Of a DNA stretch of 64,000 nt, positions 1 through 64,000 are shown piece after piece (the first letter of the stretch is position 1; every line of letters begins with the position of its first letter). Both the position numbers and the translations under genes were made by a program. Origin of the DNA: Candidatus Omnitrophota bacterium (lineage in GTDB: Bacteria; Omnitrophota; Gorgyraeia; Zapsychrales; Zapsychraceae); assembly GCA_015233115.1 (NCBI GenBank), contig JADFYJ010000001.1, positions 67,084 through 131,083 of the forward strand. Reading direction: 5' to 3'. The notes beneath the pieces are model-generated. The model was not told where the DNA came from. It did no database searches and was given only the letters and a program-made list of their open reading frames with translations.

Positions 1-36
1 GCGGGCGATCGGGTGATCGCCCCTACGACGATTTTT
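1..36 (+). terminator. Rho-independent terminator of an upstream gene lying off-window
   Basis: GGGCGATC-GGGT-GATCGCCC hairpin (8-bp GC-rich stem) followed by a T-run (cgattttttt). Confidence 0.5.
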
Positions 37-93
37 TTGAAATTTTGGTTTTTGATTTTTTATTTGCTTTTTTAAGTATATCAAGTTTTTACT

Positions 94-125
94 CGGTTAC
101 TTTGTTACTCGGTTACTAGGTTACT
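94..125 (+). repeat. Four tandem octamers NGGTTACT (CGGTTACT TTGTTACT CGGTTACT AGGTTACT), 17 bp upstream of the first gene
   Basis: Direct reading of the sequence. The same octamer family recurs at 52577-52632 (inverted) and 52817-52848 (direct). Confidence 0.9.
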
Positions 126-142
126 CTATAGAGATAAAATTT

Positions 143-1006
143 ATGAGACATAACACGGATTGGTTTGACAACAAGCATTCACTGATCATTATGGTCGGGG
201 CGGCGTTATTGGTGATTCTTTTGGCCGTTAATTTTTTGTCAAATGATACGCCTGACCGCGCGCATGTGTTGCGGATTTCGGGGCCGGTGGTGATCGAGCG
301 AGCCGGAGAAAAAATTATACCTAGCGCTGGTATGCTTTTAAATGGCCAGGATAAAATTTTGACCGGCGAGGGATCATTTGTCGAAGTCGCTTATGATGAT
401 AATTTTAAGGATGTGGTCCGCATTGAAGCCAATTCTAAAGTTGTTTTTGAAAGCGCCAGGATCGAAAAGCAAACCACGCTTTTCATGGATCGCGGGGAAA
501 TGAAATTAAAATTAGATAAATTGGAAAAAGGCTCTACGTTTAAAGTCCGCACGCCCGTCGCGATTGCCGGTGTCAGAGGAACGGCTTTCGGAATGAAATT
601 TCAGGGGGATCAGGTTGTGATCACGGATTTTGAAAGTAAAATATTTGTCAAAGGATTAAATGATAATTTTGTGGAGATGAAGGACGAGCTTTTATTAAAT
701 GACGGATGGAAAGTCCGGGTTGCGCAATTCGAAAAACCGTCGCGGGTCGAGCGGATGACGGATGACGAGCATCTTTTATGGCAATCCTGGTTAAATGAAA
801 TTAACTCTTTACCTAAGGATAGTCTTGTGAATAATAGCTCTTACTCGAACTTCGCGGACATGAAAGAGTCTTTAACGCGCCGGGCCGCTTCTCAGTTATC
901 ACTGATCATAACCCGCACGGCTTCTTCAGCGTCAACGCTGGCCGTCATGCTGTTCGCGGTTTTAGTTCTTGGAACAGGAAAGGTAGTGGAAAAAGTATGG
1001 GCATAA
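143..1006 (+). CDS. FecR-domain protein with an N-terminal transmembrane segment (anti-sigma/iron-signalling-like)
   Basis: TPVAIAGVRGTAFGM motif typical of the FecR domain. There is an N-terminal hydrophobic helix. The ORF abuts the next gene. Confidence 0.55.
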   Translation: MRHNTDWFDNKHSLIIMVGAALLVILLAVNFLSNDTPDRAHVLRISGPVVIERAGEKIIPSAGMLLNGQDKILTGEGSFVEVAYDDNFKDVVRIEANSKVVFESARIEKQTTLFMDRGEMKLKLDKLEKGSTFKVRTPVAIAGVRGTAFGMKFQGDQVVITDFESKIFVKGLNDNFVEMKDELLLNDGWKVRVAQFEKPSRVERMTDDEHLLWQSWLNEINSLPKDSLVNNSSYSNFADMKESLTRRAASQLSLIITRTASSASTLAVMLFAVLVLGTGKVVEKVWA

Positions 1007-1752
1007 CGAAAATAGTTGAACATGATGAGCATATTGAACAATTGTGGTATATGAAGGAACAGGGTGAGGTTTCCGTTGATTTTTTAAAAACGTCAATGGG
1101 AAATACTTATAATGAAAAAGTGATTGAAGAGCTTTTTAACAGCGGCTTGATTGATTTAAGTCAAAACGCTTTGATTATTAAACTGTCCGACGATGGAGAA
1201 GCCCGCGCCCGTCAATTGATCAGAGCTCACCGTTTAGCGGAACGTTTAATCGCGGATGTTTTGGGCGGAGGGGGAACTGATCTGGAAAAAATTGCGTGTG
1301 AATTTGAACATACAGTTTCAGCCGAATTAGTCAATAGCATCTGTACTTTGTTAGGCCACCCGAAAGAATGCCCGCATGGTATGCCAATTCCTGAGGGAGA
1401 GTGTTGCCGTCTGGCTTTAAAAACTGAGTTGAGTTTGATCGTGCCTTTATCTGATCTTAAATTGGGAGAAACAGCCCGCATTGCATATATTAACTGCCGT
1501 AATGATCAGCAGATTCATAAACTTGAGGGATTGTGTATCAGGCCGGGCGTGATTGTTAAACTTCACCAAAATTACCCGACTTATGTTATTGAATGCGAGG
1601 GCGCCAGCATTGCCTTGGATAAAGAAGTGATCGCGAATATTTGCGTTTGGAAAAATGCTCAGCCTTCGGTTAGCGCGGCGGATCAGAAAAAATTGGATAA
1701 AAAAAATAACGGCAAAAGTTTGAGTAAATTTTTTCACCTTTTTAAAAAATGA
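997..1752 (+). CDS. DtxR/MntR-family metal-dependent transcriptional repressor with a C-terminal FeoA (SH3-like) domain
   Basis: RAHRLAERLIADVLG followed by EHTVSAELVN...HGMPIP matches the DtxR metal-site and dimerisation region. The C-terminal LKLGETARI...GVIVKL segment is a FeoA-like fold. Confidence 0.8.
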   Translation: MGITKIVEHDEHIEQLWYMKEQGEVSVDFLKTSMGNTYNEKVIEELFNSGLIDLSQNALIIKLSDDGEARARQLIRAHRLAERLIADVLGGGGTDLEKIACEFEHTVSAELVNSICTLLGHPKECPHGMPIPEGECCRLALKTELSLIVPLSDLKLGETARIAYINCRNDQQIHKLEGLCIRPGVIVKLHQNYPTYVIECEGASIALDKEVIANICVWKNAQPSVSAADQKKLDKKNNGKSLSKFFHLFKK

Positions 1753-1762
1753 GGAGAATTTC

Positions 1763-2932
1763 ATGGAGCAGCAATTAGAAGAGTTGCGTTTAAAAGAGAA
1801 GAAGCTGATTTATTTACTCGGTGAGACCATGTTTAATTTGTATAAGTCTCAAGGCGTGCGTTTTCTTTATACCTCTGCCGGTGAAGAAAAAGAAAAGGAG
1901 GTGACAAAATTAGTCAGATTGTTGGATTATATCGAGGACCGAATCGTTAAAATAGAAGAAATTTACAACGAGGAAGATGCGGAAGATGAAGCGGAATGTG
2001 AATGTGAATGTACAGAATGCGAATCAGAAGAAATGGAAGATAGCGCTGAAGACATGGCTGAAGCGGTAGCTGTTGAACCTGATTCCGAAATTATTTTAGG
2101 CGAAGAATCGCCCAAACAGGATGATGTCGTGGCTTTGGCTGAAAAACTGCTTCGACCCGATAAAGAAGTAGAATTAGAAGTAGAAATGATTACTCCGGTT
2201 GAGGCGGTAATCATGGACACGGTTGAAAATATATCGACTCCGGATTTGCCGATTGTTCAAGAAACCGCGGAGTCAACAGACGTGCTGCAAAATATTCTAG
2301 AATCTGCCGTGTTTGTTTCTGAGGCGGATAAAAATCTTTTTGAAAAAAATGTCAAACAGTATAAAAAAGGAACAGAACGCGAGCGGGAAGTCAGTATAAA
2401 CCAGATTTCGCATACGGTCAGCAATGAAGAACTCAAAAAAGTGTACCTTTTTGTGATGAAAGATTCCAGCGTTGCTGTTAGGCTGGCAGTTATGAAAAAC
2501 ATTTCGAGGATGAAGGAAAACGAAACTGCCGGATTCTGGGAATTGGGTTTGCATGACTCTGATATAAAAGTTAGAACCACAGCCATCAAAGGGATCGGCA
2601 CCCATGTTACAGATGCCCACCGGGAAGTTTTGGAAAATCTTCTAAATGATAATGACCCTTTAGTGCGTGGTTTGGCTGTGACATATCTGGGTATGTATTA
2701 TGGAAAGGACGGAGTTCTTAAGGCTTTGACGGCCTGGGAGGATGAAAGTCCTTACGTGCGGACAAGTTTAATTGAAATGATGTCTATAGTGAAGCCGGAA
2801 GGCGCGCTCTTGACGATCAAAAATTTATTATCTGATACTGATGAAGGTGTTAAGAAAGAAGCTGAAAAAGCACTCAAAAAAATTATGCCGGAAAGAAAAA
2901 GGGAAGGAACTCATGACAAACGAAAACGATAA
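1763..2932 (+). CDS. HEAT-repeat (PBS-lyase-like) protein with an acidic, Cys-containing N-terminal segment (ECECECTECESEEMED)
   Basis: C-terminal repeats with (D/N)xxVRxxA periodicity (DIKVRTTAIKGIG, DPLVRGLAV, SPYVRTSLIE, DEGVKKEAEKAL). SD-like GAGGAG lies upstream. Confidence 0.6.
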   Translation: MEQQLEELRLKEKKLIYLLGETMFNLYKSQGVRFLYTSAGEEKEKEVTKLVRLLDYIEDRIVKIEEIYNEEDAEDEAECECECTECESEEMEDSAEDMAEAVAVEPDSEIILGEESPKQDDVVALAEKLLRPDKEVELEVEMITPVEAVIMDTVENISTPDLPIVQETAESTDVLQNILESAVFVSEADKNLFEKNVKQYKKGTEREREVSINQISHTVSNEELKKVYLFVMKDSSVAVRLAVMKNISRMKENETAGFWELGLHDSDIKVRTTAIKGIGTHVTDAHREVLENLLNDNDPLVRGLAVTYLGMYYGKDGVLKALTAWEDESPYVRTSLIEMMSIVKPEGALLTIKNLLSDTDEGVKKEAEKALKKIMPERKREGTHDKRKR

Positions 2933-3383
2933 AAAATCAGGTAAAGAGAATTTTTTAAAAACCGTTTCCTACGGAACCGGAATAATCTGCAAGAAAGTCG
3001 CCGGCATTGGTAAAGTTGCGCAAACGAAACAATGGAAGAATGTTGTATCATCGACTCATAAATTATGTGATAAGGTTGGAACGAAAACCATGACGGTGGT
3101 GGAAAAAGTAAAGACCTCGGTTAAAAAAGGCACCAAAGATATCAGCAAATCTTTTGCCGCAGGGATGGAATCGGTCGAGAAAAAAGAAACAGCCAAAGAG
3201 ACGGCAATGTCTGTTAAAAAAACCGTAACTCCGGCGAAAAAGGTTGCTTCCAAAACCGCGGGCAAGCCTAGAACTGCGGCGAAAAAAAATGCGCGTAAAG
3301 CGGCGGTTGAAAAAAATGTTCCGATTAACGTTGATTTAGAAAAAGAGATTGATAGTATAACGATGGGCGTTAAAGAATCTTAA
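2913..3383 (+). CDS. Lysine-rich basic low-complexity protein (histone-H1-like composition)
   Basis: ORF 2841..3383. The internal Met at 2913 avoids a 90-nt out-of-frame overlap with the preceding gene. Composition is K/A/T/V-rich. Confidence 0.4.
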   Translation: MTNENDKKSGKENFLKTVSYGTGIICKKVAGIGKVAQTKQWKNVVSSTHKLCDKVGTKTMTVVEKVKTSVKKGTKDISKSFAAGMESVEKKETAKETAMSVKKTVTPAKKVASKTAGKPRTAAKKNARKAAVEKNVPINVDLEKEIDSITMGVKES

Positions 3384-3386
3384 AAC

Positions 3387-3520
3387 GGTATGTGGCATGT
3401 AGTATGTAGTTAAAACGATAGATTGGAAAAACGATTACTAAAATCATATGTTTTAGATGTTTTGTTTTTTAAAAATGATAAATTTTTTTGCGACATGCAA
3501 CATGCTACGAACGACATACT
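3387..3520. repeat. Composite intergenic element made of a TATGTRG heptamer array, a GGAAAAACGATTA core, an AT-rich spacer and an inverted heptamer array
   Basis: ggtatgtggcatgtagtatgtagtt at 3387-3411 and its inverted counterpart cgacatgcaacatgctacgaacgacatact at 3491-3520. The core ttggaaaaacgattact lies at 3423-3439. Confidence 0.8.
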
Positions 3521-3532
3521 TTTAAAATTAGG

Positions 3533-5551
3533 ATGCGCAGCATAATGGCCAAAAAAAACAAGCAAGAGATTCTTCAGGAATGCGACACCCAGTTTGATTC
3601 TCTATTTACATCTTTTGGTAAATTGTTGTATGAGAACATTCAAGCTGGTGGCATCTCCTTTTATTTTGATCCTCCGGACGCTGTTTTGACTGCTAGGGCA
3701 AAGCGTTATATCCGGGATATTGTGGTGCAAAAAATTTCTGACAAAAAAGTCAAACCAATGCCGCAAAAAACTGTTCCTAAAGTTGTTCCTAAAGCTGTTC
3801 CAAAAGTTGTGGCTGTGCCGGTTTTGAAACCTAAAAAAAATCAGGTTACGGCTATTTTCAATGGCGCGAAAAATGTTATTATGGGTAAACGGAAAGAAAA
3901 TAAACCGGCCTCTTTAGGCATAGACCGCCGGGGGCAGTTAGAATCATACACGCATTTGGTCGTTGATCTCCATGTCTTTGCCAAAAAGCTTTCTCTCGTT
4001 CAGAAAGATTTTAATCAATGTATTATTAAGGATCTTTTAAGCTCGCCTGGAGAGCAGATTTCATCTTATCAATCGGCGGTTGACGAAAAAATCCGGGAGA
4101 TCATATTATTGATGGCTAAGAAGCAGGAGGTTATAAAAACGATTATGGAAAAGAAAAGACAATTCTTTGCGGAACATACTGGAGCCAAAATGTGGAAACC
4201 CGAAGAAGATTTTTTGAAGCAGGTGCAACAGGACGCGGTTGAAACCACACAACGTATTGATGGTTTAATCAGTGAAGTGGTTGACCTTTTTAAAAACATT
4301 AAAGAACTTTATGATCATGACCTTGAACAGCACCGCTTAGTTCAGGAACAGGAAAAATTGCGGCAAGATTTGGTATCAACGTTTCCTGATTCATCTGTAT
4401 CTTCAGAGATTGACTTGCCAGTTTTGGAAAACACGCCGGAAGAAATTCCTGAATCTTTGGCTGTTTTAGAATCTATTTCTAAAAGTGTACCTGAAGAATC
4501 AGAACAACCTGAACTGCTCGAACCACCAGAACATCTTGAACAGCCAGAACAGCCCGATGAACAAGTGATCATGGTTCCGATCGCGGAACAACAGATCGAT
4601 CAAATTACTGAACAGGAACCGATCCGTCCCACTGAAGAAATTCTGGAGGAAGTGGAAGATTATGGATTGTTCGAAACGGCTGCGCGAAAGTTAGGAAGCG
4701 AAGTTGTAGATAAAGACCAAAAACTTGAAATTTTGCATATGCTCTTTCGCAATTCACCGAAAAAAGTCGTGCCGTTCTTATATGAATTTGTCAGGGATGC
4801 GGATATATTTCCAAAACGTCAATTGTTATTTTTATTAAATATGTTGGATTATCCGGCTATGGTTGGTGTTTACCGCCGATTTGTAACGGATGAAAATTCG
4901 TCAATGCGTCTGCAGGGAGTAATGGGTTTAGTCAAGTTAGATTCTATTGAATCAAAACAAGTGATCGCGACAGCCATTCATGATCGCGATCCGCATATTC
5001 GTAGATTTATTGTGAACCATTTAGATCACAGGGGTAGTGATCCTGAAGCGACAGCGATCGGGCGTTTAGCTGGCGACAGCGATGAGAATGTCGCGCGGAT
5101 TGCCATCCGTAAATTAGGATTAATGGGGAATCATTTCGCGTTTGTCTCTTTAGTTCCCAAGCTTGAGTCTCCGAATATTAAGATCCGTAAAGAAGTTATT
5201 AGTGCTTTGAAAGTCCTGACAGGCACAGATCTCGGATATAATTATGCCGCGACTGACAGTGAATTAAAACGTCATGTCCAGCCGTGGAAGACTTTGGCTA
5301 AGGAAAGTTATATGCATCCTCGTTTGTTACGGGATTTGAAATTAAAACATCTTCCGGCGCCGGGCACACCCAGACTCCAGACTGTAATTTCTAAAGAACC
5401 AAAAAAAACATCTGTAACTTCACAGAGGTCAGTGGTGGCAAAGAAAAAGACTCCGGTCGTGGCCCCCAAAAAAATATTTGCTCCTGCAAAAAGTTCGCAA
5501 CGGATGGCAGTGGTTGTAAATAAAAAAACTGTTAAAAAGAATAAAAGATGA
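3533..5551 (+). CDS. HEAT-repeat protein with KVVPK tandem repeats and an acidic Pro/Glu-rich linker
   Basis: C-terminal HEAT-like repeats (DPHIRRFIVNHL, DENVARIAIRKLG, NIKIRKEVISAL). The start is placed after the inverted heptamer array (ORF opens at 3488), so it is uncertain (3533 or 3545). Confidence 0.55.
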   Translation: MRSIMAKKNKQEILQECDTQFDSLFTSFGKLLYENIQAGGISFYFDPPDAVLTARAKRYIRDIVVQKISDKKVKPMPQKTVPKVVPKAVPKVVAVPVLKPKKNQVTAIFNGAKNVIMGKRKENKPASLGIDRRGQLESYTHLVVDLHVFAKKLSLVQKDFNQCIIKDLLSSPGEQISSYQSAVDEKIREIILLMAKKQEVIKTIMEKKRQFFAEHTGAKMWKPEEDFLKQVQQDAVETTQRIDGLISEVVDLFKNIKELYDHDLEQHRLVQEQEKLRQDLVSTFPDSSVSSEIDLPVLENTPEEIPESLAVLESISKSVPEESEQPELLEPPEHLEQPEQPDEQVIMVPIAEQQIDQITEQEPIRPTEEILEEVEDYGLFETAARKLGSEVVDKDQKLEILHMLFRNSPKKVVPFLYEFVRDADIFPKRQLLFLLNMLDYPAMVGVYRRFVTDENSSMRLQGVMGLVKLDSIESKQVIATAIHDRDPHIRRFIVNHLDHRGSDPEATAIGRLAGDSDENVARIAIRKLGLMGNHFAFVSLVPKLESPNIKIRKEVISALKVLTGTDLGYNYAATDSELKRHVQPWKTLAKESYMHPRLLRDLKLKHLPAPGTPRLQTVISKEPKKTSVTSQRSVVAKKKTPVVAPKKIFAPAKSSQRMAVVVNKKTVKKNKR

Positions 5552-5886
5552 CCAATACGATAAAACAAACACCAACTAAAAGAGCTCCCCGTAAAACCGC
5601 GGCTGTAAAAAAATCCATGACCGGAATTGGCACCCGTATGTCGGAAAGCGCGGAACGCGTCGCGGATATTATTCTTGAGGATAATCCCGGGGAAAAAAAA
5701 TCTAAAACGAAAAAAATTACTGACGAAACTCTTACGATGTTTAAGAGTGTGGCAGAACAAGTCAGAACCAATCTGAAAGATGTGCGTCCACAGGATTTTG
5801 TGGGCGATTTAGCTTATGGCGCAGGCAGAATTTCAGGAGCGACCAAACGAGCGCTGAGCCGCTTATATGATAATTTAACTGATTAA
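5548..5886 (+). CDS. Small basic hypothetical protein
   Basis: ORF start overlaps the stop of the upstream gene (ATGA). No recognisable motif. Confidence 0.4.
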   Translation: MTNTIKQTPTKRAPRKTAAVKKSMTGIGTRMSESAERVADIILEDNPGEKKSKTKKITDETLTMFKSVAEQVRTNLKDVRPQDFVGDLAYGAGRISGATKRALSRLYDNLTD

Positions 5887-6066
5887 TGGTAGATCCTCTC
5901 CGCCTTTGGGGAGAAAACCGGGTCTGGGGCTCCCCATAGTTTTTAAAAACTTAAAGGCAGTTAGACTTAATCGGTTTTCTGTTCAGCATATGGTTAAGAA
6001 TATTTAAGATAATATTTTAACATAATTTGTTAAAATGAAGTCTAACAGAGGGCAGGGTGAGGGGAT

Positions 6067-6249
6067 ATGAATAATAAATTTTTTAACGATCTTGGCCAGC
6101 AATTTTACGCGTGGTACCGGGACCATAAAATTCGTTTTGAATATGGCGGGCAAAGTAAGGACCTGGAGCTAGAAGTTGAACGCATTACAGGACTTATAAA
6201 TTATGTAGAGAAGAAAAAAGCGTCACTTCTTGACAAAAAAATAATTTGA
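6067..6249 (+). CDS. Small hypothetical protein (60 aa)
   Basis: Isolated ORF with an upstream GGGTGAGGGG SD-like sequence. No motif. Confidence 0.3.
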   Translation: MNNKFFNDLGQQFYAWYRDHKIRFEYGGQSKDLELEVERITGLINYVEKKKASLLDKKII

Positions 6250-6361
6250 AATAATACGTATAACTTCTTGATTTTGTTTTTGTTTCTCTTTATAATAAGT
6301 GCAGTTTATAGATAATTCATTTAATTTTCTAAACAAAGCACCCGTTTTCGACGAGGAATTT

Positions 6362-7441
6362 ATGCCAACAGAAAAAACAGCAGCTGGTTCCAATGATTTC
6401 GCGCGCTTTTTAGGATCAACTATCCGACGAGTGGAAAATGATTTCAAATTTTTGACTTTATTCCCTAAGCGTCCATTGCCTAAACCTGTGGCCGTGAAAA
6501 AAGAAATTCCGATTGCTGCTGTTTCCGTTCCTGTTCCCGTTGTTGCAAAGCCTTTGCCGTCGGTGACTTCAGTTAAAATTAATATTCCCGAGCCGGTTAT
6601 TTTTGAAAAAACCAAACCCGCTGTCCCCCATGCTGAAGCGTCACCGGTTGCCGTGGAAAAAATAATTCCCTTGTCAGCTGAAGAGAAAAAATATATTAGC
6701 AAAGAACAAGGATTAAAAAATATTACGTTTGTTAATAAGGCCGAACAAGTTAAAGCGGAAATTTATTTCCGTGATTTACAGTCGTCCAGCCGAGCTTTGC
6801 GTGTTGATGCCTTGCGTGAGATCAGGAAGCTTTCACGGCCGACAGTTATAGCGATATTGGAACAACTCTTGTCCGTCGAAACAGATACGTTACAGATTAT
6901 CGAATTGGTTAATGCTTTAGCCGCGGTTAGTGAAGACACCCAAATCCCTAAAAATTTATTCCGAAAATATATTTCTCATCCTGATGCCGGCATTCGTTTA
7001 GCGGCACTGCGGGCCATTTCAAAATACCGGGATGAAGAAAGTTTTAATGTTTTAACGACCTATCTAAAAGATAAAGATTCGGAAGTCCGCCGGCAAATGA
7101 TTAATTGTTTATGCTGGTCCTTCGGTGAACGCTGTCTGCCGTACGTGATTGTCGCGTTGCATGATTCTGATCCCATTGTCCGTAAGGCGGCCACCCAGAT
7201 TGCCGGTGTTTTAAAATCTAAGCAGGCGATTTCTTCCTTGATTACTCTATTGAGCGATCAGCATGAAGAAGTTCAGTCCGGCGCGGCAGCCGCTTTGAAA
7301 AAAATAACCAAAGAAGATTTTGATTTCAAGGTGACAGGGACAAAAAGAGAAAAAGATGATGCTATCGAATCCTGGCGTTTTTGGTGGAGAGAAAACCAAA
7401 CCCAATTCGAACGAGCTAAAGATAAATTTGTAATTAAATAA
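6362..7441 (+). CDS. HEAT-repeat protein with a Pro/Val-rich N-terminal half
   Basis: HEAT-like repeats (DAGIRLAALRAI, DSEVRRQMINCL, DPIVRKAATQIAG, HEEVQSGAAAALKKI). GAGGAA SD precedes the internal Met at 6362 (ORF opens at 6299). Confidence 0.55.
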   Translation: MPTEKTAAGSNDFARFLGSTIRRVENDFKFLTLFPKRPLPKPVAVKKEIPIAAVSVPVPVVAKPLPSVTSVKINIPEPVIFEKTKPAVPHAEASPVAVEKIIPLSAEEKKYISKEQGLKNITFVNKAEQVKAEIYFRDLQSSSRALRVDALREIRKLSRPTVIAILEQLLSVETDTLQIIELVNALAAVSEDTQIPKNLFRKYISHPDAGIRLAALRAISKYRDEESFNVLTTYLKDKDSEVRRQMINCLCWSFGERCLPYVIVALHDSDPIVRKAATQIAGVLKSKQAISSLITLLSDQHEEVQSGAAAALKKITKEDFDFKVTGTKREKDDAIESWRFWWRENQTQFERAKDKFVIK

Positions 7442-7464
7442 ATGTATATACCAAGGAGGCTGTT

Positions 7465-7650
7465 ATGAAGGGATTACTAATTGCAGTAGGAGTGGTTTTC
7501 GCGGGTTTTGTGGGATACAAAATTATTGAGAAGAAAAATCCCGCACTTTTTAAAAAGATCAAGGGCAATATTACTAATGCCGGAAAAAATATGTCAGCAA
7601 TGGTGGAAGAGGCGAAAGAATCATTTTATGAAGGTTACGCTCAAGGCTAA
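7465..7650 (+). CDS. Small single-pass membrane protein (61 aa)
   Basis: Strong SD (AAGGAGG) 6 nt upstream. N-terminal hydrophobic helix LLIAVGVVFAGFVGY. Confidence 0.5.
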   Translation: MKGLLIAVGVVFAGFVGYKIIEKKNPALFKKIKGNITNAGKNMSAMVEEAKESFYEGYAQG

Positions 7651-7665
7651 TAAAGGGAAATAACT

Positions 7666-8040
7666 ATGGCTGTCAATAAATCAACTTTTAAAAAATGTTC
7701 GGTCAAGGGTTGCCGCAATAAAGGACTGGCTAATGGCCGCTGTCTAAAGCATGCTAAGATCTCTGCGTCAACGCATGTCGCTCCTGTTAAAAGAACTGTA
7801 TCGCATATCAAAAAGGTACGCGCGGCGCATGTTGAACATGTTAAAGAACCAGAAGTAAAAGTGGTTCATGCCGCGCCAGAAGAGAAAAAAGTATTAAAGC
7901 TTGAAGCGCCAGCGGTTATGAAACATAAAGAACAAAAAGTTTCTGGCCGACATAAAGGACCCCTTAATTCTGTTTGTTATTGGGCCGGTACGTTTTTTAG
8001 CGACACGACGGAGATTTTTAAAATACAAAAGGCGAAATAA
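7666..8040 (+). CDS. Basic zinc-ribbon-like protein (CxxC...CxxH)
   Basis: KKCSVKGCRNKGLANGRCLKHAK cysteine/histidine pattern. Lys-rich. Sits within the + strand operon. Confidence 0.4.
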   Translation: MAVNKSTFKKCSVKGCRNKGLANGRCLKHAKISASTHVAPVKRTVSHIKKVRAAHVEHVKEPEVKVVHAAPEEKKVLKLEAPAVMKHKEQKVSGRHKGPLNSVCYWAGTFFSDTTEIFKIQKAK

Positions 8041-8043
8041 TTT

Positions 8044-8814
8044 ATGATGAGACGAATATGTGTCGCGAATCAAAAGGGCGGGGTTGCTAAAACTACGACC
8101 TCATTAAATTTGGCGGCTGAACTGGCGCGGGCAGGTAAAAAAGTTGTTTTGATCGACATGGATCCTCAGTTTTCTTCGACGGCAGCCATTTTTGGCAATC
8201 AACGTTTTGAATTTAATATTTATAATGTCATTGTTGATAAGATGGATATCCATTCGGTTATCCAGCATTCAGACGCTTTTGGCATTGACGTTGTGCCAAG
8301 CGATATTGAATTGTCCGGCGCTTCCTTGAGGATTAATGAGCAGATCGGGCGGGAAAAAGTTTTGTACCATTATACCCGCAAACTGAAATATGATTATATG
8401 ATCGTGGACGCGCCGCCGTCTTTGGGCTTGCTAACTGTCAACGCTTTGACCGCGTGCGATGAACTGCTGGTTCCGATTTGTCCTGAATTTTTTTCGTTAA
8501 AGGGGATTAAACTTCTGGAAGAGATAGTGGAGAATGTACGGGTCGGGTTAGGGTGCGATATTAAAATTACGGGTGTGGTGATTACGCGTTATCGCGAAAG
8601 GTTAGTGACGAATGAAGCGAGGAACGCGATCAGAAATTATTTTGGCAAGAAAGTATTTAAAATTGAAATTCCTGAAAATATAAAGTTAGAAGAAGCTCAC
8701 AACGCCCATCTGCCGGTGTATAAGTACGATGTGAAATCAAAGGGGGCGGAAGCGTACCATCAATTAGCAAAGGAGATTATGAATGGGAGATTCCAGAAAA
8801 ATCCAAGCAAGTAA
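8044..8814 (+). CDS. ParA/MinD-family P-loop ATPase
   Basis: Deviant Walker A NQKGGVAKTTTSLNLA, then LIDMDPQ, then IVDAPPSLG. Classic ParA/Soj arrangement. Confidence 0.85.
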   Translation: MMRRICVANQKGGVAKTTTSLNLAAELARAGKKVVLIDMDPQFSSTAAIFGNQRFEFNIYNVIVDKMDIHSVIQHSDAFGIDVVPSDIELSGASLRINEQIGREKVLYHYTRKLKYDYMIVDAPPSLGLLTVNALTACDELLVPICPEFFSLKGIKLLEEIVENVRVGLGCDIKITGVVITRYRERLVTNEARNAIRNYFGKKVFKIEIPENIKLEEAHNAHLPVYKYDVKSKGAEAYHQLAKEIMNGRFQKNPSK

Positions 8815-9604
8815 GGAGACGGATACGACATCAAGAAGAAAAAAGCTTATTGATAATCCGCTTCTTCAATCAACTGTAAGAATGTCTTCGCACCGGGACA
8901 GCGAACCTGAACTTGCGTCCAGGTCTTCCATCCGTTCCGCGGTAAGGCAGATTAAAGATTCGACTAAGTACATCATGTCTCCTGATGAAGAAAAGGCCAG
9001 TGTTTTTGAAATTATTTCAGATTTAGAAAAACAGCTGGATGCCGCGTTTAGCATTAAAGATGCTCAGGAAAATGAAATCCAGAGTTTGAATACCAAAGTT
9101 GATAATGCTCAGGAGAAAGCCGGGATGCTAGAGGCTAAACTCAAAGAGATGAAAGGTTTGCTGGTTTCTCAGGAAGAATTGAATTCTGAGTTGGAATTTC
9201 TCGAGAATGAACGTTTGGAAACAGTCGGCAAAACCAAGTCTTTGGAAGAAGATTTGGTAGGGCGCGAAGCTGTTATTAAAGATCTGGAAAATAAAATTGC
9301 TTCCCTTCAAAAGGAATGTGAAAGCCGGGATACCAGAATAGAACAAATCGAACTGGAACTTTCCAGCGCGAATAAAACGATTCAAAGTTTTCATCATCAG
9401 ATCTCGCTATTGGAAGATGAGAAAGAAGCAGTTACCAATAAACTTGAAAAAACTGACGGTGAACTGAGCAGTACTATTACCGAGCGTGATCAGCTTAAAC
9501 GTGAGTTAGAACGCGCTAAAGAAAGTCTGGACGAGATTCGTTTGATGTTAGCCGATACTCGCTCCCGCGCGCGCGAACATTATTACAAACCAAAAGGAAA
9601 ATAG
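8783..9604 (+). CDS. Coiled-coil protein
   Basis: Heptad-rich E/K/L composition throughout (LEAKLKEMKGLLVSQEELNSELEFLENERLE...). Start uncertain (the ORF overlaps the parA-like stop). Confidence 0.5.
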   Translation: MGDSRKIQASKETDTTSRRKKLIDNPLLQSTVRMSSHRDSEPELASRSSIRSAVRQIKDSTKYIMSPDEEKASVFEIISDLEKQLDAAFSIKDAQENEIQSLNTKVDNAQEKAGMLEAKLKEMKGLLVSQEELNSELEFLENERLETVGKTKSLEEDLVGREAVIKDLENKIASLQKECESRDTRIEQIELELSSANKTIQSFHHQISLLEDEKEAVTNKLEKTDGELSSTITERDQLKRELERAKESLDEIRLMLADTRSRAREHYYKPKGK

Positions 9605-9624
9605 TTATAGTAAGGAGTTTTAAT

Positions 9625-10617
9625 ATGGGACAGCCTAAAGGCTTAGATGTGGGTACGATGAACCTGGTAGGCGCGGAACAAGGCGCTGACGGCAAGATTA
9701 AGTTGAAATTGGTTCGTCACACTTTCTTGGATATTGACGCGAATTCTTTTACCTTGAACATGCTGAAAAAACAAAAAGTTCAGTATGCTGAAATGGGTAA
9801 AAAAGTTTATGTTTTAGGTGATTCAGCTTTTGAATTGGCTAATATCATGAATAAAACCGTCCGACGTCCAATGCAGGATGGTGTCATGAGTCCAGGCGAA
9901 GCTGATGCTCTGCCAATTTTTGGCCTTTTGATCGAAGCGGTTTTGGGCAAACCTACAGAAAAAAATCAGTTATGTTATTTCTCTGTCCCTGCAGACCCGG
10001 TCGACGCTAATTTTAATATTGTTTATCACACCAGCGTTATTATCGGCGCGCTTAAGAATTTAGGATATACTCCTAAGCCCATGAATGAAGGTCACGCGGT
10101 TGTATTCGCGGAATTAGGTGAAAAAGATTTTACCGGAATTGGTATTTCAGCCGGCGGCGGTATGTTTAATATTTGTGTTTGTTATAAAACAATTCCTGCG
10201 ATTAGTTTCGCGACCAGCCGTGCTGGTGACTGGATTGATAAAAACGTGGCGCAAGTACTCGGTATTAAAACAACTCGCGCGACCGCAATTAAAGAAAAAG
10301 GAATTAATATTTATAAGCCGGCAAACCGCGAAGAAGAAGCGGTTTGTATTTATTATCGGAATTTGATTAATTATACGTTAGTCAATATTAAGAATAAATT
10401 TGAAACAGCAGAATCAATGCCTCAATTTCCGGAACCGATTGAAATCGTGTGTGCCGGCGGTTCTTCTATGATCAACGGATTTGTGGATGTTTTTAAAGAG
10501 GAACTAAAGAAAATGACCTTCCCGATTCCGATCAGCGATGTCCGTCTAGCCAGTGAACCGTTGTACGCAACAGCAAGAGGTTGTTTGCTTGCAGGTCTAA
10601 GCGAAGTTGATGAGTAA
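9625..10617 (+). CDS. Actin-like ATPase of the MamK family (MamK/Mad28-like)
   Basis: Conserved blocks shared with MamK: GLDVGT (phosphate 1), YVLGDSAFE, RRPMQDGV, TGIGISAGGG (phosphate 2) and IVCAGGSSMINGF (adenosine motif). SD AAGGAG is upstream. Confidence 0.75.
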   Translation: MGQPKGLDVGTMNLVGAEQGADGKIKLKLVRHTFLDIDANSFTLNMLKKQKVQYAEMGKKVYVLGDSAFELANIMNKTVRRPMQDGVMSPGEADALPIFGLLIEAVLGKPTEKNQLCYFSVPADPVDANFNIVYHTSVIIGALKNLGYTPKPMNEGHAVVFAELGEKDFTGIGISAGGGMFNICVCYKTIPAISFATSRAGDWIDKNVAQVLGIKTTRATAIKEKGINIYKPANREEEAVCIYYRNLINYTLVNIKNKFETAESMPQFPEPIEIVCAGGSSMINGFVDVFKEELKKMTFPIPISDVRLASEPLYATARGCLLAGLSEVDE

Positions 10618-10665
10618 TTTGTGAAATTTTTACGGGGACATGATACGTAATTTGTGGGTTTTTAG

Positions 10666-10739
10666 TTGTTGGATGTTGGTTGTTGGTTATTGATATAATC
10701 GCTTTTTCCAAAAACCAAAAACGATCAACCATCAACCAA
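10666..10739. repeat. Composite intergenic element made of a TTGTTGG heptamer array, an inverted core ATCGCTTTTTCC and an inverted CAACCAA array
   Basis: gttgttggatgttggttgttggtt at 10666-10689, atcgctttttcc at 10698-10709 and caaccatcaaccaa at 10726-10739. Confidence 0.8.
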
Positions 10740-10792
10740 ATTATGTTTCGTGTCCCCTGATTAATATAACTTTCTTACGAAAGAGGGCGGGA

Positions 10793-12238
10793 GTGGGTGA
10801 AGATGAATTAGCAAAAGTCAGGGAGAGACTTTCGAAAATAAACGAAAAAATTAAGCAGTATTCCTCCGTAAAAAATCCGCAGTCTGCTAAAGAAAAACCT
10901 TTTGATTCTTCCCGATATAGACAAGGCAAAGAAATTTCTGTTGAAAAAATGCACGCTAAATTGCGGGCCATTAATCAATATGTCCGGGATCGTGCTTTAG
11001 GTAAAGATGTGGAATATCCGGTCAGGGAAGAAGTTGAAGTCGAAGAAGAAATTGAAGCCCCTGTCGCTCAACCTGCTCCCGTGCCTGAACGACGTGTAGT
11101 CCAACGGATTTCCAATGAAGTGGTTATGGAAAAGGCTGAGGCAATTGGTGAAGTGATGGATGAGTCAGCCGTCACCAAACCTGAAGAAGCCACTACCGCG
11201 GATTTGCCGGGAACTTCACGGGTTGTGGAAGCGGCGCGTCTTGGCGTCGGCCTTGATCTGGGAACCGCGTATATTGTGTCCAGCCGTGAAGTGGAAGATA
11301 AACGGGTATTTGTCAAAAATGAGCGGAATGCTTTTTTGTCGGTTCGGTGTGATACCGCGACGAAAGAACTTTTGAGCAAACTCAAAGTTAAATATGTCGC
11401 TTTGGGCGAGAAACTGTATGTTTTAGGAACTATGGCGTTGGAATTAGCGGACATGTTCGGACGTGAAACACAGCGGTCCATGAATATGGGAATTCTTAAT
11501 CCGTCAGAATCGGAATCGATTCCGATTATCAAACTTTTGGTGCAGAATATTTTGTGGGCGCCCCGTCAGCCAGGAGAAATTTGCTGTTTTTCCATTCCTG
11601 CCCAGCCTATCGACCGCGATCAAGATACGATTTATCATCGGGGAGTTTTTGAAGGAATTTTAAAGAGCATAGGTTTTGACGCGATGGTTATTGATGAAGG
11701 TTACGCGGTCGTTTTATCAGAAATGGAAAAACAAAATTTTACCGGTATAGGTGTTTCTTGCGGAGCGGGCATGGTTAATATTTGCGCAGCTTTTCAAACA
11801 GTGCCAGTATTGTCATTTTCGATTACGCGCGGTGGAGATTGGATAGATAAAAACGCGGCAACAGTTTTAGGGATTCCTACGACCAGAGTTTCATCAATCA
11901 AAGAGCACGGCATGGATTTAAAAAATCTTAAAAACCGCGAAGAAGAAGCGATCGCGATTTATTATCGTAATTATATCCATTATTTGTTAGAGAGCATGGC
12001 GAAAGTATTTGGAGACAGTGCAAACACATTAAATTTTAAGGATCCCGTGGATATTGTTTTTGCAGGCGGATCTTCGATGGTTCCGGGCTTTATTGATGTG
12101 GTCAGAGAAGAAATTAAATCTATTAAATTTGCTTTTGCCCTTGGTAATGTGACCAGAGCGGACGAGCCTTTCACGAGCGTGGTACGGGGTTGTTTGTTTA
12201 ACGCGATCAATGCGGGAAATAAAACGAATGAGTCCTGA
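10793..12238 (+). CDS. MamK-family actin-like ATPase with a ~150-aa N-terminal extension
   Basis: C-terminal 330 aa are paralogous to 9625..10617 (GLDLGTAY, YVLGTMALE, TGIGVSCGAG, IVFAGGSSMVPGF). GTG start with an upstream AAGAGGG SD. The N-terminal extension is charged with a Pro-rich stretch. Confidence 0.7.
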   Translation: MGEDELAKVRERLSKINEKIKQYSSVKNPQSAKEKPFDSSRYRQGKEISVEKMHAKLRAINQYVRDRALGKDVEYPVREEVEVEEEIEAPVAQPAPVPERRVVQRISNEVVMEKAEAIGEVMDESAVTKPEEATTADLPGTSRVVEAARLGVGLDLGTAYIVSSREVEDKRVFVKNERNAFLSVRCDTATKELLSKLKVKYVALGEKLYVLGTMALELADMFGRETQRSMNMGILNPSESESIPIIKLLVQNILWAPRQPGEICCFSIPAQPIDRDQDTIYHRGVFEGILKSIGFDAMVIDEGYAVVLSEMEKQNFTGIGVSCGAGMVNICAAFQTVPVLSFSITRGGDWIDKNAATVLGIPTTRVSSIKEHGMDLKNLKNREEEAIAIYYRNYIHYLLESMAKVFGDSANTLNFKDPVDIVFAGGSSMVPGFIDVVREEIKSIKFAFALGNVTRADEPFTSVVRGCLFNAINAGNKTNES

Positions 12239-12821
12239 CATTTCAGGTTTGACCGAAGATCCGGAAATTTTGGTACAAAAATATTCCAAACGCTTAGATG
12301 ATATCCGTATGGCACGGCATCAATTGGACGGCGAATTTTTAACCACGAATACATCTCTCAATGATTTTATCTCTTCCACCGATGCGGTTATTCACCGTTT
12401 GATGACTAAAAAAGCAGAACCTAAAAAAATGACGATTGTCCCATCGGCTGACGTCATTTCCTCTCAGCCGCCGTTAGTCGCGCCAGCTGGCGGACAAGCG
12501 ATGACGCTAGAGGATTTTAAAACTCATATGGGGTCGATTTTGCAAGGTTCTTTGGAAGCGGCTACGGATAAGATTTCTAATCGCATCCAAGGGATGCTGA
12601 AAGAATTAAGAGGATTGTCCGGCCCCGCGCGCGACGCGAAATATCGCGAGATCCAGCAGGTCGCTGAATATGAAATGATTGATATTTCTCAACTTTATAA
12701 ACATGAAGAAGTACAAAGTAATTTAGGCGAAATCGGGGTTGCTGAAACTGAAACTAAAAGTATCGACGCGAATTTGGAGCGCCTGCGTAAAATGCGCGGC
12801 TCGAAACCTAAAAAAGAGTAA
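12210..12821 (+). CDS. Hypothetical protein
   Basis: ORF overlapping the stop of the upstream gene. An alternative start lies at 12228. No motif. Confidence 0.45.
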   Translation: MREIKRMSPDISGLTEDPEILVQKYSKRLDDIRMARHQLDGEFLTTNTSLNDFISSTDAVIHRLMTKKAEPKKMTIVPSADVISSQPPLVAPAGGQAMTLEDFKTHMGSILQGSLEAATDKISNRIQGMLKELRGLSGPARDAKYREIQQVAEYEMIDISQLYKHEEVQSNLGEIGVAETETKSIDANLERLRKMRGSKPKKE

Positions 12822-12835
12822 CAAAAGAGAACGAT

Positions 12836-14008
12836 ATGATTATAATTTTTGGTGTTTTGATATTTTTGGCTTCATTGGCATTAATTGATTTTGTTTTTCT
12901 ATTTCAAGACATCCTTAAACTAGAAAAAGCAGCTAAGGGTCAGGGCGATGGTGAACATAGCGATGTGACCCGTTTAAAGCAGGATTTAGAGTTCAAGGTT
13001 AATGAGTTATCAGCGAAAGAACAAGAGATCCGGCGTATTACGTCTGATTTAACCAGACTGCAAAATCAGCAAAAAAGCGTTATGCTGGAAGCAGAATCAG
13101 CCTCTGCAAAAGATAATGAAATCAAACGCCTGACCATTGAGTTAGCGCATATGACGGATCAAGCCAAAGAAATTGCTAAAGTAAAAACCGATTTATCCGC
13201 TGCTCTTTCAGAAACGCAGGATTATAAAAATAAGGTTGAACAGATTCGGCTCGAGTACGACAAAATTAAAGCTGAACTTACCAAAAAAATTGCTGAAGGC
13301 TCGACCGCGAATACGGCTAGCCAGGAATATGAAAAAAACATTCAACAATTAAACGCGGAAGCTAAGAAATTTAAAAGTGAGCTGGACAGCAAGATCAATG
13401 AGCTTATTCTTGCTCAGACAGATGCACAAGAAAATAAGAAAAAATTGGTTCAGGTTCAAGCTGACTATGACAAACTGAAAGTTGACTTAAATCTTAAGAT
13501 CACTGAAGGCACTGCTGCACAAGCCACATCGGAAGCGTCCCAAGAAAATCTTCGCCAGCTTCATAATGAACTCAAAAAATTAAAAAATGATTTAGAACTT
13601 AAAACCACTGAGTTGGCAGATAAAGATATAGAAGTTAAAACAGTTGCCGCGGAATTGGCTAAAATACAATATCAGCAAAAAAACGCGGTTAAAAGTAGTC
13701 AGGATTTGACTGAAGGTTTAAGTAAGCTTAAGAAAACTGCCGACGAATTAGATTTAATTGAAAAGTCTTTGGATGAAGAAAAAAAAGCTTTGTATGAAAT
13801 GAAAACCCGGTTTCAGGAAGGCAAAATGAAACTAGGACTTTTGAGTGAAAAAAGTAAAGAATCGGTGGAACTCATCGCCCAGTTTGCTGAAGGCAAAGAA
13901 TTTGAAGAATTCCGCAAATCCATCCACATGGACGAGATCATTAATAAATATGAAGGTGAAATTAAAAGTTTAAAGTTGAAGGTTTTAGATCTCGAAAAAA
14001 AAGTTTAA
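12836..14008 (+). CDS. Membrane-anchored coiled-coil protein
   Basis: N-terminal hydrophobic helix IIIFGVLIFLASLALIDFVFLF followed by about 350 aa of heptad-rich coiled coil. Confidence 0.55.
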   Translation: MIIIFGVLIFLASLALIDFVFLFQDILKLEKAAKGQGDGEHSDVTRLKQDLEFKVNELSAKEQEIRRITSDLTRLQNQQKSVMLEAESASAKDNEIKRLTIELAHMTDQAKEIAKVKTDLSAALSETQDYKNKVEQIRLEYDKIKAELTKKIAEGSTANTASQEYEKNIQQLNAEAKKFKSELDSKINELILAQTDAQENKKKLVQVQADYDKLKVDLNLKITEGTAAQATSEASQENLRQLHNELKKLKNDLELKTTELADKDIEVKTVAAELAKIQYQQKNAVKSSQDLTEGLSKLKKTADELDLIEKSLDEEKKALYEMKTRFQEGKMKLGLLSEKSKESVELIAQFAEGKEFEEFRKSIHMDEIINKYEGEIKSLKLKVLDLEKKV

Positions 14009-14020
14009 ATTTAATAATCA

Positions 14021-14042
14021 GCAACCAACAACCAACAACCAG
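14021..14042. repeat. Three tandem CAACCAA heptamers (inverted orientation of TTGGTTG)
   Basis: gcaaccaacaaccaacaaccag, lying between the coiled-coil gene and the sensor kinase gene. Confidence 0.8.
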
Positions 14043-14059
14043 TGATTACAATATGATCG

Positions 14060-15514
14060 TTGATTAAAATTATGAAACTGCGTACACAACTGATAGTTTT
14101 AGTGTCATTGTTAATATTTATGATTTTGTGTTCTGTGTTTTTGATCAAATCCCAGTCCTGGCTGTTGGTAATCGCTGGCGTAGTCATGGGAATGGTCATT
14201 TCTCTTATTATCAGCAAATTTAAAAATGATGACCCTGAAGTTCTGGCGCAAATTGCCAAAGGCAGAACCGAGTTTGGAAAGTTATCCCAAACGCTTAAAG
14301 CTTCCTTGACTGAAAATGAAGATCTCATGAAGGAAGTAGCGGCGCGCAAAGAACGCGAAGAATTGATTCGCAAAAGTGAGATTAAGTTCCGTCATCTTTT
14401 GGACAGTCTGCCGGTCAGAGTATTTTATAAAGATAAAAATTCGGTTTTTTCCGCGTGTAACAAAGCGTTCGCGCAAGATCTAAACGCGTCAATCACTGAC
14501 ATCATTGGTAAAACAGATTATGATTTTTGTCTGAAAGAACTAGCAGACAAATACCGGGCTGATGATAAGCGGATTCTTGAATCTGGAAAAGTTCAAGAAC
14601 TTGAAGAAAGATACATAGCTGACGGAAAAGACATGATCGTGCAAACTATTAAAACTCCGGTTCGCAATGAAGAGGGCGAAATTACCGGAATATTAGTTAT
14701 TTTATGGGATATCACCGAGCGTAAACAGGCAGAAGATGCATTGCAAACCATGCATAAGGCGCTTGAGGATGCTCATAAACAACTTAAGGAGTCAATGGCC
14801 CAATTGGTGCAAGCTGAAAAGCTGACGGCATTGGGTGAACTTACTTCGGGCATCGCCCATGAATTAAATCAACCGCTGAATGTCACTAAGATTATTTGTC
14901 AGGGCATATTGCGGGATATACAAAAAGGAAGATATTCCGAGACAGAAGCCAAAACTGATTTGCCGCAAATTGTTCTGCAAATGGATAAACTCGCCGCGAT
15001 TATTACGCATATGCGTATTTTTACCCGTCAAACCGATGGCATGTTACAGGAAAAACAGGATATTAATGGTATTTTGAATAATGTGCTGAAATTTTTACGC
15101 CAGCAATATAAAGATCATAATGTTCATGTCATTGAAAATTTCGCGGTGGGTTTACCTCTGGTAAAAGTCGATTCTATTCGCATTGAACAAGTATGCTTGA
15201 ACCTTCTTACGAATGCTCGTTACTCAGTTGAAAATTCCGGAAAGGTTGCCCGGAAAATCGAAATTAAAACATATTATGATGACAGGCAGAATATGGTTAT
15301 TTTCGAAGTCGCTGATAATGGAACCGGGCTCAACGCGGAACAAAGAAATAAGTTATTTCAACCCTTTTTTACGACTAAAGCTCCGGGCAGCGGCACAGGT
15401 TTAGGATTATCAGTAAGCAAAAAAATTATTGAAGAACATAACGGCCGGATCGAAGAATGTGGGCAAGAGGGCGAAGGCGCGGTGTTTAGAGTATTTTTGC
15501 CGGCGGTGCAATAA
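14060..15514 (+). CDS. Membrane sensor histidine kinase (TM-PAS-HisKA-HATPase)
   Basis: Two N-terminal TM helices and a PAS domain. H-box GIAHELNQPL. HATPase G-boxes DNGTGL and GSGTGLGLS. Confidence 0.85.
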   Translation: MIKIMKLRTQLIVLVSLLIFMILCSVFLIKSQSWLLVIAGVVMGMVISLIISKFKNDDPEVLAQIAKGRTEFGKLSQTLKASLTENEDLMKEVAARKEREELIRKSEIKFRHLLDSLPVRVFYKDKNSVFSACNKAFAQDLNASITDIIGKTDYDFCLKELADKYRADDKRILESGKVQELEERYIADGKDMIVQTIKTPVRNEEGEITGILVILWDITERKQAEDALQTMHKALEDAHKQLKESMAQLVQAEKLTALGELTSGIAHELNQPLNVTKIICQGILRDIQKGRYSETEAKTDLPQIVLQMDKLAAIITHMRIFTRQTDGMLQEKQDINGILNNVLKFLRQQYKDHNVHVIENFAVGLPLVKVDSIRIEQVCLNLLTNARYSVENSGKVARKIEIKTYYDDRQNMVIFEVADNGTGLNAEQRNKLFQPFFTTKAPGSGTGLGLSVSKKIIEEHNGRIEECGQEGEGAVFRVFLPAVQ

Positions 15515-15517
15515 AAA

Positions 15518-15641
15518 TGTAACAGTGTGACAATGTGACAATGAAAAAGCGATTAATGGGAAGAAAATGTACGGTTTTAAAAAATAATTTTTATTTTTTG
15601 TTTTTTGCATTGTTACACTGTTACATTGTCACACTGTCACG
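15518..15641. repeat. Composite element made of a GTRACART octamer array, a GAAAAAGCGATTAATGGGAAG core, an AT-rich spacer and an inverted octamer array
   Basis: tgtaacagtgtgacaatgtgacaatg at 15518-15543 and its inverted counterpart cattgttacactgttacattgtcacactgtcacg at 15608-15641. Confidence 0.85.
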
Positions 15642-15672
15642 TTATTGATATAACAACTATTGAGGCTAAATT

Positions 15673-16494
15673 ATGTATCATGAGAAAATAATTATAATTG
15701 ATAATGATGCTGATAGTGTGAAAACGTTAGCCTCCATCATTAACGAGCAGGGCTTTTCCGTAATCGAAGCGGCTGATGCCAATTCAGCATTTGAAAAAAT
15801 TAATGCGGAAAAACCGAGTATAATGTTTATCGATATCAAGAACAATGATTTTGAGCTTATCCGGCGCGTGAAAGAAGTTGTGCCGTTCTTGCAATTTGTA
15901 GTCATAGGAAACGGAGATGTCAATACTGCTGTTAATACGTGGCGGGAAGGCGGACTGGATTATTTAAAGAAGCCGGTCGACACAGGTGTCTTGACCGTAA
16001 TTTTAAGCGCGGCCGAAGCGAAAATCCGCGAATATAAAAGCACGCAGTTCTCGCCGGTTTTGCTGATTTTAGAAGATGATAATGAGACGCGTGACTTTTT
16101 AGGGCGGATGATGGGTAAAGAAAATTGGGATGTTTGTAAAGCCTCGAACGGGGATGAAGCGATAGCACAGTTTAAAACCCATAAAATTGATGTGGTTATT
16201 TCGGATGTTAAAATGCCGGGGAACGACGGATTAAATGTGCTTCATGAATTAAGAGTATTAAGCCCGGATTTTGAGGCGGTCATGGTAACCGGGTATGGCG
16301 ATGATGAAAGTGTGTTAAAAGCGTGGGAAGAAGGCGCGATGAATTTTGTAAAAAAACCTATAGATATAAACCAACTGCAGATGTTTCTTTCCAAAGCATT
16401 GGAAGTTTTAAATTTAAAGCGGGCTTTTAAATACCGAGGCCAGGAATTAAATTTTTCAAAAAAAATTATTGAACAAATGGTTGCAAAACAATAG
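15673..16494 (+). CDS. Response regulator with two tandem receiver domains and no output domain
   Basis: Two REC-like halves (IIIIDND...FIDIK and VLLILEDD...ISDVKMPGNDG). Confidence 0.8.
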   Translation: MYHEKIIIIDNDADSVKTLASIINEQGFSVIEAADANSAFEKINAEKPSIMFIDIKNNDFELIRRVKEVVPFLQFVVIGNGDVNTAVNTWREGGLDYLKKPVDTGVLTVILSAAEAKIREYKSTQFSPVLLILEDDNETRDFLGRMMGKENWDVCKASNGDEAIAQFKTHKIDVVISDVKMPGNDGLNVLHELRVLSPDFEAVMVTGYGDDESVLKAWEEGAMNFVKKPIDINQLQMFLSKALEVLNLKRAFKYRGQELNFSKKIIEQMVAKQ

Positions 16495-16503
16495 AAGTTC
16501 GTA

Positions 16504-16545
16504 GGGGAGGGGCAGTGACCCTCCCGAAATAAAATATATTTTTTA
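16504..16545 (+). terminator. Possible intrinsic terminator
   Basis: GGGAGGG-cagtga-CCCTCCC hairpin. The T-run is displaced by about 13 nt, so this is weak. Confidence 0.3.
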
Positions 16546-16558
16546 AAAAGGATTTTTT

Positions 16559-18235
16559 ATGGAAGATACTCAATCAAATCTACCATCATTAATTAAAGAA
16601 GATCAAGCCAAAAGAAACGTGCTGATTGTTGAAGACAGCTCAGTTATCAGGAAATTACTGGAACGCGAATTGACTAAAACATATTTCATTCCGTTAAGCG
16701 CTGGAGATGGCGAAAGCGCGATTAAAATTGCTGAGACTGAAAAAATCGATATTATGCTCATTGATGTCAATCTTCCGGATATTGACGGTATTGATTTGTT
16801 ACAAAAATTAAAAATTCAACAGCCGGATAGCGTGGCTATTATCATGACGAGTTTGGGTAGTGAAGAGATAGCGGTTCAAGCGTTAAAAAAAGGGGCGATC
16901 GATTATTTGAGTAAACCTTTTAGCACGGCTGATCTTTCTGCTGCTTTAGGGCGCGCTTTGGAGAAACTTGAAGCCAAACAAGGTGATGAATATAAAAATA
17001 CGATTCTGATAACTGACGATGAATTGCCGGTGGTTGAACAGTTAAAGAAATTTTTGGACAAGGAAGGGTTTTTAACTTTTGGAGCTTTATCCGCGGAAGA
17101 GGGCTTGGAAATAATCACTAAACAACGGATTGATATTCTTATTACGGATATTCGGATGGGCGGCATGAACGGGATGGATTATTTCGTGAAAGCTAAAAGC
17201 CTTTATCCTGATATTGAGGGTATTGTTGTGACGGGTAATAAAAATTTGGAATTTTCTGTGCAAATGTTAAGAGCGGGGGCTTTTGACTATATTAACAAAC
17301 CCGTCGATTTAGGCGATCTTTTGTTTTCCGTGAATAAGGCGATTGAACGCATTCATCTGAACCGGAGCAGAGTATTTCGCGAGCGAGAAACAAAGATTAC
17401 GTCAGAAATTATCTCGAAAAATAATGAAGAATTGGAGCGCCGGGTCGAGCAGCGGAGTAAGGAACTGATGCTCATTCAAACGCAACTGGTGCAGACTTCT
17501 AAATTAGCGACATTAGGTGAAATGGCGACTGGGTTGGCGCATGAAATGAATCAGCCTCTGGGAGGTATCGCGCTCGTGGCCACGTCGTTTCGAAAATATA
17601 TGGAAAAAGGTTTATTAAATAATGAACGGCTCACGGCCGGGGTTAAAGATATAGAATCTTGCATTGAACGGATGTCTTATATCATTAATCATATCCGCAC
17701 CTTTGCCCGTCAGGAAGCCCTGGAATTCGCTCAGATTGATGTGACGACGACGATTGACGCCACCTTAGGTTTATTAGGAGAACAGTTGAGGATGCGGGAA
17801 ATTGAAGTCATTAAATATTTTGAGCCGGATTTGCCTAAAGTACTTGGTGAACCTCATCAATTGGAACAAGTTTGGATTAATTGTATTACCAATGCCCGCG
17901 ATGCCATGGATGAGAAGCAAAAGCAGATTACGGAAGGAAAATTAAAGATCGAAGGATATCAAAAAAAACTGGTTATTTCTGTAACTCATGATAAAGCCGC
18001 GAATAGGGTTTTGCTGGCTTTTGCGGATAATGGGATGGGTATTGATGAAGAAACGAAGAAAAAAGTTTTTGAGCCGTTTTTTACGACAAAGGAAGTTGGT
18101 AAAGGCACCGGATTAGGGTTGTCGATTAGTTTTGGAATTATTGAATCTCATAAAGGACACATCGAGATGGATGGTAAAAAAGATGAAGGCGTGACCATGA
18201 AAGTATATTTGTTGACGGGGGGGGGGGGTAGATAA
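16559..18235 (+). CDS. Hybrid histidine kinase with REC-REC-HisKA-HATPase architecture and no sensor domain
   Basis: Two receiver domains (LIVEDSS...[11 protein letters not shown] and ILITDDE...[11 protein letters not shown]). H-box [10 protein letters not shown]. HATPase DNGMGI and GKGTGLGLS. The C-terminus runs through a G12 tract. Confidence 0.85.
18217..18228 (+). repeat. Homopolymeric G12 tract at the kinase / PAS-sensor gene junction
   Basis: gacGGGGGGGGGGGGtagaTAATGcat. The tract encodes the C-terminal GGGG of the kinase. The next gene starts at the overlapping TAATG. Confidence 0.9.
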
Positions 18236-20511
18236 TGCATAATTTTTTTGTATCGCAAATGGATTATATTTTCTTTGTATATGGGTTATCATTCATTTGT
18301 TTAGCGGCTACATCATTTTTTATGTACCGCGCCAGACCGCAATTGACGTATTGGAAATGGTTTGCTTTGTTTGGAATTTTTCATGGGATAGCGGAATGGC
18401 TGGATATGCTGGTTTTTAGTATGGGAGACGGTTTTTTATTTAAGCTGATCAGGATTTTATTTTTAACTTTATCATTTTTGTGTTTTGTGGAAATCGCCCG
18501 CGCTGAAGCGCAAAAACGCTGGGGCAATATATTGGGGCCATGGGTTTATATTCCGCTTTTATCTTTCACTTTAGGCTCGGGATGGATTTTGGGAGGATTG
18601 ACTGGCGTTAATATTTTGTCGCGGTATGTTTTTGGTGTTATGGGGGGGCTTCTCGCCATAAGCGTAATCTTAACATCAACGAAAAGTGATAAGGGGCGAA
18701 CGCGCTCTTTAGTTATATTTGCTAGTCTTTTGGGATGTTATGTTTGTACTCAATTTGTGGTACCTCGAGGATCATTTTTCCCTTCGTCATTAATGAATCA
18801 AGACACTTTTTTTTCTATTTTGGGTTTTCCCATTCAATTAGTCCGCATGGTTTTCGCCCTCGTTTTAGCTTGGATAGTCTGGTTGAAATATTCACGGTTG
18901 CGTATGCGAATGTTTTCAACGACAGAAAATAAATTGCGTTTTTGGCAAAAGGTTTGGTTTCCGTTAGGTTTTGTTATGATACTTACATTGGGCGGATTGC
19001 TGACTTACTATTCAGGTTATATTAAGGATCAGGAAAGCCGGCGTCATTTGCTGGATAATGCAGAAATTGCAGCTAGTTTGATTAATCCAAACAGAATTAA
19101 AACTCTGACCGGAACAGATCAAGATTTGCAGAATGAAAATTATAATAGGATTAGGGAGCAATTTTTGAATATCCTGACTGCTCAGCCTGAGGCATTATAT
19201 GTGTATCTTTTTGGCAAGAAGGACGGGAAAAATATTTTTCTTCTGGATACAGAACAGTCTGCGAAAATGAAATTAGTGCCTTTAGCAAAACCTGGAGAAG
19301 TGTATCCCGAAGACACGGAAATACTGGATCGAATCTTTCAGTCTGGCGGCTCTTGCGTAGTAGGCCCGGAGACGGACAAATGGGGTGCGTTTATTTCCGG
19401 ACTGGCCTCGATTCAGGATCCAGTTACAAACCGTTTCGTCGCGGTTTTGGGAATTGATTATGATGCCTCTCAATGGTCTTTAACCATTAATCGTGCCCGT
19501 TTAATGCCTATTGGAATAACACTATTATTTGGTATATTGTATCTAGTGTTTTTTATGGTTTACAAGCATGAAGAAGCAACTAAGCAGGGGGCGGAAGAAA
19601 GAGAATTGATACAAGTCAAATTGGCTGCTCAGTTACAGGAAAGCCAGGAACATTTGGATATGGCTTTAAAATCATCTCAAATGGGGACCTGGCATTGGGA
19701 TATAGAAAAAGATTATCGTTTTTGGGATGAACAAACTCACCGTTTAATGGGAACAGACCCACGGATTTTTGCGGGATCTTATCAGGAATTTTCCTGTATT
19801 TTACATCTAGATGATCACCAAAAATTAAATGACGCGCTGGCTAGAGCGTTAAAAGATGGTTTTTATGAAACAGATTACCGGGTGATTTGGCCGGATAAAA
19901 GCATTCATTACATTAATTCACGCGGCAAAGTTATTTATGATGACCAGAATAAGGCTCAGCGGATTATTGGTGTATGTTGGGATATAACCGGACAAAAGCG
20001 CGCGGAAAATTTATTATTGGAAAGTGAAAAAAAATATCATGTGCTTTTTGATGAGATGGTCAGTGGTTTTGCATACCATCAATTAATTTGTGATGAAAAA
20101 GGCCAGCCAGTGGATTACATTACTCTTGAGGTAAATAAAGAATTTGAGAAGCTAACGAACGGGCCAAAAGAATTAGTTATTGGTAAGCGGGCTTACGCGG
20201 CAGTACCAGGTCTGGATAAAGAATGGTTGGATATTTTTGGACAGGTCGCTTTGACTGGTCAGCCTTGTCACTACGTGCAGTATGCGTCTAATCTTGGTAA
20301 ATGGTTTGAAGGTTCTGTTTTCAGCGGAGAGAAGGGTTTTTTCGCGGTGACTTTTGTAGATATAACCGATAAGAAAAAAACTGAAGAAGAGCGGAATTCG
20401 CAAATGCAAGAACTTAAAATTTTTTATCAAGCCAGTGTGGGACGCGAAGAGCGTATTGTTGAGCTCAAAGACGAGGTGGAACGATTGAAAAAAGAATTGG
20501 GGCGGCCATGA
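18235..20511 (+). CDS. Membrane PAS/PAC sensor protein without a transmitter domain
   Basis: About 8 predicted TM helices at the N-terminus, a periplasmic-like segment and two PAS/PAC-like regions (WHWD, FWDEQTHRLMG). Coiled-coil C-terminus. No H-box or HATPase motifs. Confidence 0.6.
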   Translation: MHNFFVSQMDYIFFVYGLSFICLAATSFFMYRARPQLTYWKWFALFGIFHGIAEWLDMLVFSMGDGFLFKLIRILFLTLSFLCFVEIARAEAQKRWGNILGPWVYIPLLSFTLGSGWILGGLTGVNILSRYVFGVMGGLLAISVILTSTKSDKGRTRSLVIFASLLGCYVCTQFVVPRGSFFPSSLMNQDTFFSILGFPIQLVRMVFALVLAWIVWLKYSRLRMRMFSTTENKLRFWQKVWFPLGFVMILTLGGLLTYYSGYIKDQESRRHLLDNAEIAASLINPNRIKTLTGTDQDLQNENYNRIREQFLNILTAQPEALYVYLFGKKDGKNIFLLDTEQSAKMKLVPLAKPGEVYPEDTEILDRIFQSGGSCVVGPETDKWGAFISGLASIQDPVTNRFVAVLGIDYDASQWSLTINRARLMPIGITLLFGILYLVFFMVYKHEEATKQGAEERELIQVKLAAQLQESQEHLDMALKSSQMGTWHWDIEKDYRFWDEQTHRLMGTDPRIFAGSYQEFSCILHLDDHQKLNDALARALKDGFYETDYRVIWPDKSIHYINSRGKVIYDDQNKAQRIIGVCWDITGQKRAENLLLESEKKYHVLFDEMVSGFAYHQLICDEKGQPVDYITLEVNKEFEKLTNGPKELVIGKRAYAAVPGLDKEWLDIFGQVALTGQPCHYVQYASNLGKWFEGSVFSGEKGFFAVTFVDITDKKKTEEERNSQMQELKIFYQASVGREERIVELKDEVERLKKELGRP

Positions 20512-21488
20512 AGCACTTAAAATTATTTTTACTGATGGGATTATTATTTTTTTTGGTGGGAGTCCCAACTCTTCAGGCTTCTGAAGTGTCCCGTTTGACT
20601 ATCGCGTTGGATGATTGGGTGGGATATGGTTTATTTTATTTGGCTAAAGAAAAAGGATTCATGCGCGATGAAGGCGTTGATTTGGTTTTTGTCGATGAAC
20701 CATTAGATTCGGCGCGGCGCGACGCTTTTCAACAAGGCATATTAGATTGCGAAGGCGGTACTTTAGATTTGTTAGCTTCAAAAATCGCGCAGAATTCACC
20801 TATTGTCTCAGTCATGGAAACCGACCAATCTTTTGGTTCAGACGGTATTGTTGCCAATGAAAATATTAAAACTTTAGAAGATTTAAAGGGAAAAACCGTG
20901 GCCTTGGCACGCGACGATGCTGGGGAAACTTTTATTTCGGTCGTGTTTCATAAAAAAGACTTGTCTTTTAATGATTTAGTTATTGTGTCTACCGCGCCAG
21001 AAAATGTGGCGGAGACTTTTGTTAAAAATGAGGCAGAGGCATGCGTGACTTGGGAACCGCAAATTTCTCAAGCTCTACAAAAACCTGGCGCGCATATTTT
21101 AACCAGTTCCAGGGAATATCCGGGTATTATCATTGACACGTTGAATGTCAGAAAAGATTTGGTAGAAAAGGATCCTCTCTTGGTGAAAAAACTGATGCGT
21201 GGCTGGTTTACGGCTGTAAAATATTATCAGGAACATCCGGTTGAGGCGAGTGGAATTGTCGCGAAATATTATAAAATGTCTTCAGAAGAATACCGAAAAC
21301 AGGTCGCTGGTTTGAAATGGATCAGCTATGAAGAGCAGAAGAGTATTTTAGAATATAAAAAGTTGATCGATACGTTTAAAGTTATCACTGATATTAAATT
21401 CGAGAACGGCCGGATTTCCCAAAAGTTTGATGGGACAAAATTTATCAATCACACACTTTTGGAAAAATTGTATGAAAATCGTCGTTAA
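20508..21488 (+). CDS. Periplasmic substrate-binding protein (NMT1/SsuA/TauA-like family) with a signal peptide
   Basis: Signal peptide LLMGLLFFLVGVPTLQA. Paralogous to 29892..30875. Sits directly upstream of a Cache-type kinase. Confidence 0.6.
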   Translation: MKHLKLFLLMGLLFFLVGVPTLQASEVSRLTIALDDWVGYGLFYLAKEKGFMRDEGVDLVFVDEPLDSARRDAFQQGILDCEGGTLDLLASKIAQNSPIVSVMETDQSFGSDGIVANENIKTLEDLKGKTVALARDDAGETFISVVFHKKDLSFNDLVIVSTAPENVAETFVKNEAEACVTWEPQISQALQKPGAHILTSSREYPGIIIDTLNVRKDLVEKDPLLVKKLMRGWFTAVKYYQEHPVEASGIVAKYYKMSSEEYRKQVAGLKWISYEEQKSILEYKKLIDTFKVITDIKFENGRISQKFDGTKFINHTLLEKLYENRR

Positions 21489-24400
21489 AATAACCCTTTC
21501 CTTTTTGATTATCAGTTTGATCGTCATTTGCACGATTGGTCCGTTTTTTTATTTTACGTCAAAAGATTATCTGCAAAAATCCTTATATAATAATTTGTCT
21601 GCTACTCTTTCTTCCCGGGTTGATCACATTGAAACATATTTTAAATTGATCAAACTTTTGATTCTGCAAAGATCTAAAAGTGTGGTATTTGAAAATTATT
21701 TGGTTTACCACGACAACGCTGATCCCCGGCAGGCAGAAACTTTGGAATCGGCCAAGAAATTGCTGATGAGGACTAAAGAAGCGGCTCATGAGTTTTATGA
21801 AGTGATGTTATTGGACGCGGCAGGCCGCGTGGTGGTTTCAAGTGATGAAACCAGTGTTGGGCAGGATAAATCCACGGATGCGTATTTTTTAGGAGCGAAG
21901 CGAGATGTTTATGTCAAAGATATGTATTTTTCAGTTTCGAAACATAAGCCGCTCATGGCCGTGTCAGCGCCGATTATTGAAAGCCAAACTAAGAAATTTT
22001 TAGGTGTCTTTGTGGTGCGGCTTATTTTGGATGATATATTCCAAATTTTTACCAATGTGACTGGTTTGGGAGATACCGGAGAAGTTTACGCGGTTAATAA
22101 GTACGGATATATAATTACACCGTCCCGGTTTTCATCTAATATTTTCTTAAAGCAGAAGATTCGGATCGATGACAGCAGGCAAGAAAAAATAATCAATACT
22201 TCGGACCATCGATCATTCAAAGGAAAAATTTCACGTGTTTATCCTAATTATCGAGGTGTACCTGTCGTAGGTGTTTATGAATATTTTCCAGCGATGAAGT
22301 GGAACATTGTCGCTGAAATGGAAGCCAAAGAAGCCTTCGCGTCTTTAGATAAACTTCGCACAATTTCTTTGATAATTTTTTTAATGGTCGCGCTCGCGGC
22401 TTGGTTGTTGGGAATGTTTATTGCCCGGTTAATTGTTGAACCGATCCGTCTGTTGCATAAGGGAACCGAAATTATCGGCGGCGGCAATTTAGATCACAAG
22501 GTCGCAATGCCGATGCAGGATGAAGTCGGTCAATTGTCACGGGCTTTTGATCTTATGGCGCAAAATTTAAAAAAGACCACCATTTCGATTGGGATTTTAA
22601 AGAATGAAATGGCGCAGCGGGAAAAAGTGGAAAAAGCTCTCATGGAGAGTGAAAACCGTTTCCGCTCGTTTTTTCAGGGATCCCGCGACGCGATTATGAC
22701 TATTGAACCGCCTAATTGGAATTTTGTGACAGCCAATCAGGCTACGTTAGATATGTTTAAAGTTAAAAATTTAGATGAATTTATTTCGTTTAGTATTGGA
22801 GACTTATCTCCGGAGAAACAGCCGGGAGGCCGTTTTTCTTCTGAAAAGGCCAAGGAAATGATTGAGCAGGCCATGCGGGATGGGTTCAATTATTTTGACT
22901 GGACTCACAAGAGAATCAACGGTGAAAAATTTCTCGTTACTGTGCTTTTGACTAAAATTGAAAATTTTGGAAAAGCGTTTCTTTTTGCCACGGTTAGGGA
23001 TATTACTCAACAAAAACAGGATGAAGAGCTGCTTAAAGATAATCAGCAGATGTTAGAGATTCAAAAAGGCCAATTGGAAGGAGCGTTAAAAGAATCGGTA
23101 AAATCTCACAAAATTATGGTTAATATGTTGGATGATAATAACCAATTGAGAGCTAAATTTGAGCAGTCTTCACGAAGATTTAAATTAATCTTGGAATCGT
23201 CTGGTGAGGGGATCTTTGGATTGGATAATGAAGGGAAGCACACTTTTGTCAATAAACAAGCCTTAAAATTTTTAGGATATGAAGAACAAGATTTGATTGA
23301 AAAGTCAAGTCATGCTATTTGGCATCATACTCGTCCAGATGGCAGTCCTTATCCCGCTCTGGAGTGTCCTATATACGCGACTTTGCATGATGGACAAATT
23401 CATCAGGGAGAAGAGTATTTCTGGCGAAAGAGTGGGGTTGGTTTTCCGGTTGAATTTAGTTGTTTTCCCCTTATTGAGGGCGGAAAAAGTATTGGAGCGG
23501 TGGTTTCTTTCCGGGACATTACTGAACGTAAACGCTATGAAGAAGAATTGCTCAAGTTAACTCGAGCTGTTAATCAAAGTCCGAGTTCGATTGTTATCAC
23601 CAATACCAACGGTGATATCGAATTTGTTAACCCCAAATTTAGCCAAGTGACGGGTTATTCGCAGGAAGAAGCCATGGGAAAAAATCCACGGGTTTTGAAA
23701 TCTGGAGAAATGGAGCTGGGAGAATATAAAAAGTTATGGGAAACGATCATCTCCGGAAATGAATGGCGCGGTGAATTTCATAATAAAAAAAAGAACGGCG
23801 AGCTGTATTGGGAACAGGCAGCCATTTCACCGATCAGAAATGCAGAAGGCAAAATTACTCATTATTTGGCCATTAAAGAAGACATTACTGAATTCAAAAA
23901 GCAATCCGCGGAAATCCAAAGGATTCGTAAGGCTCTTGATGATTCTCAAGCTCAGCTTTTTCAAACGGCCAAGCTTTCTACTTTAGGTGAAATGGCGACG
24001 GGCTTAGCGCATGAAATCAATCAGCCTTTGGGGGGAATTTCTTTAGTTATAACCATGTTTAAAAAATTTCTTGAGAAAAAGATTTTTACTGAAGACAAAT
24101 TGAGTGCAGGTATTAAGGATATTGAAACTTGCATTAACCGGATGACTCAGACGATTACCCACATCCGTTCATTTGCTCGTCAAGAGAAATTGGAAACGCA
24201 AGAAGTGGATGTGTTATTGACTATTGATTCAGCTTTAATTTTATTAGGAGAACAGCTCAGGATGCGCGAGGTTGAAATCACAAAAATGATCGAACCAAAT
24301 TTGCCCAAAATAATGGGTGAACCGCATCAGCTGGAGCAGGTGTGGATCAATTTCCTTTCCAATGCCCGAGACGCTATGGATTTCAAACAAAAACAAATTG

Positions 24401-24714
24401 AGGAAGGCGCGATCAGTTTAACTGGATATCATAAAAATCTTATTATTACCCTGACGCATGACAAAGACGCTAATATGCTGCTCGTGAGTTTTACCGATAA
24501 TGGCATTGGTGTTCCTGATGAATTTAAGAAAAAGATTTTCGATCCTTTTTTTACGACCAAGGAAGTTGGTAAAGGGACAGGTTTAGGTTTATCAATCAGT
24601 TATGGTATCATTGAATCTCATAAGGGAAGAATCGAAATTGAAAGTAAAGCGGGTGAAGGCGCGGTATTTAAGGTATATCTGCCAATAGAAAAGCGTGACT
24701 ATGTAACAGTGTGA
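21472..24714 (+). CDS. Sensor histidine kinase (periplasmic Cache-like domain, HAMP, three PAS/PAC, HisKA, HATPase)
   Basis: TM helix, periplasmic domain, second TM helix plus a HAMP domain. Multiple PAS domains. H-box [16 protein letters not shown] and GKGTGLGLS. Start uncertain (21430 or 21472). Confidence 0.85.
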
Positions 24715-24838
24715 CAATGAAAAAACTATGGGAGAGCAAAACAATCGTATAGATGATAATAATTATTTATGTGATTGAAATTTTTATTTACTCATTTAAA
24801 ATGTTAATACAATTATTACACTAATTTGGAGAAATACC

Positions 24839-26005
24839 ATGATTAAAATTTTGGTGGTTGATGATGAACAATTATTGCGGGATCGCTTGAAAGGGCTCCT
24901 AGAGCTTGAAGACTATGAAGTTTGTCTTGCTGAGAGCGGGTTAAAAGGTTTGGAAGTTTTCAACGAAAAAAAACCCGACATTATTGTTTCAGATATTAAA
25001 ATGCCTGGCATGGACGGTATTCAAATGCTTGAAAAAATTAAAGCTCTTGGTTCGGATGTTGAAGTGATTATGCTGACCGGCCACGGCGGCATTGAAACGG
25101 CCATACAAGCTTTAAAAATCGGGGCATTTGATTATATGAATAAACCGGTCAATTTCGATGAGTTGTGCGTGAATATTACCCGTGCTATCGAAGCCCAAAA
25201 AATGCGCCAGCAATTAAAATCTCAGCAGTCACAACTTTTGCAAGCAGCTAAATTGAATGCTGTGGGCGAACTTGGAGCAGGCGTGGCGCATGAAATGAAT
25301 CAGCCTTTAATGGCCATCGCGTCACATCTGGAAGTTTTACTGATGAACGATGTTATTCTCCAGGATGCCGCGCTTAAAACTAAGATTCTGAAAATAAAAG
25401 ATCAGTTTGCGCGTCTGGGTACCATTGTTAAACGTATGCATGAATATTCCGGCAGTCGTAAAGAAGGATTTATTCAGGAAGATGTGAACCGCCCAATTAC
25501 CGATGGTTTGTATTTGATGAGTCAACAGCTTAAAGACCATAACATTGAATTGACACTGGAACTTGAAAAAGATTTACCGGTTGTACATATTGATCGTTAC
25601 CAAATTCAGGATGTTATCATTAATTTTCTAGTCAATGCCCGTGACGCAGTTGATGAGCGCCATAGTCAAAAAGAAGGCGGCCATATTTGGCTTATGTCTA
25701 AAAAAATGAAAAATGGCAAAGGGATCATTGCTGGAGTTATCGATAATGGCATCCCGGTCAAAAGCGGATCGGAAGACAGTATTTTTAATCCTTTTTTTAC
25801 AACAAAAGCGCCTGGTAAAGGAACAGGCTTGGGACTTTCTGTGTCTTATAATATTATGAAGTCTCATAAAGGCGTTATAGGCTTTACCGCGCTCAAAAAT
25901 GACCGGAAACTTTTTTATTGTGTACTGCCGATCGATAAAAATACCAATTTGACCATTGACCCGGCATTGAATGAAGAATTAAAATCAGAATGGGAAACTT
26001 TATAA
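24839..26005 (+). CDS. Hybrid REC-HisKA-HATPase kinase
   Basis: Receiver domain (ILVVDDE...VSDIKMPGMDG). H-box [16 protein letters not shown] and GKGTGLGLS. Confidence 0.85.
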   Translation: MIKILVVDDEQLLRDRLKGLLELEDYEVCLAESGLKGLEVFNEKKPDIIVSDIKMPGMDGIQMLEKIKALGSDVEVIMLTGHGGIETAIQALKIGAFDYMNKPVNFDELCVNITRAIEAQKMRQQLKSQQSQLLQAAKLNAVGELGAGVAHEMNQPLMAIASHLEVLLMNDVILQDAALKTKILKIKDQFARLGTIVKRMHEYSGSRKEGFIQEDVNRPITDGLYLMSQQLKDHNIELTLELEKDLPVVHIDRYQIQDVIINFLVNARDAVDERHSQKEGGHIWLMSKKMKNGKGIIAGVIDNGIPVKSGSEDSIFNPFFTTKAPGKGTGLGLSVSYNIMKSHKGVIGFTALKNDRKLFYCVLPIDKNTNLTIDPALNEELKSEWETL

Positions 26006-26024
26006 ATAACAAGGAGATATAATT

Positions 26025-26561
26025 ATGGCAGGTACACCAAAGGGTTATGTTTTGCTGGTTGATGATGAAGATCCCATCCGTGAATCATTAGAAGAGCTTC
26101 TTACCGCCTGTGGGTTTAAAGTTTATAACGGGAATTGCGTAGATAACGCGATTAAAGTATTGGAAAAACAGGATGATATCGAAGCCATTGTTAGCGACCT
26201 TAAAATGCCTGGCAAAACCGGTATTGATTTACTGCATTATTTGAACGAAAATAACCGTCAAATTCCGGTTATATTTTTGACTGGTTATGGCACACTGGAA
26301 ACTTGTCAGGAAGCCGTTCGGGAAGGCGCGTTTGATTACATTCTTAAACCTATCGATGATAAAGACAAAGTGCTTTTTCCGTTGCGTCACGCTATTGAAA
26401 AATTCCGTCTCATCAAGAGTAATGAAGAATTAAAAATTGATATTTTGCGTATGGCTGAAGAGCATGAAAAATTATTGGACTCAATTTTAAATGATGCGCA
26501 GACTAAAGATAAAGTACAAGAGAAGATCAATTCAATTGTGCGCAAGTGGGAAACGAAGTAA
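26025..26561 (+). CDS. Single-domain response regulator (CheY-like)
   Basis: VLLVDDED...VSDLKMPGKTG receiver motifs. Strong SD AAGGAG. Confidence 0.8.
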   Translation: MAGTPKGYVLLVDDEDPIRESLEELLTACGFKVYNGNCVDNAIKVLEKQDDIEAIVSDLKMPGKTGIDLLHYLNENNRQIPVIFLTGYGTLETCQEAVREGAFDYILKPIDDKDKVLFPLRHAIEKFRLIKSNEELKIDILRMAEEHEKLLDSILNDAQTKDKVQEKINSIVRKWETK

Positions 26562-26590
26562 TTACTTATTAATAAAGAATAAAAGCAAAA

Positions 26591-26625
26591 AAAGACAGAT
26601 AAAATATATCTGTCTTTTTTTAAAT
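26591..26625 (+). terminator. Rho-independent terminator
   Basis: AAAGACAGAT-aaaatat-ATCTGTCTTT perfect 10-bp hairpin followed by a T-run. Confidence 0.85.
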
Positions 26626-26628
26626 AAA

Positions 26629-26646
26629 CGGAGAGGTAGGGATTCG
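26629..26646 (-). other. 18-nt duplicate of the tRNA-Ser 3' end (T-arm/acceptor fragment)
   Basis: cggagaggtagggattcg is identical to 26735-26752 of the adjacent intact tRNA. Downstream it diverges and does not fold as a tRNA. Confidence 0.7.
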
Positions 26647-26734
26647 GCGCCCTTCGGGTCGGCCACTCGCCTGCTAAGCAAAGGCTCCTACTCGTCGCCT
26701 TTAGCATGCTCTCTTCGAATCCTATATGATAAAA

Positions 26735-26819
26735 CGGAGAGGTAGGGATTCGAACCCTAGAAAGCTTGCGCCTTAACGGTTTTCAAGACCGCCGCATTCA
26801 ACCGCTCTGCCACCTCTCC
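26735..26819 (-). tRNA. tRNA-Ser(TGA)
   Basis: GGAGAGG/CCTCTCC acceptor, CUUGAAA anticodon loop, long variable arm, GGTTCGAATCC T-arm and discriminator G. Confidence 0.85.
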
Positions 26820-26874
26820 GAAAAAAATTACGAAGTAATTTTTTGAGGATCTCGAACCTTTAGGTGAGAGATCT
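26814..26874 (-). repeat. Conserved ~60-nt element upstream of tRNA-Ser (copy 1 of 3), with a GATCTC/GAGATC hairpin
   Basis: agatctctcacctaaaggttcgagatcctcaaaaaattacttcgtaatttttttc on the - strand, running directly into the tRNA 5' end. Near-identical to 43841-43901. Confidence 0.8.
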
Positions 26875-27038
26875 CAATCGAAAGTATCTCAATTATCCAC
26901 ATATACGAATTTTTGTCAAATATTTAGAAAATTTTGAATCTATAAATTTAATTTCCTATTTTTCTCATTTAGGTTAAAATACTAGTTAATTTAACTGGTT
27001 TGATGTGTATTGATTTTAATATTTTACAAGGAGGGTTT

Positions 27039-27566
27039 ATGGAGGGGATGTGGAAAGAAATTTCAGTAGAAGCTGTCAAATTGGGATTGAATCTTTTGGC
27101 TGCCATTTTAATTTTTATTTTAGGGAAATGGGCGGCTAAAATTGTTTCAAAATTTTCTGAAGGGATGATGACAAAAGCCAAAGTTAATCATACGTTAGCA
27201 TCATTCACAAAAAATATTGTTTATTATGGTCTTTTGATATTTGTGGCCATTGCCGCTCTTAATAAAGTCGGGATAGAAACAAATTCATTTGTCGCTTTGG
27301 TCGGCGCTGCCGGTTTAGCCGTTGGTTTTGCTTTACAAGGATCGTTAGCCAATTTCGCGGCGGGGGTTATGATCATATTTTTTCAACCCTTTCAAGTAGG
27401 CGATACGATTGAAGCGGCAGGTGCTATCGGGAAAGTTGAAGAGATCCAAATATTTAATACCGTCTTGCTAGGTGAGGGAAATAAGTTGATTATTATTCCA
27501 AATGGCAAATTAACGGCGGATAAAATTGTAGTCTCATTACCGCAAATGACTAAACCAGAGATTTAA
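27039..27566 (+). CDS. MscS-family mechanosensitive channel, short form
   Basis: TM helices followed by the conserved pore-helix region GAAGLAVGFALQGSLANFAAGVMIIFF and the beta-domain PFQVGDTIEAAGAIGKVEEI. Start uncertain (the ORF opens with TTG at 27000). Confidence 0.7.
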   Translation: MEGMWKEISVEAVKLGLNLLAAILIFILGKWAAKIVSKFSEGMMTKAKVNHTLASFTKNIVYYGLLIFVAIAALNKVGIETNSFVALVGAAGLAVGFALQGSLANFAAGVMIIFFQPFQVGDTIEAAGAIGKVEEIQIFNTVLLGEGNKLIIIPNGKLTADKIVVSLPQMTKPEI

Positions 27567-27695
27567 TGAATTTAAAGGCAGGAGTGTCGCGGAAGTTGAT
27601 TTAAAAAATATTATATTTTTTAAAATGACTTGTCTAAATTTTAATATTTGAATACAATATAAAAAATAAACCTAAATCTATATTTGATTATCTTC

Positions 27696-29147
27696 ATGAC
27701 AAAAAAACCTTTTTCTATTTCTAAATCGATCGAAGATGAATCTTTGATCCGAAAATTTTCGGTCATATTTTTAGTCATTTCATTACTGCCGACTTTAGTC
27801 CTTTTTTATTTTTATACCCAGTTATCTGGGACCGGTTCCATTCAAGTATCCGTTAAAAGTTTAAATTTCGCTCTGACTTTTATTGTTCTCGGCGTTTTAT
27901 TGGGTTATGGCACCATGCGGAGGATTATTAAAAATTTAATTGATTTAGTTACGTCTAATAAAAAAATTTTAGAACGAATATTGAGTCCTCAAAAATTAAA
28001 GGAAATGGGCTCGTCTAAAAATGAAATATCCATACTCACGCATTCTTTTATTGCGATTACCAGTGAGTTAGAAGAAAATGTCCGCGAACTGCAGTTAGCT
28101 AAAAATACCATTTATGATGTGATGAATAAGGTCGCAAAAGGGATGGCGAATATGGATCAGATCGAGACTTTTTTAGATTTGATTCTGGAGACAGTCACAG
28201 AGGCGATGTCTGGTCAGAAGGGTTATATCGTCCGGCTTGAACTTGACAGTAGTTTTAAAATTCATTCCGCGCATGGTGTTGCCCAAGATATTAATATTGA
28301 CCAATTATTATCTCCCGATGATATCACTTTTATTCGGGAAGTTTTAAAATCAAAAAAAGTCGATATTCGCACTAAAGATGATGTGGACTGGGCACAAAAA
28401 TTTAAAAGCGGAATATTTGAATTGCCATTTATTTGCGCTCCTTTAGTTAAGAAGGATGATATTCTGGGAGTATTAATTGTTTCCGGCCGCAAGATGGCCA
28501 GGGATTTTGACGCTGACGAAGGAGATTTAATGGCTCATTTAGCCGCGCAAACGGCAATTGCGATAGAAAACTCAAGGTTAAATAAAGATATTGAACAAAC
28601 GTATTTTGAAACTATTTCCGCTTTAGCTTTGGCGGTTGATGCTAAGGATCAATATTCTCGTGGGCATTTGGATCGGGTCGCTGATTGCGCGGATAAGATT
28701 GGCGTGCGTATGGGGCTTGAAGATAATGAGTTAAAACTTTTGCGAGATGCGGCGCGATTACATGATTTAGGAAAAATTGGTATTCCGGATGATGTATTGG
28801 GCAAAGGATCTCAATTAAGTGTAGAAGAATGGGTTATGATGCGTAAACATCCGGAAATTGGCGAAAGCATTATAAAGCCGGTTAGAACGTTATTACCTTT
28901 GTGTGATTTGATCCGGCACCATCATGAGAAGCTGGATGGTTCTGGATATCCGGATGGATTGAAAGGTAATGATGTCACGCCATTAGTCCGCATCATGGCT
29001 GTGGCAGATATTTACGACGCAGTAACGACTGACAGATCTTACCGGAAAAAAATAACCCCGCATGAGGCTTGCAATATTTTACGCAGTATGGGCAGTCAGC
29101 TAGATCAGGATGTCGTAGACATTTTGGCCGAGATTGTCGAGGAATAA
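27696..29147 (+). CDS. HD-GYP domain c-di-GMP phosphodiesterase with an N-terminal TM and GAF-like sensor region
   Basis: RLHDLGKIGIPD and HHEKLDGSGYPDGLKG signatures. Two N-terminal hydrophobic helices. Start uncertain (TTG at 27684 or ATG at 27696). Confidence 0.8.
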   Translation: MTKKPFSISKSIEDESLIRKFSVIFLVISLLPTLVLFYFYTQLSGTGSIQVSVKSLNFALTFIVLGVLLGYGTMRRIIKNLIDLVTSNKKILERILSPQKLKEMGSSKNEISILTHSFIAITSELEENVRELQLAKNTIYDVMNKVAKGMANMDQIETFLDLILETVTEAMSGQKGYIVRLELDSSFKIHSAHGVAQDINIDQLLSPDDITFIREVLKSKKVDIRTKDDVDWAQKFKSGIFELPFICAPLVKKDDILGVLIVSGRKMARDFDADEGDLMAHLAAQTAIAIENSRLNKDIEQTYFETISALALAVDAKDQYSRGHLDRVADCADKIGVRMGLEDNELKLLRDAARLHDLGKIGIPDDVLGKGSQLSVEEWVMMRKHPEIGESIIKPVRTLLPLCDLIRHHHEKLDGSGYPDGLKGNDVTPLVRIMAVADIYDAVTTDRSYRKKITPHEACNILRSMGSQLDQDVVDILAEIVEE

Positions 29148-29179
29148 ACTATATTTGAAATTGTCATTATTTTGTATTA

Positions 29180-29272
29180 AGATCTCTCACCTGACGGTTC
29201 GAGATCCTCACCATTCTCGGATGGATGATAGAGGTTTAATTTATTGAAGTCGGAGAGGTGTCTGAGTGGTTG
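29180..29272 (+). repeat. Upstream tRNA-Ser element (copy 2) followed by a 21-nt tRNA-Ser 5' fragment
   Basis: agatctctcacctgacggttcgagatcctca at 29180-29210. ggagaggtgtctgagtggttg at 29252-29272 duplicates the first 21 nt of the tRNA at 29359. Confidence 0.75.
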
Positions 29273-29358
29273 GCCGTTGATAATTTTGATGCGGCACCAG
29301 GCAATAATTGAAACGGTTCGCACACGATTAGGTGTGAATAAATGCTAATATTTTTTTT

Positions 29359-29446
29359 GGAGAGGTGTCTGAGTGGTTGAAGGTGGCGGCCTCGAAAGTC
29401 GCTGTTTCGCATTGCGGAACCCAGGGTTCGAATCCCTGCCTCTCCG
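29359..29446 (+). tRNA. tRNA-Ser(CGA)
   Basis: GGAGAGG acceptor, anticodon loop CUCGAAA, long variable arm, CAGGGTTCGAATCCCTG T-arm, CCTCTCC and discriminator G. Confidence 0.85.
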
Positions 29447-29805
29447 TTTAAATTTAATCAGTCAAGGGATGAGAACCCAAAAGGGGTGTGTCAGGGGAAA
29501 GCCTGTTTCCCCTGTTCTCTAGAGGGGTGACAGCGAAGCGCCAGAGGGGGTATGGCCCCCTATGGAGAGGATGAGCGACTAGCGAAGACGAGTTCGTTTC
29601 CCTGCCTCTCCGTTTAAATTTAATCAGTCAAGGGATGAGAACCCAAAAGGGGTGTGTCAGGGGAAAGCCTGTTTCCCCTGTTCTCTAGAGGGGTGACAGC
29701 GAAGCGCCAGAGGGGGTATGGCCCCCTATGGAGAGGATGAGCGACTAGCGAAGACGAGTTCGTTTCCCTGCCTCTCCGTTTAAATTTAATCAGTCAAGGG
29801 ATGAA
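29447..29805 (+). repeat. Tandem array of 2.2 copies of a 166-bp structured unit, each ending in a tRNA 3'-end mimic
   Basis: Units 29447-29612 and 29613-29778 are identical by eye. A third partial unit follows. Internal hairpins are CAGGGGAAA..TTTCCCCTG and AGGGGGTATGGCCCCCT. Each unit ends GAGTTCGTTTCCCTGCCTCTCCG. Confidence 0.9.
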
Positions 29806-29891
29806 AATATTTATTTTTGTTAGTAATCATATAGATTAATGGGACAATAATTTCGTCTTATAAAATACCTGACATTAAACAGGAGGCAGAC

Positions 29892-30875
29892 ATGCGGCGA
29901 ATCAAAAGCCTGTACATCTTTTGTTTAATTATGTGTATATTTACGTTTGCGGGTTGTACAAATAAATCTGCTTCAAAAAAACCTATCAAAATCTCCCTGA
30001 ATGTTTGGCCTGGATATGCCATTGCTTACCTTGCCCAGGAGAAGGGTATTTTTAAAAAAAACAATGTTGCAGTAGAATTGGTTTTAAAGGAATCCACAGC
30101 TGAATCTCTCGCTTTGTTTACTGACGGAGATGCTGACGGATGTTTGGATATTTTTATGGACGCGATTATGATTAACGCGAAAGGGATTCCGGCTATAATT
30201 GTTTCCCTGATAGATTATTCTACAAGCGGTGATGTTATTATAGGCAGACCGGAAATCCAGTCGTTATCTGAGCTTAAAGGGAAAACTGTGAGTTTTGAAG
30301 GGGTGAATACTTTCTCGCATATATTTGTCGTAAACGCGCTTGAAAAAGCGGGTGTCGAGGAAGATGATCTTAAATTTGAAAATATTAATGCCCATGATGT
30401 CTTGTCCGCGTTGGATGAAAAAAGGATTGACGCGGGACACACCTGGGAGCCCACCAAATCACGCGCATTAAAAAAAGGATATAAGATATTAGCCAAAGCG
30501 GGCGATTATCCCGGCATGATCACCGATGTTTTACTTTTTACACCGACAATGATAAAGGAGCGGCCCGAGGATATTCAGGCTATTATAAAATCATTGTTTG
30601 AGGCTCAGGATTATTTAAATAGTCACAAAGAGGAATCAATTTTGATTATGGCTGACAAAATGAAAATGTCCAAGGAAGAAATGATCGCGGGATTGGAAGG
30701 ATTGTATCAGCTGGATTTAAAAGAAAATATGACTTTGTTAACAACAAAAATTACCACGTTGGATGCTGCGGGAAAATTGATCATGGAATTTTATCTTAAC
30801 CATGGACAGCTTTCGAAAATCATCGATATTAAGAATATTGTTGAGCGAAAATTTATCGTGGAGTTGTCAAAATGA
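29892..30875 (+). CDS. Lipoprotein substrate-binding protein (NMT1/SsuA-like), paralogue of 20508..21488
   Basis: Lipobox FAGC. Shares GKTV(S/A) and WP/W-GY blocks with the other binding protein. Its stop overlaps the downstream kinase start (ATGA). Confidence 0.6.
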   Translation: MRRIKSLYIFCLIMCIFTFAGCTNKSASKKPIKISLNVWPGYAIAYLAQEKGIFKKNNVAVELVLKESTAESLALFTDGDADGCLDIFMDAIMINAKGIPAIIVSLIDYSTSGDVIIGRPEIQSLSELKGKTVSFEGVNTFSHIFVVNALEKAGVEEDDLKFENINAHDVLSALDEKRIDAGHTWEPTKSRALKKGYKILAKAGDYPGMITDVLLFTPTMIKERPEDIQAIIKSLFEAQDYLNSHKEESILIMADKMKMSKEEMIAGLEGLYQLDLKENMTLLTTKITTLDAAGKLIMEFYLNHGQLSKIIDIKNIVERKFIVELSK

Positions 30876-33800
30876 AATTAATGTTGAAATTGGCATTCAC
30901 CATAATTGCCATATCTTTGGTTGCGCTGTGTCTGATCTTCTTTTTCACATGGACTGCCAATGTTAAAACCCTGGAGACGAAGACCAAAGATGATTTAGAG
31001 GAACTCGCGTTTCATGCTCTGGATAAAATAGACCGTAATTTTTTTGAACGCTCAGGCGATATCCGGATATTGGCAAATGATCCGGTTATCATTTCCCGGG
31101 ATTCGACTCCGCAACAGATTACTGAACGCCTTATTGCTTATCGGAATACGTATAAAATGTATGTTTCTTTAAGTTTTTTTGATTTGAACCGCGTTAGGAT
31201 TGCGGATACCTCCGGATTAAGACTGGGAATGCAGGATGTAAAAAATAAGTATTGGGATGATGTTTTGCAAGGCCAATTGAGCATAGCCTCGGATATTGAG
31301 GTTTCGGCATCGTTAGGTTCGAATGTTATATTTTTTGCTTCACCCGTCAGAGACAAGAACGGACAGCTTTTTGGGGTCGTAACAGCCAGGATGGCAGTGG
31401 ACAGATTGTATGAGATAGTAGGCGACATCAGTATTTCAAAGCAAGTCAAAGAAACCGTCCGTATAGATCTGGTTGATAAAGAAGGCAAACTTATTTATTC
31501 TAGCCACAACCGCAAAGGGATATTGCGAGATAATTTATCAGATTGGGGAGAGGATGTCAGGGATTTTCAAGGAAAAAATTCAGGCTTTAAATCGCCTCAT
31601 AAAAATCCTGGAGGCGAAGAATCTATTTCTGTTTTTTATCGTGAACAAGGATATCTTGATTTTCAAGGGAATGATTGGATATTAATAGTCCATATTCCTA
31701 CGCGAGTTGTTTTTGCTTCGGTGGTTGATTTAAGAAATAAATGGCTTCTCGTGATCATTCCTTTTGCCTTGCTGGCTGTCATCATTTCTATAATTTTGGC
31801 TATCCGATATTCCAAACCATTAACAAAATTGAGAGATGCTGCCAATGAAGTTGGCAGCGGGAATTTGAATGTCAGGGTTAATATAAAATCGTATGATGAG
31901 ATTGGAGATTTGGTTAATGTTTTTAACCGGATGGTCAGTAATCTTCAAGAGAACATGACTTCAATCGGAAGACTTGAACAAGAGATGGATCAGCGTAAGA
32001 AAATTGAAATCGCTCTCAAAGAAAGTGAAGAATGGTTTTCAACGACTTTAAAAAGTATTGGCGACGCGGTTATTGCTACGGACGAAAAAGGACGCGTAAA
32101 ATTTATTAATTATGTAGCAGAGCAATTGACGGGTTGGAAATATAACGAAGCTGTTGGGAAATCTTTGGACGAAATTTTTCATATTGTTAATGAACAAACA
32201 AGGGAAGTTGTTGAAAATCCGGTTGTGAAGGTACTCAGGGATGGCGGAGTGGTGGGTTTGGCTAACCACACGGTTTTAATTTCCAAAGAAGGGAAAGAGG
32301 TTCCGCTGGCTGACAGCGGTGCGCCTATTAGAAATACCGCGGGAGAAATTATTGGAGTTGTTCTCGTTTTTCAGGATGTTACTGAGCGTAAACAGGCCGA
32401 AGACGCGCTGCAGGAGAGCGAGCAACAATTTATGGATGTTTTGTATGCTTCCCAGGATGCCATTCTTTTGATTGATAGCGAGCAATTTGTTGATTGCAAT
32501 GAAGCTACCGCCCGAATGCTTGGATACGTCAACCGTGCTGAGCTTTTAATGACCCACCCATCGAAACTGTCCCCGCCTATACAGCCGGATGGACAAAATT
32601 CTTTTGGGAAAGCTAATGAGATGATGCGGATTGCTCATGAAAAAGGGTTTAATCGGTTTGAATGGGTACATCGAAAAGCAAATGGATCAGATTTTCCGGT
32701 TGAAGTGTCTCTGACTCCTGTCTTGGTTAAAGGAAAGAGTGTTCTTCATTGCGTATGGCGCGATATCTCTGAGCTGAAATTGGCAGAGACAGAATTGGCC
32801 CGGTACCAGGAGCATCTTGAAGATATCGTCAAGGAACGCACCGAACTTTTACAGGTGAGTGAGGAACGTTATCGTCATATCGCCTCAGCGATTACGGATT
32901 ACATTTATACAGTTCTTATTGAGAATGGAAGACCCGTACGGACGATTTATAATCCAGCATGTTTAGTGGTCACGGGATATTCTGCGGATGAATTCCGGGA
33001 AGATCCTATGCTTTGGATTAAGGTTGTCGTTGAAGAAGATCAGCCGCTAGTTGCAAAACAGATTGAAGAGATTTTAACTGGCAAAAGGGATGTTAAACCT
33101 ATCGAGCACCGTATGATCCATAAGGATGGCCGTATTTGCTGGGTGAAAAATACGATTGTTCTTCATCATGATACGCGCGGCTGCCTGGATTCTTACGATG
33201 GCCTTATTAGTGATATCACGGCTAGAAGAGAAGCAGAAAAAATTCTTGAGGATCAAAAAAGAGCGCTCGATGAACACGCGATTGTATCAAAGGCAGATGC
33301 TCGCGGGCACATCACTTATGTGAATGATAAGTTTTGTGAAATTTCACAATATTCCCGGGAGGAACTCATTGGAAAGGATCATCGGATTATCAATTCCGGA
33401 TATCACCCGAAAGTGTTTTTTGAGAATTTATGGCGCACAATTAAAAGCGGAAAAGTTTGGCAAGGCAAGATTCGTAACCGGGCCCAGGATGGAAGTTTTT
33501 ACTGGGTTCAATCAACGATAGTGCCGGTTTTGGATGAAGGAGGTGCCGTTAAAGAATATATTAGTGCCAGAACAGATATTACTCAGAGTGTAGAAAATGA
33601 GGAACGTCTGGAAAGGGCGATGCTGGTCAAGTCGAACTTTGTTTCTACAGTTTCTCATGAACTGCGTACTCCCTTGGCATCCATCAAATCATCTATTGAC
33701 ATTTTGGATACTGAGGCGCCTGGAAAACTTAATGAGGATCAGAAAATTTTTATTGTTCGGGTGAAATCTAATATTGATCGTCTAGCACGGCTTATTAATG

Positions 33801-34666
33801 ATGTGCTTGATCTTTCCAAATTGGAGTCAGGCAAGATGATCATTAATTTGGTACCTTTTCATCCCGAAGAAGTGGTCAGAGACGTTATTGAGATGCAGAA
33901 ATCGGTTATCAAAAATAAAGCAGTCACTTTAGAGATAAAAAGTGAAAAAGGTTTGCCAGCGCTTTCCGCGGATAAAGACCGGGTGATCCAGGTTCTTAAT
34001 AATTTGATTAGTAATGCGTTAAAATTTACTCATGAGGGGAACATAACTGTTTCTGTCTCTTGCTTTGATCGAAAATTGATGACATTTTGTGTTCGCGATA
34101 CGGGCATGGGAATCAAGGAAGAAGATTTGCCCAAGTTGTTTCAAAAATTCCAGCAAGTGGGGGGCGCGAGCCAGCAAGTGAGCGGGACAGGGCTGGGGCT
34201 GGCGATCTGTAAAGAAATCGTTGAGAGGCACAATGGCCGGATCTGGGTTGAATCACAGTTTGGAAAAGGGAGCGCGTTTTTCTTTACTGTGCCAGTAAAA
34301 CATGATAAACGTATTTTAGTCGTCGATGATGATCCAGTTATTTCTAAATTGATTAGAAGCCTTCTTGAGAAAACGGAGAAATATGAAATTGAATCGGTTA
34401 CTGATGGATTTTTAGCCGGTCAGAAATATTTGGAGTTTGATCCGCATATTATTATTCTCGATGTTGGATTGCCGGGATTGAATGGGCTTGAGGTTTGTGC
34501 CAGGATTAAGAAAGACCCTAACACCATGCATACGAAAATTATGATGTTTTCTAGTTTCACCGAAGATTTGGAAAAAAAGTGTTGGGATGTGGGCGCGGAT
34601 GACATTTTAAATAAACCTTTGGATCAAGAAGAATTGTTTTTAAAAATCAGCAAACTTATCGAATAA
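30872..34666 (+). CDS. Hybrid sensor histidine kinase (periplasmic Cache-like domain, HAMP, about four PAS/PAC, HisKA, HATPase, C-terminal REC)
   Basis: Classical H-box SHELRTPL. RDTGMGI and GTGLGLAICK. C-terminal receiver (ILVVDDD...ILDVGLPGLNG). Confidence 0.85.
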   Translation: MKLMLKLAFTIIAISLVALCLIFFFTWTANVKTLETKTKDDLEELAFHALDKIDRNFFERSGDIRILANDPVIISRDSTPQQITERLIAYRNTYKMYVSLSFFDLNRVRIADTSGLRLGMQDVKNKYWDDVLQGQLSIASDIEVSASLGSNVIFFASPVRDKNGQLFGVVTARMAVDRLYEIVGDISISKQVKETVRIDLVDKEGKLIYSSHNRKGILRDNLSDWGEDVRDFQGKNSGFKSPHKNPGGEESISVFYREQGYLDFQGNDWILIVHIPTRVVFASVVDLRNKWLLVIIPFALLAVIISIILAIRYSKPLTKLRDAANEVGSGNLNVRVNIKSYDEIGDLVNVFNRMVSNLQENMTSIGRLEQEMDQRKKIEIALKESEEWFSTTLKSIGDAVIATDEKGRVKFINYVAEQLTGWKYNEAVGKSLDEIFHIVNEQTREVVENPVVKVLRDGGVVGLANHTVLISKEGKEVPLADSGAPIRNTAGEIIGVVLVFQDVTERKQAEDALQESEQQFMDVLYASQDAILLIDSEQFVDCNEATARMLGYVNRAELLMTHPSKLSPPIQPDGQNSFGKANEMMRIAHEKGFNRFEWVHRKANGSDFPVEVSLTPVLVKGKSVLHCVWRDISELKLAETELARYQEHLEDIVKERTELLQVSEERYRHIASAITDYIYTVLIENGRPVRTIYNPACLVVTGYSADEFREDPMLWIKVVVEEDQPLVAKQIEEILTGKRDVKPIEHRMIHKDGRICWVKNTIVLHHDTRGCLDSYDGLISDITARREAEKILEDQKRALDEHAIVSKADARGHITYVNDKFCEISQYSREELIGKDHRIINSGYHPKVFFENLWRTIKSGKVWQGKIRNRAQDGSFYWVQSTIVPVLDEGGAVKEYISARTDITQSVENEERLERAMLVKSNFVSTVSHELRTPLASIKSSIDILDTEAPGKLNEDQKIFIVRVKSNIDRLARLINDVLDLSKLESGKMIINLVPFHPEEVVRDVIEMQKSVIKNKAVTLEIKSEKGLPALSADKDRVIQVLNNLISNALKFTHEGNITVSVSCFDRKLMTFCVRDTGMGIKEEDLPKLFQKFQQVGGASQQVSGTGLGLAICKEIVERHNGRIWVESQFGKGSAFFFTVPVKHDKRILVVDDDPVISKLIRSLLEKTEKYEIESVTDGFLAGQKYLEFDPHIIILDVGLPGLNGLEVCARIKKDPNTMHTKIMMFSSFTEDLEKKCWDVGADDILNKPLDQEELFLKISKLIE

Positions 34667-34681
34667 CGGAAGGATAGGAAT

Positions 34682-35443
34682 ATGAAAGCAAAAATACTTA
34701 TTATTGATGATGAATTGGATTTGCGCGAGAATTTGAAGTATGTTTTTCTGATGAAAGGTTATGAGGTTGAACTGGCTGAGAATGGAGTTCAAGGATTAAA
34801 AAAATTAGAAACTTTTAGCCCAGACTTGATTGTATTAGACCTTAACATGCCTCAGATGGGCGGTATTGAATTTTATCAAAAAATTTGTGATCAAGATATT
34901 CCCAAGTATCCGGTTTTTGTGCTGACCGCCAGAGCGAATATGGAACAATTTTTTAGGGATTTTAATGTGGACGGATTTATGGCCAAGCCATTTGAAATTC
35001 CGGATTTGCTGAATGAGGTGAGCGCCATCTTAGATAAAAAATTGGGTAAAACTGAGGATCATGTATCTAAAGGAGGCGGAAATAAGAACGTTTTTATCGT
35101 GGAAAATAATGAAGTTTTTTCAGCCAAAGTGGGGGCTGCTTTCCTGATGAAAGGGTTTACGGTAAACTTGGCAAAAACGGGTACTGAGGCGATTGAGCGA
35201 ATTTCCCAAGTTGTTCCTGAGGTAGCTTGCGTGAAAATGAATTTGTCGGATATTTCCGGAGAAATGGTCATTGCCAAACTAAAGCGTATGGCCAAGACCT
35301 CGCGGGTGAAATTTATATTGTTTGATATAGGTATCGCGGATAATGAAATGGTAACAAATATGATTCAACATAAATTCGGCGTTGATAAATTTGCGATTGT
35401 GTCTTCGGAGAAAGATTTAATTGATGCGGTTGAAACACTTTAA
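34682..35443 (+). CDS. Response regulator with a canonical REC domain plus a degenerate second REC-like domain
   Basis: ILIIDDE...VLDLNMPQMGG, followed by a REC-like half lacking the phospho-acceptor context. Confidence 0.7.
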   Translation: MKAKILIIDDELDLRENLKYVFLMKGYEVELAENGVQGLKKLETFSPDLIVLDLNMPQMGGIEFYQKICDQDIPKYPVFVLTARANMEQFFRDFNVDGFMAKPFEIPDLLNEVSAILDKKLGKTEDHVSKGGGNKNVFIVENNEVFSAKVGAAFLMKGFTVNLAKTGTEAIERISQVVPEVACVKMNLSDISGEMVIAKLKRMAKTSRVKFILFDIGIADNEMVTNMIQHKFGVDKFAIVSSEKDLIDAVETL

Positions 35444-35473
35444 ATATTGTGGTGTTATTATACAAAACAAAAA

Positions 35474-35502
35474 TTGACAAACATAAAAGATTAAGATAAA
35501 TT
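35474..35502 (+). promoter_or_regulatory. Candidate sigma70-type promoter (TTGACA, 17 bp, TAAATT)
   Basis: Perfect -35 hexamer with a 17-bp spacer to an A/T-rich -10. Lies 24 bp upstream of the next ORF. Confidence 0.3.
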
Positions 35503-35525
35503 AATCACACTATTCTATAAATCAC

Positions 35526-36104
35526 GTGGCTTATATTTATATGCAGCTGGGTCAATCAAATTTTAGAGTTCTGGTCATTATTCCGTTGATCGTACTTTTC
35601 ACCTCAACGGCTTTTTCTGCCGAAGTGTATTATTTAGGAAGTAATTCTTCGCGTTCTTCATCTGCTGTCAATCCGGGTTTTTCTGCAAAACAAAGAGTTA
35701 ATGATTTATTTAAATCATTATATTCTGTCCAAAAAAATAATAATTCTTCAGGTTATATTGGCGGAAATTTTAGCCAGTCTGTTTCGTGGAACAATTTCAA
35801 TTTAACTTGGCCGTTTCATATGCCAGGTTTAAAAGGTTTTGAGAAAAATGGTTCTGCGCAGATTCAACTTTCAGCATCCACATTCGAAAGTTTAAATACT
35901 GCTCCTACAGGCGGATATGGCGCCAGTGGGACTATACCTGCCGATGCCGATGGAGTAGGAAAAGTATTTGTTTTTATTACGAAAGAAGGCTATTACGGTA
36001 AACTTAAGACCACGGCTAATCCAGGTGCCGCGAATACCGCTGATCCAGTTATTTTTGATTATGTGGTACAGACCAATGGTACAACAAATCTGGCTACACA
36101 ATAA
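35526..36104 (+). CDS. Secreted hypothetical protein (signal peptide, Gly/Asn/Ser-rich)
   Basis: Signal peptide VLVIIPLIVLFTSTAFSAEV. Confidence 0.45.
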   Translation: MAYIYMQLGQSNFRVLVIIPLIVLFTSTAFSAEVYYLGSNSSRSSSAVNPGFSAKQRVNDLFKSLYSVQKNNNSSGYIGGNFSQSVSWNNFNLTWPFHMPGLKGFEKNGSAQIQLSASTFESLNTAPTGGYGASGTIPADADGVGKVFVFITKEGYYGKLKTTANPGAANTADPVIFDYVVQTNGTTNLATQ

Positions 36105-36241
36105 TTTTTTTTAATCAAAGTATTGTCCAAAATTTAATCTGCATAGATCAGGCTGCCTAGATTTTTATCTAATTTTTTATCTTATATTTTACAATTATGT
36201 TATAGTAAAAATTCAAATCCAAGCTTAACCAAGGAATAATC

Positions 36242-37075
36242 ATGTTAAATTTTAATGTTGATAAGGAAAATTGTATTAAGTGTGGAGTCTGTGTATCAGA
36301 TTGCCCAGCGATGATTATTAATATGACGGATAATGGCCCAATTATTCTTCCTGAGAAAGAAAATAATTGTTTTAAATGTCAGCATTGTCTTGCTGTGTGT
36401 CCGGTCGGAGCTATTGCTATTTTGGGCGTTCAGCCGCGGGAAAGCCATCCTTTAACTGGAGAGTTGCCATCATCGGAGCAGATGGAAATGCTGATTAAAG
36501 GTCGCCGTTCAATCCGTAAGTATAAAGACGAAAATTTAGATCCTAAATTGATTCAGCGTCTTTTGGATACGGCCTGGTATGCGCCGACTGGAAAGAATAC
36601 CAAACAAGTTCAGCTCACTGTGGTTGATGATCGTGAAGTGATGAATCAATTTCGAAATAAAGCTATGACAGCTCTGTCCCGTCTCACCAAAGAGGGAAAA
36701 CTACCAGCAGGTTTGGAATTTTTTGCGGATATGGTGAATGCTTGGGAAAAGAATCATGTGGATGTGATTTTCCGTGGCGCACCGCATATGTTGATTGCTT
36801 CAGCACCAAAAAATGGAGTTTCACCGTTTCCAGATTGCATCATTGCGCTTTCTTACTTTGAACTTTTTGCGCAAAGTTTGGGTATAGGAACTATTTGGTC
36901 AGGATTGGCGAGATGGACCATCGCGGAACTTGTTCCTGAGCTTCGTAAAGATTTGGGAATCCCGGATGATCATATCATCGGGTTAGTCATGCCTTTTGGA
37001 AAACCAGCTGTCAAATATTTCCGATGTGTCCAGCATAAAACTCCTCATATTGTCAAAGTATCTAGAATTCAATAA
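36242..37075 (+). CDS. Ferredoxin (2x[4Fe-4S]) fused to a nitroreductase-family domain
   Basis: CIKCGVCVSDCP and CFKCQHCLAVCP, followed by the nitroreductase-like RRSIRKY motif. Confidence 0.7.
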   Translation: MLNFNVDKENCIKCGVCVSDCPAMIINMTDNGPIILPEKENNCFKCQHCLAVCPVGAIAILGVQPRESHPLTGELPSSEQMEMLIKGRRSIRKYKDENLDPKLIQRLLDTAWYAPTGKNTKQVQLTVVDDREVMNQFRNKAMTALSRLTKEGKLPAGLEFFADMVNAWEKNHVDVIFRGAPHMLIASAPKNGVSPFPDCIIALSYFELFAQSLGIGTIWSGLARWTIAELVPELRKDLGIPDDHIIGLVMPFGKPAVKYFRCVQHKTPHIVKVSRIQ

Positions 37076-37094
37076 TTTTATTAAAGGTTTATAA

Positions 37095-37952
37095 ATGAAT
37101 AAAATAGAGTCGGAACAATATAATAAAATTTGTGAAGCCAATTTGATTTTTTATAAGCAGACCGCTGATCAATATGAGTCCACTGAAACGTGTTTGGTAG
37201 ATAAAAAAGTTCAAGCTGGTTTGCAAAAGGATTTGGAAAATATTGTAGGATTTTTAAGGCAAAATAAAACCAAGGATGTTTATACGGTTTTAGACGCCTG
37301 CGGTGGATCTGGTAACGTGGCAACAAAATTGGTGCGGATGAAAAATCTCAATGTGACGTTGTGTGATCAGAGTCAGGAGTTAATTAATATTTTTTTGAAG
37401 AAAATAGCGGGACAAAATGTTATCTGTCAAGTCGTTAACACCGAAATTTCTACACATCTATCCCTTGCTCCGCAAAAATACGATTTAATTGTTTTTTCGT
37501 CAGCTCTTCATCATTTAGAGAATTATGAAGCGGTTTTAAAACTGGCAGCTGATTGTTTAGCAGACCACGGATTTATTTTTACTGCCTTTGATCCTATTCA
37601 GTGGAAAGGGCCTGCGCGTCTGATTATGCGTTTGGATTATTTAACGTTTAAACTTCTTCATCATTCCAAAGATGTTATTCCTGCGGTTCGTCGAAAGATT
37701 GGGCAGTGCTTAACCAAATTTTCAAAGCGATTGCCAGCCAAAGATCAAGTGAATTGGGGAGAAATAGCTGAATACCATGTGGATAAAGGGATCAATGATT
37801 TTGAATTGGTTCGTGCTATGGAGCAGAAACTATTAACAACGGTTTGGCATCGCCGGGAGACAAAGGCCAGGTATTTTATTTTTGAATTATTATTAAAATG
37901 CTGTGGGTGCAAGACGAATTTTACCCTGTTATTACAAAAAAAACCATGCTAA
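37095..37952 (+). CDS. Class I SAM-dependent methyltransferase
   Basis: Motif I VLDACGGSGNV and an acidic motif II, consistent with a Rossmann-type methyltransferase. Confidence 0.6.
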   Translation: MNKIESEQYNKICEANLIFYKQTADQYESTETCLVDKKVQAGLQKDLENIVGFLRQNKTKDVYTVLDACGGSGNVATKLVRMKNLNVTLCDQSQELINIFLKKIAGQNVICQVVNTEISTHLSLAPQKYDLIVFSSALHHLENYEAVLKLAADCLADHGFIFTAFDPIQWKGPARLIMRLDYLTFKLLHHSKDVIPAVRRKIGQCLTKFSKRLPAKDQVNWGEIAEYHVDKGINDFELVRAMEQKLLTTVWHRRETKARYFIFELLLKCCGCKTNFTLLLQKKPC

Positions 37953-38641
37953 AAATTTTAAGTCAGATTGAGGAAGGAATTCGGGCTTATCATATTCTTG
38001 AAGAAGGCGACCGTATTCTGGCCGCTATATCTGGAGGGAAAGACAGCTTAACCATGCTGCATTTTCTTAAGCAAATTCAGGCCTCTTCCAAAGTCCATTT
38101 TGATTTATCCGCAGTTCATATTAAGACGGATTTCCATTGCGGTTCCTGCGTTCACCGGGAAATGTTAAAAGATGTTTTTGAGCGTTTAGATGTTCCTTAT
38201 GTCATCAAAGATATTAAGGTTTTGGATGAACAAAAACAGACGAATTGCTTCTGGTGTTCCTGGTGCCGTAGAAAATGCTTATTTGAGACGGCGCGCGAGT
38301 TGGGGTGTAATAAGATTGCTTTTGGCCACCATAAAGATGATATCGTTGAGACTGTTCTTTTAAATTTATTTTTTAAAGGCGAGATTTCAACGATGACTCC
38401 GAATCAGGAAATGTTTAAAGGTGAGATTCGATTGATCCGGCCGCTATGCCTGGTAGATGAGGCCTTGATCAAACAATTTGCGCAGGAAAACAATTTTCCT
38501 CATCAAATGTGCCGCTGTCCATATGGTGCTGTTTCACAAAGAAAAACCATGAAATCGATTATTGATGATTTTTCTAATAATTTTCCAACGATTGATGTGC
38601 GAAATAATATTTTTAAAAGTTTATCAAATATTAAAATGTAG
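37946..38641 (+). CDS. PP-loop ATPase of the TtcA/TilS-like family (tRNA thiolation-type)
   Basis: SGGKDS PP-loop. Cys clusters CGSCVHR, CFWCSWCRRKC and CRCPYG. Start uncertain (ORF opens at 37898). Confidence 0.6.
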   Translation: MLKILSQIEEGIRAYHILEEGDRILAAISGGKDSLTMLHFLKQIQASSKVHFDLSAVHIKTDFHCGSCVHREMLKDVFERLDVPYVIKDIKVLDEQKQTNCFWCSWCRRKCLFETARELGCNKIAFGHHKDDIVETVLLNLFFKGEISTMTPNQEMFKGEIRLIRPLCLVDEALIKQFAQENNFPHQMCRCPYGAVSQRKTMKSIIDDFSNNFPTIDVRNNIFKSLSNIKM

Positions 38642-38654
38642 AGAAGGGAGAAAA

Positions 38655-38700
38655 AAGAAGATAGACAAGAGATATTATCTATCTTCTAATTTTCTTTTTA
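38655..38700. terminator. Bidirectional intrinsic terminator between convergent genes
   Basis: AGAAGATAGA-(11 nt)-TCTATCTTCT 10-bp stem flanked by A/T runs on both sides. Confidence 0.6.
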
Positions 38701-38704
38701 ATAA

Positions 38705-38872
38705 TTAACCAGCTGAAATGGCGTTGACTGGGCAAACTGTAGAACAGACTCCGCAATCAATACACTTCGCGGGATCGATTTTATAAGGAGTGCCTTCTGA
38801 AATAGCTTCAACAGGACATTCAGGTTTGCAAGTTCCGCATGCGACACAAGTATCACTAATTTTATAGGCCAT
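38705..38872 (-). CDS. 2x[4Fe-4S] ferredoxin (55 aa)
   Basis: CVACGTCKPECP and CIDCGVCSTVCP. Start placed at the internal Met preceded by an AAGGGGG SD. The longer ORF (to 38959) adds a non-conserved hydrophobic extension. Confidence 0.75.
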   Translation of the reverse strand: MAYKISDTCVACGTCKPECPVEAISEGTPYKIDPAKCIDCGVCSTVCPVNAISAG

Positions 38873-38982
38873 TTGAACCCCCTTGGTAGTGGTTTGAAAA
38901 ATTTTGATTATTTTAGCATACGCGTTATATAATACAAGAAAAAAGCCTAAAAAAGCCACAAAAAAGTCATAGAAAGGCAGTT

Positions 38983-39537
38983 ATGAATTTCAAACTCGCG
39001 TTTTTGGTTTTACCAATAGTATTTTTAGGCGCCAGCATGAGTGATGCCAAAAAAAGTGTGAGTACAGTTTTGGATAATAAGAAGTCAATTTCGGTTAAAC
39101 GCAGTCAGGGTATTTGTTATTCAGAAAAAGCAGGCGTATCATTTAAATGCAAAAATTCTTGGAATTTAACGGTTATGGATGGTGCCAATTTGTTTAATAG
39201 TAAAGAAATGCCGCATTTAACAGTTTCCGTCTCAACTATGGTGGTTGATTTTACAGTTTTGGAAGAGTTGGACCATGGATTTTTACATTCCACCGGATTA
39301 TATAGTGATAATTTTCAAAGAGAACATGTTATGTGCGCAGGACGTCCGGCATTAAAAATTAAGGCTTACGCTAAAGATAATCCCCATATGCGTTATGTAG
39401 GGCTATTTTTCTTAAAAAATAAAGAATTGACCAGCATATTGTTTTCCGTATATCCAGAAAAAAAATATTGGGATCAATATCAATTTACAATTAAAGAGAT
39501 GATTGATAGTTTAAATTTTATCGGATCTAATAAATGA
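38983..39537 (+). CDS. Secreted hypothetical protein
   Basis: Signal peptide LAFLVLPIVFLGASMSDA. Confidence 0.4.
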   Translation: MNFKLAFLVLPIVFLGASMSDAKKSVSTVLDNKKSISVKRSQGICYSEKAGVSFKCKNSWNLTVMDGANLFNSKEMPHLTVSVSTMVVDFTVLEELDHGFLHSTGLYSDNFQREHVMCAGRPALKIKAYAKDNPHMRYVGLFFLKNKELTSILFSVYPEKKYWDQYQFTIKEMIDSLNFIGSNK

Positions 39538-40778
39538 AATTGCAATATCAGGTCATTATAGTGGGCGGTGGTCCAGCAGGAATGATGGCCGCTATTCGTG
39601 CGGCTGAACGAAATTTTTCAGTCCTATTAATCGAAAAAAATGATCAATTAGGTCGAAAACTTTTAATAACCGGTCATGGAAAATGTAATTTTACTCACAC
39701 GGGAGACCTTAATTATTTTTTATCTCAATATGTCCCCAACGGAAAAGTTTTGCGGGAGGCTTTAACAACATTTTCCAATGATGATTTAATCCAATATTTT
39801 AAAAAGTCTGATATTCCTTCCTATACCGATGAGGGCGGCCGTTTTTTTCCTAAGACTGACAGCGCGCAATCTTTACTCGACGTTTTGCGTCGGGCCATTC
39901 AAAAACTTAAAATAAAAGTCTTATTTTCAACTCAGGTTATTGAGTTGATGGTTAAAAATCAGAAAATTTATGGTGTTCGGTTAAATGAAGGGACTGAGAT
40001 TTTAGGCGATCATGTCGTTATTTCTACTGGCGGAAGATCATATCCTGCAACAGGATCTTCGGGAGATGGTTATCATCTGGCGCGTTCAATGGGACACACC
40101 GTTTCTGATGCGAAACCTGCTTTGGTTTCATTTAAATTGTTGGGGAATATTCCTGCGTTATTAGAAGGGATATCCCTTCCTGATATTGTTCTAAAATTCA
40201 GGATGGATAAAAAGTTTTGGCAAGAAAGGGGCGCGATCATTTTTACCGCTAAAGGTATATCCGGTCCTGCTGTTTTGAATCTTTCGCTTGTCACTACAGA
40301 TTATTTTCCTTCAGCTAATCCTATTTTTTTACACATGGATTTGGTTCCTAATTCAACGGAAGAACTTTTAAATGTTGAATTAACAAATATTTTTCTTACA
40401 CATGGCAAGGCACAAATAAAGACTGTTCTAGCCGAATATGTTCCTATGCGTTTGTGTGAAGAATTTTTGCGTTCTTTAAATATTGATCCTTTACAAAAAA
40501 CAGCCCAAGTGACAAAAAAACAAAAATTTTTGATTGTTGAAAAATTAAAAGATTGGCCATTTCAAATTTTAGCAATGGGGCCATGGACCAATGCCATGAT
40601 TACCAAGGGAGGAATTTTTGAAAAAGAAATTGATTTTAGAACCGGACAGTCAAAATTAGTAAATGGCCTTTACTTTGCAGGAGAAGTCATAGGTGTTTGC
40701 GGTAAAACCGGCGGGTTTAACCTCCAAATGGCCTTCTCCACAGGTTACCTGGTTGGAGAAAAAATTGTCTCTTTTTAA
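39534..40778 (+). CDS. HI0933-like/BaiN-family FAD-dependent oxidoreductase
   Basis: N-terminal dinucleotide fold VIIVGGGPAGMMAA with family-typical length. C-terminal GEVIGVCGKTGGFNLQ. Confidence 0.7.
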   Translation: MKLQYQVIIVGGGPAGMMAAIRAAERNFSVLLIEKNDQLGRKLLITGHGKCNFTHTGDLNYFLSQYVPNGKVLREALTTFSNDDLIQYFKKSDIPSYTDEGGRFFPKTDSAQSLLDVLRRAIQKLKIKVLFSTQVIELMVKNQKIYGVRLNEGTEILGDHVVISTGGRSYPATGSSGDGYHLARSMGHTVSDAKPALVSFKLLGNIPALLEGISLPDIVLKFRMDKKFWQERGAIIFTAKGISGPAVLNLSLVTTDYFPSANPIFLHMDLVPNSTEELLNVELTNIFLTHGKAQIKTVLAEYVPMRLCEEFLRSLNIDPLQKTAQVTKKQKFLIVEKLKDWPFQILAMGPWTNAMITKGGIFEKEIDFRTGQSKLVNGLYFAGEVIGVCGKTGGFNLQMAFSTGYLVGEKIVSF

Positions 40779-40844
40779 ACTCTTGCGGAATTTTGATATT
40801 TATTCTATACTCTATATGTGTAATAGGACTAAAGGAGTACATGA

Positions 40845-43739
40845 ATGGCTGATACGGACAATAGAAAAGATAAATATAATGCAATCGCTCCTATTCCCCA
40901 ACAAACTTCCAAAACTATCCGCTGTCTTTTAATCGAAGATAATCCTATTGATTGCCGGCTTATTCAAGGTCTCCTAAAAAATTCTGTCTCTAACATTGAC
41001 ATAGTGTTTGAAGCTAATTTACAGACGGCTATGCGATTAGTTTTAGAACAAAATTTTGATATTATTTTATTAGACCTTATGCTCCCGGATAGTAGCGGCA
41101 TTGATACATTGAAAAAGATTGTGACTTTGGTTCCGCGTATTCCGGTTATTGTGTTAACTGGTCTTAATGATGAGCATATCGCGTTAAAAGCAATGCGTTT
41201 TGGCGCGCAAGATTATATTGTTAAAGGACAGTTTACTGGACGTATTCTCGAGAGAGCGGTTCAATACGCCATTGAGCGCAAGAGAGCCCAAGGGAAGTTA
41301 TCTGATTTTCAAAATTTTGCTGAAGTCGCGGGATATGGCTTTAGTATGTCAGATGCGGAAGGCCGGATCTTGTATGCTAATCAGGCTTATTGCAAAATGC
41401 TTGAGGAAGATTTAGAAGAAGATTTGATCGGACGTAATTTTTTTGAGTATTATCCTGTTGAAAAGCAAGCCTATGTCAAAAATGTCCTCATGCCGCAAGC
41501 CTTCAAAACTGGTCAATGGGCGGGAGAAATTGATTTAAAAAGCCGCCGCGGCGTTTTGTTTTCCGTTATTCAAAATATTGTTGTTGTTAATGATCGCCAC
41601 GGTCAGCCTTTATATATCGGTAACGTCTGTATTGATATTTCTGAACGCAAAAAAATTGAACAAAAGCTTTTAACCAGCGAAAAAAAATATCGCGAATTAT
41701 ATGAGACCATGGTTTCCGCTATGGCCCAGCATAAAATTGTTTTGGATGCGACCGGTAACCCGGTTGATTACGTTTTTATTGATGTGAATCCGGCTTTTGA
41801 AAAAATGACCGGGTTAAAAAAAGAAGACATTGTTAATCGGTCAGTGACTGAAGTTTTTCCTAATATTAACAAATCATCTTTTGATTGGATTGGGGTTTAT
41901 GGAGAAGTCGCTTTAGGGGGAAATCCTCGTCAACTTGAACAATATTTTGAACCTTTCCAAAAATGGTTTTCCATTTTAGTATACAGCCCTCAAAAGGGAT
42001 CATTTATTACTTTATTTTCAGATATTACGGAACAAAAGCTCATACAAAAAGAGTTAAGGAATTCAGAACAACGATATCATGGCTTGTTTGAAGGCATCAT
42101 GGACGGGGTCATTATTATGGATGAAAACAGTTTGATTATTGAAGCTAATCCTGCGTATCTGAAAATGCTGGGCTATGAATTAAATGATATCCGAGGGAAA
42201 AGCGTTGAAGATTTAACTCCCGCTAAGTGGCATCAATGGGAAAGAGAAGAAGTTTTTAAAGATCAACTTTTGGATCGGGGTTTTTCAGAAGCTTATCAAA
42301 AAGAATATATACGTAAAGATGGCGCCATTATTCCGGTTGAGCTACGGGCTTATGCTATTCGTAATGAAGATAATGAAACAATAGGATTCTGGGCCATTGT
42401 CAGAGATTTGACGGATCAAAAGCGTTCTGACGAAAAAATGAAAAAATTATTTTTTTATGACCGGTTAACTGGTTTACCTAACCGTATGTTGGCGATAGAT
42501 CGTGTTTCGCAAGTTATTGCCCGTCTAAAACGCGATGTGGGTAAAATGGTGGCAGTATTAGTGATTGATCTTGATCAATTTAAATTAGTGAATGATACAT
42601 TAGGGCATTTTTGTGGTGACCAATTGTTAATTGAAGCATCACAGCGGTTACAAAGTATAGTCCGGGAAAGCGATACCGTCGCGCGTTTGGGCGGAGATGA
42701 ATTTTTATTGGTTTTACCGGAAATCGATGATGAAGAACATGCTGTTATTGTGGCACAAAAAATATTGGACGCTTTTGCTCAGCCTTTCGAATTGGAAAAA
42801 CGCGAAGTATTTGTGTCGGCCAGTATTGGAATAGCTGCTTATCCAAATGATGGCATAAATTCAACGGAATTGCTGAAGAACGCGGATGCGGCTATGTTCA
42901 AAGCCAAGGAGGACAGCCGTAACACATTTAAATTTTTTGCTCCACAAATGAATGAGAAAGCCAATGTCCGTCTGCGTATGGAAACTCGATTGCGTAGGGC
43001 CATAGATCAAAATAATTTAATCTTACACTATCAGCCTATTTATGATATTAATTCACGCAAATTAATCGGCGCGGAAGCATTGTTGCGTTGGAATGATCCG
43101 GAATTAGGACTAGTCATGCCAAATGATTTTATTCCTTTGGCTGAGGAAACTGGCTTAATTGTTCCGATTGGAGAGTGGGTTTTAAACCAGGCTTGTTTAC
43201 AAGCGAGAAAATGGAGTCAATGGTTTGAAATGCCTTTTAAAATTTCTGTCAATGTTTCTTATAGGCAATTCGTAGGCAGTGATTTCGCGAAAATTGTGGC
43301 TGATGCGTTAAAGCATTCTGGTTTGAATGCGAATCAGTTGGAATTAGAAATAACCGAACGTTTATTGCTCCAGAATCCTGAGGCAGTTGGAAAAATTTTG
43401 CATCGTATAGTTGATACGGGGGTGAATTTAGCTATCGATGATTTTGGTACGGGATATTCCAGTCTTCATTATTTGAAAAAATACCCATTTCATACCTTAA
43501 AAATTGATCGTTCATTTATCGTTGATATGAAAATTGATTCTTCTGATGTCGCGCTTCCATCCGCTATTATTGCCCTTGCGCATACGTTGAATTTAATGGT
43601 GGTGGGAGAAGGTGTTGAAACAGAGGAACAATTGGAGTTTTTACGTTTTCAGGGTTGTGATTGGGCACAAGGATTTTTCTTCGCCAAGCCGGTTTCTGAA
43701 AAAGAATTTGAAGCCATCGCCAAATTAAAACACTTCTAA
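40845..43739 (+). CDS. Response regulator with three PAS domains, GGDEF and EAL (c-di-GMP turnover)
   Basis: Receiver domain (LLIEDNP...LLDLMLPDSSG). GGDEF intact (RLGGDEFLL). EAL intact (GAEALLRW, DDFGTGYSS). Confidence 0.85.
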   Translation: MADTDNRKDKYNAIAPIPQQTSKTIRCLLIEDNPIDCRLIQGLLKNSVSNIDIVFEANLQTAMRLVLEQNFDIILLDLMLPDSSGIDTLKKIVTLVPRIPVIVLTGLNDEHIALKAMRFGAQDYIVKGQFTGRILERAVQYAIERKRAQGKLSDFQNFAEVAGYGFSMSDAEGRILYANQAYCKMLEEDLEEDLIGRNFFEYYPVEKQAYVKNVLMPQAFKTGQWAGEIDLKSRRGVLFSVIQNIVVVNDRHGQPLYIGNVCIDISERKKIEQKLLTSEKKYRELYETMVSAMAQHKIVLDATGNPVDYVFIDVNPAFEKMTGLKKEDIVNRSVTEVFPNINKSSFDWIGVYGEVALGGNPRQLEQYFEPFQKWFSILVYSPQKGSFITLFSDITEQKLIQKELRNSEQRYHGLFEGIMDGVIIMDENSLIIEANPAYLKMLGYELNDIRGKSVEDLTPAKWHQWEREEVFKDQLLDRGFSEAYQKEYIRKDGAIIPVELRAYAIRNEDNETIGFWAIVRDLTDQKRSDEKMKKLFFYDRLTGLPNRMLAIDRVSQVIARLKRDVGKMVAVLVIDLDQFKLVNDTLGHFCGDQLLIEASQRLQSIVRESDTVARLGGDEFLLVLPEIDDEEHAVIVAQKILDAFAQPFELEKREVFVSASIGIAAYPNDGINSTELLKNADAAMFKAKEDSRNTFKFFAPQMNEKANVRLRMETRLRRAIDQNNLILHYQPIYDINSRKLIGAEALLRWNDPELGLVMPNDFIPLAEETGLIVPIGEWVLNQACLQARKWSQWFEMPFKISVNVSYRQFVGSDFAKIVADALKHSGLNANQLELEITERLLLQNPEAVGKILHRIVDTGVNLAIDDFGTGYSSLHYLKKYPFHTLKIDRSFIVDMKIDSSDVALPSAIIALAHTLNLMVVGEGVETEEQLEFLRFQGCDWAQGFFFAKPVSEKEFEAIAKLKHF

Positions 43740-43840
43740 TTGTAGCTTGCCGTTAATCAAAATAATTTTTCATAGCAATATTTTTACTTTATGATATTCT
43801 AGTTTTCAATAAATTTGATTAAATAATTATAAGTAATTTA

Positions 43841-43901
43841 AGATCTCTCACCTAACGGTTCGATATCCTCAAAAAATTACTTCGTAATTTTTTTCGGAGA
43901 G
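43841..43901 (+). repeat. Upstream tRNA-Ser element (copy 3), ending in a tRNA 5'-like GGAGAGG fragment
   Basis: agatctctcacctaacggttcgatatcctcaaaaaattacttcgtaatttttttcggagag. This is the reverse complement of 26814-26874. Confidence 0.8.
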
Positions 43902-43967
43902 GGCCGTTAATCCGGATGTTGTTATAGAAACGGCACAAATCCCGGATATTTGATAAAAGTATTTTTA

Positions 43968-44052
43968 GGAGAGGTGGCAGAGCGGTTGAACGCGCACGCT
44001 TGGAAAGCGTGTGACTCGCAAGGGTCCCAGGGTTCGAATCCCTGCCTCTCCG
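43968..44052 (+). tRNA. tRNA-Ser(GGA)
   Basis: GGAGAGG acceptor. Anticodon stem CACGC/GCGTG with loop UUGGAAA. Long variable arm. CCAGGGTTCGAATCCCTGG T-arm and discriminator G. Confidence 0.85.
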
Positions 44053-44261
44053 TTTTAAATTTAATCAGCAAAGGGATGAGAACCCAAAAGGGGTTAGTAA
44101 GGGGAAAGCTTGTTTCCCCTTTTCTCTAGAGGGGTGACACCCCTGCCGTTTTGATTCGTAATCAAGAATACAAAACGAATCAGCAGGGGGCCAGAGGCTG
44201 AGTGACCCCCTATGGAGAGGATGAGCGAATAGCGAATCCGAGTTCGTTTCCCTGCTCTCCG
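44053..44261 (+). repeat. Single 209-bp variant of the tRNA-linked repeat unit (with a ~45-bp insertion), ending in a degenerate tRNA 3' mimic
   Basis: The opening (tttaaatttaatcag...aaagggatgagaacccaaaagggg) and closing (ctatggagaggatgagcga.tagcgaa..cgagttcgtttccctgctctccg) blocks match the 166-bp unit at 29447. Confidence 0.85.
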
Positions 44262-44303
44262 TTTATTTTTATATCGTCCTTGATGAGAATTCTATAATCA
44301 TCT

Positions 44304-44840
44304 ATGAAACACAAAATTTTACCTGTCACAAAAAAAACTGATATCCCCAAAGAATACCGCGATAATCCTATTGGTTTATTGCTGGAATATCATAATTTGA
44401 ACCGTGAATTTGACGCTTATTTGCAGGCACGATTACTTATTGGCATGTGTATGGATAATCGTAAGCATTTGCATATGCCGGATAATTTTGCTTTTATCAT
44501 CCGATCTGGAGGCGCAAATTTACGTTATAGTGAATTTAAAGTTTCGTATGCGATTTCTGTGGGCCAAGTTGAGCATATCGCGTTGATTGGACATAATCAT
44601 TGCGGCATGGTTAATTTAGTCTCTCGTAAAGAAGAATTTATTAACGGCTTGGTTGAACGCGCGGGTTGGAGTAAGGACGCGGCGGAAGAACATTTCATGA
44701 ATTTGGCATTGATGCATGAAATTGGTAATGAAATTGATTTTGTCATGAGCGAGACGAACAGACTGCGTAAAAGATATCCCAAAATTAAAGTGGCTCCCTT
44801 GTATTATCAAGTAGAAGATAATCAGTTATACTGCCTTTAG
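44304..44840 (+). CDS. Beta-class carbonic anhydrase-like protein
   Basis: C-x-D-x-R (CMDNR), FIIRSGGAN (compare FxxRNxGN) and H-x-x-C-G (HNHCG) motifs in canonical order. Confidence 0.55.
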   Translation: MKHKILPVTKKTDIPKEYRDNPIGLLLEYHNLNREFDAYLQARLLIGMCMDNRKHLHMPDNFAFIIRSGGANLRYSEFKVSYAISVGQVEHIALIGHNHCGMVNLVSRKEEFINGLVERAGWSKDAAEEHFMNLALMHEIGNEIDFVMSETNRLRKRYPKIKVAPLYYQVEDNQLYCL

Positions 44841-44947
44841 CTTCGATTATTTGGACCTTTTATTCCCATTGCTTTATTTCATTAAGAGTGTGATAATACG
44901 TCCGCTATTGAAGACTATTCCAGGGAGTGGTGTTCTAGCAACACTTT

Positions 44948-47900
44948 ATGAATCTCACCAAAAATAATCCTAGTTATATCGTCTGTATCGGCGCGTCTGC
45001 CGGCGGACTGGAAGCATTGATTTCGTTTTTAAAATGCTTGCCTAAAACTACAAATATGGCGTATGTGCTGATTCAGCATCTGGAACCACAGCATAAAAGC
45101 GCGTTATCAGAGATTCTTTCCCGAGAAACAATTTTGAATGTCTGTGAAGCCAAGAATAATACAAAAGTCGAAGCAGGACATGTCTATGTTATTTCGCCTA
45201 ATACTCTGCTGGCCATTTCAAAAGGGTTTTTAAAAATTACTTCCCGGATAAAACGCATTGATGGGAGATATTTACCCATTGATTATTTTATGACCTCCTT
45301 GGCTAAAGATCAAGGTCCTAAGGCTGTTGGTATTATTCTTTCAGGGACAGGATCAGATGGGACTCTCGGGGCTAAAGCGATTAAAGATCAGGGAGGTATG
45401 GTATTTGCGCAAAATAAAATAACGGCGCGGTATTTTGGGATGCCGGGAAGTGTTATAGCGGGCGGATTGGCGGATTTTGTGTTGCCGCCTGATAAGATGG
45501 GGAAAAAACTTTTGCGTTTGGAAACCCATGAATACATTTCATCTTTAAAACCAACTATTAAGAGTCCTGATGAATCAGATTATCTTAATCGGATCCTTGT
45601 GTTACTTCGTGATCGAACGGGTGTGGATTTTATTCATTATAAGAAAAATACGATTGGTCGTCGAATTGAACGAAGGATGCTCTTTCATAATCTTAAAAAT
45701 CATGCGGATTATTATAACTATCTTAAAAAAAATCCGGTTGAAGTCGAAGCTTTGCGTCAGGATATTCTTATTCCCGTTACGTCTTTCTTCCGCGATCCTA
45801 AGCTATTCGCGGCAATTGCAAAAAAAGTGTTCCCACATATTACGCGTAAACGTTCCCCGCAAAATCCTCTTCGTTTATGGGTGACTGCCTGCTCTTCGGG
45901 GGAAGAGGTTTATTCTCTGGCTATATTCTTTTATGAGGCTATGGAAAAAAAGCAGATTAAGCCTTGCCTGCAGATTTTTGGGACGGATTTAAGTGAAATG
46001 CATATCAATAAAGCGCGCGCTGGTTTATATACCAAAGATATTTCTGACCATGTTTCCGCTGAACGTTTGCGGCGGTTTTTTGTGAAAACTGAGACAGGCT
46101 ATAAAATTGCTAAACCTATACGGGAACTCTGTATATTTGCTAAGCATGACATAACCAGCGACCCGCCATTGTCTAATATGGATATGGTGAGTTGCCGGAA
46201 CCTTCTTATTTATCTCGATTCATTTTTACAAAATAAAGCATTGTCAACGCTGCATTACGCGCTTAAACCCAATGGTTTTCTAATTCTGGGATCAGCGGAA
46301 TCAGTCACGGCCGTGCCGAATCTTTTTACGGTGGTTGATCAAAAACAAAAAATTTATTTAAAAAATATTTTAAGTCGGAAAATTATACCTGATATGAAAA
46401 AGAAACCTATTATATTGAATGCCCCCAAGAACCGGAACGCGGCAAAAAAAAATTATCCTAAACTTAGTCCAAATAAGCCCAGTAAAGTGACTGATTTTAA
46501 AATGCAAGAATTCGATAAAATAATTTTAGGAGATACGAAGAAGGACATAGCGAAGTTAAAAAAAGAATTCGGCCGGACAGTGGAACGTTTGAACGCGGTG
46601 AATGAGGAAAAAGATACTTTTAACGAAGAGCTAAAGGCAGCGAATGAAGAAGTTCAATCCAGCAATGAAGAATTGCAAAGCATGAATGAGGAGCTGGAGA
46701 CCTCTAAAGAAGAACTGCAATCGACCAACGAAGAATTGCTGACGCTTAATGAGGAATTGCAGAATAAAAATGGAGAGTTATTACGGCTTAACAGTGATTT
46801 GAGCAATGTTTTCGCCAGCACGAATATTCCTATTATTATCGTAGGTAATGATCTGTGTATCAAACGTTTTACACCGATGGCGCGAAAAGTGATGAACCTG
46901 ATCGCGACGGATGTCGAGCGTCCGATCGGTGATATTAAACTCAACATTGATGTCCCTAATTTAGAAGAAATCCTGCGTGGCGTCATCGAAGATATGGTTC
47001 CTAAAGAATCAGAAGTTCAAGACAAAGAAGGGCGATGGTATTGCATGCGTCTGAGGCCGTACCGGACGTTGGATAACAAAATTGACGGAGCGGTCATGAC
47101 CATGATCGATATTGATGTCATTAAGCGCAGTAATGAAAAAATAGAAAGCACTCTTAAATATACTCAGGCTATTATTGAAACCATGCGGGAACCTTTGGTC
47201 GTTTTGGATAAAGACGCCCGTATTTTATCCGCGAATAAATCTTTCTATGGCTTTTTTAAAACCACGTTAACTGAGACGGAAAATAAACTTTTATATGAGG
47301 TTGCGGGGCAGCATTGGGACAAACCAGAACTGCGGAAATTACTCGAGGATGTGTTACCGAAAAAAAGTCATTTTACGGATTTTGAAGTGACCATTGATTT
47401 TCCGAATATCGGCGTTAAAACCATAATTCTTGATGGTCAGCAGATTAAGATGCGCGGTCAAGAGCAACCCATGATCCTTCTGGTCATGGAAGATATCACA
47501 AAACGCAGAAAAGCGGAAGATGTTTTGAAACGTGATAGCGAAACTTTGGAAAAATTAGTTAAGGAACGAACTCAGGAAGCCATGGATCTGCAGATAAAAC
47601 TGGCACGGGAGAAACATCTTTCTGATTTAGGAACCATGGCCGCTACGGTCGCGCATGAATTGCGCAATACTTTGGCAGGGATCAGTGTAGCCGCGTATAA
47701 CATTAAGAAGAAGGTCAATGATCCCAAGGTTGAAGGGAATTTTAATGTTATTGATAAAAAAATATTAGAGGGTGATCATATTATTAATAATGTTTTATCG
47801 TATTCGAAAATTAAGATATCCCACTTAGGCGCAGTCAAAATCAATTATGTTCTTGAATTATGCATGACGGAATTACGTAACAAAGTCGTGAGCCATGGTG

Positions 47901-48304
47901 TATCCATTTATAACCAGACCAGTCTCACGAAGGATCTTTTTATTGAAGCGGACTCCATTCAAATTCGTGAAGTATTTTCAAATATTTTGAACAATGCCAT
48001 TGACGCAGTTAAAAAAGATGTCGGTGTTATAGATATTGAATCAAAAATTAATAATTCTGACGTAACTATTGTCATAAAAGATAATGGTGAAGGGATTGAT
48101 AAAGAAGATTTGAAGAAGGTTTTGAATCCTTTTTTCACGACCAAAGCAAATGGAACAGGGCTAGGGTTAGCCGTATGTAATCAGATTATTATGTTGCATG
48201 ACGGTTCAATTGCGATTGAAAGTGAAAAAGGTAAAGGTACCATCGTACAGGTTAGATTGCCAATATATAGGAGTAAAACCGCAGAAAATGATGTTACGCC
48301 GTAA
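44948..48304 (+). CDS. Fused CheB methylesterase, CheR methyltransferase, coiled-coil, PAS and histidine kinase
   Basis: CheB-type CIGASAGGLEAL and SGTGSDG. CheR-type LRLWVTACSSGEEVYS. NEELQS heptad tandem repeats. H-box VAHELRNTLAGI. DNGEGI and GTGLGLAVC. Confidence 0.8.
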   Translation: MNLTKNNPSYIVCIGASAGGLEALISFLKCLPKTTNMAYVLIQHLEPQHKSALSEILSRETILNVCEAKNNTKVEAGHVYVISPNTLLAISKGFLKITSRIKRIDGRYLPIDYFMTSLAKDQGPKAVGIILSGTGSDGTLGAKAIKDQGGMVFAQNKITARYFGMPGSVIAGGLADFVLPPDKMGKKLLRLETHEYISSLKPTIKSPDESDYLNRILVLLRDRTGVDFIHYKKNTIGRRIERRMLFHNLKNHADYYNYLKKNPVEVEALRQDILIPVTSFFRDPKLFAAIAKKVFPHITRKRSPQNPLRLWVTACSSGEEVYSLAIFFYEAMEKKQIKPCLQIFGTDLSEMHINKARAGLYTKDISDHVSAERLRRFFVKTETGYKIAKPIRELCIFAKHDITSDPPLSNMDMVSCRNLLIYLDSFLQNKALSTLHYALKPNGFLILGSAESVTAVPNLFTVVDQKQKIYLKNILSRKIIPDMKKKPIILNAPKNRNAAKKNYPKLSPNKPSKVTDFKMQEFDKIILGDTKKDIAKLKKEFGRTVERLNAVNEEKDTFNEELKAANEEVQSSNEELQSMNEELETSKEELQSTNEELLTLNEELQNKNGELLRLNSDLSNVFASTNIPIIIVGNDLCIKRFTPMARKVMNLIATDVERPIGDIKLNIDVPNLEEILRGVIEDMVPKESEVQDKEGRWYCMRLRPYRTLDNKIDGAVMTMIDIDVIKRSNEKIESTLKYTQAIIETMREPLVVLDKDARILSANKSFYGFFKTTLTETENKLLYEVAGQHWDKPELRKLLEDVLPKKSHFTDFEVTIDFPNIGVKTIILDGQQIKMRGQEQPMILLVMEDITKRRKAEDVLKRDSETLEKLVKERTQEAMDLQIKLAREKHLSDLGTMAATVAHELRNTLAGISVAAYNIKKKVNDPKVEGNFNVIDKKILEGDHIINNVLSYSKIKISHLGAVKINYVLELCMTELRNKVVSHGVSIYNQTSLTKDLFIEADSIQIREVFSNILNNAIDAVKKDVGVIDIESKINNSDVTIVIKDNGEGIDKEDLKKVLNPFFTTKANGTGLGLAVCNQIIMLHDGSIAIESEKGKGTIVQVRLPIYRSKTAENDVTP

Positions 48305-48407
48305 AAAGGGTTTGTTTTTATTTTTTCTTAGTTGTAATAAAACACCATTCTTGTATAATTTATAAAAATTATTTCAATCATGTTGAATTAATGAAGGGAG
48401 AACATTT

Positions 48408-49154
48408 ATGCTTTCTTCCAAACAACATCGTTTTGGCTGGGTTCCGGATATTCCAGATTCACGGGACTTGTTGTATGCGGCGGTCAGCCCCGCGATTAAA
48501 TTACCTGCCGTTGTTGATTTGCGGGAAAATTGTTCTATCGTCGAAGATCAGGGACGTTTAGGCAGTTGTACGGCGAACGCGCTGGCTGGCAATATTGAGT
48601 TTCTGGATAAGGATGCAGATCAAAAATATACGGATGTAAGCCGGTTATTCATTTATTACAACGAACGCGTGATCCGCGGTATGACGGCAACTGATTCCGG
48701 GGCCATGCTGCGGGATGGGATAAAAACTTTAGTTAAAAACGGGGTTTGTTCTGAAAAAATATGGCCATATGTGATTGAGCGTTTTACGGATAAACCAACC
48801 CAGAAATGTTATAATGAAGGGCTTAAACACCGGATTCTTTCCTATCATCGTATTCAGACTCTTAATGAAAAATTGATTTGTCTGGCTGATGGTTTTCCGT
48901 TTGTTCTTGGATTTACGGTTTATGAGAGTTTTCAATCTTTAGAGGTGGCTAAGACCGGGATTATGAATTTGCCTAAGAAAACCGAACGCGTTTTGGGTGG
49001 CCACGCGGTATTGGCTGTAGGTTATAACCTGAAAGATAAACGTTTCATCGTACGGAATTCCTGGGGAGACCAGTGGGGCCAGAAAGGATATTTCACCATG
49101 CCTTTCGATTACATGGAAACATTAGCACGGGATTTTTGGACGATACGTAAATAA
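48408..49154 (+). CDS. Papain-like (C1 family) cysteine peptidase with no obvious signal peptide
   Basis: QGRLGSCTANAL (catalytic Cys context), GGHAVLAVGY (catalytic His) and NSWGDQWG (Asn/Trp loop). Confidence 0.65.
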   Translation: MLSSKQHRFGWVPDIPDSRDLLYAAVSPAIKLPAVVDLRENCSIVEDQGRLGSCTANALAGNIEFLDKDADQKYTDVSRLFIYYNERVIRGMTATDSGAMLRDGIKTLVKNGVCSEKIWPYVIERFTDKPTQKCYNEGLKHRILSYHRIQTLNEKLICLADGFPFVLGFTVYESFQSLEVAKTGIMNLPKKTERVLGGHAVLAVGYNLKDKRFIVRNSWGDQWGQKGYFTMPFDYMETLARDFWTIRK

Positions 49155-49162
49155 TAAAAATA

Positions 49163-49336
49163 GTATGTGGTATGTAGTATGTAGTGAAAAATACGTATAA
49201 AATAGCAAGGCATAACTAATTATTGAAATAAAAAACAGATTTGTTTTTTGCGCTTTTCCAGTAAAGAATTTTAACGATATATTATTTTTTCAAAAACAAT
49301 TATATCTTTACTACATACGACATACTACATACGCAT
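49163..49336. repeat. Composite element made of a TATGTRG heptamer array, an AT-rich spacer with a GGAAAAGCGC-like core and an inverted heptamer array
   Basis: gtatgtggtatgtagtatgtagtg at 49163-49185 and its inverted counterpart ttactacatacgacatactacatacgcat at 49308-49336. Same heptamer family as 3387-3520. Confidence 0.85.
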
Positions 49337-49350
49337 AATTGGATAAAAAT

Positions 49351-49905
49351 ATGGATTTAGAGAAACTTTGGGAAAAAGCGCTTAAGAATACGGAGATTAT
49401 CCGCTCACGGATCCAGGGCATGTCAGCTTTGGCAGATACGCGGGTTCCTTATATTTTGCTTTCTGAATCGGAAGTCGATCAACACGATACAGTCATCCGT
49501 AAAGGGGAATTAATCGTACAGAAACCATCATTGGTTATTCCGCCGTTTAATCCGCAATTTAATGGTTTTGAATTTGAAAAGGATTTATCGGTCAATCAAA
49601 ATTCTTTCGTTAATTTTTTGATTGTGCGGGGAATCAGCATGCCGTCTTTTCTTTACGACAATCAGGCTGGTTCACTGGATATTTGTGAAATCAGTTTGAG
49701 CAAAGCGATTAAGGATCAATTGACTGCATTACAGCAGAAAGAGGATGTGATGACCGGACTTATTGCTGGCCCGTCAGATTGTTGGCAAATGTCTTTAATT
49801 ATTTTTATTTGCACACAAATTTTACGCAATACAGAAACAGATTTTCGGCATTTATTAGAGCAATATAGAAAAAGTGATAGAGGTGATAAAGGAAAAATCG
49901 ATTGA
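49351..49905 (+). CDS. Hypothetical protein
   Basis: ORF opens with TTG at 49339. First ATG at 49351. No motif. Confidence 0.4.
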   Translation: MDLEKLWEKALKNTEIIRSRIQGMSALADTRVPYILLSESEVDQHDTVIRKGELIVQKPSLVIPPFNPQFNGFEFEKDLSVNQNSFVNFLIVRGISMPSFLYDNQAGSLDICEISLSKAIKDQLTALQQKEDVMTGLIAGPSDCWQMSLIIFICTQILRNTETDFRHLLEQYRKSDRGDKGKID

Positions 49906-49959
49906 ATGGAAAAATAATTTAATAATTATTGAATACTTGATAATAAGGTAAGGATTTTT

Positions 49960-52557
49960 ATGAAAATGATGCGCATTTTAAGTGTTATGTTATTTTTGAT
50001 ATTATTGTCAGGCGGATCCCAGGCGGCAGAATTAACAGCGACGAAATATACTTTGGATAATGGTTTAACAGTTTTAATTACTGAAGTTCCGACTAGCCCG
50101 GTTATTGCGGTTTATGGTTTAATTAAAACAGGATCTGCCCGGGAAGGGAAATTTCTTGGATGCGGTGTTTCGCACTTTGTGGAACATATGCTTTTTAAAG
50201 GGACAGATAAGCGCGGAGTAGGCGAAATTCCGGCCCAGGTTCAGGCCGCAGGCGGATCAATTAATGCGTCGACCGGTACTGATTACACGATGTTTACGAT
50301 TAATGTTCCCAAAGATCAATTTGATTTGGGTTTGGATATTTTGTCCGATATGCTGATGCATCCTAAATTTGATCCAGTGGAATTGGAAAAAGAGCGGCTG
50401 GTTATTTTAAAAGAAATGGAATTATATGAAGATGAGCCTGACCATAGGCTCAACAAGCTTGTGTCTCAAAATGTGTATCTGAAGCATCCTTACCGTCATC
50501 CCATTATTGGTTATCCGGATTTATTCCGCAATGTTTCGCGTGACGATTTGGTTGAATATTTTAAATCCCGTTACTCGCCGAACAATACTATAATTTCCAT
50601 TGCCGGGAATGTAAAAAAAGATGAAATTTTTCCGAAGATAAAAAAAATATTTGAAAGTTTTTCTCGCAAACCGGACTTAAGCATGGCCGTGCCGCAAGAA
50701 CCGACACAAATCAGTAAACGTTTTTATGAAGAGGCATATCCGACGGACGTTACGCGCGTGTCTATGAGTTTTAGCGGGACCAGCATGAATGATGATGATA
50801 TGGTGCCGCTGGATGTTTTAGCAAAAATACTGGGGCAAGGTGCCAGTTCGCGGTTGTATTTGGATGTTTATAAAAAACGTCAACTGGTTTATTCAATCGG
50901 AGCAAATGATTCTACGCCGGTTGACCGCGGCTCATTCGAGATTGAAGCTTCGCTCGATTATAAAAATATCCCGGCCTTGGCAGATGCGGTTTGGCAAAAT
51001 ATTCGTCAAATCCAATTACAAGGGGTAACAGCTAAAGAATTAGAAAAAGTTAAAAATAGCGTATTAAGTGAATACGTGTTTGATCATCAAACCGCCAGTT
51101 CTTTGGCTTATAGTCAAGCTATCGGGGAGGCTTTTTTAGCAGATCCTAATTATGACGCGTATTATATCCAATCCATTAAGCGTGTTACATTGGATGACAT
51201 AAAGCGTGTGGCGCGAAAATATTTACAAGAAGATAAACTGACCGTTGTTATTTTAAAACCGCAAGAAATTCAAGCTGAGTCGAAAAAAGAAAAAAGTATG
51301 GTTAATGCGAAAAATGGCGAAATCGTAAAATTTGAACTTAAAAATGGAGTCAGGGTATTACTGCGGCAAGATAATGCGTTTCCTGTTGTATCGGTTCGCT
51401 TAGTTCTTAATGGAGGTTTGCGCCAAGAGACTGCTGATAATAACGGTATATTTTCACTATTAGCGTCAACATGGACGCGCGGCACCAAGAAAATGAAGCC
51501 TGATCAAATGGCTGAATTGCTTGAGTCCTCAGGAATTGGTTTAGGCGGCTTTTCAGGAAACAACAGTTTTGGGTTAAGCATGAGTTGTTTAAAAGAAAAT
51601 TTTGATCAAGGTATGATTCTTTTCATGGATGCGCTCAGAAATCCACTTTTTTCTGATGAGGAAATTTCTAACACTAAAAAGAATATGCTGGAGGGTATTA
51701 GACGGCGCAAAGACGATATCATGACTGAGTCAGGTTTTACCCTGAAACAAAAACTATACGGATCACATCCGTACGGCATGGATCAATCAGGGACGGAGAC
51801 GAGTATCCCGCGTTTAGACCGTAAAGCTTTACTGGCGCTTTATAAACAGTATGTTTATCCGTCCAATATGGTATTTTCCGTTTTCGGCGATATTGACGTT
51901 GATACAGTTAGAAAGAAAATTGAAACATTGTTTAGCGCGATTCCTGACCGGCCTGGGACAATTTGGCCTTCAGTCCCGGTAAAGGAAATAGCTGCACCGG
52001 TAGATTTTGTTTTAAATATGGATAAAAAACAAGCCTTGGTGTCGTTTGGTTTTATCGGTGTTGATTTCAAAAATAATGACCAATATAGTTTAAAAGTTTT
52101 AATGACGATATTGGGCTCATCCTTTGAAGGCCGCTTGTTTCAAAAAGTCCGGGAAAAACTCGGGCAGGCGTATCATGTCGGAGGATATTCCAGCCCAGGA
52201 GTAGACCGGGGACAATTGGTTATTTATTCTTTAACTTCGCCGGAAAAAGCGGCAGGCGTTAATAAGATCATGACCGATGAAATACTGGATATTCAAAAGG
52301 GAAACATCAGCGATAAAGAAATAAATGATGCTAAAGCGTATTTGAAAGGCACTTTCCAGGCAGGATTGGAGACGAATGACGCGTTAAATTTTATTGCTAC
52401 TTTAGATGAACTTTACGGTTTAGGGTATGACAATTATACCAAATTCAGCGCTGAAATCGACGCCGTGACCAAAGATAAAGTCAAGGAAGCAGCCAACAAA
52501 TATCTAGATCTTAATAAAAGAGTGATAATTACAACAATTCCCGTTGCGCAACGGTAA
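49960..52557 (+). CDS. Two-domain M16-family zinc peptidase (pitrilysin-like) with a signal peptide
   Basis: Inverted zinc motif HFVEHMLFKGT and the downstream E of the HxxEH...E triad. Duplicated M16 halves. Signal peptide ILSVMLFLILLSGGSQA. Confidence 0.85.
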   Translation: MKMMRILSVMLFLILLSGGSQAAELTATKYTLDNGLTVLITEVPTSPVIAVYGLIKTGSAREGKFLGCGVSHFVEHMLFKGTDKRGVGEIPAQVQAAGGSINASTGTDYTMFTINVPKDQFDLGLDILSDMLMHPKFDPVELEKERLVILKEMELYEDEPDHRLNKLVSQNVYLKHPYRHPIIGYPDLFRNVSRDDLVEYFKSRYSPNNTIISIAGNVKKDEIFPKIKKIFESFSRKPDLSMAVPQEPTQISKRFYEEAYPTDVTRVSMSFSGTSMNDDDMVPLDVLAKILGQGASSRLYLDVYKKRQLVYSIGANDSTPVDRGSFEIEASLDYKNIPALADAVWQNIRQIQLQGVTAKELEKVKNSVLSEYVFDHQTASSLAYSQAIGEAFLADPNYDAYYIQSIKRVTLDDIKRVARKYLQEDKLTVVILKPQEIQAESKKEKSMVNAKNGEIVKFELKNGVRVLLRQDNAFPVVSVRLVLNGGLRQETADNNGIFSLLASTWTRGTKKMKPDQMAELLESSGIGLGGFSGNNSFGLSMSCLKENFDQGMILFMDALRNPLFSDEEISNTKKNMLEGIRRRKDDIMTESGFTLKQKLYGSHPYGMDQSGTETSIPRLDRKALLALYKQYVYPSNMVFSVFGDIDVDTVRKKIETLFSAIPDRPGTIWPSVPVKEIAAPVDFVLNMDKKQALVSFGFIGVDFKNNDQYSLKVLMTILGSSFEGRLFQKVREKLGQAYHVGGYSSPGVDRGQLVIYSLTSPEKAAGVNKIMTDEILDIQKGNISDKEINDAKAYLKGTFQAGLETNDALNFIATLDELYGLGYDNYTKFSAEIDAVTKDKVKEAANKYLDLNKRVIITTIPVAQR

Positions 52558-52576
52558 GGGATGTGTAAAATATTAA

Positions 52577-52848
52577 GTAACCGAGTAACCGAGTAACCGA
52601 GTAACCGAGTAACCGAGTAACAAAGTAACAGAGAAAAAGCGATTGGTGGAAAAGTGCAAGAGCAGTAAATAAGAAAAAATTAATTAATAAAATTAAGTAA
52701 ATTTCATGTCGTAAATTAGGATTTTAAGCGAAATTATATTTTTAAATTTTTTATTATTAATGTTTTTAATTGTTTTTTGTTAGATTTATTTTTTCATTTT
52801 TTTTTGTGTTTTTACTCTGTCACTCGGTTACTAGGTTACTTTGTTACT
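52577..52848. repeat. Inverted pair of NGGTTACT octamer arrays (7 inverted copies and 4 direct copies) flanking a 185-bp AT-rich spacer with a GAAAAAGCGATTGGTGGAAAAG core
   Basis: (agtaaccg)x5, agtaacaa and agtaacag at 52577-52632. ctgtcact, cggttact, aggttact and ttgttact at 52817-52848. Same octamer family as 94-125. Confidence 0.9.
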
Positions 52849-52867
52849 ATTTAAAAGGAGTCCCAGC

Positions 52868-54226
52868 TTGTACGAATTTGAATTGCGCCTTATTGAAGTT
52901 TTGGAAGGCAAATTAAATTTGATTCAAAAACAAAATGAACGTGAAGAAGTCGTTAGCGACGGTTTATTGCATCTTCTCAAGACAAATGAATTTCCGCAAA
53001 ATAAAGCTTTAATCGAAAATAAAGATCAGCGTTTTAAATTTATTAAAGATTTTTTGAGCTACGGTGTAATCACGGAATTGATCTGCAATTATGATGTTGA
53101 AGACATCATTATTAATAATTTAAATCCCATCTATGTCCATCATAGTAAACGCGGATTTGTCGTCACGGATAAGCGTTTTAAGAACCGTCACGAATTAGAT
53201 CTTTTCTTAAAAAAACTGCTTTTATTCGCCGGCGGGAAAAAAATGCGCCGCATTCTGGATATTGAACTGCCGAATTTGGAAGGTCGCGTCAACATTGCCA
53301 TATCCGCTTTTGGCCCGCAAATTACTATTGCCCGTGCTAAAACCACTCCGCTGAGTATTATTGAACTGATTCGGGCCGGCACCTTAACGCATGAAGTGGC
53401 AGGTCAATTATGGTTTTATATTGAAGGTCTCAATATCCGTCCGGCAAATATTATTATTGCCGGAGGCCCGGGCGTGGGAAAAACTACTTTATTAAATTCT
53501 TTGTTATGTTTTATCCCGGATACTCACCGTACTGTCGTTATCGAAGATACTTTAGAATTAAATACTTTTATGGATGAAAGTTGTTCGCGTCTGGAAAGCG
53601 ATGAAGGCGTGTCTTTGGCTGATTTGGTCAAAAATAGTTTGCGCATGCGCCCCGAACGCATTATTGTCGGTGAGGTGCGCGGGGAAGAGGCCAAAGATAT
53701 GGTGACGGCGTGTAATATCGGAAAATATTGCATGGGAACGATCCACGCGTTAACCGCGCGGGAAGCTATTATCCGTTTGCAAAATGAACCCATGAATATT
53801 CCAGAAATGCTGGTCAATTTGATAGATGTTTTTGTGATTATGAAACGATATCACGTAAAAGAAAAATTGTTTCGTGTGATCGATGAAGTCAGCGAGACCA
53901 GCGGCATGGAACAAGTTAAAATACTTTTATCACAGGTGTTTAAATACGATTATGATCAGAAAACCGTAGTGTCCCGCAACCCGAGCACTGTATACCGGGA
54001 TAAATTGGCGGAACAATCCGGCTTAACTCCTAAAGACATTATGCTGGAGATTAAATTGCGAAAATTTCTTATGGAAGAAATGGATCGTCGTGATATGTCT
54101 ACCCTAAAAGAAATCACTACGTTTTGCCGTTTATACAGCCGCGACCCTCACCGCGCCATTGACTCGTTAAAGATTGACATGGAAAAAACCAAATATTTCC
54201 ATGAGATCATTTCAAAACGGTGTTAA
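52868..54226 (+). CDS. Type II/IV secretion-system family ATPase (CpaF/TadA/VirB11-like)
   Basis: Walker A GGPGVGKTT. Asp box, Walker B and His box pattern (ERIIVGEVRGEEA). TTG start at 52868 preceded by an AAAAGGAG SD (the ORF opens at 52841). Confidence 0.75.
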   Translation: MYEFELRLIEVLEGKLNLIQKQNEREEVVSDGLLHLLKTNEFPQNKALIENKDQRFKFIKDFLSYGVITELICNYDVEDIIINNLNPIYVHHSKRGFVVTDKRFKNRHELDLFLKKLLLFAGGKKMRRILDIELPNLEGRVNIAISAFGPQITIARAKTTPLSIIELIRAGTLTHEVAGQLWFYIEGLNIRPANIIIAGGPGVGKTTLLNSLLCFIPDTHRTVVIEDTLELNTFMDESCSRLESDEGVSLADLVKNSLRMRPERIIVGEVRGEEAKDMVTACNIGKYCMGTIHALTAREAIIRLQNEPMNIPEMLVNLIDVFVIMKRYHVKEKLFRVIDEVSETSGMEQVKILLSQVFKYDYDQKTVVSRNPSTVYRDKLAEQSGLTPKDIMLEIKLRKFLMEEMDRRDMSTLKEITTFCRLYSRDPHRAIDSLKIDMEKTKYFHEIISKRC

Positions 54227-54277
54227 GGCCCAAAATAACTTATAAAAAATTTCCCTAGAAATACCGGAAAGATTCTT

Positions 54278-56119
54278 ATGAAAGAACTTCTTAAAACTTA
54301 TTTTGGTTATGATCAATTCCGCCCGCTCCAGGAAGACATTATTAACGATGTTCTGTCAGGTAAAGATGTTTTTGTTTTAATGCCGACCGGAGGAGGGAAA
54401 TCACTGTGCTATCAATTGCCTGCCATAAAATTAGACGGAGTGACACTGGTTATCTCCCCTTTAATTTCATTGATGAAAGATCAGGTGGATGGATTGAATG
54501 CGAACGGAATTTCCGCTGCTTATATTAATTCTTCTTTATCATATCCGGAAATCAAAGCCATTGAGCAGGACATTTTAGAGCACAAAATTAAATTAATTTA
54601 TGTCGCGCCGGAACGCTTATTCCTGGATTCTTTCCAGCGCATTTTATCGCAGATCAAAATCAGTTTAATCGCGGTGGATGAGGCGCATTGTATTTCCGAG
54701 TGGGGCCATGATTTTAGAAAAGAATACCGGAATCTTCAATGCCTGAAAGAAAAATATCCTGCTATTCCCATTATCGCATTGACGGCAACTGCTACTTTAC
54801 GCGTGAGGGAAGATATTCTCAACCAGTTATCGTTAGATAAACCACAAAAATATGTTTCCAGTTTTGACCGGAAAAATTTGGAACTGATCGTTGAGAGAAA
54901 ACAGGCTACATTTGAGAAATTGGTCACGCTTTTAAAAGCGCATAAAAATGGTTCTGCCATAGTTTATTGTTTTTCCCAAAAAGAAACGGAAACGATCGCA
55001 GCCAATTTAAAAGAACGGGGATTTAAAGCTCTGCCCTATCATGCGGGCATGAAACCGGAAAACCGCAAAAAGAATCAGGATAAATTTATTAAAGATGAAG
55101 TCGATATCATCGTCGCGACTATTGCCTTTGGTATGGGAATTGACAAGCCGGATGTCCGGTTAGTGGTGCATTATACTTTTCCTAAATCATTAGAAGGATA
55201 TTATCAGGAAATCGGCCGCGCCGGCCGTGATGGTTTAAAAAGTCAATGCGTTTTATTTTATTCCGGCGGCGACGCGATTAAACATCGGTATTTTATTGAT
55301 ATGATGGACGATGAAGCCCAAAAGAAGGGTGCAGCTGATAAACTGCGCAAAATCGCGGATTATTGTGAAGGCACAATTTGCCGCCGCAAATACGTTTTGG
55401 AATATTTCGGTGAAAAATATCCGCAGGATAATTGTGGAAATTGCGATGTGTGTTTGGCGGATAAAGAAACATATGACGCGTCTGAATCAGTTCTGCAGAT
55501 ATTGACCTGCGTGAAATCAACCGGCAGTCGTTTTGGGAGCACATATATCGCTGACATGTTGCGCGGCTCTAAACAAAAGAAAATTTTAGATAATTTTCAT
55601 CATGAATCCGAAGTGTTTGGCTCATTAAAGGGACATTCATTCGAGGATATTAAAGGCTTAATTCGCGAACTTATTAGTATGCAGTTTTTGAGGGTGGCAG
55701 ATGGGGATTATCCGACATTGTCGGTAACTCCCCAGGCGGCAGAATGGTTTAACCGGAGAAGCCCGATTGAATTGAGCCGCAGGAAGAAAATTGAGATTGC
55801 TGAAGATAAGCCGGGCAAAGCAACAAAACGAAGATTTGTCGATAATGATTATGATTACGACGCAGATTTATTCGAGAAATTGCGTGAGTTACGCAGAACC
55901 TTAGCGGAAAGAAAGAGAGTGCCGGCGTATGTCATTTTTGGTGATGTGTCGTTAAGGGAAATGGCGCAAAAATGTCCATTGGACAAAGAAAGTTTTCTTG
56001 GTATAAAAGGTGTAGGTCAAAAAAAATTAGAGGATTATGGGGAAATCTTTTTACAGGTAATTGGCGGCCATGTTAAAAACGAAAACCCTCTGTCAGTTTC
56101 CCAGAGGGCTCAACGTTGA
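54278..56119 (+). CDS. recQ: ATP-dependent DNA helicase RecQ
   Basis: Q-motif region (FGYDQFRPLQ), motif I (PTGGGKSLCYQLP), DEAH (VDEAHCISEWGHDFR), RecQ C-terminal zinc-binding cysteines (CRRKYVLEYFGE...CGNCDVC) and an HRDC-like C-terminus. Confidence 0.9.
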   Translation: MKELLKTYFGYDQFRPLQEDIINDVLSGKDVFVLMPTGGGKSLCYQLPAIKLDGVTLVISPLISLMKDQVDGLNANGISAAYINSSLSYPEIKAIEQDILEHKIKLIYVAPERLFLDSFQRILSQIKISLIAVDEAHCISEWGHDFRKEYRNLQCLKEKYPAIPIIALTATATLRVREDILNQLSLDKPQKYVSSFDRKNLELIVERKQATFEKLVTLLKAHKNGSAIVYCFSQKETETIAANLKERGFKALPYHAGMKPENRKKNQDKFIKDEVDIIVATIAFGMGIDKPDVRLVVHYTFPKSLEGYYQEIGRAGRDGLKSQCVLFYSGGDAIKHRYFIDMMDDEAQKKGAADKLRKIADYCEGTICRRKYVLEYFGEKYPQDNCGNCDVCLADKETYDASESVLQILTCVKSTGSRFGSTYIADMLRGSKQKKILDNFHHESEVFGSLKGHSFEDIKGLIRELISMQFLRVADGDYPTLSVTPQAAEWFNRRSPIELSRRKKIEIAEDKPGKATKRRFVDNDYDYDADLFEKLRELRRTLAERKRVPAYVIFGDVSLREMAQKCPLDKESFLGIKGVGQKKLEDYGEIFLQVIGGHVKNENPLSVSQRAQR

Positions 56120-56349
56120 AATAATTTAAAATAATTACTTCTTTTTTGGAGTTTTTCTAGAAGTTTTCTTTTTATTAGTAACGACCATGATGTTCCTCTC
56201 GTTAGTGTTGTTGAAGAATTACATTCTTATAATAACACAGGATTAAACAGGGGCAATTGATTTTGTTTATTTTATACGAGTATATTTGACAAAATGCAGT
56301 ATAATTATTGAGATTTTTAAATTAATTAACCAAAGTTTAGGAGAATTTC

Positions 56350-56745
56350 ATGGAAGACAAAAACATAACTCAATATCCGGAGCCGGACCGATCGAATATA
56401 ATCCGTAATTTTACGGTGACAGAAGATAATGAAGAGATTGATACGGGCTGGGTAAAAGGATCTTTATCAGACGGCAGGCCATATTTGGCAGAAGCTTGGC
56501 AGAGAGAAGATGTCTCTATGCTGACTTTTTATTTTTCAATTAAAAATATTGAGGAAGCTACGCAGGAAGAGCTTATCACTTTACTCCTTAATAGCGGGGT
56601 ATTGGAGTTTATTGGCGAACAAAAACCAATAGGGATTGGGCAATTTACTGATATTCACAATAATGAGTTGTGGACAGTAAATGTCACTGTCAGCGAAGAT
56701 CAGGAAAAGTTCATTCATGATAAATTAAGTTTATTAAAATATTAA
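56350..56745 (+). CDS. Hypothetical protein (131 aa)
   Basis: Clean ORF with an AGGAGA SD. No motif. Confidence 0.4.
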   Translation: MEDKNITQYPEPDRSNIIRNFTVTEDNEEIDTGWVKGSLSDGRPYLAEAWQREDVSMLTFYFSIKNIEEATQEELITLLLNSGVLEFIGEQKPIGIGQFTDIHNNELWTVNVTVSEDQEKFIHDKLSLLKY

Positions 56746-56768
56746 ATTAAGTTTTTTATGATCATTAG

Positions 56769-56946
56769 AAACCCCGTTTAACCCGCATTTTGCAATACAA
56801 GTGGAAATGCGGCTTGAACCCCAGTCTTTTCTCGAATATACATTTTTGAAGACTGCCTTGTTTGCAATGCACTTTTTTATGTGAACATATTTGTCTAGAT
56901 GCTAAGTTTATTGCAAAGTCAGGGTTTAAACGACGGGGTTTTTTAT
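56769..56946 (+). ncRNA. Candidate structured RNA (~175 nt) closed by a long-range helix and ending in a U-tract
   Basis: 5' AACCCCGTTTAACCC (56770-56785) pairs with 3' GGGTTTAAACGACGGGGTT (56922-56940), followed by TTTTTT. Internal hairpins are CCGCATTT..AAATGCGG and CAGTCTT..AAGACTG. TTTGCAATA pairs with TATTGCAAA. Confidence 0.4.
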
Positions 56947-56967
56947 AAAAATATATATTTTTAACTT

Positions 56968-56992
56968 GGCACCTTGACAGGTGCTTTTTTTA
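56968..56992 (+). terminator. Intrinsic terminator
   Basis: GGCACC-ttgacag-GTGC hairpin followed by TTTTTTT. Confidence 0.5.
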
Positions 56993-57070
56993 TGATATAT
57001 TTAGAGAAATATTTATCGATAAAAAATTATCGATATATTCCAAGCCTAACATTTGCCGGAGAATTTAAAT

Positions 57071-57727
57071 ATGACGTCGCAGATACCTACCGTTGTATCC
57101 CGCTCCACGCTTAAACGTCTTCCTTTGTATTTACACGTGTTGGAAGATTTACAACGGCAGGGGCAGGAATACGCTTCGTGCACGATGATTGCGGGTAAAT
57201 TTGATTTTGGGCCCACTCAGGTTCGGAAAGATTTAGAAGTTACCGGAGCTGAAGGGACGGCCAAAATAGGGTTTAAAGTGTCAGCGTTGGTAAAAGATAT
57301 CAAAGAGTTTTTAGGCTGGCACAATGCGCATGACGCATTTTTAGTCGGAGCCGGCAATATGGGGAAAGCCCTGCTGGGTTATAAAGATTTTGATAAATAT
57401 GGTTTAAATATTGTCGCTGCGTTTGATCAGGATCCCAAAAAAGTCGGAACTAAAATTTTTAATAAAGAAATTTTACCAATGGAAAAAATGGCCAATTTAG
57501 TTAAACGGATGCATATCAATATCGGGATTGTTACGGTTCCCGCGGAATTTGCGCAAGGTGTTGTCGATATCATGGTAAGCGTAGGAATAAAAGCTATTTG
57601 GAATTTTGCGCCAGCGCCACTGCAGATTCCGGAAGGAATTATTTTAGAAAACGCTCGTTTGACTCAAAGTTTGGCCGTCTTGACTAATAAACTGACAATG
57701 AATTTTGACAAAGAGATGAAAGGATAA
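57071..57727 (+). CDS. rex: Redox-sensing transcriptional repressor Rex
   Basis: N-terminal winged helix with RLPLYLHVL. Rossmann NAD(H)-binding motif VGAGNMGKAL. Confidence 0.85.
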   Translation: MTSQIPTVVSRSTLKRLPLYLHVLEDLQRQGQEYASCTMIAGKFDFGPTQVRKDLEVTGAEGTAKIGFKVSALVKDIKEFLGWHNAHDAFLVGAGNMGKALLGYKDFDKYGLNIVAAFDQDPKKVGTKIFNKEILPMEKMANLVKRMHINIGIVTVPAEFAQGVVDIMVSVGIKAIWNFAPAPLQIPEGIILENARLTQSLAVLTNKLTMNFDKEMKG

Positions 57728-57732
57728 TTTTT

Positions 57733-58248
57733 ATGCCAAATGTTATGCTGCGCAAATTTGAAAAAGTTTGCGCGATCATTGATAAACACGATAATAATCC
57801 CGCTCATTTGATTCCGATTTTACAAGAGATTCAAAATGAATACCGTTATTTGCCCGAAGATGTGATGACTTTTTTAGCCACTTCATTGGGACTTTCTCCC
57901 GCGAAAGTTTTTGGCGTGGCTTCATTTTACGCTCATTTTTCCTTATCACCTAAAGGCAAATATGTTATCCGGCTCTGCGATGGTACAGCATGCCACGTTA
58001 AGGGTTCACACGGAATACTTGAAACTTTGTATGCCAAATTAAAACTTGATGAAAAAAATCATACGACTCCGGATATGTTATTTACGGTTGAAACTGTGGC
58101 TTGTCTGGGCGCCTGCGGAATCGCGCCGGTAGTTGTAATTAATGAAAAAGTTTATGGTCAGGTCACCGCCCAAAAAGCGGCAGATTTGGTGGATGAGATC
58201 ATGATGAAGGAGGATGGCAGTCATGTGTCAAATAAAGTCAACAGCTGA
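57733..58248 (+). CDS. NuoE-like [2Fe-2S] thioredoxin-fold subunit (HydC/HndA-type) of an NADH-dependent hydrogenase
   Basis: Four Cys in C-x4-C...C-x3-C spacing (CDGTACHVKG...CLGACGIAP). Confidence 0.8.
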   Translation: MPNVMLRKFEKVCAIIDKHDNNPAHLIPILQEIQNEYRYLPEDVMTFLATSLGLSPAKVFGVASFYAHFSLSPKGKYVIRLCDGTACHVKGSHGILETLYAKLKLDEKNHTTPDMLFTVETVACLGACGIAPVVVINEKVYGQVTAQKAADLVDEIMMKEDGSHVSNKVNS

Positions 58249-60118
58249 AATTGTCTTTACTGGACGTGAGGGTTTGCGGCGTATCATTATATGCACGGGA
58301 ACTGGCTGCGTTGCTAACGGCGCTTTGGATGTTTATAACACATTTCTTGAGGAAATGGCCGAAGCGGACATTGAAGTCGTAACTCATTTCAAGTCTTTAA
58401 ATGAAATACGCACTCCTGCTAATGGAGTTTATTTATCCAAAAGCGGATGCCAGGGATTTTGCCAAATGGGCCCGCTGGTTAGCATTGATCCGGATAATAT
58501 TTTGTATAACAAGGTAAAAGCTGAAGATGTCAAAGCCATCATTCATAAAACATTGCTAAAAGGCGAAGTGATCAAGTCATTATTGTATGTAGAGCCTTCC
58601 AGCGGCAAAATTTTTCGTTCACAAAAAGATATCCCTTTTTACCTCCGGCAAACGCGTTTTGTCCTCAAACAGTGCGGAGAGCTTAACCCCGAAGATATCA
58701 ATGAGTACATTGCTATCGGCGGATATAAAGCCGCGGAAAAGGCGTTTCGGGATATGACACCGGAACAAATTTGTAAAGACATGCTGGCGGCAGGTTTACG
58801 AGGCAGGGGAGGCGGAGGCTTTCCAACGGGATACAAATGGAATGTTTGTCGGATTCAGGATAATGCCAAAAAATATATTATTTGTAACGGTGATGAAGGC
58901 GATCCGGGCGCGTTTATGGATCGGTCAGTCATGGAAGGGAACCCTCATTCTGTTATTGAAGGAATGATGATCGCGGCTTGTGCCATTGGGGCAGATGAAG
59001 GCTATGTGTATGTGCGCGCGGAATATCCGCTGGCTGTTAAAAGAGTGAGGCAGGCATGCGCTGACGCTTTAGCTTTTGGACTTTTAGGAAATAATATTTT
59101 TAACACCGGACGGTCAATAAATATCCGGGTTATGGAAGGAGCTGGCGCATTTGTTTGCGGAGAAGAAACAGCTTTAATAGCGTCGATTGAAGGCCATCGC
59201 GGGATGCCGCGGTTAAAACCGCCTTTTCCGGCACAGTCAGGACTTTGGGGCAAACCAACAGTGATTAATAACGTAGAAACTTTAGCTACCGTTCCGCTCA
59301 TCCTGGTGAACGGAGTAGAAGAATTTCGCTCGATGGGTACTGAAAAATCTCCTGGCACAAAAACTTTTGCTTTAACCGGTCATGTGGCCAATACCGGTCT
59401 TATTGAAGTTCCTTTTGGAACTACCTTACGAGAAATAGTCATGGAAGTGGGCGGCGGAATTACGGATAAAAAAGGCCGTATTGATCCGAATGGTTTTAAG
59501 GCTGTTCAAATAGGGGGGCCGTCCGGTGGATGTTTGACGCAGGAACATTTAGATTTAAAAATGGATTTTGATTCTTTACGTTCTATTGGCGCCATGATTG
59601 GTTCTGGCGGGTTGGTATGCATGAACCAAGCAACGTGTATGGTTGCTGTTGCGAAATATTTTATGCAGTTTACTCAGCGGGAATCATGCGGCAAATGTGT
59701 ATTGTGCCGTGAAGGCACAAAACAAATGCTGTATTTACTGGAGGATATCGTCGAAGGCCGCGGGACAAAAGAAACACTTTCGCTCCTCGAAGAATTGGCC
59801 ATTGTGGTCCAAAAAGGATCATTGTGCGGTTTGGGAAAGACAGCTCCGAATCCTGTGCTTTCTACGCTTAGATACTTTAAAGATGAGTATATAGCGCATG
59901 TGGTGGAAAAACGCTGTCCAACCGGCGAATGCAAAAAATTAGCAAAACCAGAAATTCATCCGGAAAAATGCAAAGGCTGCACCTTATGCAGTAAAAAATG
60001 TCCGGTTGGAGCGATTAAAGGTGAAATTAAAAAAACGCATGTCATCAATGATAAAAAATGTATTAAATGTGGTGTGTGCGCTCAAGTTTGTAAATTTGAT
60101 GCGGTAACAGGAGTGTAA
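58214..60118 (+). CDS. NuoF-like flavoprotein subunit (HydB/HndC-type) with an N-terminal 2Fe-2S domain and C-terminal 2x[4Fe-4S]
   Basis: GRGGGGFPTGYKW (FMN site), NADH-binding glycine-rich motifs, the SLBB cluster C-x2-C-x2-C and two ferredoxin motifs at the C-terminus. Confidence 0.85.
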   Translation: MAVMCQIKSTAEIVFTGREGLRRIIICTGTGCVANGALDVYNTFLEEMAEADIEVVTHFKSLNEIRTPANGVYLSKSGCQGFCQMGPLVSIDPDNILYNKVKAEDVKAIIHKTLLKGEVIKSLLYVEPSSGKIFRSQKDIPFYLRQTRFVLKQCGELNPEDINEYIAIGGYKAAEKAFRDMTPEQICKDMLAAGLRGRGGGGFPTGYKWNVCRIQDNAKKYIICNGDEGDPGAFMDRSVMEGNPHSVIEGMMIAACAIGADEGYVYVRAEYPLAVKRVRQACADALAFGLLGNNIFNTGRSINIRVMEGAGAFVCGEETALIASIEGHRGMPRLKPPFPAQSGLWGKPTVINNVETLATVPLILVNGVEEFRSMGTEKSPGTKTFALTGHVANTGLIEVPFGTTLREIVMEVGGGITDKKGRIDPNGFKAVQIGGPSGGCLTQEHLDLKMDFDSLRSIGAMIGSGGLVCMNQATCMVAVAKYFMQFTQRESCGKCVLCREGTKQMLYLLEDIVEGRGTKETLSLLEELAIVVQKGSLCGLGKTAPNPVLSTLRYFKDEYIAHVVEKRCPTGECKKLAKPEIHPEKCKGCTLCSKKCPVGAIKGEIKKTHVINDKKCIKCGVCAQVCKFDAVTGV

Positions 60119-60123
60119 TACTT

Positions 60124-62136
60124 ATGGAAAAATATATTAATATTGACGGCAGGGATGTTCCGATTAACGGAGAAAAAAACCTTTTGGAATTGATCCGAAA
60201 AGCGGGGATTGATATTCCCACTTTTTGTTACGTATCCGAGTTGAGCGTGTATGGCGCGTGCCGTATGTGTACGGTTGAAATAGAGGGGCGCGGCTTGCAG
60301 ACATCGTGTTCTACTTTACCTGAACCGGGTTTAAAAGTCCGCACCAATACCGAAGTGGTGCGTCAAATTCGGCGGGTAGCTTTGGAATTAATTTTGGCTA
60401 ATCATGAGCGGGAATGCACCAGTTGTGTGAAAAATACAAATTGCAAACTGCAGAGTTTATCCAAAAGGATGGGGGTGGATGAAATTCGTTTCCGTTCCAT
60501 CAAAAAGCCGGCGATTATCGACGATGATAATCCGTCAATCGTCCGGAATCCGAATAAATGCATTTTATGCGGCGACTGTGTCCGGATGTGTTCTGAAGTG
60601 CAGGGTATCGGCGCGATTGATTTCGCGCATCGGGGACATGAAGTAGTGGTCCAGCCCGCCTTTGGCAAAAATTTATCCCAGGTGCAGTGTGTGTATTGCG
60701 GCCAATGTGCTCGGGTTTGCCCGACAGGCGCATTGACCCCAAAATCTGAAATTGTCCAGGTTTGGAAAGCTTTGCAGGATTCAACCAAGACTGTGGTGGT
60801 ACAGATTGCGCCGGCAGTGCGTGTGGCGCTGGGAGAATCTTTTGGATATCCGGCTGGCGCGTTGACCACTGGACAGATTGTCTCCGCGCTTAAAATGATG
60901 GGCTTCCGGAAAGTTTTTGACACTTGTTTTTCTGCGGATTTGACGATTCTGGAAGAAGGTAATGAATTTATCCGCCGTCTAAAAGAAAATTTGCCGCTGC
61001 CGATGTTTACGTCGTGCTGCCCTTCGTGGGTGAAATTTGTTGAACAGCATTTTCCGGAATTTATCCCGAATTTGTCAACGTGCAAATCGCCTCAGCAAAT
61101 GTTTGGTGCTGTTGCCAAAGGAATATTAGCGGCTGAAATGGGAATTAAAAAAGACAATATGGTGGTGGTATCCATTATGCCGTGTACCGCCAAAAAATTT
61201 GAAGCTAAGCGGTCAGAATTTGCGCAAAACGGAATACCAGATGTAGATCATGTCATTACCACGCAGGAATTAGCACAAATGATTAACGAGCATGGGATAC
61301 AATTTCGTAGCCTTAAACCTGAATCATTGGATATGCCGATGGGATTTAAAACCGGAGCTGGGGTTATTTTTGGAAATACCGGCGGGGTTATGGAAGCCAC
61401 GCTGCGGTATGTTTATGAGAAAGTAGAAGGCCGGATATTAGAAAACCCTGATTTTCAAGAAGTGCGGGGCGAGGCAGGAATCAGGGAAGCAGAGATCAAG
61501 TTGGCTGGTAAAATTTATAAACTCGCCGTGATTCATTCATTGGCCAATGCTAAGGAAATTTTGGCGCAAATTAAAAATGGTGAAAAACAATATCATTTTA
61601 TTGAATTTATGGCTTGTCCGGCAGGATGCATCAATGGCGCGGGCCAGCCGGTAAATTTTGATCCTGATTATCGTCGACAACGTGCTAAAGGGCTTTATGA
61701 GGCTGACAAAATGCAGCAGCTGCACAAATCTCAGGATAACCCTTATTTAAAAGAACTTTATACTAATAAACTGGGTGAGGTGGGGGGAGAAAAAGCGCAT
61801 CATTTACTACATACGAATTATAATGCGCGCCGCAGGATGAAGGGCAAATCCATGCTGATTGTTGATGGTAAAAATACCGAAAAATTAGAAATCAGCGTTT
61901 GTGTTGGGACCAGCTGTTACTTAAAAGGCAGCCAGGATTTACTGCATCATTTGGCCAGACATGTGGCAGAAAAAGGATTGCAGGACAAGGTTCAGGTCAA
62001 AGCTACATTCTGTTTTGAGAAATGTAATAAAGGGCCAAGTATCAAGGTTGGAGAAAAAGTGATTGATCATTGCGATATGCATAAAGCCGCTTTAGCAGTA
62101 GATAAAGCGATAGAGGCCATATTTACTAAGGTTTAA
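60124..62136 (+). CDS. hydA: [FeFe]-hydrogenase catalytic subunit HydA with a C-terminal NuoE-like domain
   Basis: H-cluster motifs are intact: L1 FTSCCPSW, L2 MPCTAKKFE, L3 EFMACPAGCINGAGQP. N-terminal 2Fe-2S, His-ligated and 4Fe-4S ferredoxin domains. Confidence 0.85.
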   Translation: MEKYINIDGRDVPINGEKNLLELIRKAGIDIPTFCYVSELSVYGACRMCTVEIEGRGLQTSCSTLPEPGLKVRTNTEVVRQIRRVALELILANHERECTSCVKNTNCKLQSLSKRMGVDEIRFRSIKKPAIIDDDNPSIVRNPNKCILCGDCVRMCSEVQGIGAIDFAHRGHEVVVQPAFGKNLSQVQCVYCGQCARVCPTGALTPKSEIVQVWKALQDSTKTVVVQIAPAVRVALGESFGYPAGALTTGQIVSALKMMGFRKVFDTCFSADLTILEEGNEFIRRLKENLPLPMFTSCCPSWVKFVEQHFPEFIPNLSTCKSPQQMFGAVAKGILAAEMGIKKDNMVVVSIMPCTAKKFEAKRSEFAQNGIPDVDHVITTQELAQMINEHGIQFRSLKPESLDMPMGFKTGAGVIFGNTGGVMEATLRYVYEKVEGRILENPDFQEVRGEAGIREAEIKLAGKIYKLAVIHSLANAKEILAQIKNGEKQYHFIEFMACPAGCINGAGQPVNFDPDYRRQRAKGLYEADKMQQLHKSQDNPYLKELYTNKLGEVGGEKAHHLLHTNYNARRRMKGKSMLIVDGKNTEKLEISVCVGTSCYLKGSQDLLHHLARHVAEKGLQDKVQVKATFCFEKCNKGPSIKVGEKVIDHCDMHKAALAVDKAIEAIFTKV

Positions 62137-62159
62137 TCAATTTTATAGGCGGTGAATGT

Positions 62160-63896
62160 ATGGTGGTAGATACACAAGGACAACAAGTCATTTTTACAAA
62201 TGAGGCGCAGTGCCGCGATTGTTATCGATGTGTCCGTGTTTGCCCGGTTAAAGCCATTAAGGTTGAAGGTAATCAGGCCAGGGTGGATGCGGATCGGTGC
62301 ATTGTTTGCGGAACCTGTGTCCGTGAATGTCCACAAGGCGCGAAAACGTACCGTAAAGATATTGATCTGGCAGAATCTATTATTGAAAAAGGCGGGATGC
62401 TTGCCGCCAGTATAGCCCCTGCTTTTGCCGGAGTTTTTGAAGAATGGGAATATTTGCGTCTCACGTCGGCATTGAGACGCTTAGGTTTTAAATATGTGGC
62501 AGAAACCGCGATAGGTGCATATATGGTAGCGCGCGAAACTGCCGGAGTCGTCCGGAGTAATACCGGTTCACATATTTGTACAGCTTGTCCAGCTTTAGTG
62601 AATTTTGTTGAGAAATATGATCCTAAACGTATTCCCCTTATGGTGCCGGTTGTTTCCCCGATGATCGCTCATGCAAAACATATTAAAAATCAGTTTGGGA
62701 CAGAAACAAAAGTTGTATTTATCGGGCCTTGTGTCGCTAAGAAATTCGAGGCTCAGCGTCAGGAATTAAAGGGTATCGTTGATTGTGTTTTAACATTCGA
62801 AGAGTTGGAAATACTTTTATCTCGTCGCGGCATTGATTTAAGAAATTGTGAGGAAAGCGCGTTTGATGAACTCCCTTGCGGCCGGTCGCGGATATTTCCC
62901 GTTGAAGGCGGTTCGCTGGCCACTGCGGAAATGGATACAAATGTCATTGATGAACGAATAATTTTTGTCAGCGGATTTGATGAAATAAAAACTTGCATGG
63001 CGGCTAACACCAACAAAGGCATGGGACAGGTGATCGAGCCTCTATTATGCTCGAAGGGTTGCGTGAATGGTCCGGGAATTAAACGGCCGGGAAATCCTTT
63101 TGAACGCCGGGCAAAAATTATCCGTTACGCGAAGCAATTTATGTCAGCAGCAGGAAAAGAACCGGCAAAAATTGACCTTAAAACTAATTATTGTTCGATT
63201 CCGGTTATTGCTCAGGGAGAGGTTATTGAAGCCAATGTCCGCGCTGTTCTTGAAAAAACTGGAAAAGCCCGGATAGAACAACAGTTGAATTGCGGGGCAT
63301 GCGGCTATTCGAGCTGTCGTGACCAGGCCGTAGCTGTCGTGCAGGGGATGGCAGAAACCAGCATGTGCATTCCTTATATGCGGAGACTGGCAGAACAGCG
63401 GTCTGACCGGATTATGCAAACCAGTCCTAACGGTATTGTTGTTTTGGATCAAGATTTTAAAATTGTTGATCTAAACGCGGCGTTTGGCACTATGTTTAAA
63501 ACCGGGCCTTCAGCACTGGGACGGCACATTTCTCAATTCGTAGACCCTGATCCTTTTGAAAAAGTGGCGTGCCGGCAAGTAGAAATTCACGACGATCAAC
63601 GCGAATACCCACAGTACAATTTGGTTGTGCGGGAAGTTGTTTATGCTTTGCGGTCAGAAGCTCAATATGTGGGCATGTTTATCAATATTACGTCAACAGC
63701 TTATAATGCCCAGCAATTGCAACAGGTCAAGGATGAAACTGTACAACAAGCTCAAGAATTATATGCTCACCAAATAGAAATGGCAAAAAATTTAGCCAAT
63801 TTCCTTGGTCAATATACGGCCAAAGGCGAGCAGATAGTCCATAAACTTTTAGACGCGGTGAATGATAAAGATAGTTTCCGGAATAAGAAAATTTAA
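62160..63896 (+). CDS. Sensory-type [FeFe]-hydrogenase paralogue (HydS/HfsB-like) with a C-terminal PAS domain
   Basis: Two N-terminal 4Fe-4S motifs. Variant H-cluster motifs (CTACPALV, GPCVAKKFE, LCSKGCVNGPG). A C-terminal PAS-like fold (IVVLDQDFKIVDLNAAF...). Confidence 0.7.
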   Translation: MVVDTQGQQVIFTNEAQCRDCYRCVRVCPVKAIKVEGNQARVDADRCIVCGTCVRECPQGAKTYRKDIDLAESIIEKGGMLAASIAPAFAGVFEEWEYLRLTSALRRLGFKYVAETAIGAYMVARETAGVVRSNTGSHICTACPALVNFVEKYDPKRIPLMVPVVSPMIAHAKHIKNQFGTETKVVFIGPCVAKKFEAQRQELKGIVDCVLTFEELEILLSRRGIDLRNCEESAFDELPCGRSRIFPVEGGSLATAEMDTNVIDERIIFVSGFDEIKTCMAANTNKGMGQVIEPLLCSKGCVNGPGIKRPGNPFERRAKIIRYAKQFMSAAGKEPAKIDLKTNYCSIPVIAQGEVIEANVRAVLEKTGKARIEQQLNCGACGYSSCRDQAVAVVQGMAETSMCIPYMRRLAEQRSDRIMQTSPNGIVVLDQDFKIVDLNAAFGTMFKTGPSALGRHISQFVDPDPFEKVACRQVEIHDDQREYPQYNLVVREVVYALRSEAQYVGMFINITSTAYNAQQLQQVKDETVQQAQELYAHQIEMAKNLANFLGQYTAKGEQIVHKLLDAVNDKDSFRNKKI

Positions 63897-63907
63897 GGAA
63901 AGAATTA

Positions 63908-64000
63908 TGGCTTATCAACACGTTGAGGTGGAAAGTCAACAATCCTCCAAGCATCCGGGAACGCCGTGCGGTGATACATTTTTAGTGAAACGTACCATTT
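63908..64000 (+). CDS. 5' end of a gene truncated by the window edge, possibly a PP2C/SpoIIE-type phosphatase
   Basis: Only 31 codons are visible. TPCGDTF resembles PP2C motif I (x-GD-x-F/Y). Confidence 0.3.

Follow-up and report, generated by a model that had tools for sequence, protein, structure and literature searches.

Candidate RtT-like repeat units closing in copies of the tRNA 3′ end lie behind three tRNA-Ser genes of an Omnitrophica genome

To our knowledge, RtT (Rfam RF00391, gene rttR) has been an orphan of the Escherichia coli tyrT operon since about 1980, and we know of no accepted function for it; a loose link connects it to the stringent response. The 178-bp repeats of tyrT and tyrV follow a tRNA gene without a gap and in its orientation. 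Each closes with a duplicate of the tRNA 3′ end whose first base lies in the T-loop or immediately behind it. Egan and Landy reportedly counted 3.14 units in the E. coli array in 1978. Inspection of the E. coli K-12 region located 17-nt copies of TCCTTCCCCCACCACCA spaced 178 bp apart. According to the passages of PMC4986893 and PMC3318445 that cite Bosl and Kersten (1991), E. coli RtT RNA is released from the tRNA precursor during processing, and Northern signals have been obtained in Actinobacillus for RtT-family RNAs adjoining tRNA-Asn and tRNA-Lys genes (PMC4986893).

Here, we analysed a stretch of 64 kb (the window) from a Candidatus Omnitrophica genome assembled from a metagenome (MAG); exact-match look-ups of proteins of the window gave no record. 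ARAGORN and the Rfam tRNA model (47-59 bits) placed three tRNA-Ser genes at the coordinates given by an earlier note on this DNA, and ARAGORN called no further tRNA gene in the window. None of the three encodes CCA. That note had also described their acceptor and T-arm sequences as identical, which holds for the acceptor stem GGAGAGG/CCTCTCC and the T-loop, common to all three; the T-stem of the TGA tRNA (UAGGG/CCCUA) differs by one compensated base pair from that of the CGA and GGA tRNAs (CAGGG/CCCUG). What the note had missed is the main structure downstream of all three genes: its 18-nt 3′-end duplicate does exist (26629-26646), and so do 3′-end copies at each locus, as the ends of structured repeat units, probably of the RtT kind. 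The tRNA genes and the features behind them are as follows.

26735-26819, minus strand: tRNA-Ser(TGA) (ARAGORN; Rfam tRNA, 58.6 bits)
26629-26734, minus strand: type C unit of the TGA locus, single and short (105 nt) (sequence; HMM)
26586-26622, minus strand: strong intrinsic-terminator-like hairpin directly 3′ of the TGA unit, a 16-bp stem followed by a T run
29359-29446, plus strand: tRNA-Ser(CGA) (ARAGORN; Rfam tRNA)
29447-29612, plus strand: type B unit 1 of the CGA locus, 166 nt, ending in the pseudo tRNA end GAGTTCGTTTCCCTGCCTCTCCG (repeat comparison; HMM)
29613-29778, plus strand: type B unit 2 of the CGA locus, 99% identical to unit 1 (repeat comparison; HMM)
29779-29806, plus strand: partial third unit of the CGA locus, the first 28 nt of the unit (repeat comparison)
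43968-44052, plus strand: tRNA-Ser(GGA) (ARAGORN; Rfam tRNA)
44053-44261, plus strand: type B unit of the GGA locus, single, 209 nt, ending in the imperfect tRNA end CCCTGCTCTCCG (alignment; fold; HMM)

At all three loci, one or more units of 105-210 nt thus sit directly 3′ of the tRNA-Ser gene and on its strand, each closing in a 13-18-nt copy of the tRNA end that begins in or just after the T-loop. This copy measures 14 nt, and occurs twice, at the CGA locus; the GGA copy is imperfect (44250-44261; 13 nt with one deletion). TCCCTRCCTCTCCG was found six times, against 0.02 occurrences expected. The opening segment of the units derives from the reverse complement of the tRNA T-arm. For the TGA unit it is TAGGATTCGAA, the reverse complement of the T-loop and the 3′ strand of the T-stem; the type B units of the other two loci have GGGATGAGAACCC instead. 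In the CGA and GGA units this segment reads GGGATGAGAACCC-AAAA-GGGG, and its complementary strand is short and interrupted; the TGA unit runs from a linker through TAGGATTCGAA and hairpins that include CCCGAAGGG to the 18-nt copy of the tRNA 3′ end. The units form GC-rich islands (52-58% GC, versus 31-37% in the flanking intergenic DNA). No terminator was found between tRNA and unit at the window loci, and the strong terminator-like hairpin directly after the TGA unit implies that tRNA and unit would share one transcript.

Behind the CGA tRNA, the GC-rich 166-nt unit is repeated 2.17 times in tandem, the last copy being fractional, whereas the TGA and GGA loci hold single units. The GGA unit is homologous to the CGA unit (82% mean column identity in alignment A1) and carries an additional 43-nt hairpin. 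Assembly easily miscounts tandem repeats that are nearly identical, and with a MAG as source the two 99%-identical copies might reflect misassembly of a repeat. We regard this as most improbable, given the diverged copy at the GGA locus and given that E. coli and numerous independent assemblies also have these units in tandem; besides, such an artefact would alter the copy number, not the existence of the unit.

Scanning metagenomes with a pattern that specified spacing alone retrieved at least 120 loci. In at least 73 of them, one tRNA-Ser is followed by a non-tRNA unit that closes in a copy of the tRNA end; where ARAGORN called a tRNA at these loci it bore any of the four anticodons, and in three loci none was called. 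The shared suffix is 15-17 nt long in 58 of the 73, which places the unit boundary in the T-loop. Metagenomic units are often arranged in tandem, and many members carry a terminator-like hairpin after CCA. Most units of these loci align with the 178-bp RtT repeats of E. coli tyrT/tyrV, whose motif order, GGGGAAGGATGAGAAGC, GGTTCGAC, hairpins and GAGTAATCCTTCCCCCACCA, is that of the Ser-linked units. An HMM built from the alignment of 23 Ser-linked units with the tyrT/tyrV repeats (A2; type A/RtT) recognized 55 units in 45 loci. A second HMM, derived from four independent metagenomic units (type B), matched the CGA unit at E=1.5e-10 and the GGA unit at E=4.9e-5, and a third, from eight metagenomic short units, spanned the whole TGA unit at E=8.9e-4, compared with E=0.0098 for the type A/RtT HMM. 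Type B also occurs in Planctomycetota-like contigs, one of which encodes a GyrA 85% identical to proteins of Planctomycetota MAGs. This comparison shows at least three sequence types (A, B and C) with a common layout.

Other routes added no units. Synteny through gyrA-holA, followed to gather more type B members, led to three Planctomycetota loci lacking a tRNA there, and synteny through the NMT1-type neighbour led to relatives at 63-67% identity that likewise lack a tRNA at the corresponding place. In genome contigs, an 18-mer taken from the unit had 17 matches, all by chance and equal in number to the random expectation; a 21-mer from the unit had no match in metagenomes, and three viral pattern scans returned one chance match.

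One mark of classical RtT is a strand on the 5′ side able to pair with the 3′ copy, with GAUGAGAAC and a GAACCC/GGGUUC hairpin after it. The Rfam RtT model, whose gathering cut-off is 45 bits, gave the E. coli units 133-137 bits; for Ser-linked type A units it reached 25-37 bits along its full length (best E=7e-4), and the three window loci gave no match at E up to 10. The covariance model that RNAalifold produced for type A contained no base pairs; with two helices supplied by hand, this model from RtT-type units scored type B units no better than plain tRNAs. What ties type B to classical RtT is the shared layout and the first ~25 nt. On balance, we favour reading the units behind the three tRNA-Ser genes as RtT-like tRNA-linked repeat units.

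We also assessed structure across the types. Of the cells in the type B consensus fold, 88% are paired, whereas sliding the partners leaves 58% at best. Compensatory changes occur at nine pairs, and the score for covariation exceeded those of all 500 shuffles, in an alignment of six sequences that also supplied the structure. The GGA unit has a stable predicted fold (44053-44262, z=-4.98), and the CGA and TGA units taken alone have unremarkable ones (z=-1.3 and z=-0.7, respectively). The helix closing the 5′ and 3′ ends of the window units is short and interrupted (GGGA/UCCC plus CAG/CUG), and in these G-rich sequences a naive best-complement test of it did no better than shuffles. In the wider family, covariation links the 5′ strand to the T-stem base present in the 3′ copy (Fisher p=0.001).

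These features bear on whether the units could be functionless debris of local tRNA-Ser duplication, left by unequal crossing-over and decay, with 5′ fragments upstream and 3′ fragments downstream. Tandems of tRNA-Ser(CGA) and tRNA-Ser(GGA) at the same spacing are indeed common (47 of the 120 among the loci listed), the window units contain a GGAGAGG...CCTCTCC pair able to form an acceptor-like helix, and T-arm-like stretches occur upstream, both in the inserts described below (GGTTCG, AAATCCCGG) and in a 31-nt leader element (GGTTCGAGATCC). We nonetheless consider this origin unlikely, because neither ARAGORN nor the Rfam tRNA model detected a tRNA-like fold in units or inserts, the units have conserved non-tRNA motifs and an inverted T-arm segment common to distant bacteria, and the compensatory changes in the type B helices argue for selection on structure.

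Copies of a tRNA 3′ end beside a tRNA gene also invite a reading as integration sites, and the earlier note had raised an element that targets or carries tRNA-Ser genes. T-loop sites in tRNA genes are said to form a class of integrase sites of their own (Williams, NAR, 2002). Under such a scheme, a tRNA-Ser-targeting tyrosine integrase would have acted repeatedly at the T-loop, leaving att-site scars or miniature non-autonomous integrative elements; the direct repeats would be attL and attR cores, and the units element remnants or small trans-mobilised elements stacked by accretion. Like T-loop-class sites, the repeated block begins in the T-loop or immediately behind it and extends as far as the discriminator base; the tandem stacking resembles site-specific accretion; and a recombinase-like ORF is located ~0.4 kb away from one metagenome array (L097). 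However, Pfam and NCBIfam scans of 40 longer window ORFs revealed neither an integrase nor a transposase domain, window ORFs of at least 150 aa contained no tyrosine-recombinase motif, and this motif was present in 1-3 of the 73 unit loci versus 2-3 of 47 control loci, that is, without enrichment. Moreover, at 105-210 bp the units are too small for circular DNA intermediates, their internal motifs and helices are conserved across distant bacteria, and BLAST and scans of phage, plasmid and viral collections matched the tRNA itself and no unit sequence. The suggestion of such an element was therefore not borne out, and we judge the integrative origin very unlikely.

Other identities were considered and rejected. 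Rfam at gathering and permissive thresholds reported tRNA only at all three loci, with sX4, mascRNA and tmRNA_permuted below threshold. Neither the units nor the upstream inserts showed the cloverleaf or partial tRNA model match expected of a tRNA pseudogene: ARAGORN called the three genes only and Rfam tRNA matches fell on the genes alone, even at E up to 10. ARAGORN detected no standard or permuted tmRNA, and tmRNA_permuted scored 11 bits against a cut-off of 47 bits; GGUUCGAC resembles the tmRNA 5′ motif and comes with no T-arm, alanine identity or tag frame. A GAUGAG...GAA arrangement recalls the hammerhead core (CUGAUGA...GAAA), but in the window the C and U required before it are missing (AGGGAUGAG, AGGAUGAG), these two positions vary in the family as a whole, and the ten matches listed for each window locus (E up to 10) included no hammerhead family.

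Upstream of the genes, the earlier note had reported a near-identical element 5′ of each tRNA-Ser, a palindrome in two copies and truncated tRNA 5′ fragments at two loci. We mapped the following features.

26892-26919, minus strand: sigma-70-like promoter match TTGACA-16-GATAAT (11/12), 18 nt 5′ of the TGA leader hairpin (consensus match only)
26844-26874, minus strand: 31-nt leader hairpin element, TGA copy (pattern scan)
26821-26843, minus strand: A/U-rich palindrome AAAAAATTAC-TTCG-GTAATTTTTTT of the TGA locus, between leader hairpin and tRNA 5′ end (sequence, repeat comparison)
29180-29210, plus strand: 31-nt leader hairpin element, CGA copy (pattern scan; folded as a hairpin)
29252-29272, plus strand: 21-nt copy of the tRNA-Ser(CGA) 5′ end, 100% identical to 29359-29379
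29273-29358, plus strand: insert X of the CGA locus, 86 nt, between 5′ fragment and tRNA; begins GCCGTTGAT and includes GAAACGGTTCG
43841-43871, plus strand: 31-nt leader hairpin element, GGA copy (pattern scan; one stem pair broken)
43872-43894, plus strand: A/U-rich palindrome, second copy, GGA locus (sequence, repeat comparison)
43896-43902, plus strand: 7-nt copy of the tRNA 5′ end, GGA locus (GGAGAGG; sequence)
43903-43967, plus strand: insert X of the GGA locus, 65 nt; begins GCCGTTAAT and includes GAAACGGC and AAATCCCGG

All three observations stood. The 31-nt hairpin element is present exactly three times in the window, against zero expected by chance; the palindrome AAAAAATTAC-TTCG-GTAATTTTTT follows it at the TGA and GGA loci; and the 5′ fragments amount to 21 nt at the CGA locus and to GGAGAGG alone at the GGA locus. 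The leader element, invariant at 28 of 31 positions, shows higher conservation than the tRNAs. Of the three positions that vary, two lie in the predicted tetraloop and the third (K) disrupts one stem pair in the GGA copy; the T-arm-like GGTTCGAGATCC lies inside the element (p=0.01). The CGA and GGA loci have in common the leader hairpin, a tRNA 5′ fragment, an insert starting GCCGTTRAT and a homologous downstream unit. Comparison of the two inserts with each other, with the tRNAs and with the units gave no significant match, nor did the CGA insert resemble tRNA, the downstream unit or the GGA insert to a significant degree. The whole GGA leader is predicted to fold with z=-2.7.

Over 65 nt the leaders of the TGA and GGA loci reach 95% identity, against 79% for the tRNAs themselves, which indicates segmental duplication or gene conversion between the loci. 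The repeated segmental duplication of a cassette proposed earlier is supported in part, by these duplicated flanks. We infer that the upstream features, namely the hairpin with its T-arm-like stretch, the A/U-rich palindrome, and the tRNA 5′ fragments and inserts, are a common leader, probably transcribed, together with remnants left by the same local duplications. The 31-nt element might instead be a standard promoter-proximal leader or operator of tRNA genes in the source genome, specific neither to serine nor to the cassette. Consistently with this, sigma-70-like promoter matches lie 11-40 nt 5′ of it at two loci (TGA and GGA), and at the third (CGA) it overlaps a weaker -10 match; the element is more strongly conserved than the tRNAs and, as a DNA palindrome, could bind a dimeric protein. 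Yet all three visible tRNAs are serine tRNAs, and the element was seen at no other tRNA; its relaxed 27-nt core (GATCTCTCACCTNNNGGTTCGANATCC) had no match in 185,579 species genomes, a set without the source MAG, and a shorter 24-nt core had none in viral contigs. A generic leader is a possibility to be taken seriously, though we lean away from it.

By analogy with the E. coli tyrT operon, the RtT-like units would be co-transcribed with their tRNA. The terminal copy of the tRNA end may then pair with the antisense-like 5′ segment and offer a second cutting site to the tRNA 3′-maturation enzymes, so that tRNA processing would set free a discrete structured RNA as a by-product. Repetition of the tRNA ends could also provide short homologies for unequal crossing-over, generating tandem arrays such as the 2.17 copies behind the CGA tRNA. 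This mechanism is an analogy only. Going further, RtT-like units might constitute a cross-phyla family of RNAs, each tailored to and co-evolving with one tRNA through its 3′-end copy and antisense segment, and maybe acting as sensors, decoys or regulators of its maturation or charging, for serine perhaps in connection with starvation and the stringent response; type B would then be an undescribed class of the PVC group (Planctomycetota, Omnitrophica and relatives), and the 31-nt hairpin with the terminator-like palindrome a matching attenuator. We put this forward as a speculation that is unlikely to hold.

The RtT-like design comes back behind serine tRNAs with each of the four anticodons and in widely differing bacteria, with an antisense-like strand that tracks the tRNA's own sequence. 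This turns a single-species oddity into a comparative problem in which conserved and variable parts are now separable, and Xanthomonas sX4, Aggregatibacter sRNA22 and E. coli rttR emerge as candidate systems for experiments. It also carries a warning for annotation, as copies of tRNA 3′ ends beside tRNA genes are usually taken for island boundaries or att sites and are not so read here.

Among described small RNAs, the consensus of sX4 (RF02223, Xanthomonas) comprises tRNA-Ser, CCA, a hairpin and GGGGGGUGAGA, that is, tRNA-Ser plus the start of a unit, and AaHKsRNA22 (RF02902, Aggregatibacter) matches the hairpin core of the units in one metagenome locus (L055) at 44.6 and 41 bits (cut-off 39.8). 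Each of the two families seems to represent a piece of a tRNA-Ser-linked unit of this kind, and RNAs from such units have already been seen experimentally under these other names. Window units reached 20-32 bits with sX4, mostly from the tRNA part, and the ten matches listed for each window locus (E up to 10) did not include AaHKsRNA22. Neither family has apparently been described as repeats that copy a tRNA end. In the tRNA punctuation principle and in the mascRNA of MALAT1, a tRNA-derived end is proposed to recruit maturation nucleases and so to give the flanking RNA defined ends, as the terminal copies might do here; the parallel is confined to mechanism, as the window units lack a full cloverleaf, and the Rfam mascRNA match (21.6 bits) falls on the real tRNA. 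With T-loop-class att sites and cis-mobilisable elements the units share direct repeats of the T-loop-to-3′-end block and tandem stacking by a tRNA. Unlike those elements, they come with no recombinase among the window ORFs scanned, measure 105-210 bp and conserve RNA-like helices, and their E. coli homologues are processed transcripts.

The closest counterpart is RtT. In both systems, the units follow a tRNA gene directly on its strand and close in a tRNA 3′-end copy, and both form tandem arrays with a partial last unit (reportedly 3.14 units in E. coli, 2.17 at the CGA locus). The 5′ part of RtT has a G-rich strand complementary to that copy, with GATGAGAA after it, for which the opening segments of the window units may be the counterpart. 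They differ in the cognate tRNA (serine in the window, tyrosine for E. coli RtT), in the host (an Omnitrophica MAG versus a gammaproteobacterium) and in the central part of the CGA and GGA units, which is of another sequence type; unlike in the RtT system, the tRNA genes of the window come without encoded CCA and without a Tpr-like small ORF. The window units would add a variant to a design known from E. coli.

ARAGORN and Rfam agreed on the three tRNA-Ser genes proposed earlier, here named by anticodon, and there is no further tRNA in the window:

26735-26819, minus strand, tRNA-Ser(TGA)
29359-29446, plus strand, tRNA-Ser(CGA)
43968-44052, plus strand, tRNA-Ser(GGA)

The gene neighbourhood comprises signalling genes, a hydrogenase, RecQ and Rex, and almost all ORFs of at least 150 aa, over the full 64 kb, lie on the plus strand, tRNA-Ser(TGA) being among the few minus-strand features. 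Two paralogous gene pairs occupy positions 20508-24714 and 29892-34666; in each, the gene for an NMT1-type periplasmic binding protein precedes that for a very large hybrid histidine kinase of dCache/HAMP/PAS architecture. The latter pair begins immediately past the repeat units of the CGA locus, and, after one identical database entry, the next-best relatives of the 29892-30875 protein are just 70% identical. A PP-loop ATPase family ORF (37898-38641; TilS/TtcA type, tRNA-modifying enzymes) lies between the CGA and GGA loci. At 8044-12238, genes for a ParA-like ATPase and a coiled-coil protein stand in a row with two ORFs weakly matching MamK/actin-like proteins, and may represent a cytoskeletal or partition module.

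Within the near-identical ~60-nt element that the earlier note placed 5' of each gene, on the gene's strand, the 31-nt sequence AGATCTCTCACCTRAMGGTTCGAKATCCTCA is present in exactly three copies, one per gene, with none expected by chance. This 31-nt element folds as AGAUCUC-UC-ACC-[URAM]-GGU-UC-GAGAUC, with two of its three variable positions in the tetraloop; the third, in the GGA copy, disrupts a single stem pair. It includes GGTTCGAGATCC, a T-arm carrying an extra base (p=0.01). The palindrome reported in two copies (A/U-rich, centred on TTCG, with a T run) indeed follows directly at the TGA and GGA loci, whose 65-nt leaders are 95% identical as against just 79% for their tRNAs. Promoter-like matches at these two loci place the element within the predicted transcript; at the CGA locus it overlaps a weak -10 match. 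The tRNA 5' fragments (21 nt at CGA, 7 nt at GGA) and the 18-nt 3' copy at 26629 were also found. Past the fragments, the CGA and GGA inserts have in common only GCCGTTRAT...GAAACGG, with no significant similarity outside this motif. Collectively, the upstream features weakly support a shared leader, its likeness maintained by gene conversion or selection, accompanied by duplication debris.

The dominant structure, absent from the earlier note, sits 3' of the tRNA-Ser genes. Tandem expansion is evident behind the CGA tRNA, where two 166-nt units, 99% alike and each terminating in GAGTTCGTTTCCCTGCCTCTCCG, are joined by a third that stops after its first 28 nt. A single homologous unit of 209 nt follows the GGA tRNA, bearing an additional 43-nt hairpin at the site of a mini-hairpin in the CGA unit, and the TGA tRNA precedes a distinct 105-nt unit that terminates in CGAATCCCTACCTCTCCG and then a strong terminator. 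The units are co-oriented with their tRNA, with no terminator between the two, and form GC-rich islands (52-58% GC vs 31-37% in adjacent intergenic DNA). Past a short A/T linker, each starts with a segment that is nearly the T-arm's reverse complement (GGGATGAGAACCC or TAGGATTCGAA vs GGGTTCGAATCCC), and the units combine an antisense-like 5' strand with a copied tRNA end. Together with the tRNA end and the inverted T-arm segment, a short A/T palindrome (TTAAATTTAA) creates a long, imperfect inverted repeat at 29437-29467 and 44043-44074, its centre lying immediately past the tRNA; in GC-rich relatives, this position is held by a terminator hairpin that opens with an encoded CCA.

Searches of genome, viral and metagenome collections for exact stretches of the units or leader gave no real match. 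A layout pattern requiring nothing beyond the tRNA-Ser 3' end and, 137-167 nt further on, a second TCCNNNCCTCTCCG returned at least 120 loci. Among the matches listed, 47 of 120 were ordinary tandem tRNA-Ser genes and 73 held one tRNA-Ser followed by a non-tRNA unit closing in a copy of the tRNA end; ARAGORN called a tRNA in 70 of these 73, all four anticodons being present, and the shared suffix measured 15-17 nt in 58 of the 73, which locates the unit boundary in the T-loop. Many metagenome units are followed by CCA and then another unit. Most read (GGAGA)GGGAGGGAT-GAGAACCC-NNN-GGGTTCGAC, then 2-4 GC-rich hairpins, then CGARYA-ATCC, motifs not imposed by the pattern. Two loci (L077 and L112) carry very short tandem units of ~80-87 nt that look like a minimal form of this layout, each combining one hairpin with 17-20 nt copied from the 3' end of tRNA-Ser. 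At L097, a tyrosine-recombinase-like ORF (HSLRHSY motif) lies ~0.4 kb from the array, the sole clear case in the 73 unit loci among the matches listed.

A T-loop boundary would fit scars left by integrases at tRNA-Ser, but we regard this origin as very improbable given the lack of recombinases in the window ORFs scanned, the ill-fitting unit size and the conserved unit interior. Indeed, none of the 40 window ORFs scanned contains an integrase or transposase domain, nor does any window ORF of at least 150 aa show a tyrosine-recombinase motif, which speaks against the previously suggested element targeting or carrying tRNA-Ser genes. That the units are pure tRNA pseudogene debris is likewise improbable, since they lack any tRNA model match whatsoever and conserve non-tRNA motifs. 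Resemblances to hammerhead and tmRNA were examined and dismissed.

A weak match of the Rfam RtT model (RF00391; 45-bit gathering score) to one Ser-linked metagenome unit led us to E. coli tyrT/tyrV, whose 178-bp repeats read GGGGAAGGATGAGAAGCTTCGACCAAGGTTCGAC...CCCGAAGGGCGAAGCGCGCAGCGCTGAGTAATCCTTCCCCCACCACCA. Motif order is the same, but the 5' strand and 3' copy both fit tRNA-Tyr in E. coli and tRNA-Ser in the Ser-linked units. In a joint alignment, the E. coli units line up column for column with 23 Ser-linked units, and an HMM built on it found 55 units in 45 loci. The 5'-strand base changes from unit to unit in step with the base that varies in the T-stem of the 3' copy (Fisher p=0.001). 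The RtT model yields 133-137 bits for the E. coli units and 25-37 bits (full model; best E=7e-4) for the Ser-linked ones, whose scores thus lie below the gathering score. The E. coli K-12 tyrT-tyrV spacer (1764-1895 of locus L149) is itself a complete RtT unit (132.9 bits); this strain therefore has four units, not just three 3' of tyrV.

Besides RtT-type units (type A), the window CGA and GGA units represent a second sequence type (B) common to four metagenome loci (L108, L110, L147 and L132), ordered as GGGATTCGAACCC-AAA-GGGGT, a GGGGAAA/UUUCCCC hairpin, GGGGTGACAG, CCAGAGGGG..CCCCTATGG, a hairpin and a tRNA-like end. An HMM from these four loci alone recovered the window units (E=1.5e-10, twice, and 4.9e-5). 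The L110 GyrA is 85% identical to Planctomycetota MAG proteins, so two or more phyla of the PVC group, which unites Planctomycetota, Omnitrophica and their relatives, carry type B. In its six-sequence RNAalifold consensus, 88% of cells are paired vs at most 58% with partners slid; compensatory changes affect nine pairs, and the covariation score exceeds all 500 shuffles, albeit with only six sequences and a structure taken from the very alignment that was scored. The helices of the units are conserved. The TGA unit matches a short type C (GGATTCGAA, hairpins, 18-nt copy), with E=8.9e-4 for an HMM from eight type C units and E=0.0098 for the type A HMM. The RtT model matched none of the window units, and a type A covariance model could not tell type B apart from plain tRNAs; on these grounds we class the window units by their architecture as RtT-like but leave them outside RF00391.

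By analogy with E. coli, the unit would be co-transcribed with the tRNA, tRNA-maturation nucleases could release it by cutting at the real and copied ends, and unequal crossing-over between copies might enlarge the array. Other named sRNA families touch these units as well. The sX4 (RF02223) consensus consists of tRNA-Ser and the beginning of a unit, and AaHKsRNA22 (RF02902) scores over its cut-off on metagenome locus L055; both families, though named separately, look like fragments of a single family of tRNA-linked units. Matches to either or both were seen on L055, L070, L093, L102 and L106, and weaker ones to Atu_C8, BjrC68 and MH_s15 on L055 hint at further such cases. In Actinobacillus, RtT-family RNAs also adjoin tRNA-Asn and tRNA-Lys genes and give Northern blot signals (PMC4986893). 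The function of E. coli RtT was termed unknown as late as a 2024 preprint (10.1101/2024.07.17.603846). The finding is real and wider in extent than first described, and the window units are probably a serine-tRNA, PVC-group version of the known yet unexplained RtT kind of element.

Follow-up and report, generated by a model that had tools for sequence, protein, structure and literature searches.

A tandem repeat array following a bacterial tRNA-Ser(CGA) gene is probably a divergent member of the tRNA-linked repeats

The tandem array that follows the tRNA-Ser(CGA) gene in the window, which is the entire 64,000-nucleotide stretch of DNA analysed here, is probably (we put this at roughly 65%) a divergent member of the tRNA-linked repeats (TLRs), the class that includes E. 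coli RtT; as such it would be co-transcribed with its tRNA, released by tRNA-end processing and variable in copy number through recombination. We call it divergent because neither the Rfam RtT model nor our own models score the window units significantly. As defined in PMC8144298 and Rudd 1999, TLRs are sequences of tRNA and rRNA operons that terminate in 18-19 bp identical to the 3′ terminus of the gene before them; a locus carries 1-5 of them, and they have been without known function since their description in 1978 (PMC8144298). In the window such units follow three different tRNA-Ser genes. All three begin at the base after the tRNA discriminator and lie directly 3′ of the gene, within its operon and on its strand, with 2.3 head-to-tail units at the CGA locus and one each at the GGA and UGA loci. 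Their ends copy that of the tRNA at 18 of 18 positions for UGA, at 19 of 21 for CGA, and as a block missing one C for GGA, which we count as the end identity of the class.

Table 1. Features of the three tRNA-Ser loci, with positions numbered from the first nucleotide of the window.
Feature	Position	Strand	Basis or remark
tRNA-Ser(CGA) gene, no encoded CCA	29359-29446	+	ARAGORN; Rfam tRNA 47 bits; sequence
TLR-like unit 1, 166 nt: trailer, 5′ arm, GGAUGAGAAC core, hairpins, tRNA 3′-end copy	29447-29612	+	Tandem Repeats Finder; sequence
TLR-like unit 2	29613-29778	+	sequence identical to unit 1
Partial unit 3: trailer and core start, stops within GGGATGA	29779-29804	+	Tandem Repeats Finder; sequence
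5′ arm and core AGGGAUGAGAAC	29465-29476	+	sequence; motif statistics; family-wide pairing
Hairpin CAGGGGAAAGCCUGUUUCCCCUG	29492-29514	+	sequence; folds
GCGAAGC mini-hairpin, C-GNA-G triloop type	29533-29539	+	motif enriched in TLR bodies
GGAGAGG-AUGAG-CGAC: 5′ acceptor-strand copy, then shortened AUGAG..CGAC core	29564-29579	+	unit minimum free energy (MFE) fold; sequence
tRNA 3′-end copy GAGUUCGUUUCCCUGCCUCUCCG, T-loop AA changed to UU	29590-29612; second copy 29756-29778	+	sequence; repeat search
tRNA-Ser(GGA) gene	43968-44052	+	ARAGORN; Rfam
Single TLR-like unit, 209 nt, homologous to the CGA-linked unit	44053-44261	+	sequence; repeat search; fold
tRNA-Ser(UGA) gene	26735-26819	-	ARAGORN; Rfam
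Third TLR-like unit, 106 nt, 3′ of tRNA-Ser(UGA)	26629-26734	-	sequence
Strong intrinsic terminator, 16-bp stem and T run	26586-26622	-	downstream of the UGA-linked TLR, not of the tRNA

Tandem Repeats Finder delimited the CGA-linked array at 29426-29804, with a 166-bp period, 2.3 copies, 99% matches and a score of 744, and a separate repeat search placed its copies at 29426-29591 and 29592-29757 (99%) and recovered a 60% copy at 44033. The repeat register begins within tRNA-Ser(CGA), upstream of its 3′ end. At the end of the gene, GTTCGAATCCCTGCCTCTCCG is matched by GTTCGTTTCCCTGCCTCTCCG in the repeat (29592-29612 and 29758-29778) at 19 of 21 positions, including all of the last 14. The presence of a partial third unit means that the direct-repeat block reaches 26 nt past the tRNA-end copy. 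As a side observation, the last 21 nt of the tRNA gene constitute the first copy of that block. Each description of the array given by the initial annotation was borne out: a 166-bp unit repeated in tandem directly after tRNA-Ser(CGA), with units 1 and 2 identical; a 209-bp variant after tRNA-Ser(GGA); two hairpins per unit, at 29492-29514 and, with GGGGG/CCCCC arms, at 29546-29560 in unit 1; and unit ends that mimic the 3′ end of the upstream tRNA.

Within the CGA-linked unit, the 5′ arm and core, which recur at 29631-29642 in unit 2, could pair with the tRNA-end copy through AGGGA with UCCCU (29599-29603) and GAAC with GUUC (29592-29595). In the MFE fold, GGAGAGG can also pair with CCUCUCC (29605-29611) to form a 7-bp acceptor-like helix ending in G73. 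Hairpin CAGGGGAAAGCCUGUUUCCCCUG is closed by C-G here and by A-U in its GGA-linked counterpart (44098-44120); the change is compensatory. The motif GGATGAGAAC occurs three times in the window against 0.13 expected, a count reached in 0 of 100 shuffles, and every occurrence sits 20-21 nt past a tRNA end or a tRNA-end copy.

The GGA-linked unit comprises a core at 44074-44083, an extra hairpin at 44137-44186 and a tRNA-end copy at 44240-44261, and it terminates in GAGTTCGTTTCCCTGC-TCTCCG, with one C deleted. Its MFE structure is predicted to contain the same helix between the 5′ arm and the tRNA-end copy as that drawn for the CGA unit. Folding of the unit, which the initial annotation had suggested as a check, gave a clear result for the GGA-linked unit (z-score -4.98, with equal stability in 0 of 200 shuffles) and one barely above shuffles for the CGA-linked unit (z -1.74). 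In the UGA-linked unit the last 18 nt, CGAATCCCTACCTCTCCG (26646-26629), are identical to the 3′ end of tRNA-Ser(UGA). CGAAUCC of the tRNA-end copy forms a 7-bp closing helix with the core, GGAUUCGAAG (26722-26713), which is unmutated in this unit. At this locus the terminator is placed after the TLR, so that tRNA and TLR form one transcription unit; no terminator or promoter-like site was found between tRNA and unit at the CGA, GGA or UGA loci.

Read from their sequences, these units share a layout. An inverted, antisense copy of the T-arm, made up of the T-stem complement and AUGAGAA, opens the unit; a small hairpin and a body rich in hairpins but variable come next, and the tRNA 3′ end, copied directly, closes it. 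The conserved core GGAUGAGAAC reads as the universal T-loop in antisense, with GA in place of UC. For example, AUGAGAA of the core at 29465-29476 is the antisense of T-loop UUCGAAU carrying this change. Neither the third, UGA-linked locus with its 106-nt element nor the antisense T-loop nature of the 5′ motif had appeared in the initial annotation. The same design was found at 81 metagenome loci, beside 13 types of tRNA and on contigs of 29-74% GC. Pairing between 5′ arm and tRNA-end copy extends over a mean run of 4.97 bp in 78 distinct TLRs from metagenomes, compared with 2.93±0.13 bp when arms are shuffled among loci. In alignment A1, 6 of the 10 pairs of this helix (P1) are changed on both sides (28 cells against 11.3, reached in 0 of 500 shuffles). 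Pairing in P1 would follow automatically if the tRNA were the source of both arms, and it is therefore no proof of selection on RNA structure. The tRNA-end copy begins at A58 in 49 of 77 TLRs; the CGA- and GGA-linked units carry UU in place of A58 and A59 within it. Across 83 TLR bodies, X-C-GNA-G-X′ mini-hairpins number 134 on the sense strand against 19.8±4.5 after shuffling, and the antisense equivalent occurs only 9 times. In one case the same locus differs in copy number, with two units in L003 and four in L008 between identical flanks.

A search for the core elsewhere connects the window to other genomes: of 185,579 reference genomes, only two contain the 22-nt core GGGATGAGAACCCAAAAGGGGT, one from Gracilibacteria and one from Schleiferiaceae, and both matches (L001 and L002) are repeats that copy a tRNA end. 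We built two covariance models, R1 from 12 TLR units and R2 from 37 units, and R2, trained without L001 and L002, scores these at 41.9 bits (E 1.4e-8) and 37.9 bits (E 1.4e-7). A relaxed core motif retrieves the enterobacterial arrays L003 and L008, which match E. coli loci annotated as "RtT sRNA | tRNA-Ser" and score 39.5-42.3 bits with Rfam RtT (E 3e-5 to 1.5e-4), just below its gathering score of 45 bits. Putative homology of the window units to RtT beyond the core rests on architecture and on this kind of two-step chain.

The three best R1 matches in 128 kb are exactly the three core sites, at 12 bits (E ~0.09) and with the 3′ strand misplaced. The best window match of R2 is the UGA-linked unit (E 0.46), and R2 does not recover the CGA- and GGA-linked units. 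A profile searched with nhmmer ranks the window sites first at E 0.5-0.6, short of significance; within the window, unit 1 of the CGA array is the top match of R1 and nhmmer alike. The Rfam search, which the initial annotation had likewise suggested, did not bring out RtT: at the gathering score the whole window yielded nothing except the three tRNAs, RtT was without a match even at E<=10 in 29100-29900 and 26560-26860, and a permissive scan of the CGA and UGA loci returned no RtT, ribozyme or other credible family. Matches to sX4, Plastid-psbI-rps4 and mascRNA at the window loci were rejected as due to the tRNA itself. When the CGA and GGA loci are checked for an RtT-type core, they show GGAUGAGAAC, a CCC-AAAAG-GGG hairpin and a 5+4-bp closing helix, with UUCGA altered to UGUGU or UUAGU; 74 of 78 TLRs have GUUCGA directly after the small hairpin, and these two units do not. 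Exact searches gave zero matches for a 21-mer in viral contigs and zero for a 20-mer in metagenomes, and tandem-motif matches in viral contigs were discarded as mostly due to chance, 8 of 11 lying in coding DNA (W-D-E-N-type repeats).

Among the closest known systems are the E. coli TLRs, including the 178-bp repeat of tyrT with its rtT RNA (RF00391); a tyrT-linked RNA product was reported in 1991 (PMC8144298). Like the window units, they lie 3′ of a tRNA on the same strand in tandem, in units that end in a tRNA-end copy. Both have the GGAUGAGAA core followed by a small hairpin, a G-rich 5′ arm able to form P1 of the Rfam model with the tRNA-end copy, and GCGNAGC and CCCGNAGGG hairpins. The block GACCCGAAGGGCG, at 26660-26648 in the UGA-linked unit, is identical in the tyrT repeat. 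However, the window units obtain no reportable score in the Rfam model and have no terminator between tRNA and core, and they lack CCA because it is not encoded in their tRNA genes. Further differences from RtT in the CGA and GGA units lie in their degenerate UGUGU or UUAGU in place of UUCGA, in a longer body with a second, nested GGAGAGG-AUGAG-CGAC module, and in UU for A58/A59. The host is also not an enteric bacterium, with a window GC content of 39.8% and tRNA genes that are devoid of CCA.

Other systems resemble the units in part. RrA, RrB and RrF, 3′ of 5S rRNA in E. coli rrnA, rrnB and rrnD, have in common with them read-through transcription, processing and a copy of a stable-RNA 3′ end, which has been proposed to direct 3′ processing, but the gene to which they are attached encodes 5S rRNA and not a tRNA; in vitro they bind both Hfq and CsrA, via GGA motifs, and a CsrA-binding predictor scores all 19 tRNA-linked TLRs below 0.01 (PMC8144298). 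The model of Xanthomonas sX4 (RF02223) spans a tRNA-Ser and its trailer to GGGGGGUGAGA, with tRNA CCCCCC paired to a downstream G-run. It scores 31.9 bits at the UGA locus and 23.3 bits at the CGA locus against a gathering score of 70; most of this is contributed by the tRNA-Ser itself, and sX4 is described as an sRNA, not a repeat.

In the mechanism that we favour as most likely, the unit is co-transcribed with the tRNA, folds on itself and is freed by the processing of tRNA ends, while unequal recombination alters the copy number. From the observed layout of terminators and promoters, the tRNA promoter would drive transcription of the unit, which would thus belong to the tRNA precursor. Pairing of the 5′ arm with the tRNA-end copy would then close it into a multi-helix fold, so that, as we propose, the antisense arm leaves the real tRNA undisturbed. 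In the CGA and GGA units an alternative, internal GGAGAGG/CCUCUCC pairing could yield a 7-bp look-alike of the acceptor stem ending in the discriminator G. Since each unit boundary repeats the tRNA 3′ end and its trailer, tRNA 3′-end enzymes may be expected to cut there also. In a genome without encoded CCA the cutter would probably be of RNase Z type, acting after G73, and in enterics RNase E or exonucleases. The expected products would be discrete RNAs of ~166 nt (CGA), 106 nt (UGA) and 209 nt (GGA). Release of the window units by RNase P and RNase Z, as the initial annotation suggested, would rest on E. coli precedent, where RrA/B/F are transcribed and processed (PMC8144298). Copy number would shift when the 47-bp direct repeats formed by tRNA end and trailer recombine unequally or allow slippage.

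A broader reading, in which TLRs are one pan-bacterial class at the 3′ ends of stable RNAs with a dedicated mechanism that copies the T-arm both ways, and the window holds a divergent lineage of it, is speculative and on balance unlikely. Under it, TLRs could be mobile ssDNA or RNA elements, or processing or catalytic RNAs built on a T-loop/anti-T-loop junction with tandem G.A pairs. Also unlikely is that the window units are themselves a non-autonomous mobile or self-propagating ssDNA or RNA element, of the REP/IS200-like hairpin kind or inserted from an RNA template, with ends built from the target T-arm. Inverted and direct local T-arm copies at many tRNAs do need some copying mechanism, arrays and copy-number differences are observed, and the bodies are rich in the sense-strand mini-hairpins counted above. 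As DNA, mini-hairpins with a GNA triloop, d(GCGAAGC) for example, have unusually high stability. However, the strand bias of these hairpins is equally compatible with an RNA role, and no transposase, reverse transcriptase or HUH nuclease adjoins any unit examined. The window copies also carry the downstream flank of the gene and no CCA, by which we rejected an origin from reverse-transcribed mature tRNA for this window.

The alternative raised by the initial annotation, an amplified integrase attachment-site duplication, is not supported, and we regard it as improbable. It would hold that crossover by a tyrosine integrase within the T-loop left the tRNA 3′ end in two copies, attL and attR, and that repeated integration or amplification of this scar or miniature made the array. 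When a tRNA 3′ end is directly repeated from the T-loop onwards, as here, this is the usual signature of integrase att sites of phages and ICEs, and a phage integrase gene with a tRNA-Ser 3′ fragment adjoins the arrays in L003, L007 and L008, which indicates that a prophage uses the same tRNA end. However, the L003 and L008 arrays lie on the host side, outside the prophage. In the window, no integrase or cargo separates the copies: only 143-188 nt of non-coding DNA lie between tRNA-end copies, the 106-209 bp units are without coding capacity, and the flanking ORFs encode signalling proteins, a substrate-binding protein and a channel, among which Pfam finds no recombinase. A conserved non-coding core and layout in tandem units of 100-200 bp, recurring at 13 tRNA types on contigs of 29-74% GC, are likewise unlike attL/attR. 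The att reading leaves unexplained the 5′ arm, an inverted T-arm copy that pairs with the 3′ copy, and TLRs are also found 3′ of 5S rRNA genes (PMC8144298). Of the interpretation first given, then, the comparison with tRNA-linked repeat transcripts named the right class, as the architecture of E. coli TLR/RtT (PMC8144298) indicates, and the statement that the array is not a CRISPR stands, whole 166-bp units being identical and free of unique spacers; its att alternative does not.

That the array is a functionless recent tandem duplication or an assembly artefact beside a tRNA gene is very improbable. Units 1 and 2 are indeed identical and the fold of the CGA unit is not significantly above shuffles, but three separate loci of the window carry diverged units, the hairpin change between CGA and GGA is compensatory, core and layout occur in unrelated genomes, and the third copy is partial, with T-loop AA against TT, as expected of a true repeat. 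A hammerhead-related self-cleaving ribozyme, in which a GAUGA-(stem)-GA three-way junction akin to domain 2 would free the units by cleavage, is the most remote of these readings: the order 5′ arm-GGAUGA-hairpin(G...C)-GA-body-AA-3′ arm has hammerhead type I topology, and G5, A6, N7, G8, A9, G12 and A13 are present, but against the hammerhead C3 U4 G5 A6 N7 G8 A9...G12 A13 A14 the TLR core reads G G G A U G A...G A (C/G/U), with the essential C3, U4 and A14 replaced by G, G and mostly C or G; catalytic positions are not kept, and with no ribozyme family at E<=10 in the Rfam scans of the CGA and UGA loci, self-cleaving ribozymes were rejected. Tandem G.A pairs like those of the hammerhead core, kink-turn and k-junction could arise where AUGA-(G...C stem)-GA meets a three-way junction, a resemblance only, and such pairs are more simply read as the anti-T-loop facing the T-loop. 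A guide-RNA-like role (TnpB/IscB omega-RNA with the tRNA end as guide) was rejected as well, there being no adjoining nuclease gene and the 5′ arm pairing with the supposed guide; retrons, integron attC and IS110 bridge RNAs, also considered, had no supporting feature.

As a probable divergent TLR, the array indicates that the TLR design is present well outside enteric bacteria, and the follow-up adds at least 78 distinct relatives beside 13 kinds of tRNA as well as the Gracilibacteria and Schleiferiaceae members. The conserved core receives a simple reading, universal T-loop antisense with two changes, and sense-strand C-GNA-G mini-hairpins emerge as a family-wide signature; together these bring the old question of TLR function within reach of comparative genomics and of simple experiments on RNA. 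In annotating genomes, TLRs should not be confused with att sites, CRISPRs or misassemblies. Minor observations on the unit bodies are that GUUUCCCCUGUUCUCU, the 3′ side of the 29492-29514 hairpin, looks like a degenerate tRNA-end copy, and that the GGA-linked unit has a long hairpin where the CGA unit has its GCGAAGC mini-hairpin.

The initial annotation had described a 166-bp tandem repeat directly after tRNA-Ser(CGA), and Tandem Repeats Finder indeed detected an array at 29426-29804 (period 166 bp, 2.3 copies, 99% matches), in which units 1 and 2 are identical. A 209-bp variant after tRNA-Ser(GGA) was likewise present where it had been reported, and a third case, linked to tRNA-Ser(UGA), had been overlooked. 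As had been proposed, the unit terminus imitates the 3′ end of the upstream tRNA: each CGA-linked unit ends in GAGTTCGTTTCCCTGCCTCTCCG, three bases of which depart from the tRNA's GGGTTCGAATCCCTGCCTCTCCG (a T-stem G is replaced by A, and T-loop AA by TT). At this locus the repeat also takes in 26 nt of trailer, giving direct repeats of ~47 bp. The UGA-linked element closes with an exact 18-nt copy of its tRNA's 3′ end and is followed immediately by a strong intrinsic terminator. A 22-nt block, GGGATGAGAACCCAAAAGGGGT, is identical in the CGA- and GGA-linked units, and the window contains three occurrences of GGATGAGAAC where 0.13 would be expected, all of them 20-21 nt past a tRNA end or a copy of one. 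The first hairpin is closed by C-G in the CGA-linked unit and by A-U in the GGA-linked unit, and where the former carries GCGAAGC (29533-29539) the latter has a long hairpin at the equivalent position. The GGA-linked unit is much more stable than shuffled sequences (z -4.98), with a predicted fold that includes the closing helix; the fold of the CGA-linked unit is unremarkable against shuffles (z -1.74). A nested GGAGAGG can pair with the terminal CCUCUCC to form a 7-bp acceptor-like helix.

Features of the three tRNA-Ser loci in the window, and phage-array RNA loci on other contigs
Feature	Location	Strand	Basis
tRNA-Ser(CGA)	29359-29446		ARAGORN + Rfam
CGA-linked unit 1	29447-29612		sequence reading
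CGA-linked unit 2, identical to unit 1	29613-29778		sequence reading
CGA-linked partial third unit, breaks off within GGGATGA	29779-29804		sequence reading
tRNA-Ser(GGA)	43968-44052		ARAGORN + Rfam
GGA-linked 209-bp relative of the CGA-linked unit	44053-44261		
tRNA-Ser(UGA)	26735-26819	minus	ARAGORN + Rfam
UGA-linked 106-nt element	26734-26629	minus	
TTAAGATCTCTCACCTnAnGGTTCGAGATCCTCA motif	29177-29210	plus	
TTAAGATCTCTCACCTnAnGGTTCGAGATCCTCA motif	43838-43871	plus	
TTAAGATCTCTCACCTnAnGGTTCGAGATCCTCA motif	26844-26877	minus	
Phage-array RNA	L024 2282-2478, between tRNA genes 2207-2281 and 2479-2553		
Phage-array RNA, further loci	L026, L029, L042, L048, L060, L063 and about 20 more		

Rfam scans of the window recognised the tRNAs and no family besides tRNA, and the Rfam RtT model matched nothing even at E<=10 at the CGA and UGA loci (29100-29900 and 26560-26860). 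An exact scan for GGGATGAGAACCCAAAAGGGGT across one genome per species (185,579 species) returned two matches only, on a Candidatus Gracilibacteria contig (L001) and a Schleiferiaceae contig (L002). In the latter it is located 3′ of tRNA-Ser(GCU), within a 137-bp tandem unit whose last bases repeat the 3′ end of that tRNA; the layout in L001 is the same, with another tRNA-like end. A second scan, in which the hairpin loop of the core was relaxed and viral contigs were searched, led to enterobacterial prophage-edge contigs (L003, L007 and L008) where a tRNA-Ser 3′ end is followed by 2-4 units of 167-170 bp, each terminating in AATCCCCCTCTCACCGCCA. These units score 39.5-42.3 bits against RtT (RF00391; E 3e-5 to 1.5e-4), slightly below the gathering score of 45, and match E. 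coli loci annotated as 'RtT sRNA | tRNA-Ser'. RtT is one of the tRNA-linked repeats (TLRs), first described in 1978 at tyrT (PMC8144298). E. coli K-12 carries 22 copies at ten loci, and the final 18-19 bp of every copy are those with which the preceding tRNA or 5S rRNA ends; transcription and processing have been demonstrated for the three copies linked to rrn operons, which also bind Hfq and CsrA in vitro (PMC8144298).

Comparison of the E. coli tyrT and serX repeats with other units revealed a common anatomy. At its 5′ side a unit carries the T-arm of the tRNA, together with the beginning of the 3′ acceptor strand, in reverse complement, with UC in the loop changed to GA; for example, an L008 unit reads GAGAGGGGGAU-GAG-AACCCCC where the tRNA reverse complement reads GAGAGGGGGAU-UCG-AACCCCC. 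This antisense copying of the T-arm explains why GGAUGAGAAC is conserved across phyla. After a short loop, the T-stem 5′ strand is repeated in sense orientation together with UUCGA; a variable body comes next, and the unit finishes with AAUCC joined to the 3′ strands of the T-stem and the acceptor, plus CCA if the gene encodes it. AUGAGAA facing UUCGA|AAU would form two sheared G.A pairs at a three-way junction. The unmutated GGAUUCGAA is carried by the window's UGA-linked unit and by one unit of another contig, L018.

Metagenomes were scanned for T-loops with GGATGAGAAC 25-55 nt further on, which gave at least 120 loci. Among the 124 matches listed, 81 (78 distinct) repeat tRNA positions 60-74 at a distance of 26-257 nt downstream, with at least 13 of 15 bases matching. 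These 81, on contigs of 29 to 74% GC, involve tRNAs for Ser (32), Gln, Ala, Lys, Thr, Leu, Met, Pro, Tyr, Arg, Val and Glu, an excess of Ser that may partly be an effect of the T-loop sequence demanded by the pattern. Within this set, 49 of 77 copies begin at A58, the trailer recurs after the copy in 31 of 77 units, and a UUCGA-like block follows the small hairpin in 74 of 78. Across 83 TLR bodies, X-C-GNA-G-X′ mini-hairpins are strongly enriched on the sense strand: there are 134, where dinucleotide shuffles give 19.8±4.5 and the antisense equivalent occurs only 9 times, and 77% of units carry one or more. Pairing between the 5′ arm and the copy extends over uninterrupted runs averaging 4.97 bp, as compared to 2.93±0.13 when arms are shuffled among loci. 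Both sides changed in six of the ten pairs of the closing helix in our TLR alignment (A1), a covariation reached by none of 500 shuffles. Such pairing does not by itself prove selection on the RNA fold, since it is expected by construction if the tRNA templated both arms.

By position, strand, 3′-end identity and tandem units, all three window loci qualify as TLRs under the descriptive definition; model scores do not place them in the family. The three core sites rank first in the window with nhmmer (E 0.5-0.6) and with R1, our covariance model of 12 TLR units (E about 0.09); with R2, built from 37 units, the top hit in the window is the UGA-linked unit (E 0.46), and the CGA- and GGA-linked units go undetected. 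R2 was trained without L001 and L002 and gives them E values of 1.4e-8 and 1.4e-7, and therefore the sole two reference genomes with the window's 22-nt core are clear family members. Considering also the GGATGAGAAC statistics and GACCCGAAGGGCG, which is common to the UGA-linked unit and the tyrT repeat, we regard the array as a divergent TLR variant and not as a member of Rfam RtT. In contrast to the enteric repeats, the array lacks a terminator between tRNA and core and lacks CCA, has UGUGU or UUAGU in place of UUCGA and UU in place of A58 and A59 in the tRNA-end copy, and has a longer body with a second, nested GGAGAGG-AUGAG-CGAC module. This kind of element has been known since 1978; what the window contributes is a divergent lineage in a non-enteric genome of 39.8% GC whose tRNA genes lack CCA. 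The element is ordinary within its class, and the class poses a long-standing puzzle that becomes easier to address with these data.

Judged by predicted sites, the units belong to the tRNA transcription unit, because no promoter-like or terminator-like site was found between tRNA and unit in the window and the UGA locus terminates after its unit. Read-through from the tRNA promoter would transcribe the units, each of which would fold through pairing of its 5′ arm with the tRNA-end copy, and tRNA 3′-end maturation enzymes would cut every unit boundary to yield discrete small RNAs. The window's copies include the gene's downstream flank and lack CCA, which rules out an origin from mature tRNA; therefore they arose by DNA-level duplication. 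Unequal recombination would expand and contract the arrays, and copy number at one locus does differ between related strains (two units in L003 and four in L008, flanked by the same sequences). A mobile single-stranded DNA or RNA element fits less well than such a tRNA-linked repeat and is kept alive by the mini-hairpin enrichment and the variety of tRNA hosts. Nor does the scar of an integrase att site fit as well, and the same holds for a hammerhead-like ribozyme and for an artefact.

At the enterobacterial locus (L003 11840-12300; L008 300-930, minus strand) the TLR array borders directly on a phage integrase gene and a tRNA-Ser 3′ fragment, so that one tRNA end serves both prophage and repeats.

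All three tRNA-Ser genes in the window share a conserved upstream motif of 34 nt, TTAAGATCTCTCACCTnAnGGTTCGAGATCCTCA. It is a hairpin containing a T-loop-like GGTTCGAGATCC, is situated at or slightly downstream of promoter-like sites, and could be a shared promoter or leader element. An A-run/T-run hairpin, AAAAAATTACTTCGTAATTTTTTT, follows it at the UGA and GGA loci. Copies of tRNA 5′ ends also occur upstream of the genes (29252-29357 and 43896-43967), a 21-nt copy (GGAGAGGTGTCTGAGTGGTTG) preceding tRNA-Ser(CGA) and a 7-nt GGAGAGG preceding tRNA-Ser(GGA), each followed by a related GCCGTT...AACGG hairpin insert that is missing at the otherwise similar UGA locus. These look like a 5′-side counterpart of the 3′ repeats. 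Of the window's 37 ORFs that reach 200 aa, 36 lie on the plus strand. Elsewhere in the window, an octamer array (AGTAACCG, 7.2 copies) spans 52576-52633, an inverted 16-mer array lies 52 kb away at 89-126, and related GTAACAGTGTGACAATG repeats occupy 15513-15646, 24692-24738 and 52609-52652.

Phage tRNA-gene arrays contain a conserved structured RNA of about 180-210 nt, which begins about 50 nt past a tRNA with ...GACCCnnAGGATGAGAAGTG... and closes with ...TATAATTACCGCCGCGGGACGCAGAGCA. It matches no Rfam family at gathering score and, having no tRNA-end copy, was ruled out as a TLR; RNAalifold on six copies predicted 49 pairs, 21 of them with compensatory changes.

The Xanthomonas sRNA model sX4 (RF02223) gave sub-threshold matches at 26665-26834 (minus strand, 31.9 bits) and 29350-29500 (plus strand, 23.3 bits). 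Because this model is essentially a tRNA-Ser gene plus trailer as far as GGGGGGUGAGA, the described sX4 sRNA may itself be a tRNA-Ser-linked repeat transcript. In E. coli K-12, R2 identified a fourth TLR unit in the tyrT-tyrV spacer (L019 1066-1190, minus strand, 66 bits), and three further units lie downstream of tyrV; rttR is the sole ncRNA annotated in this region.
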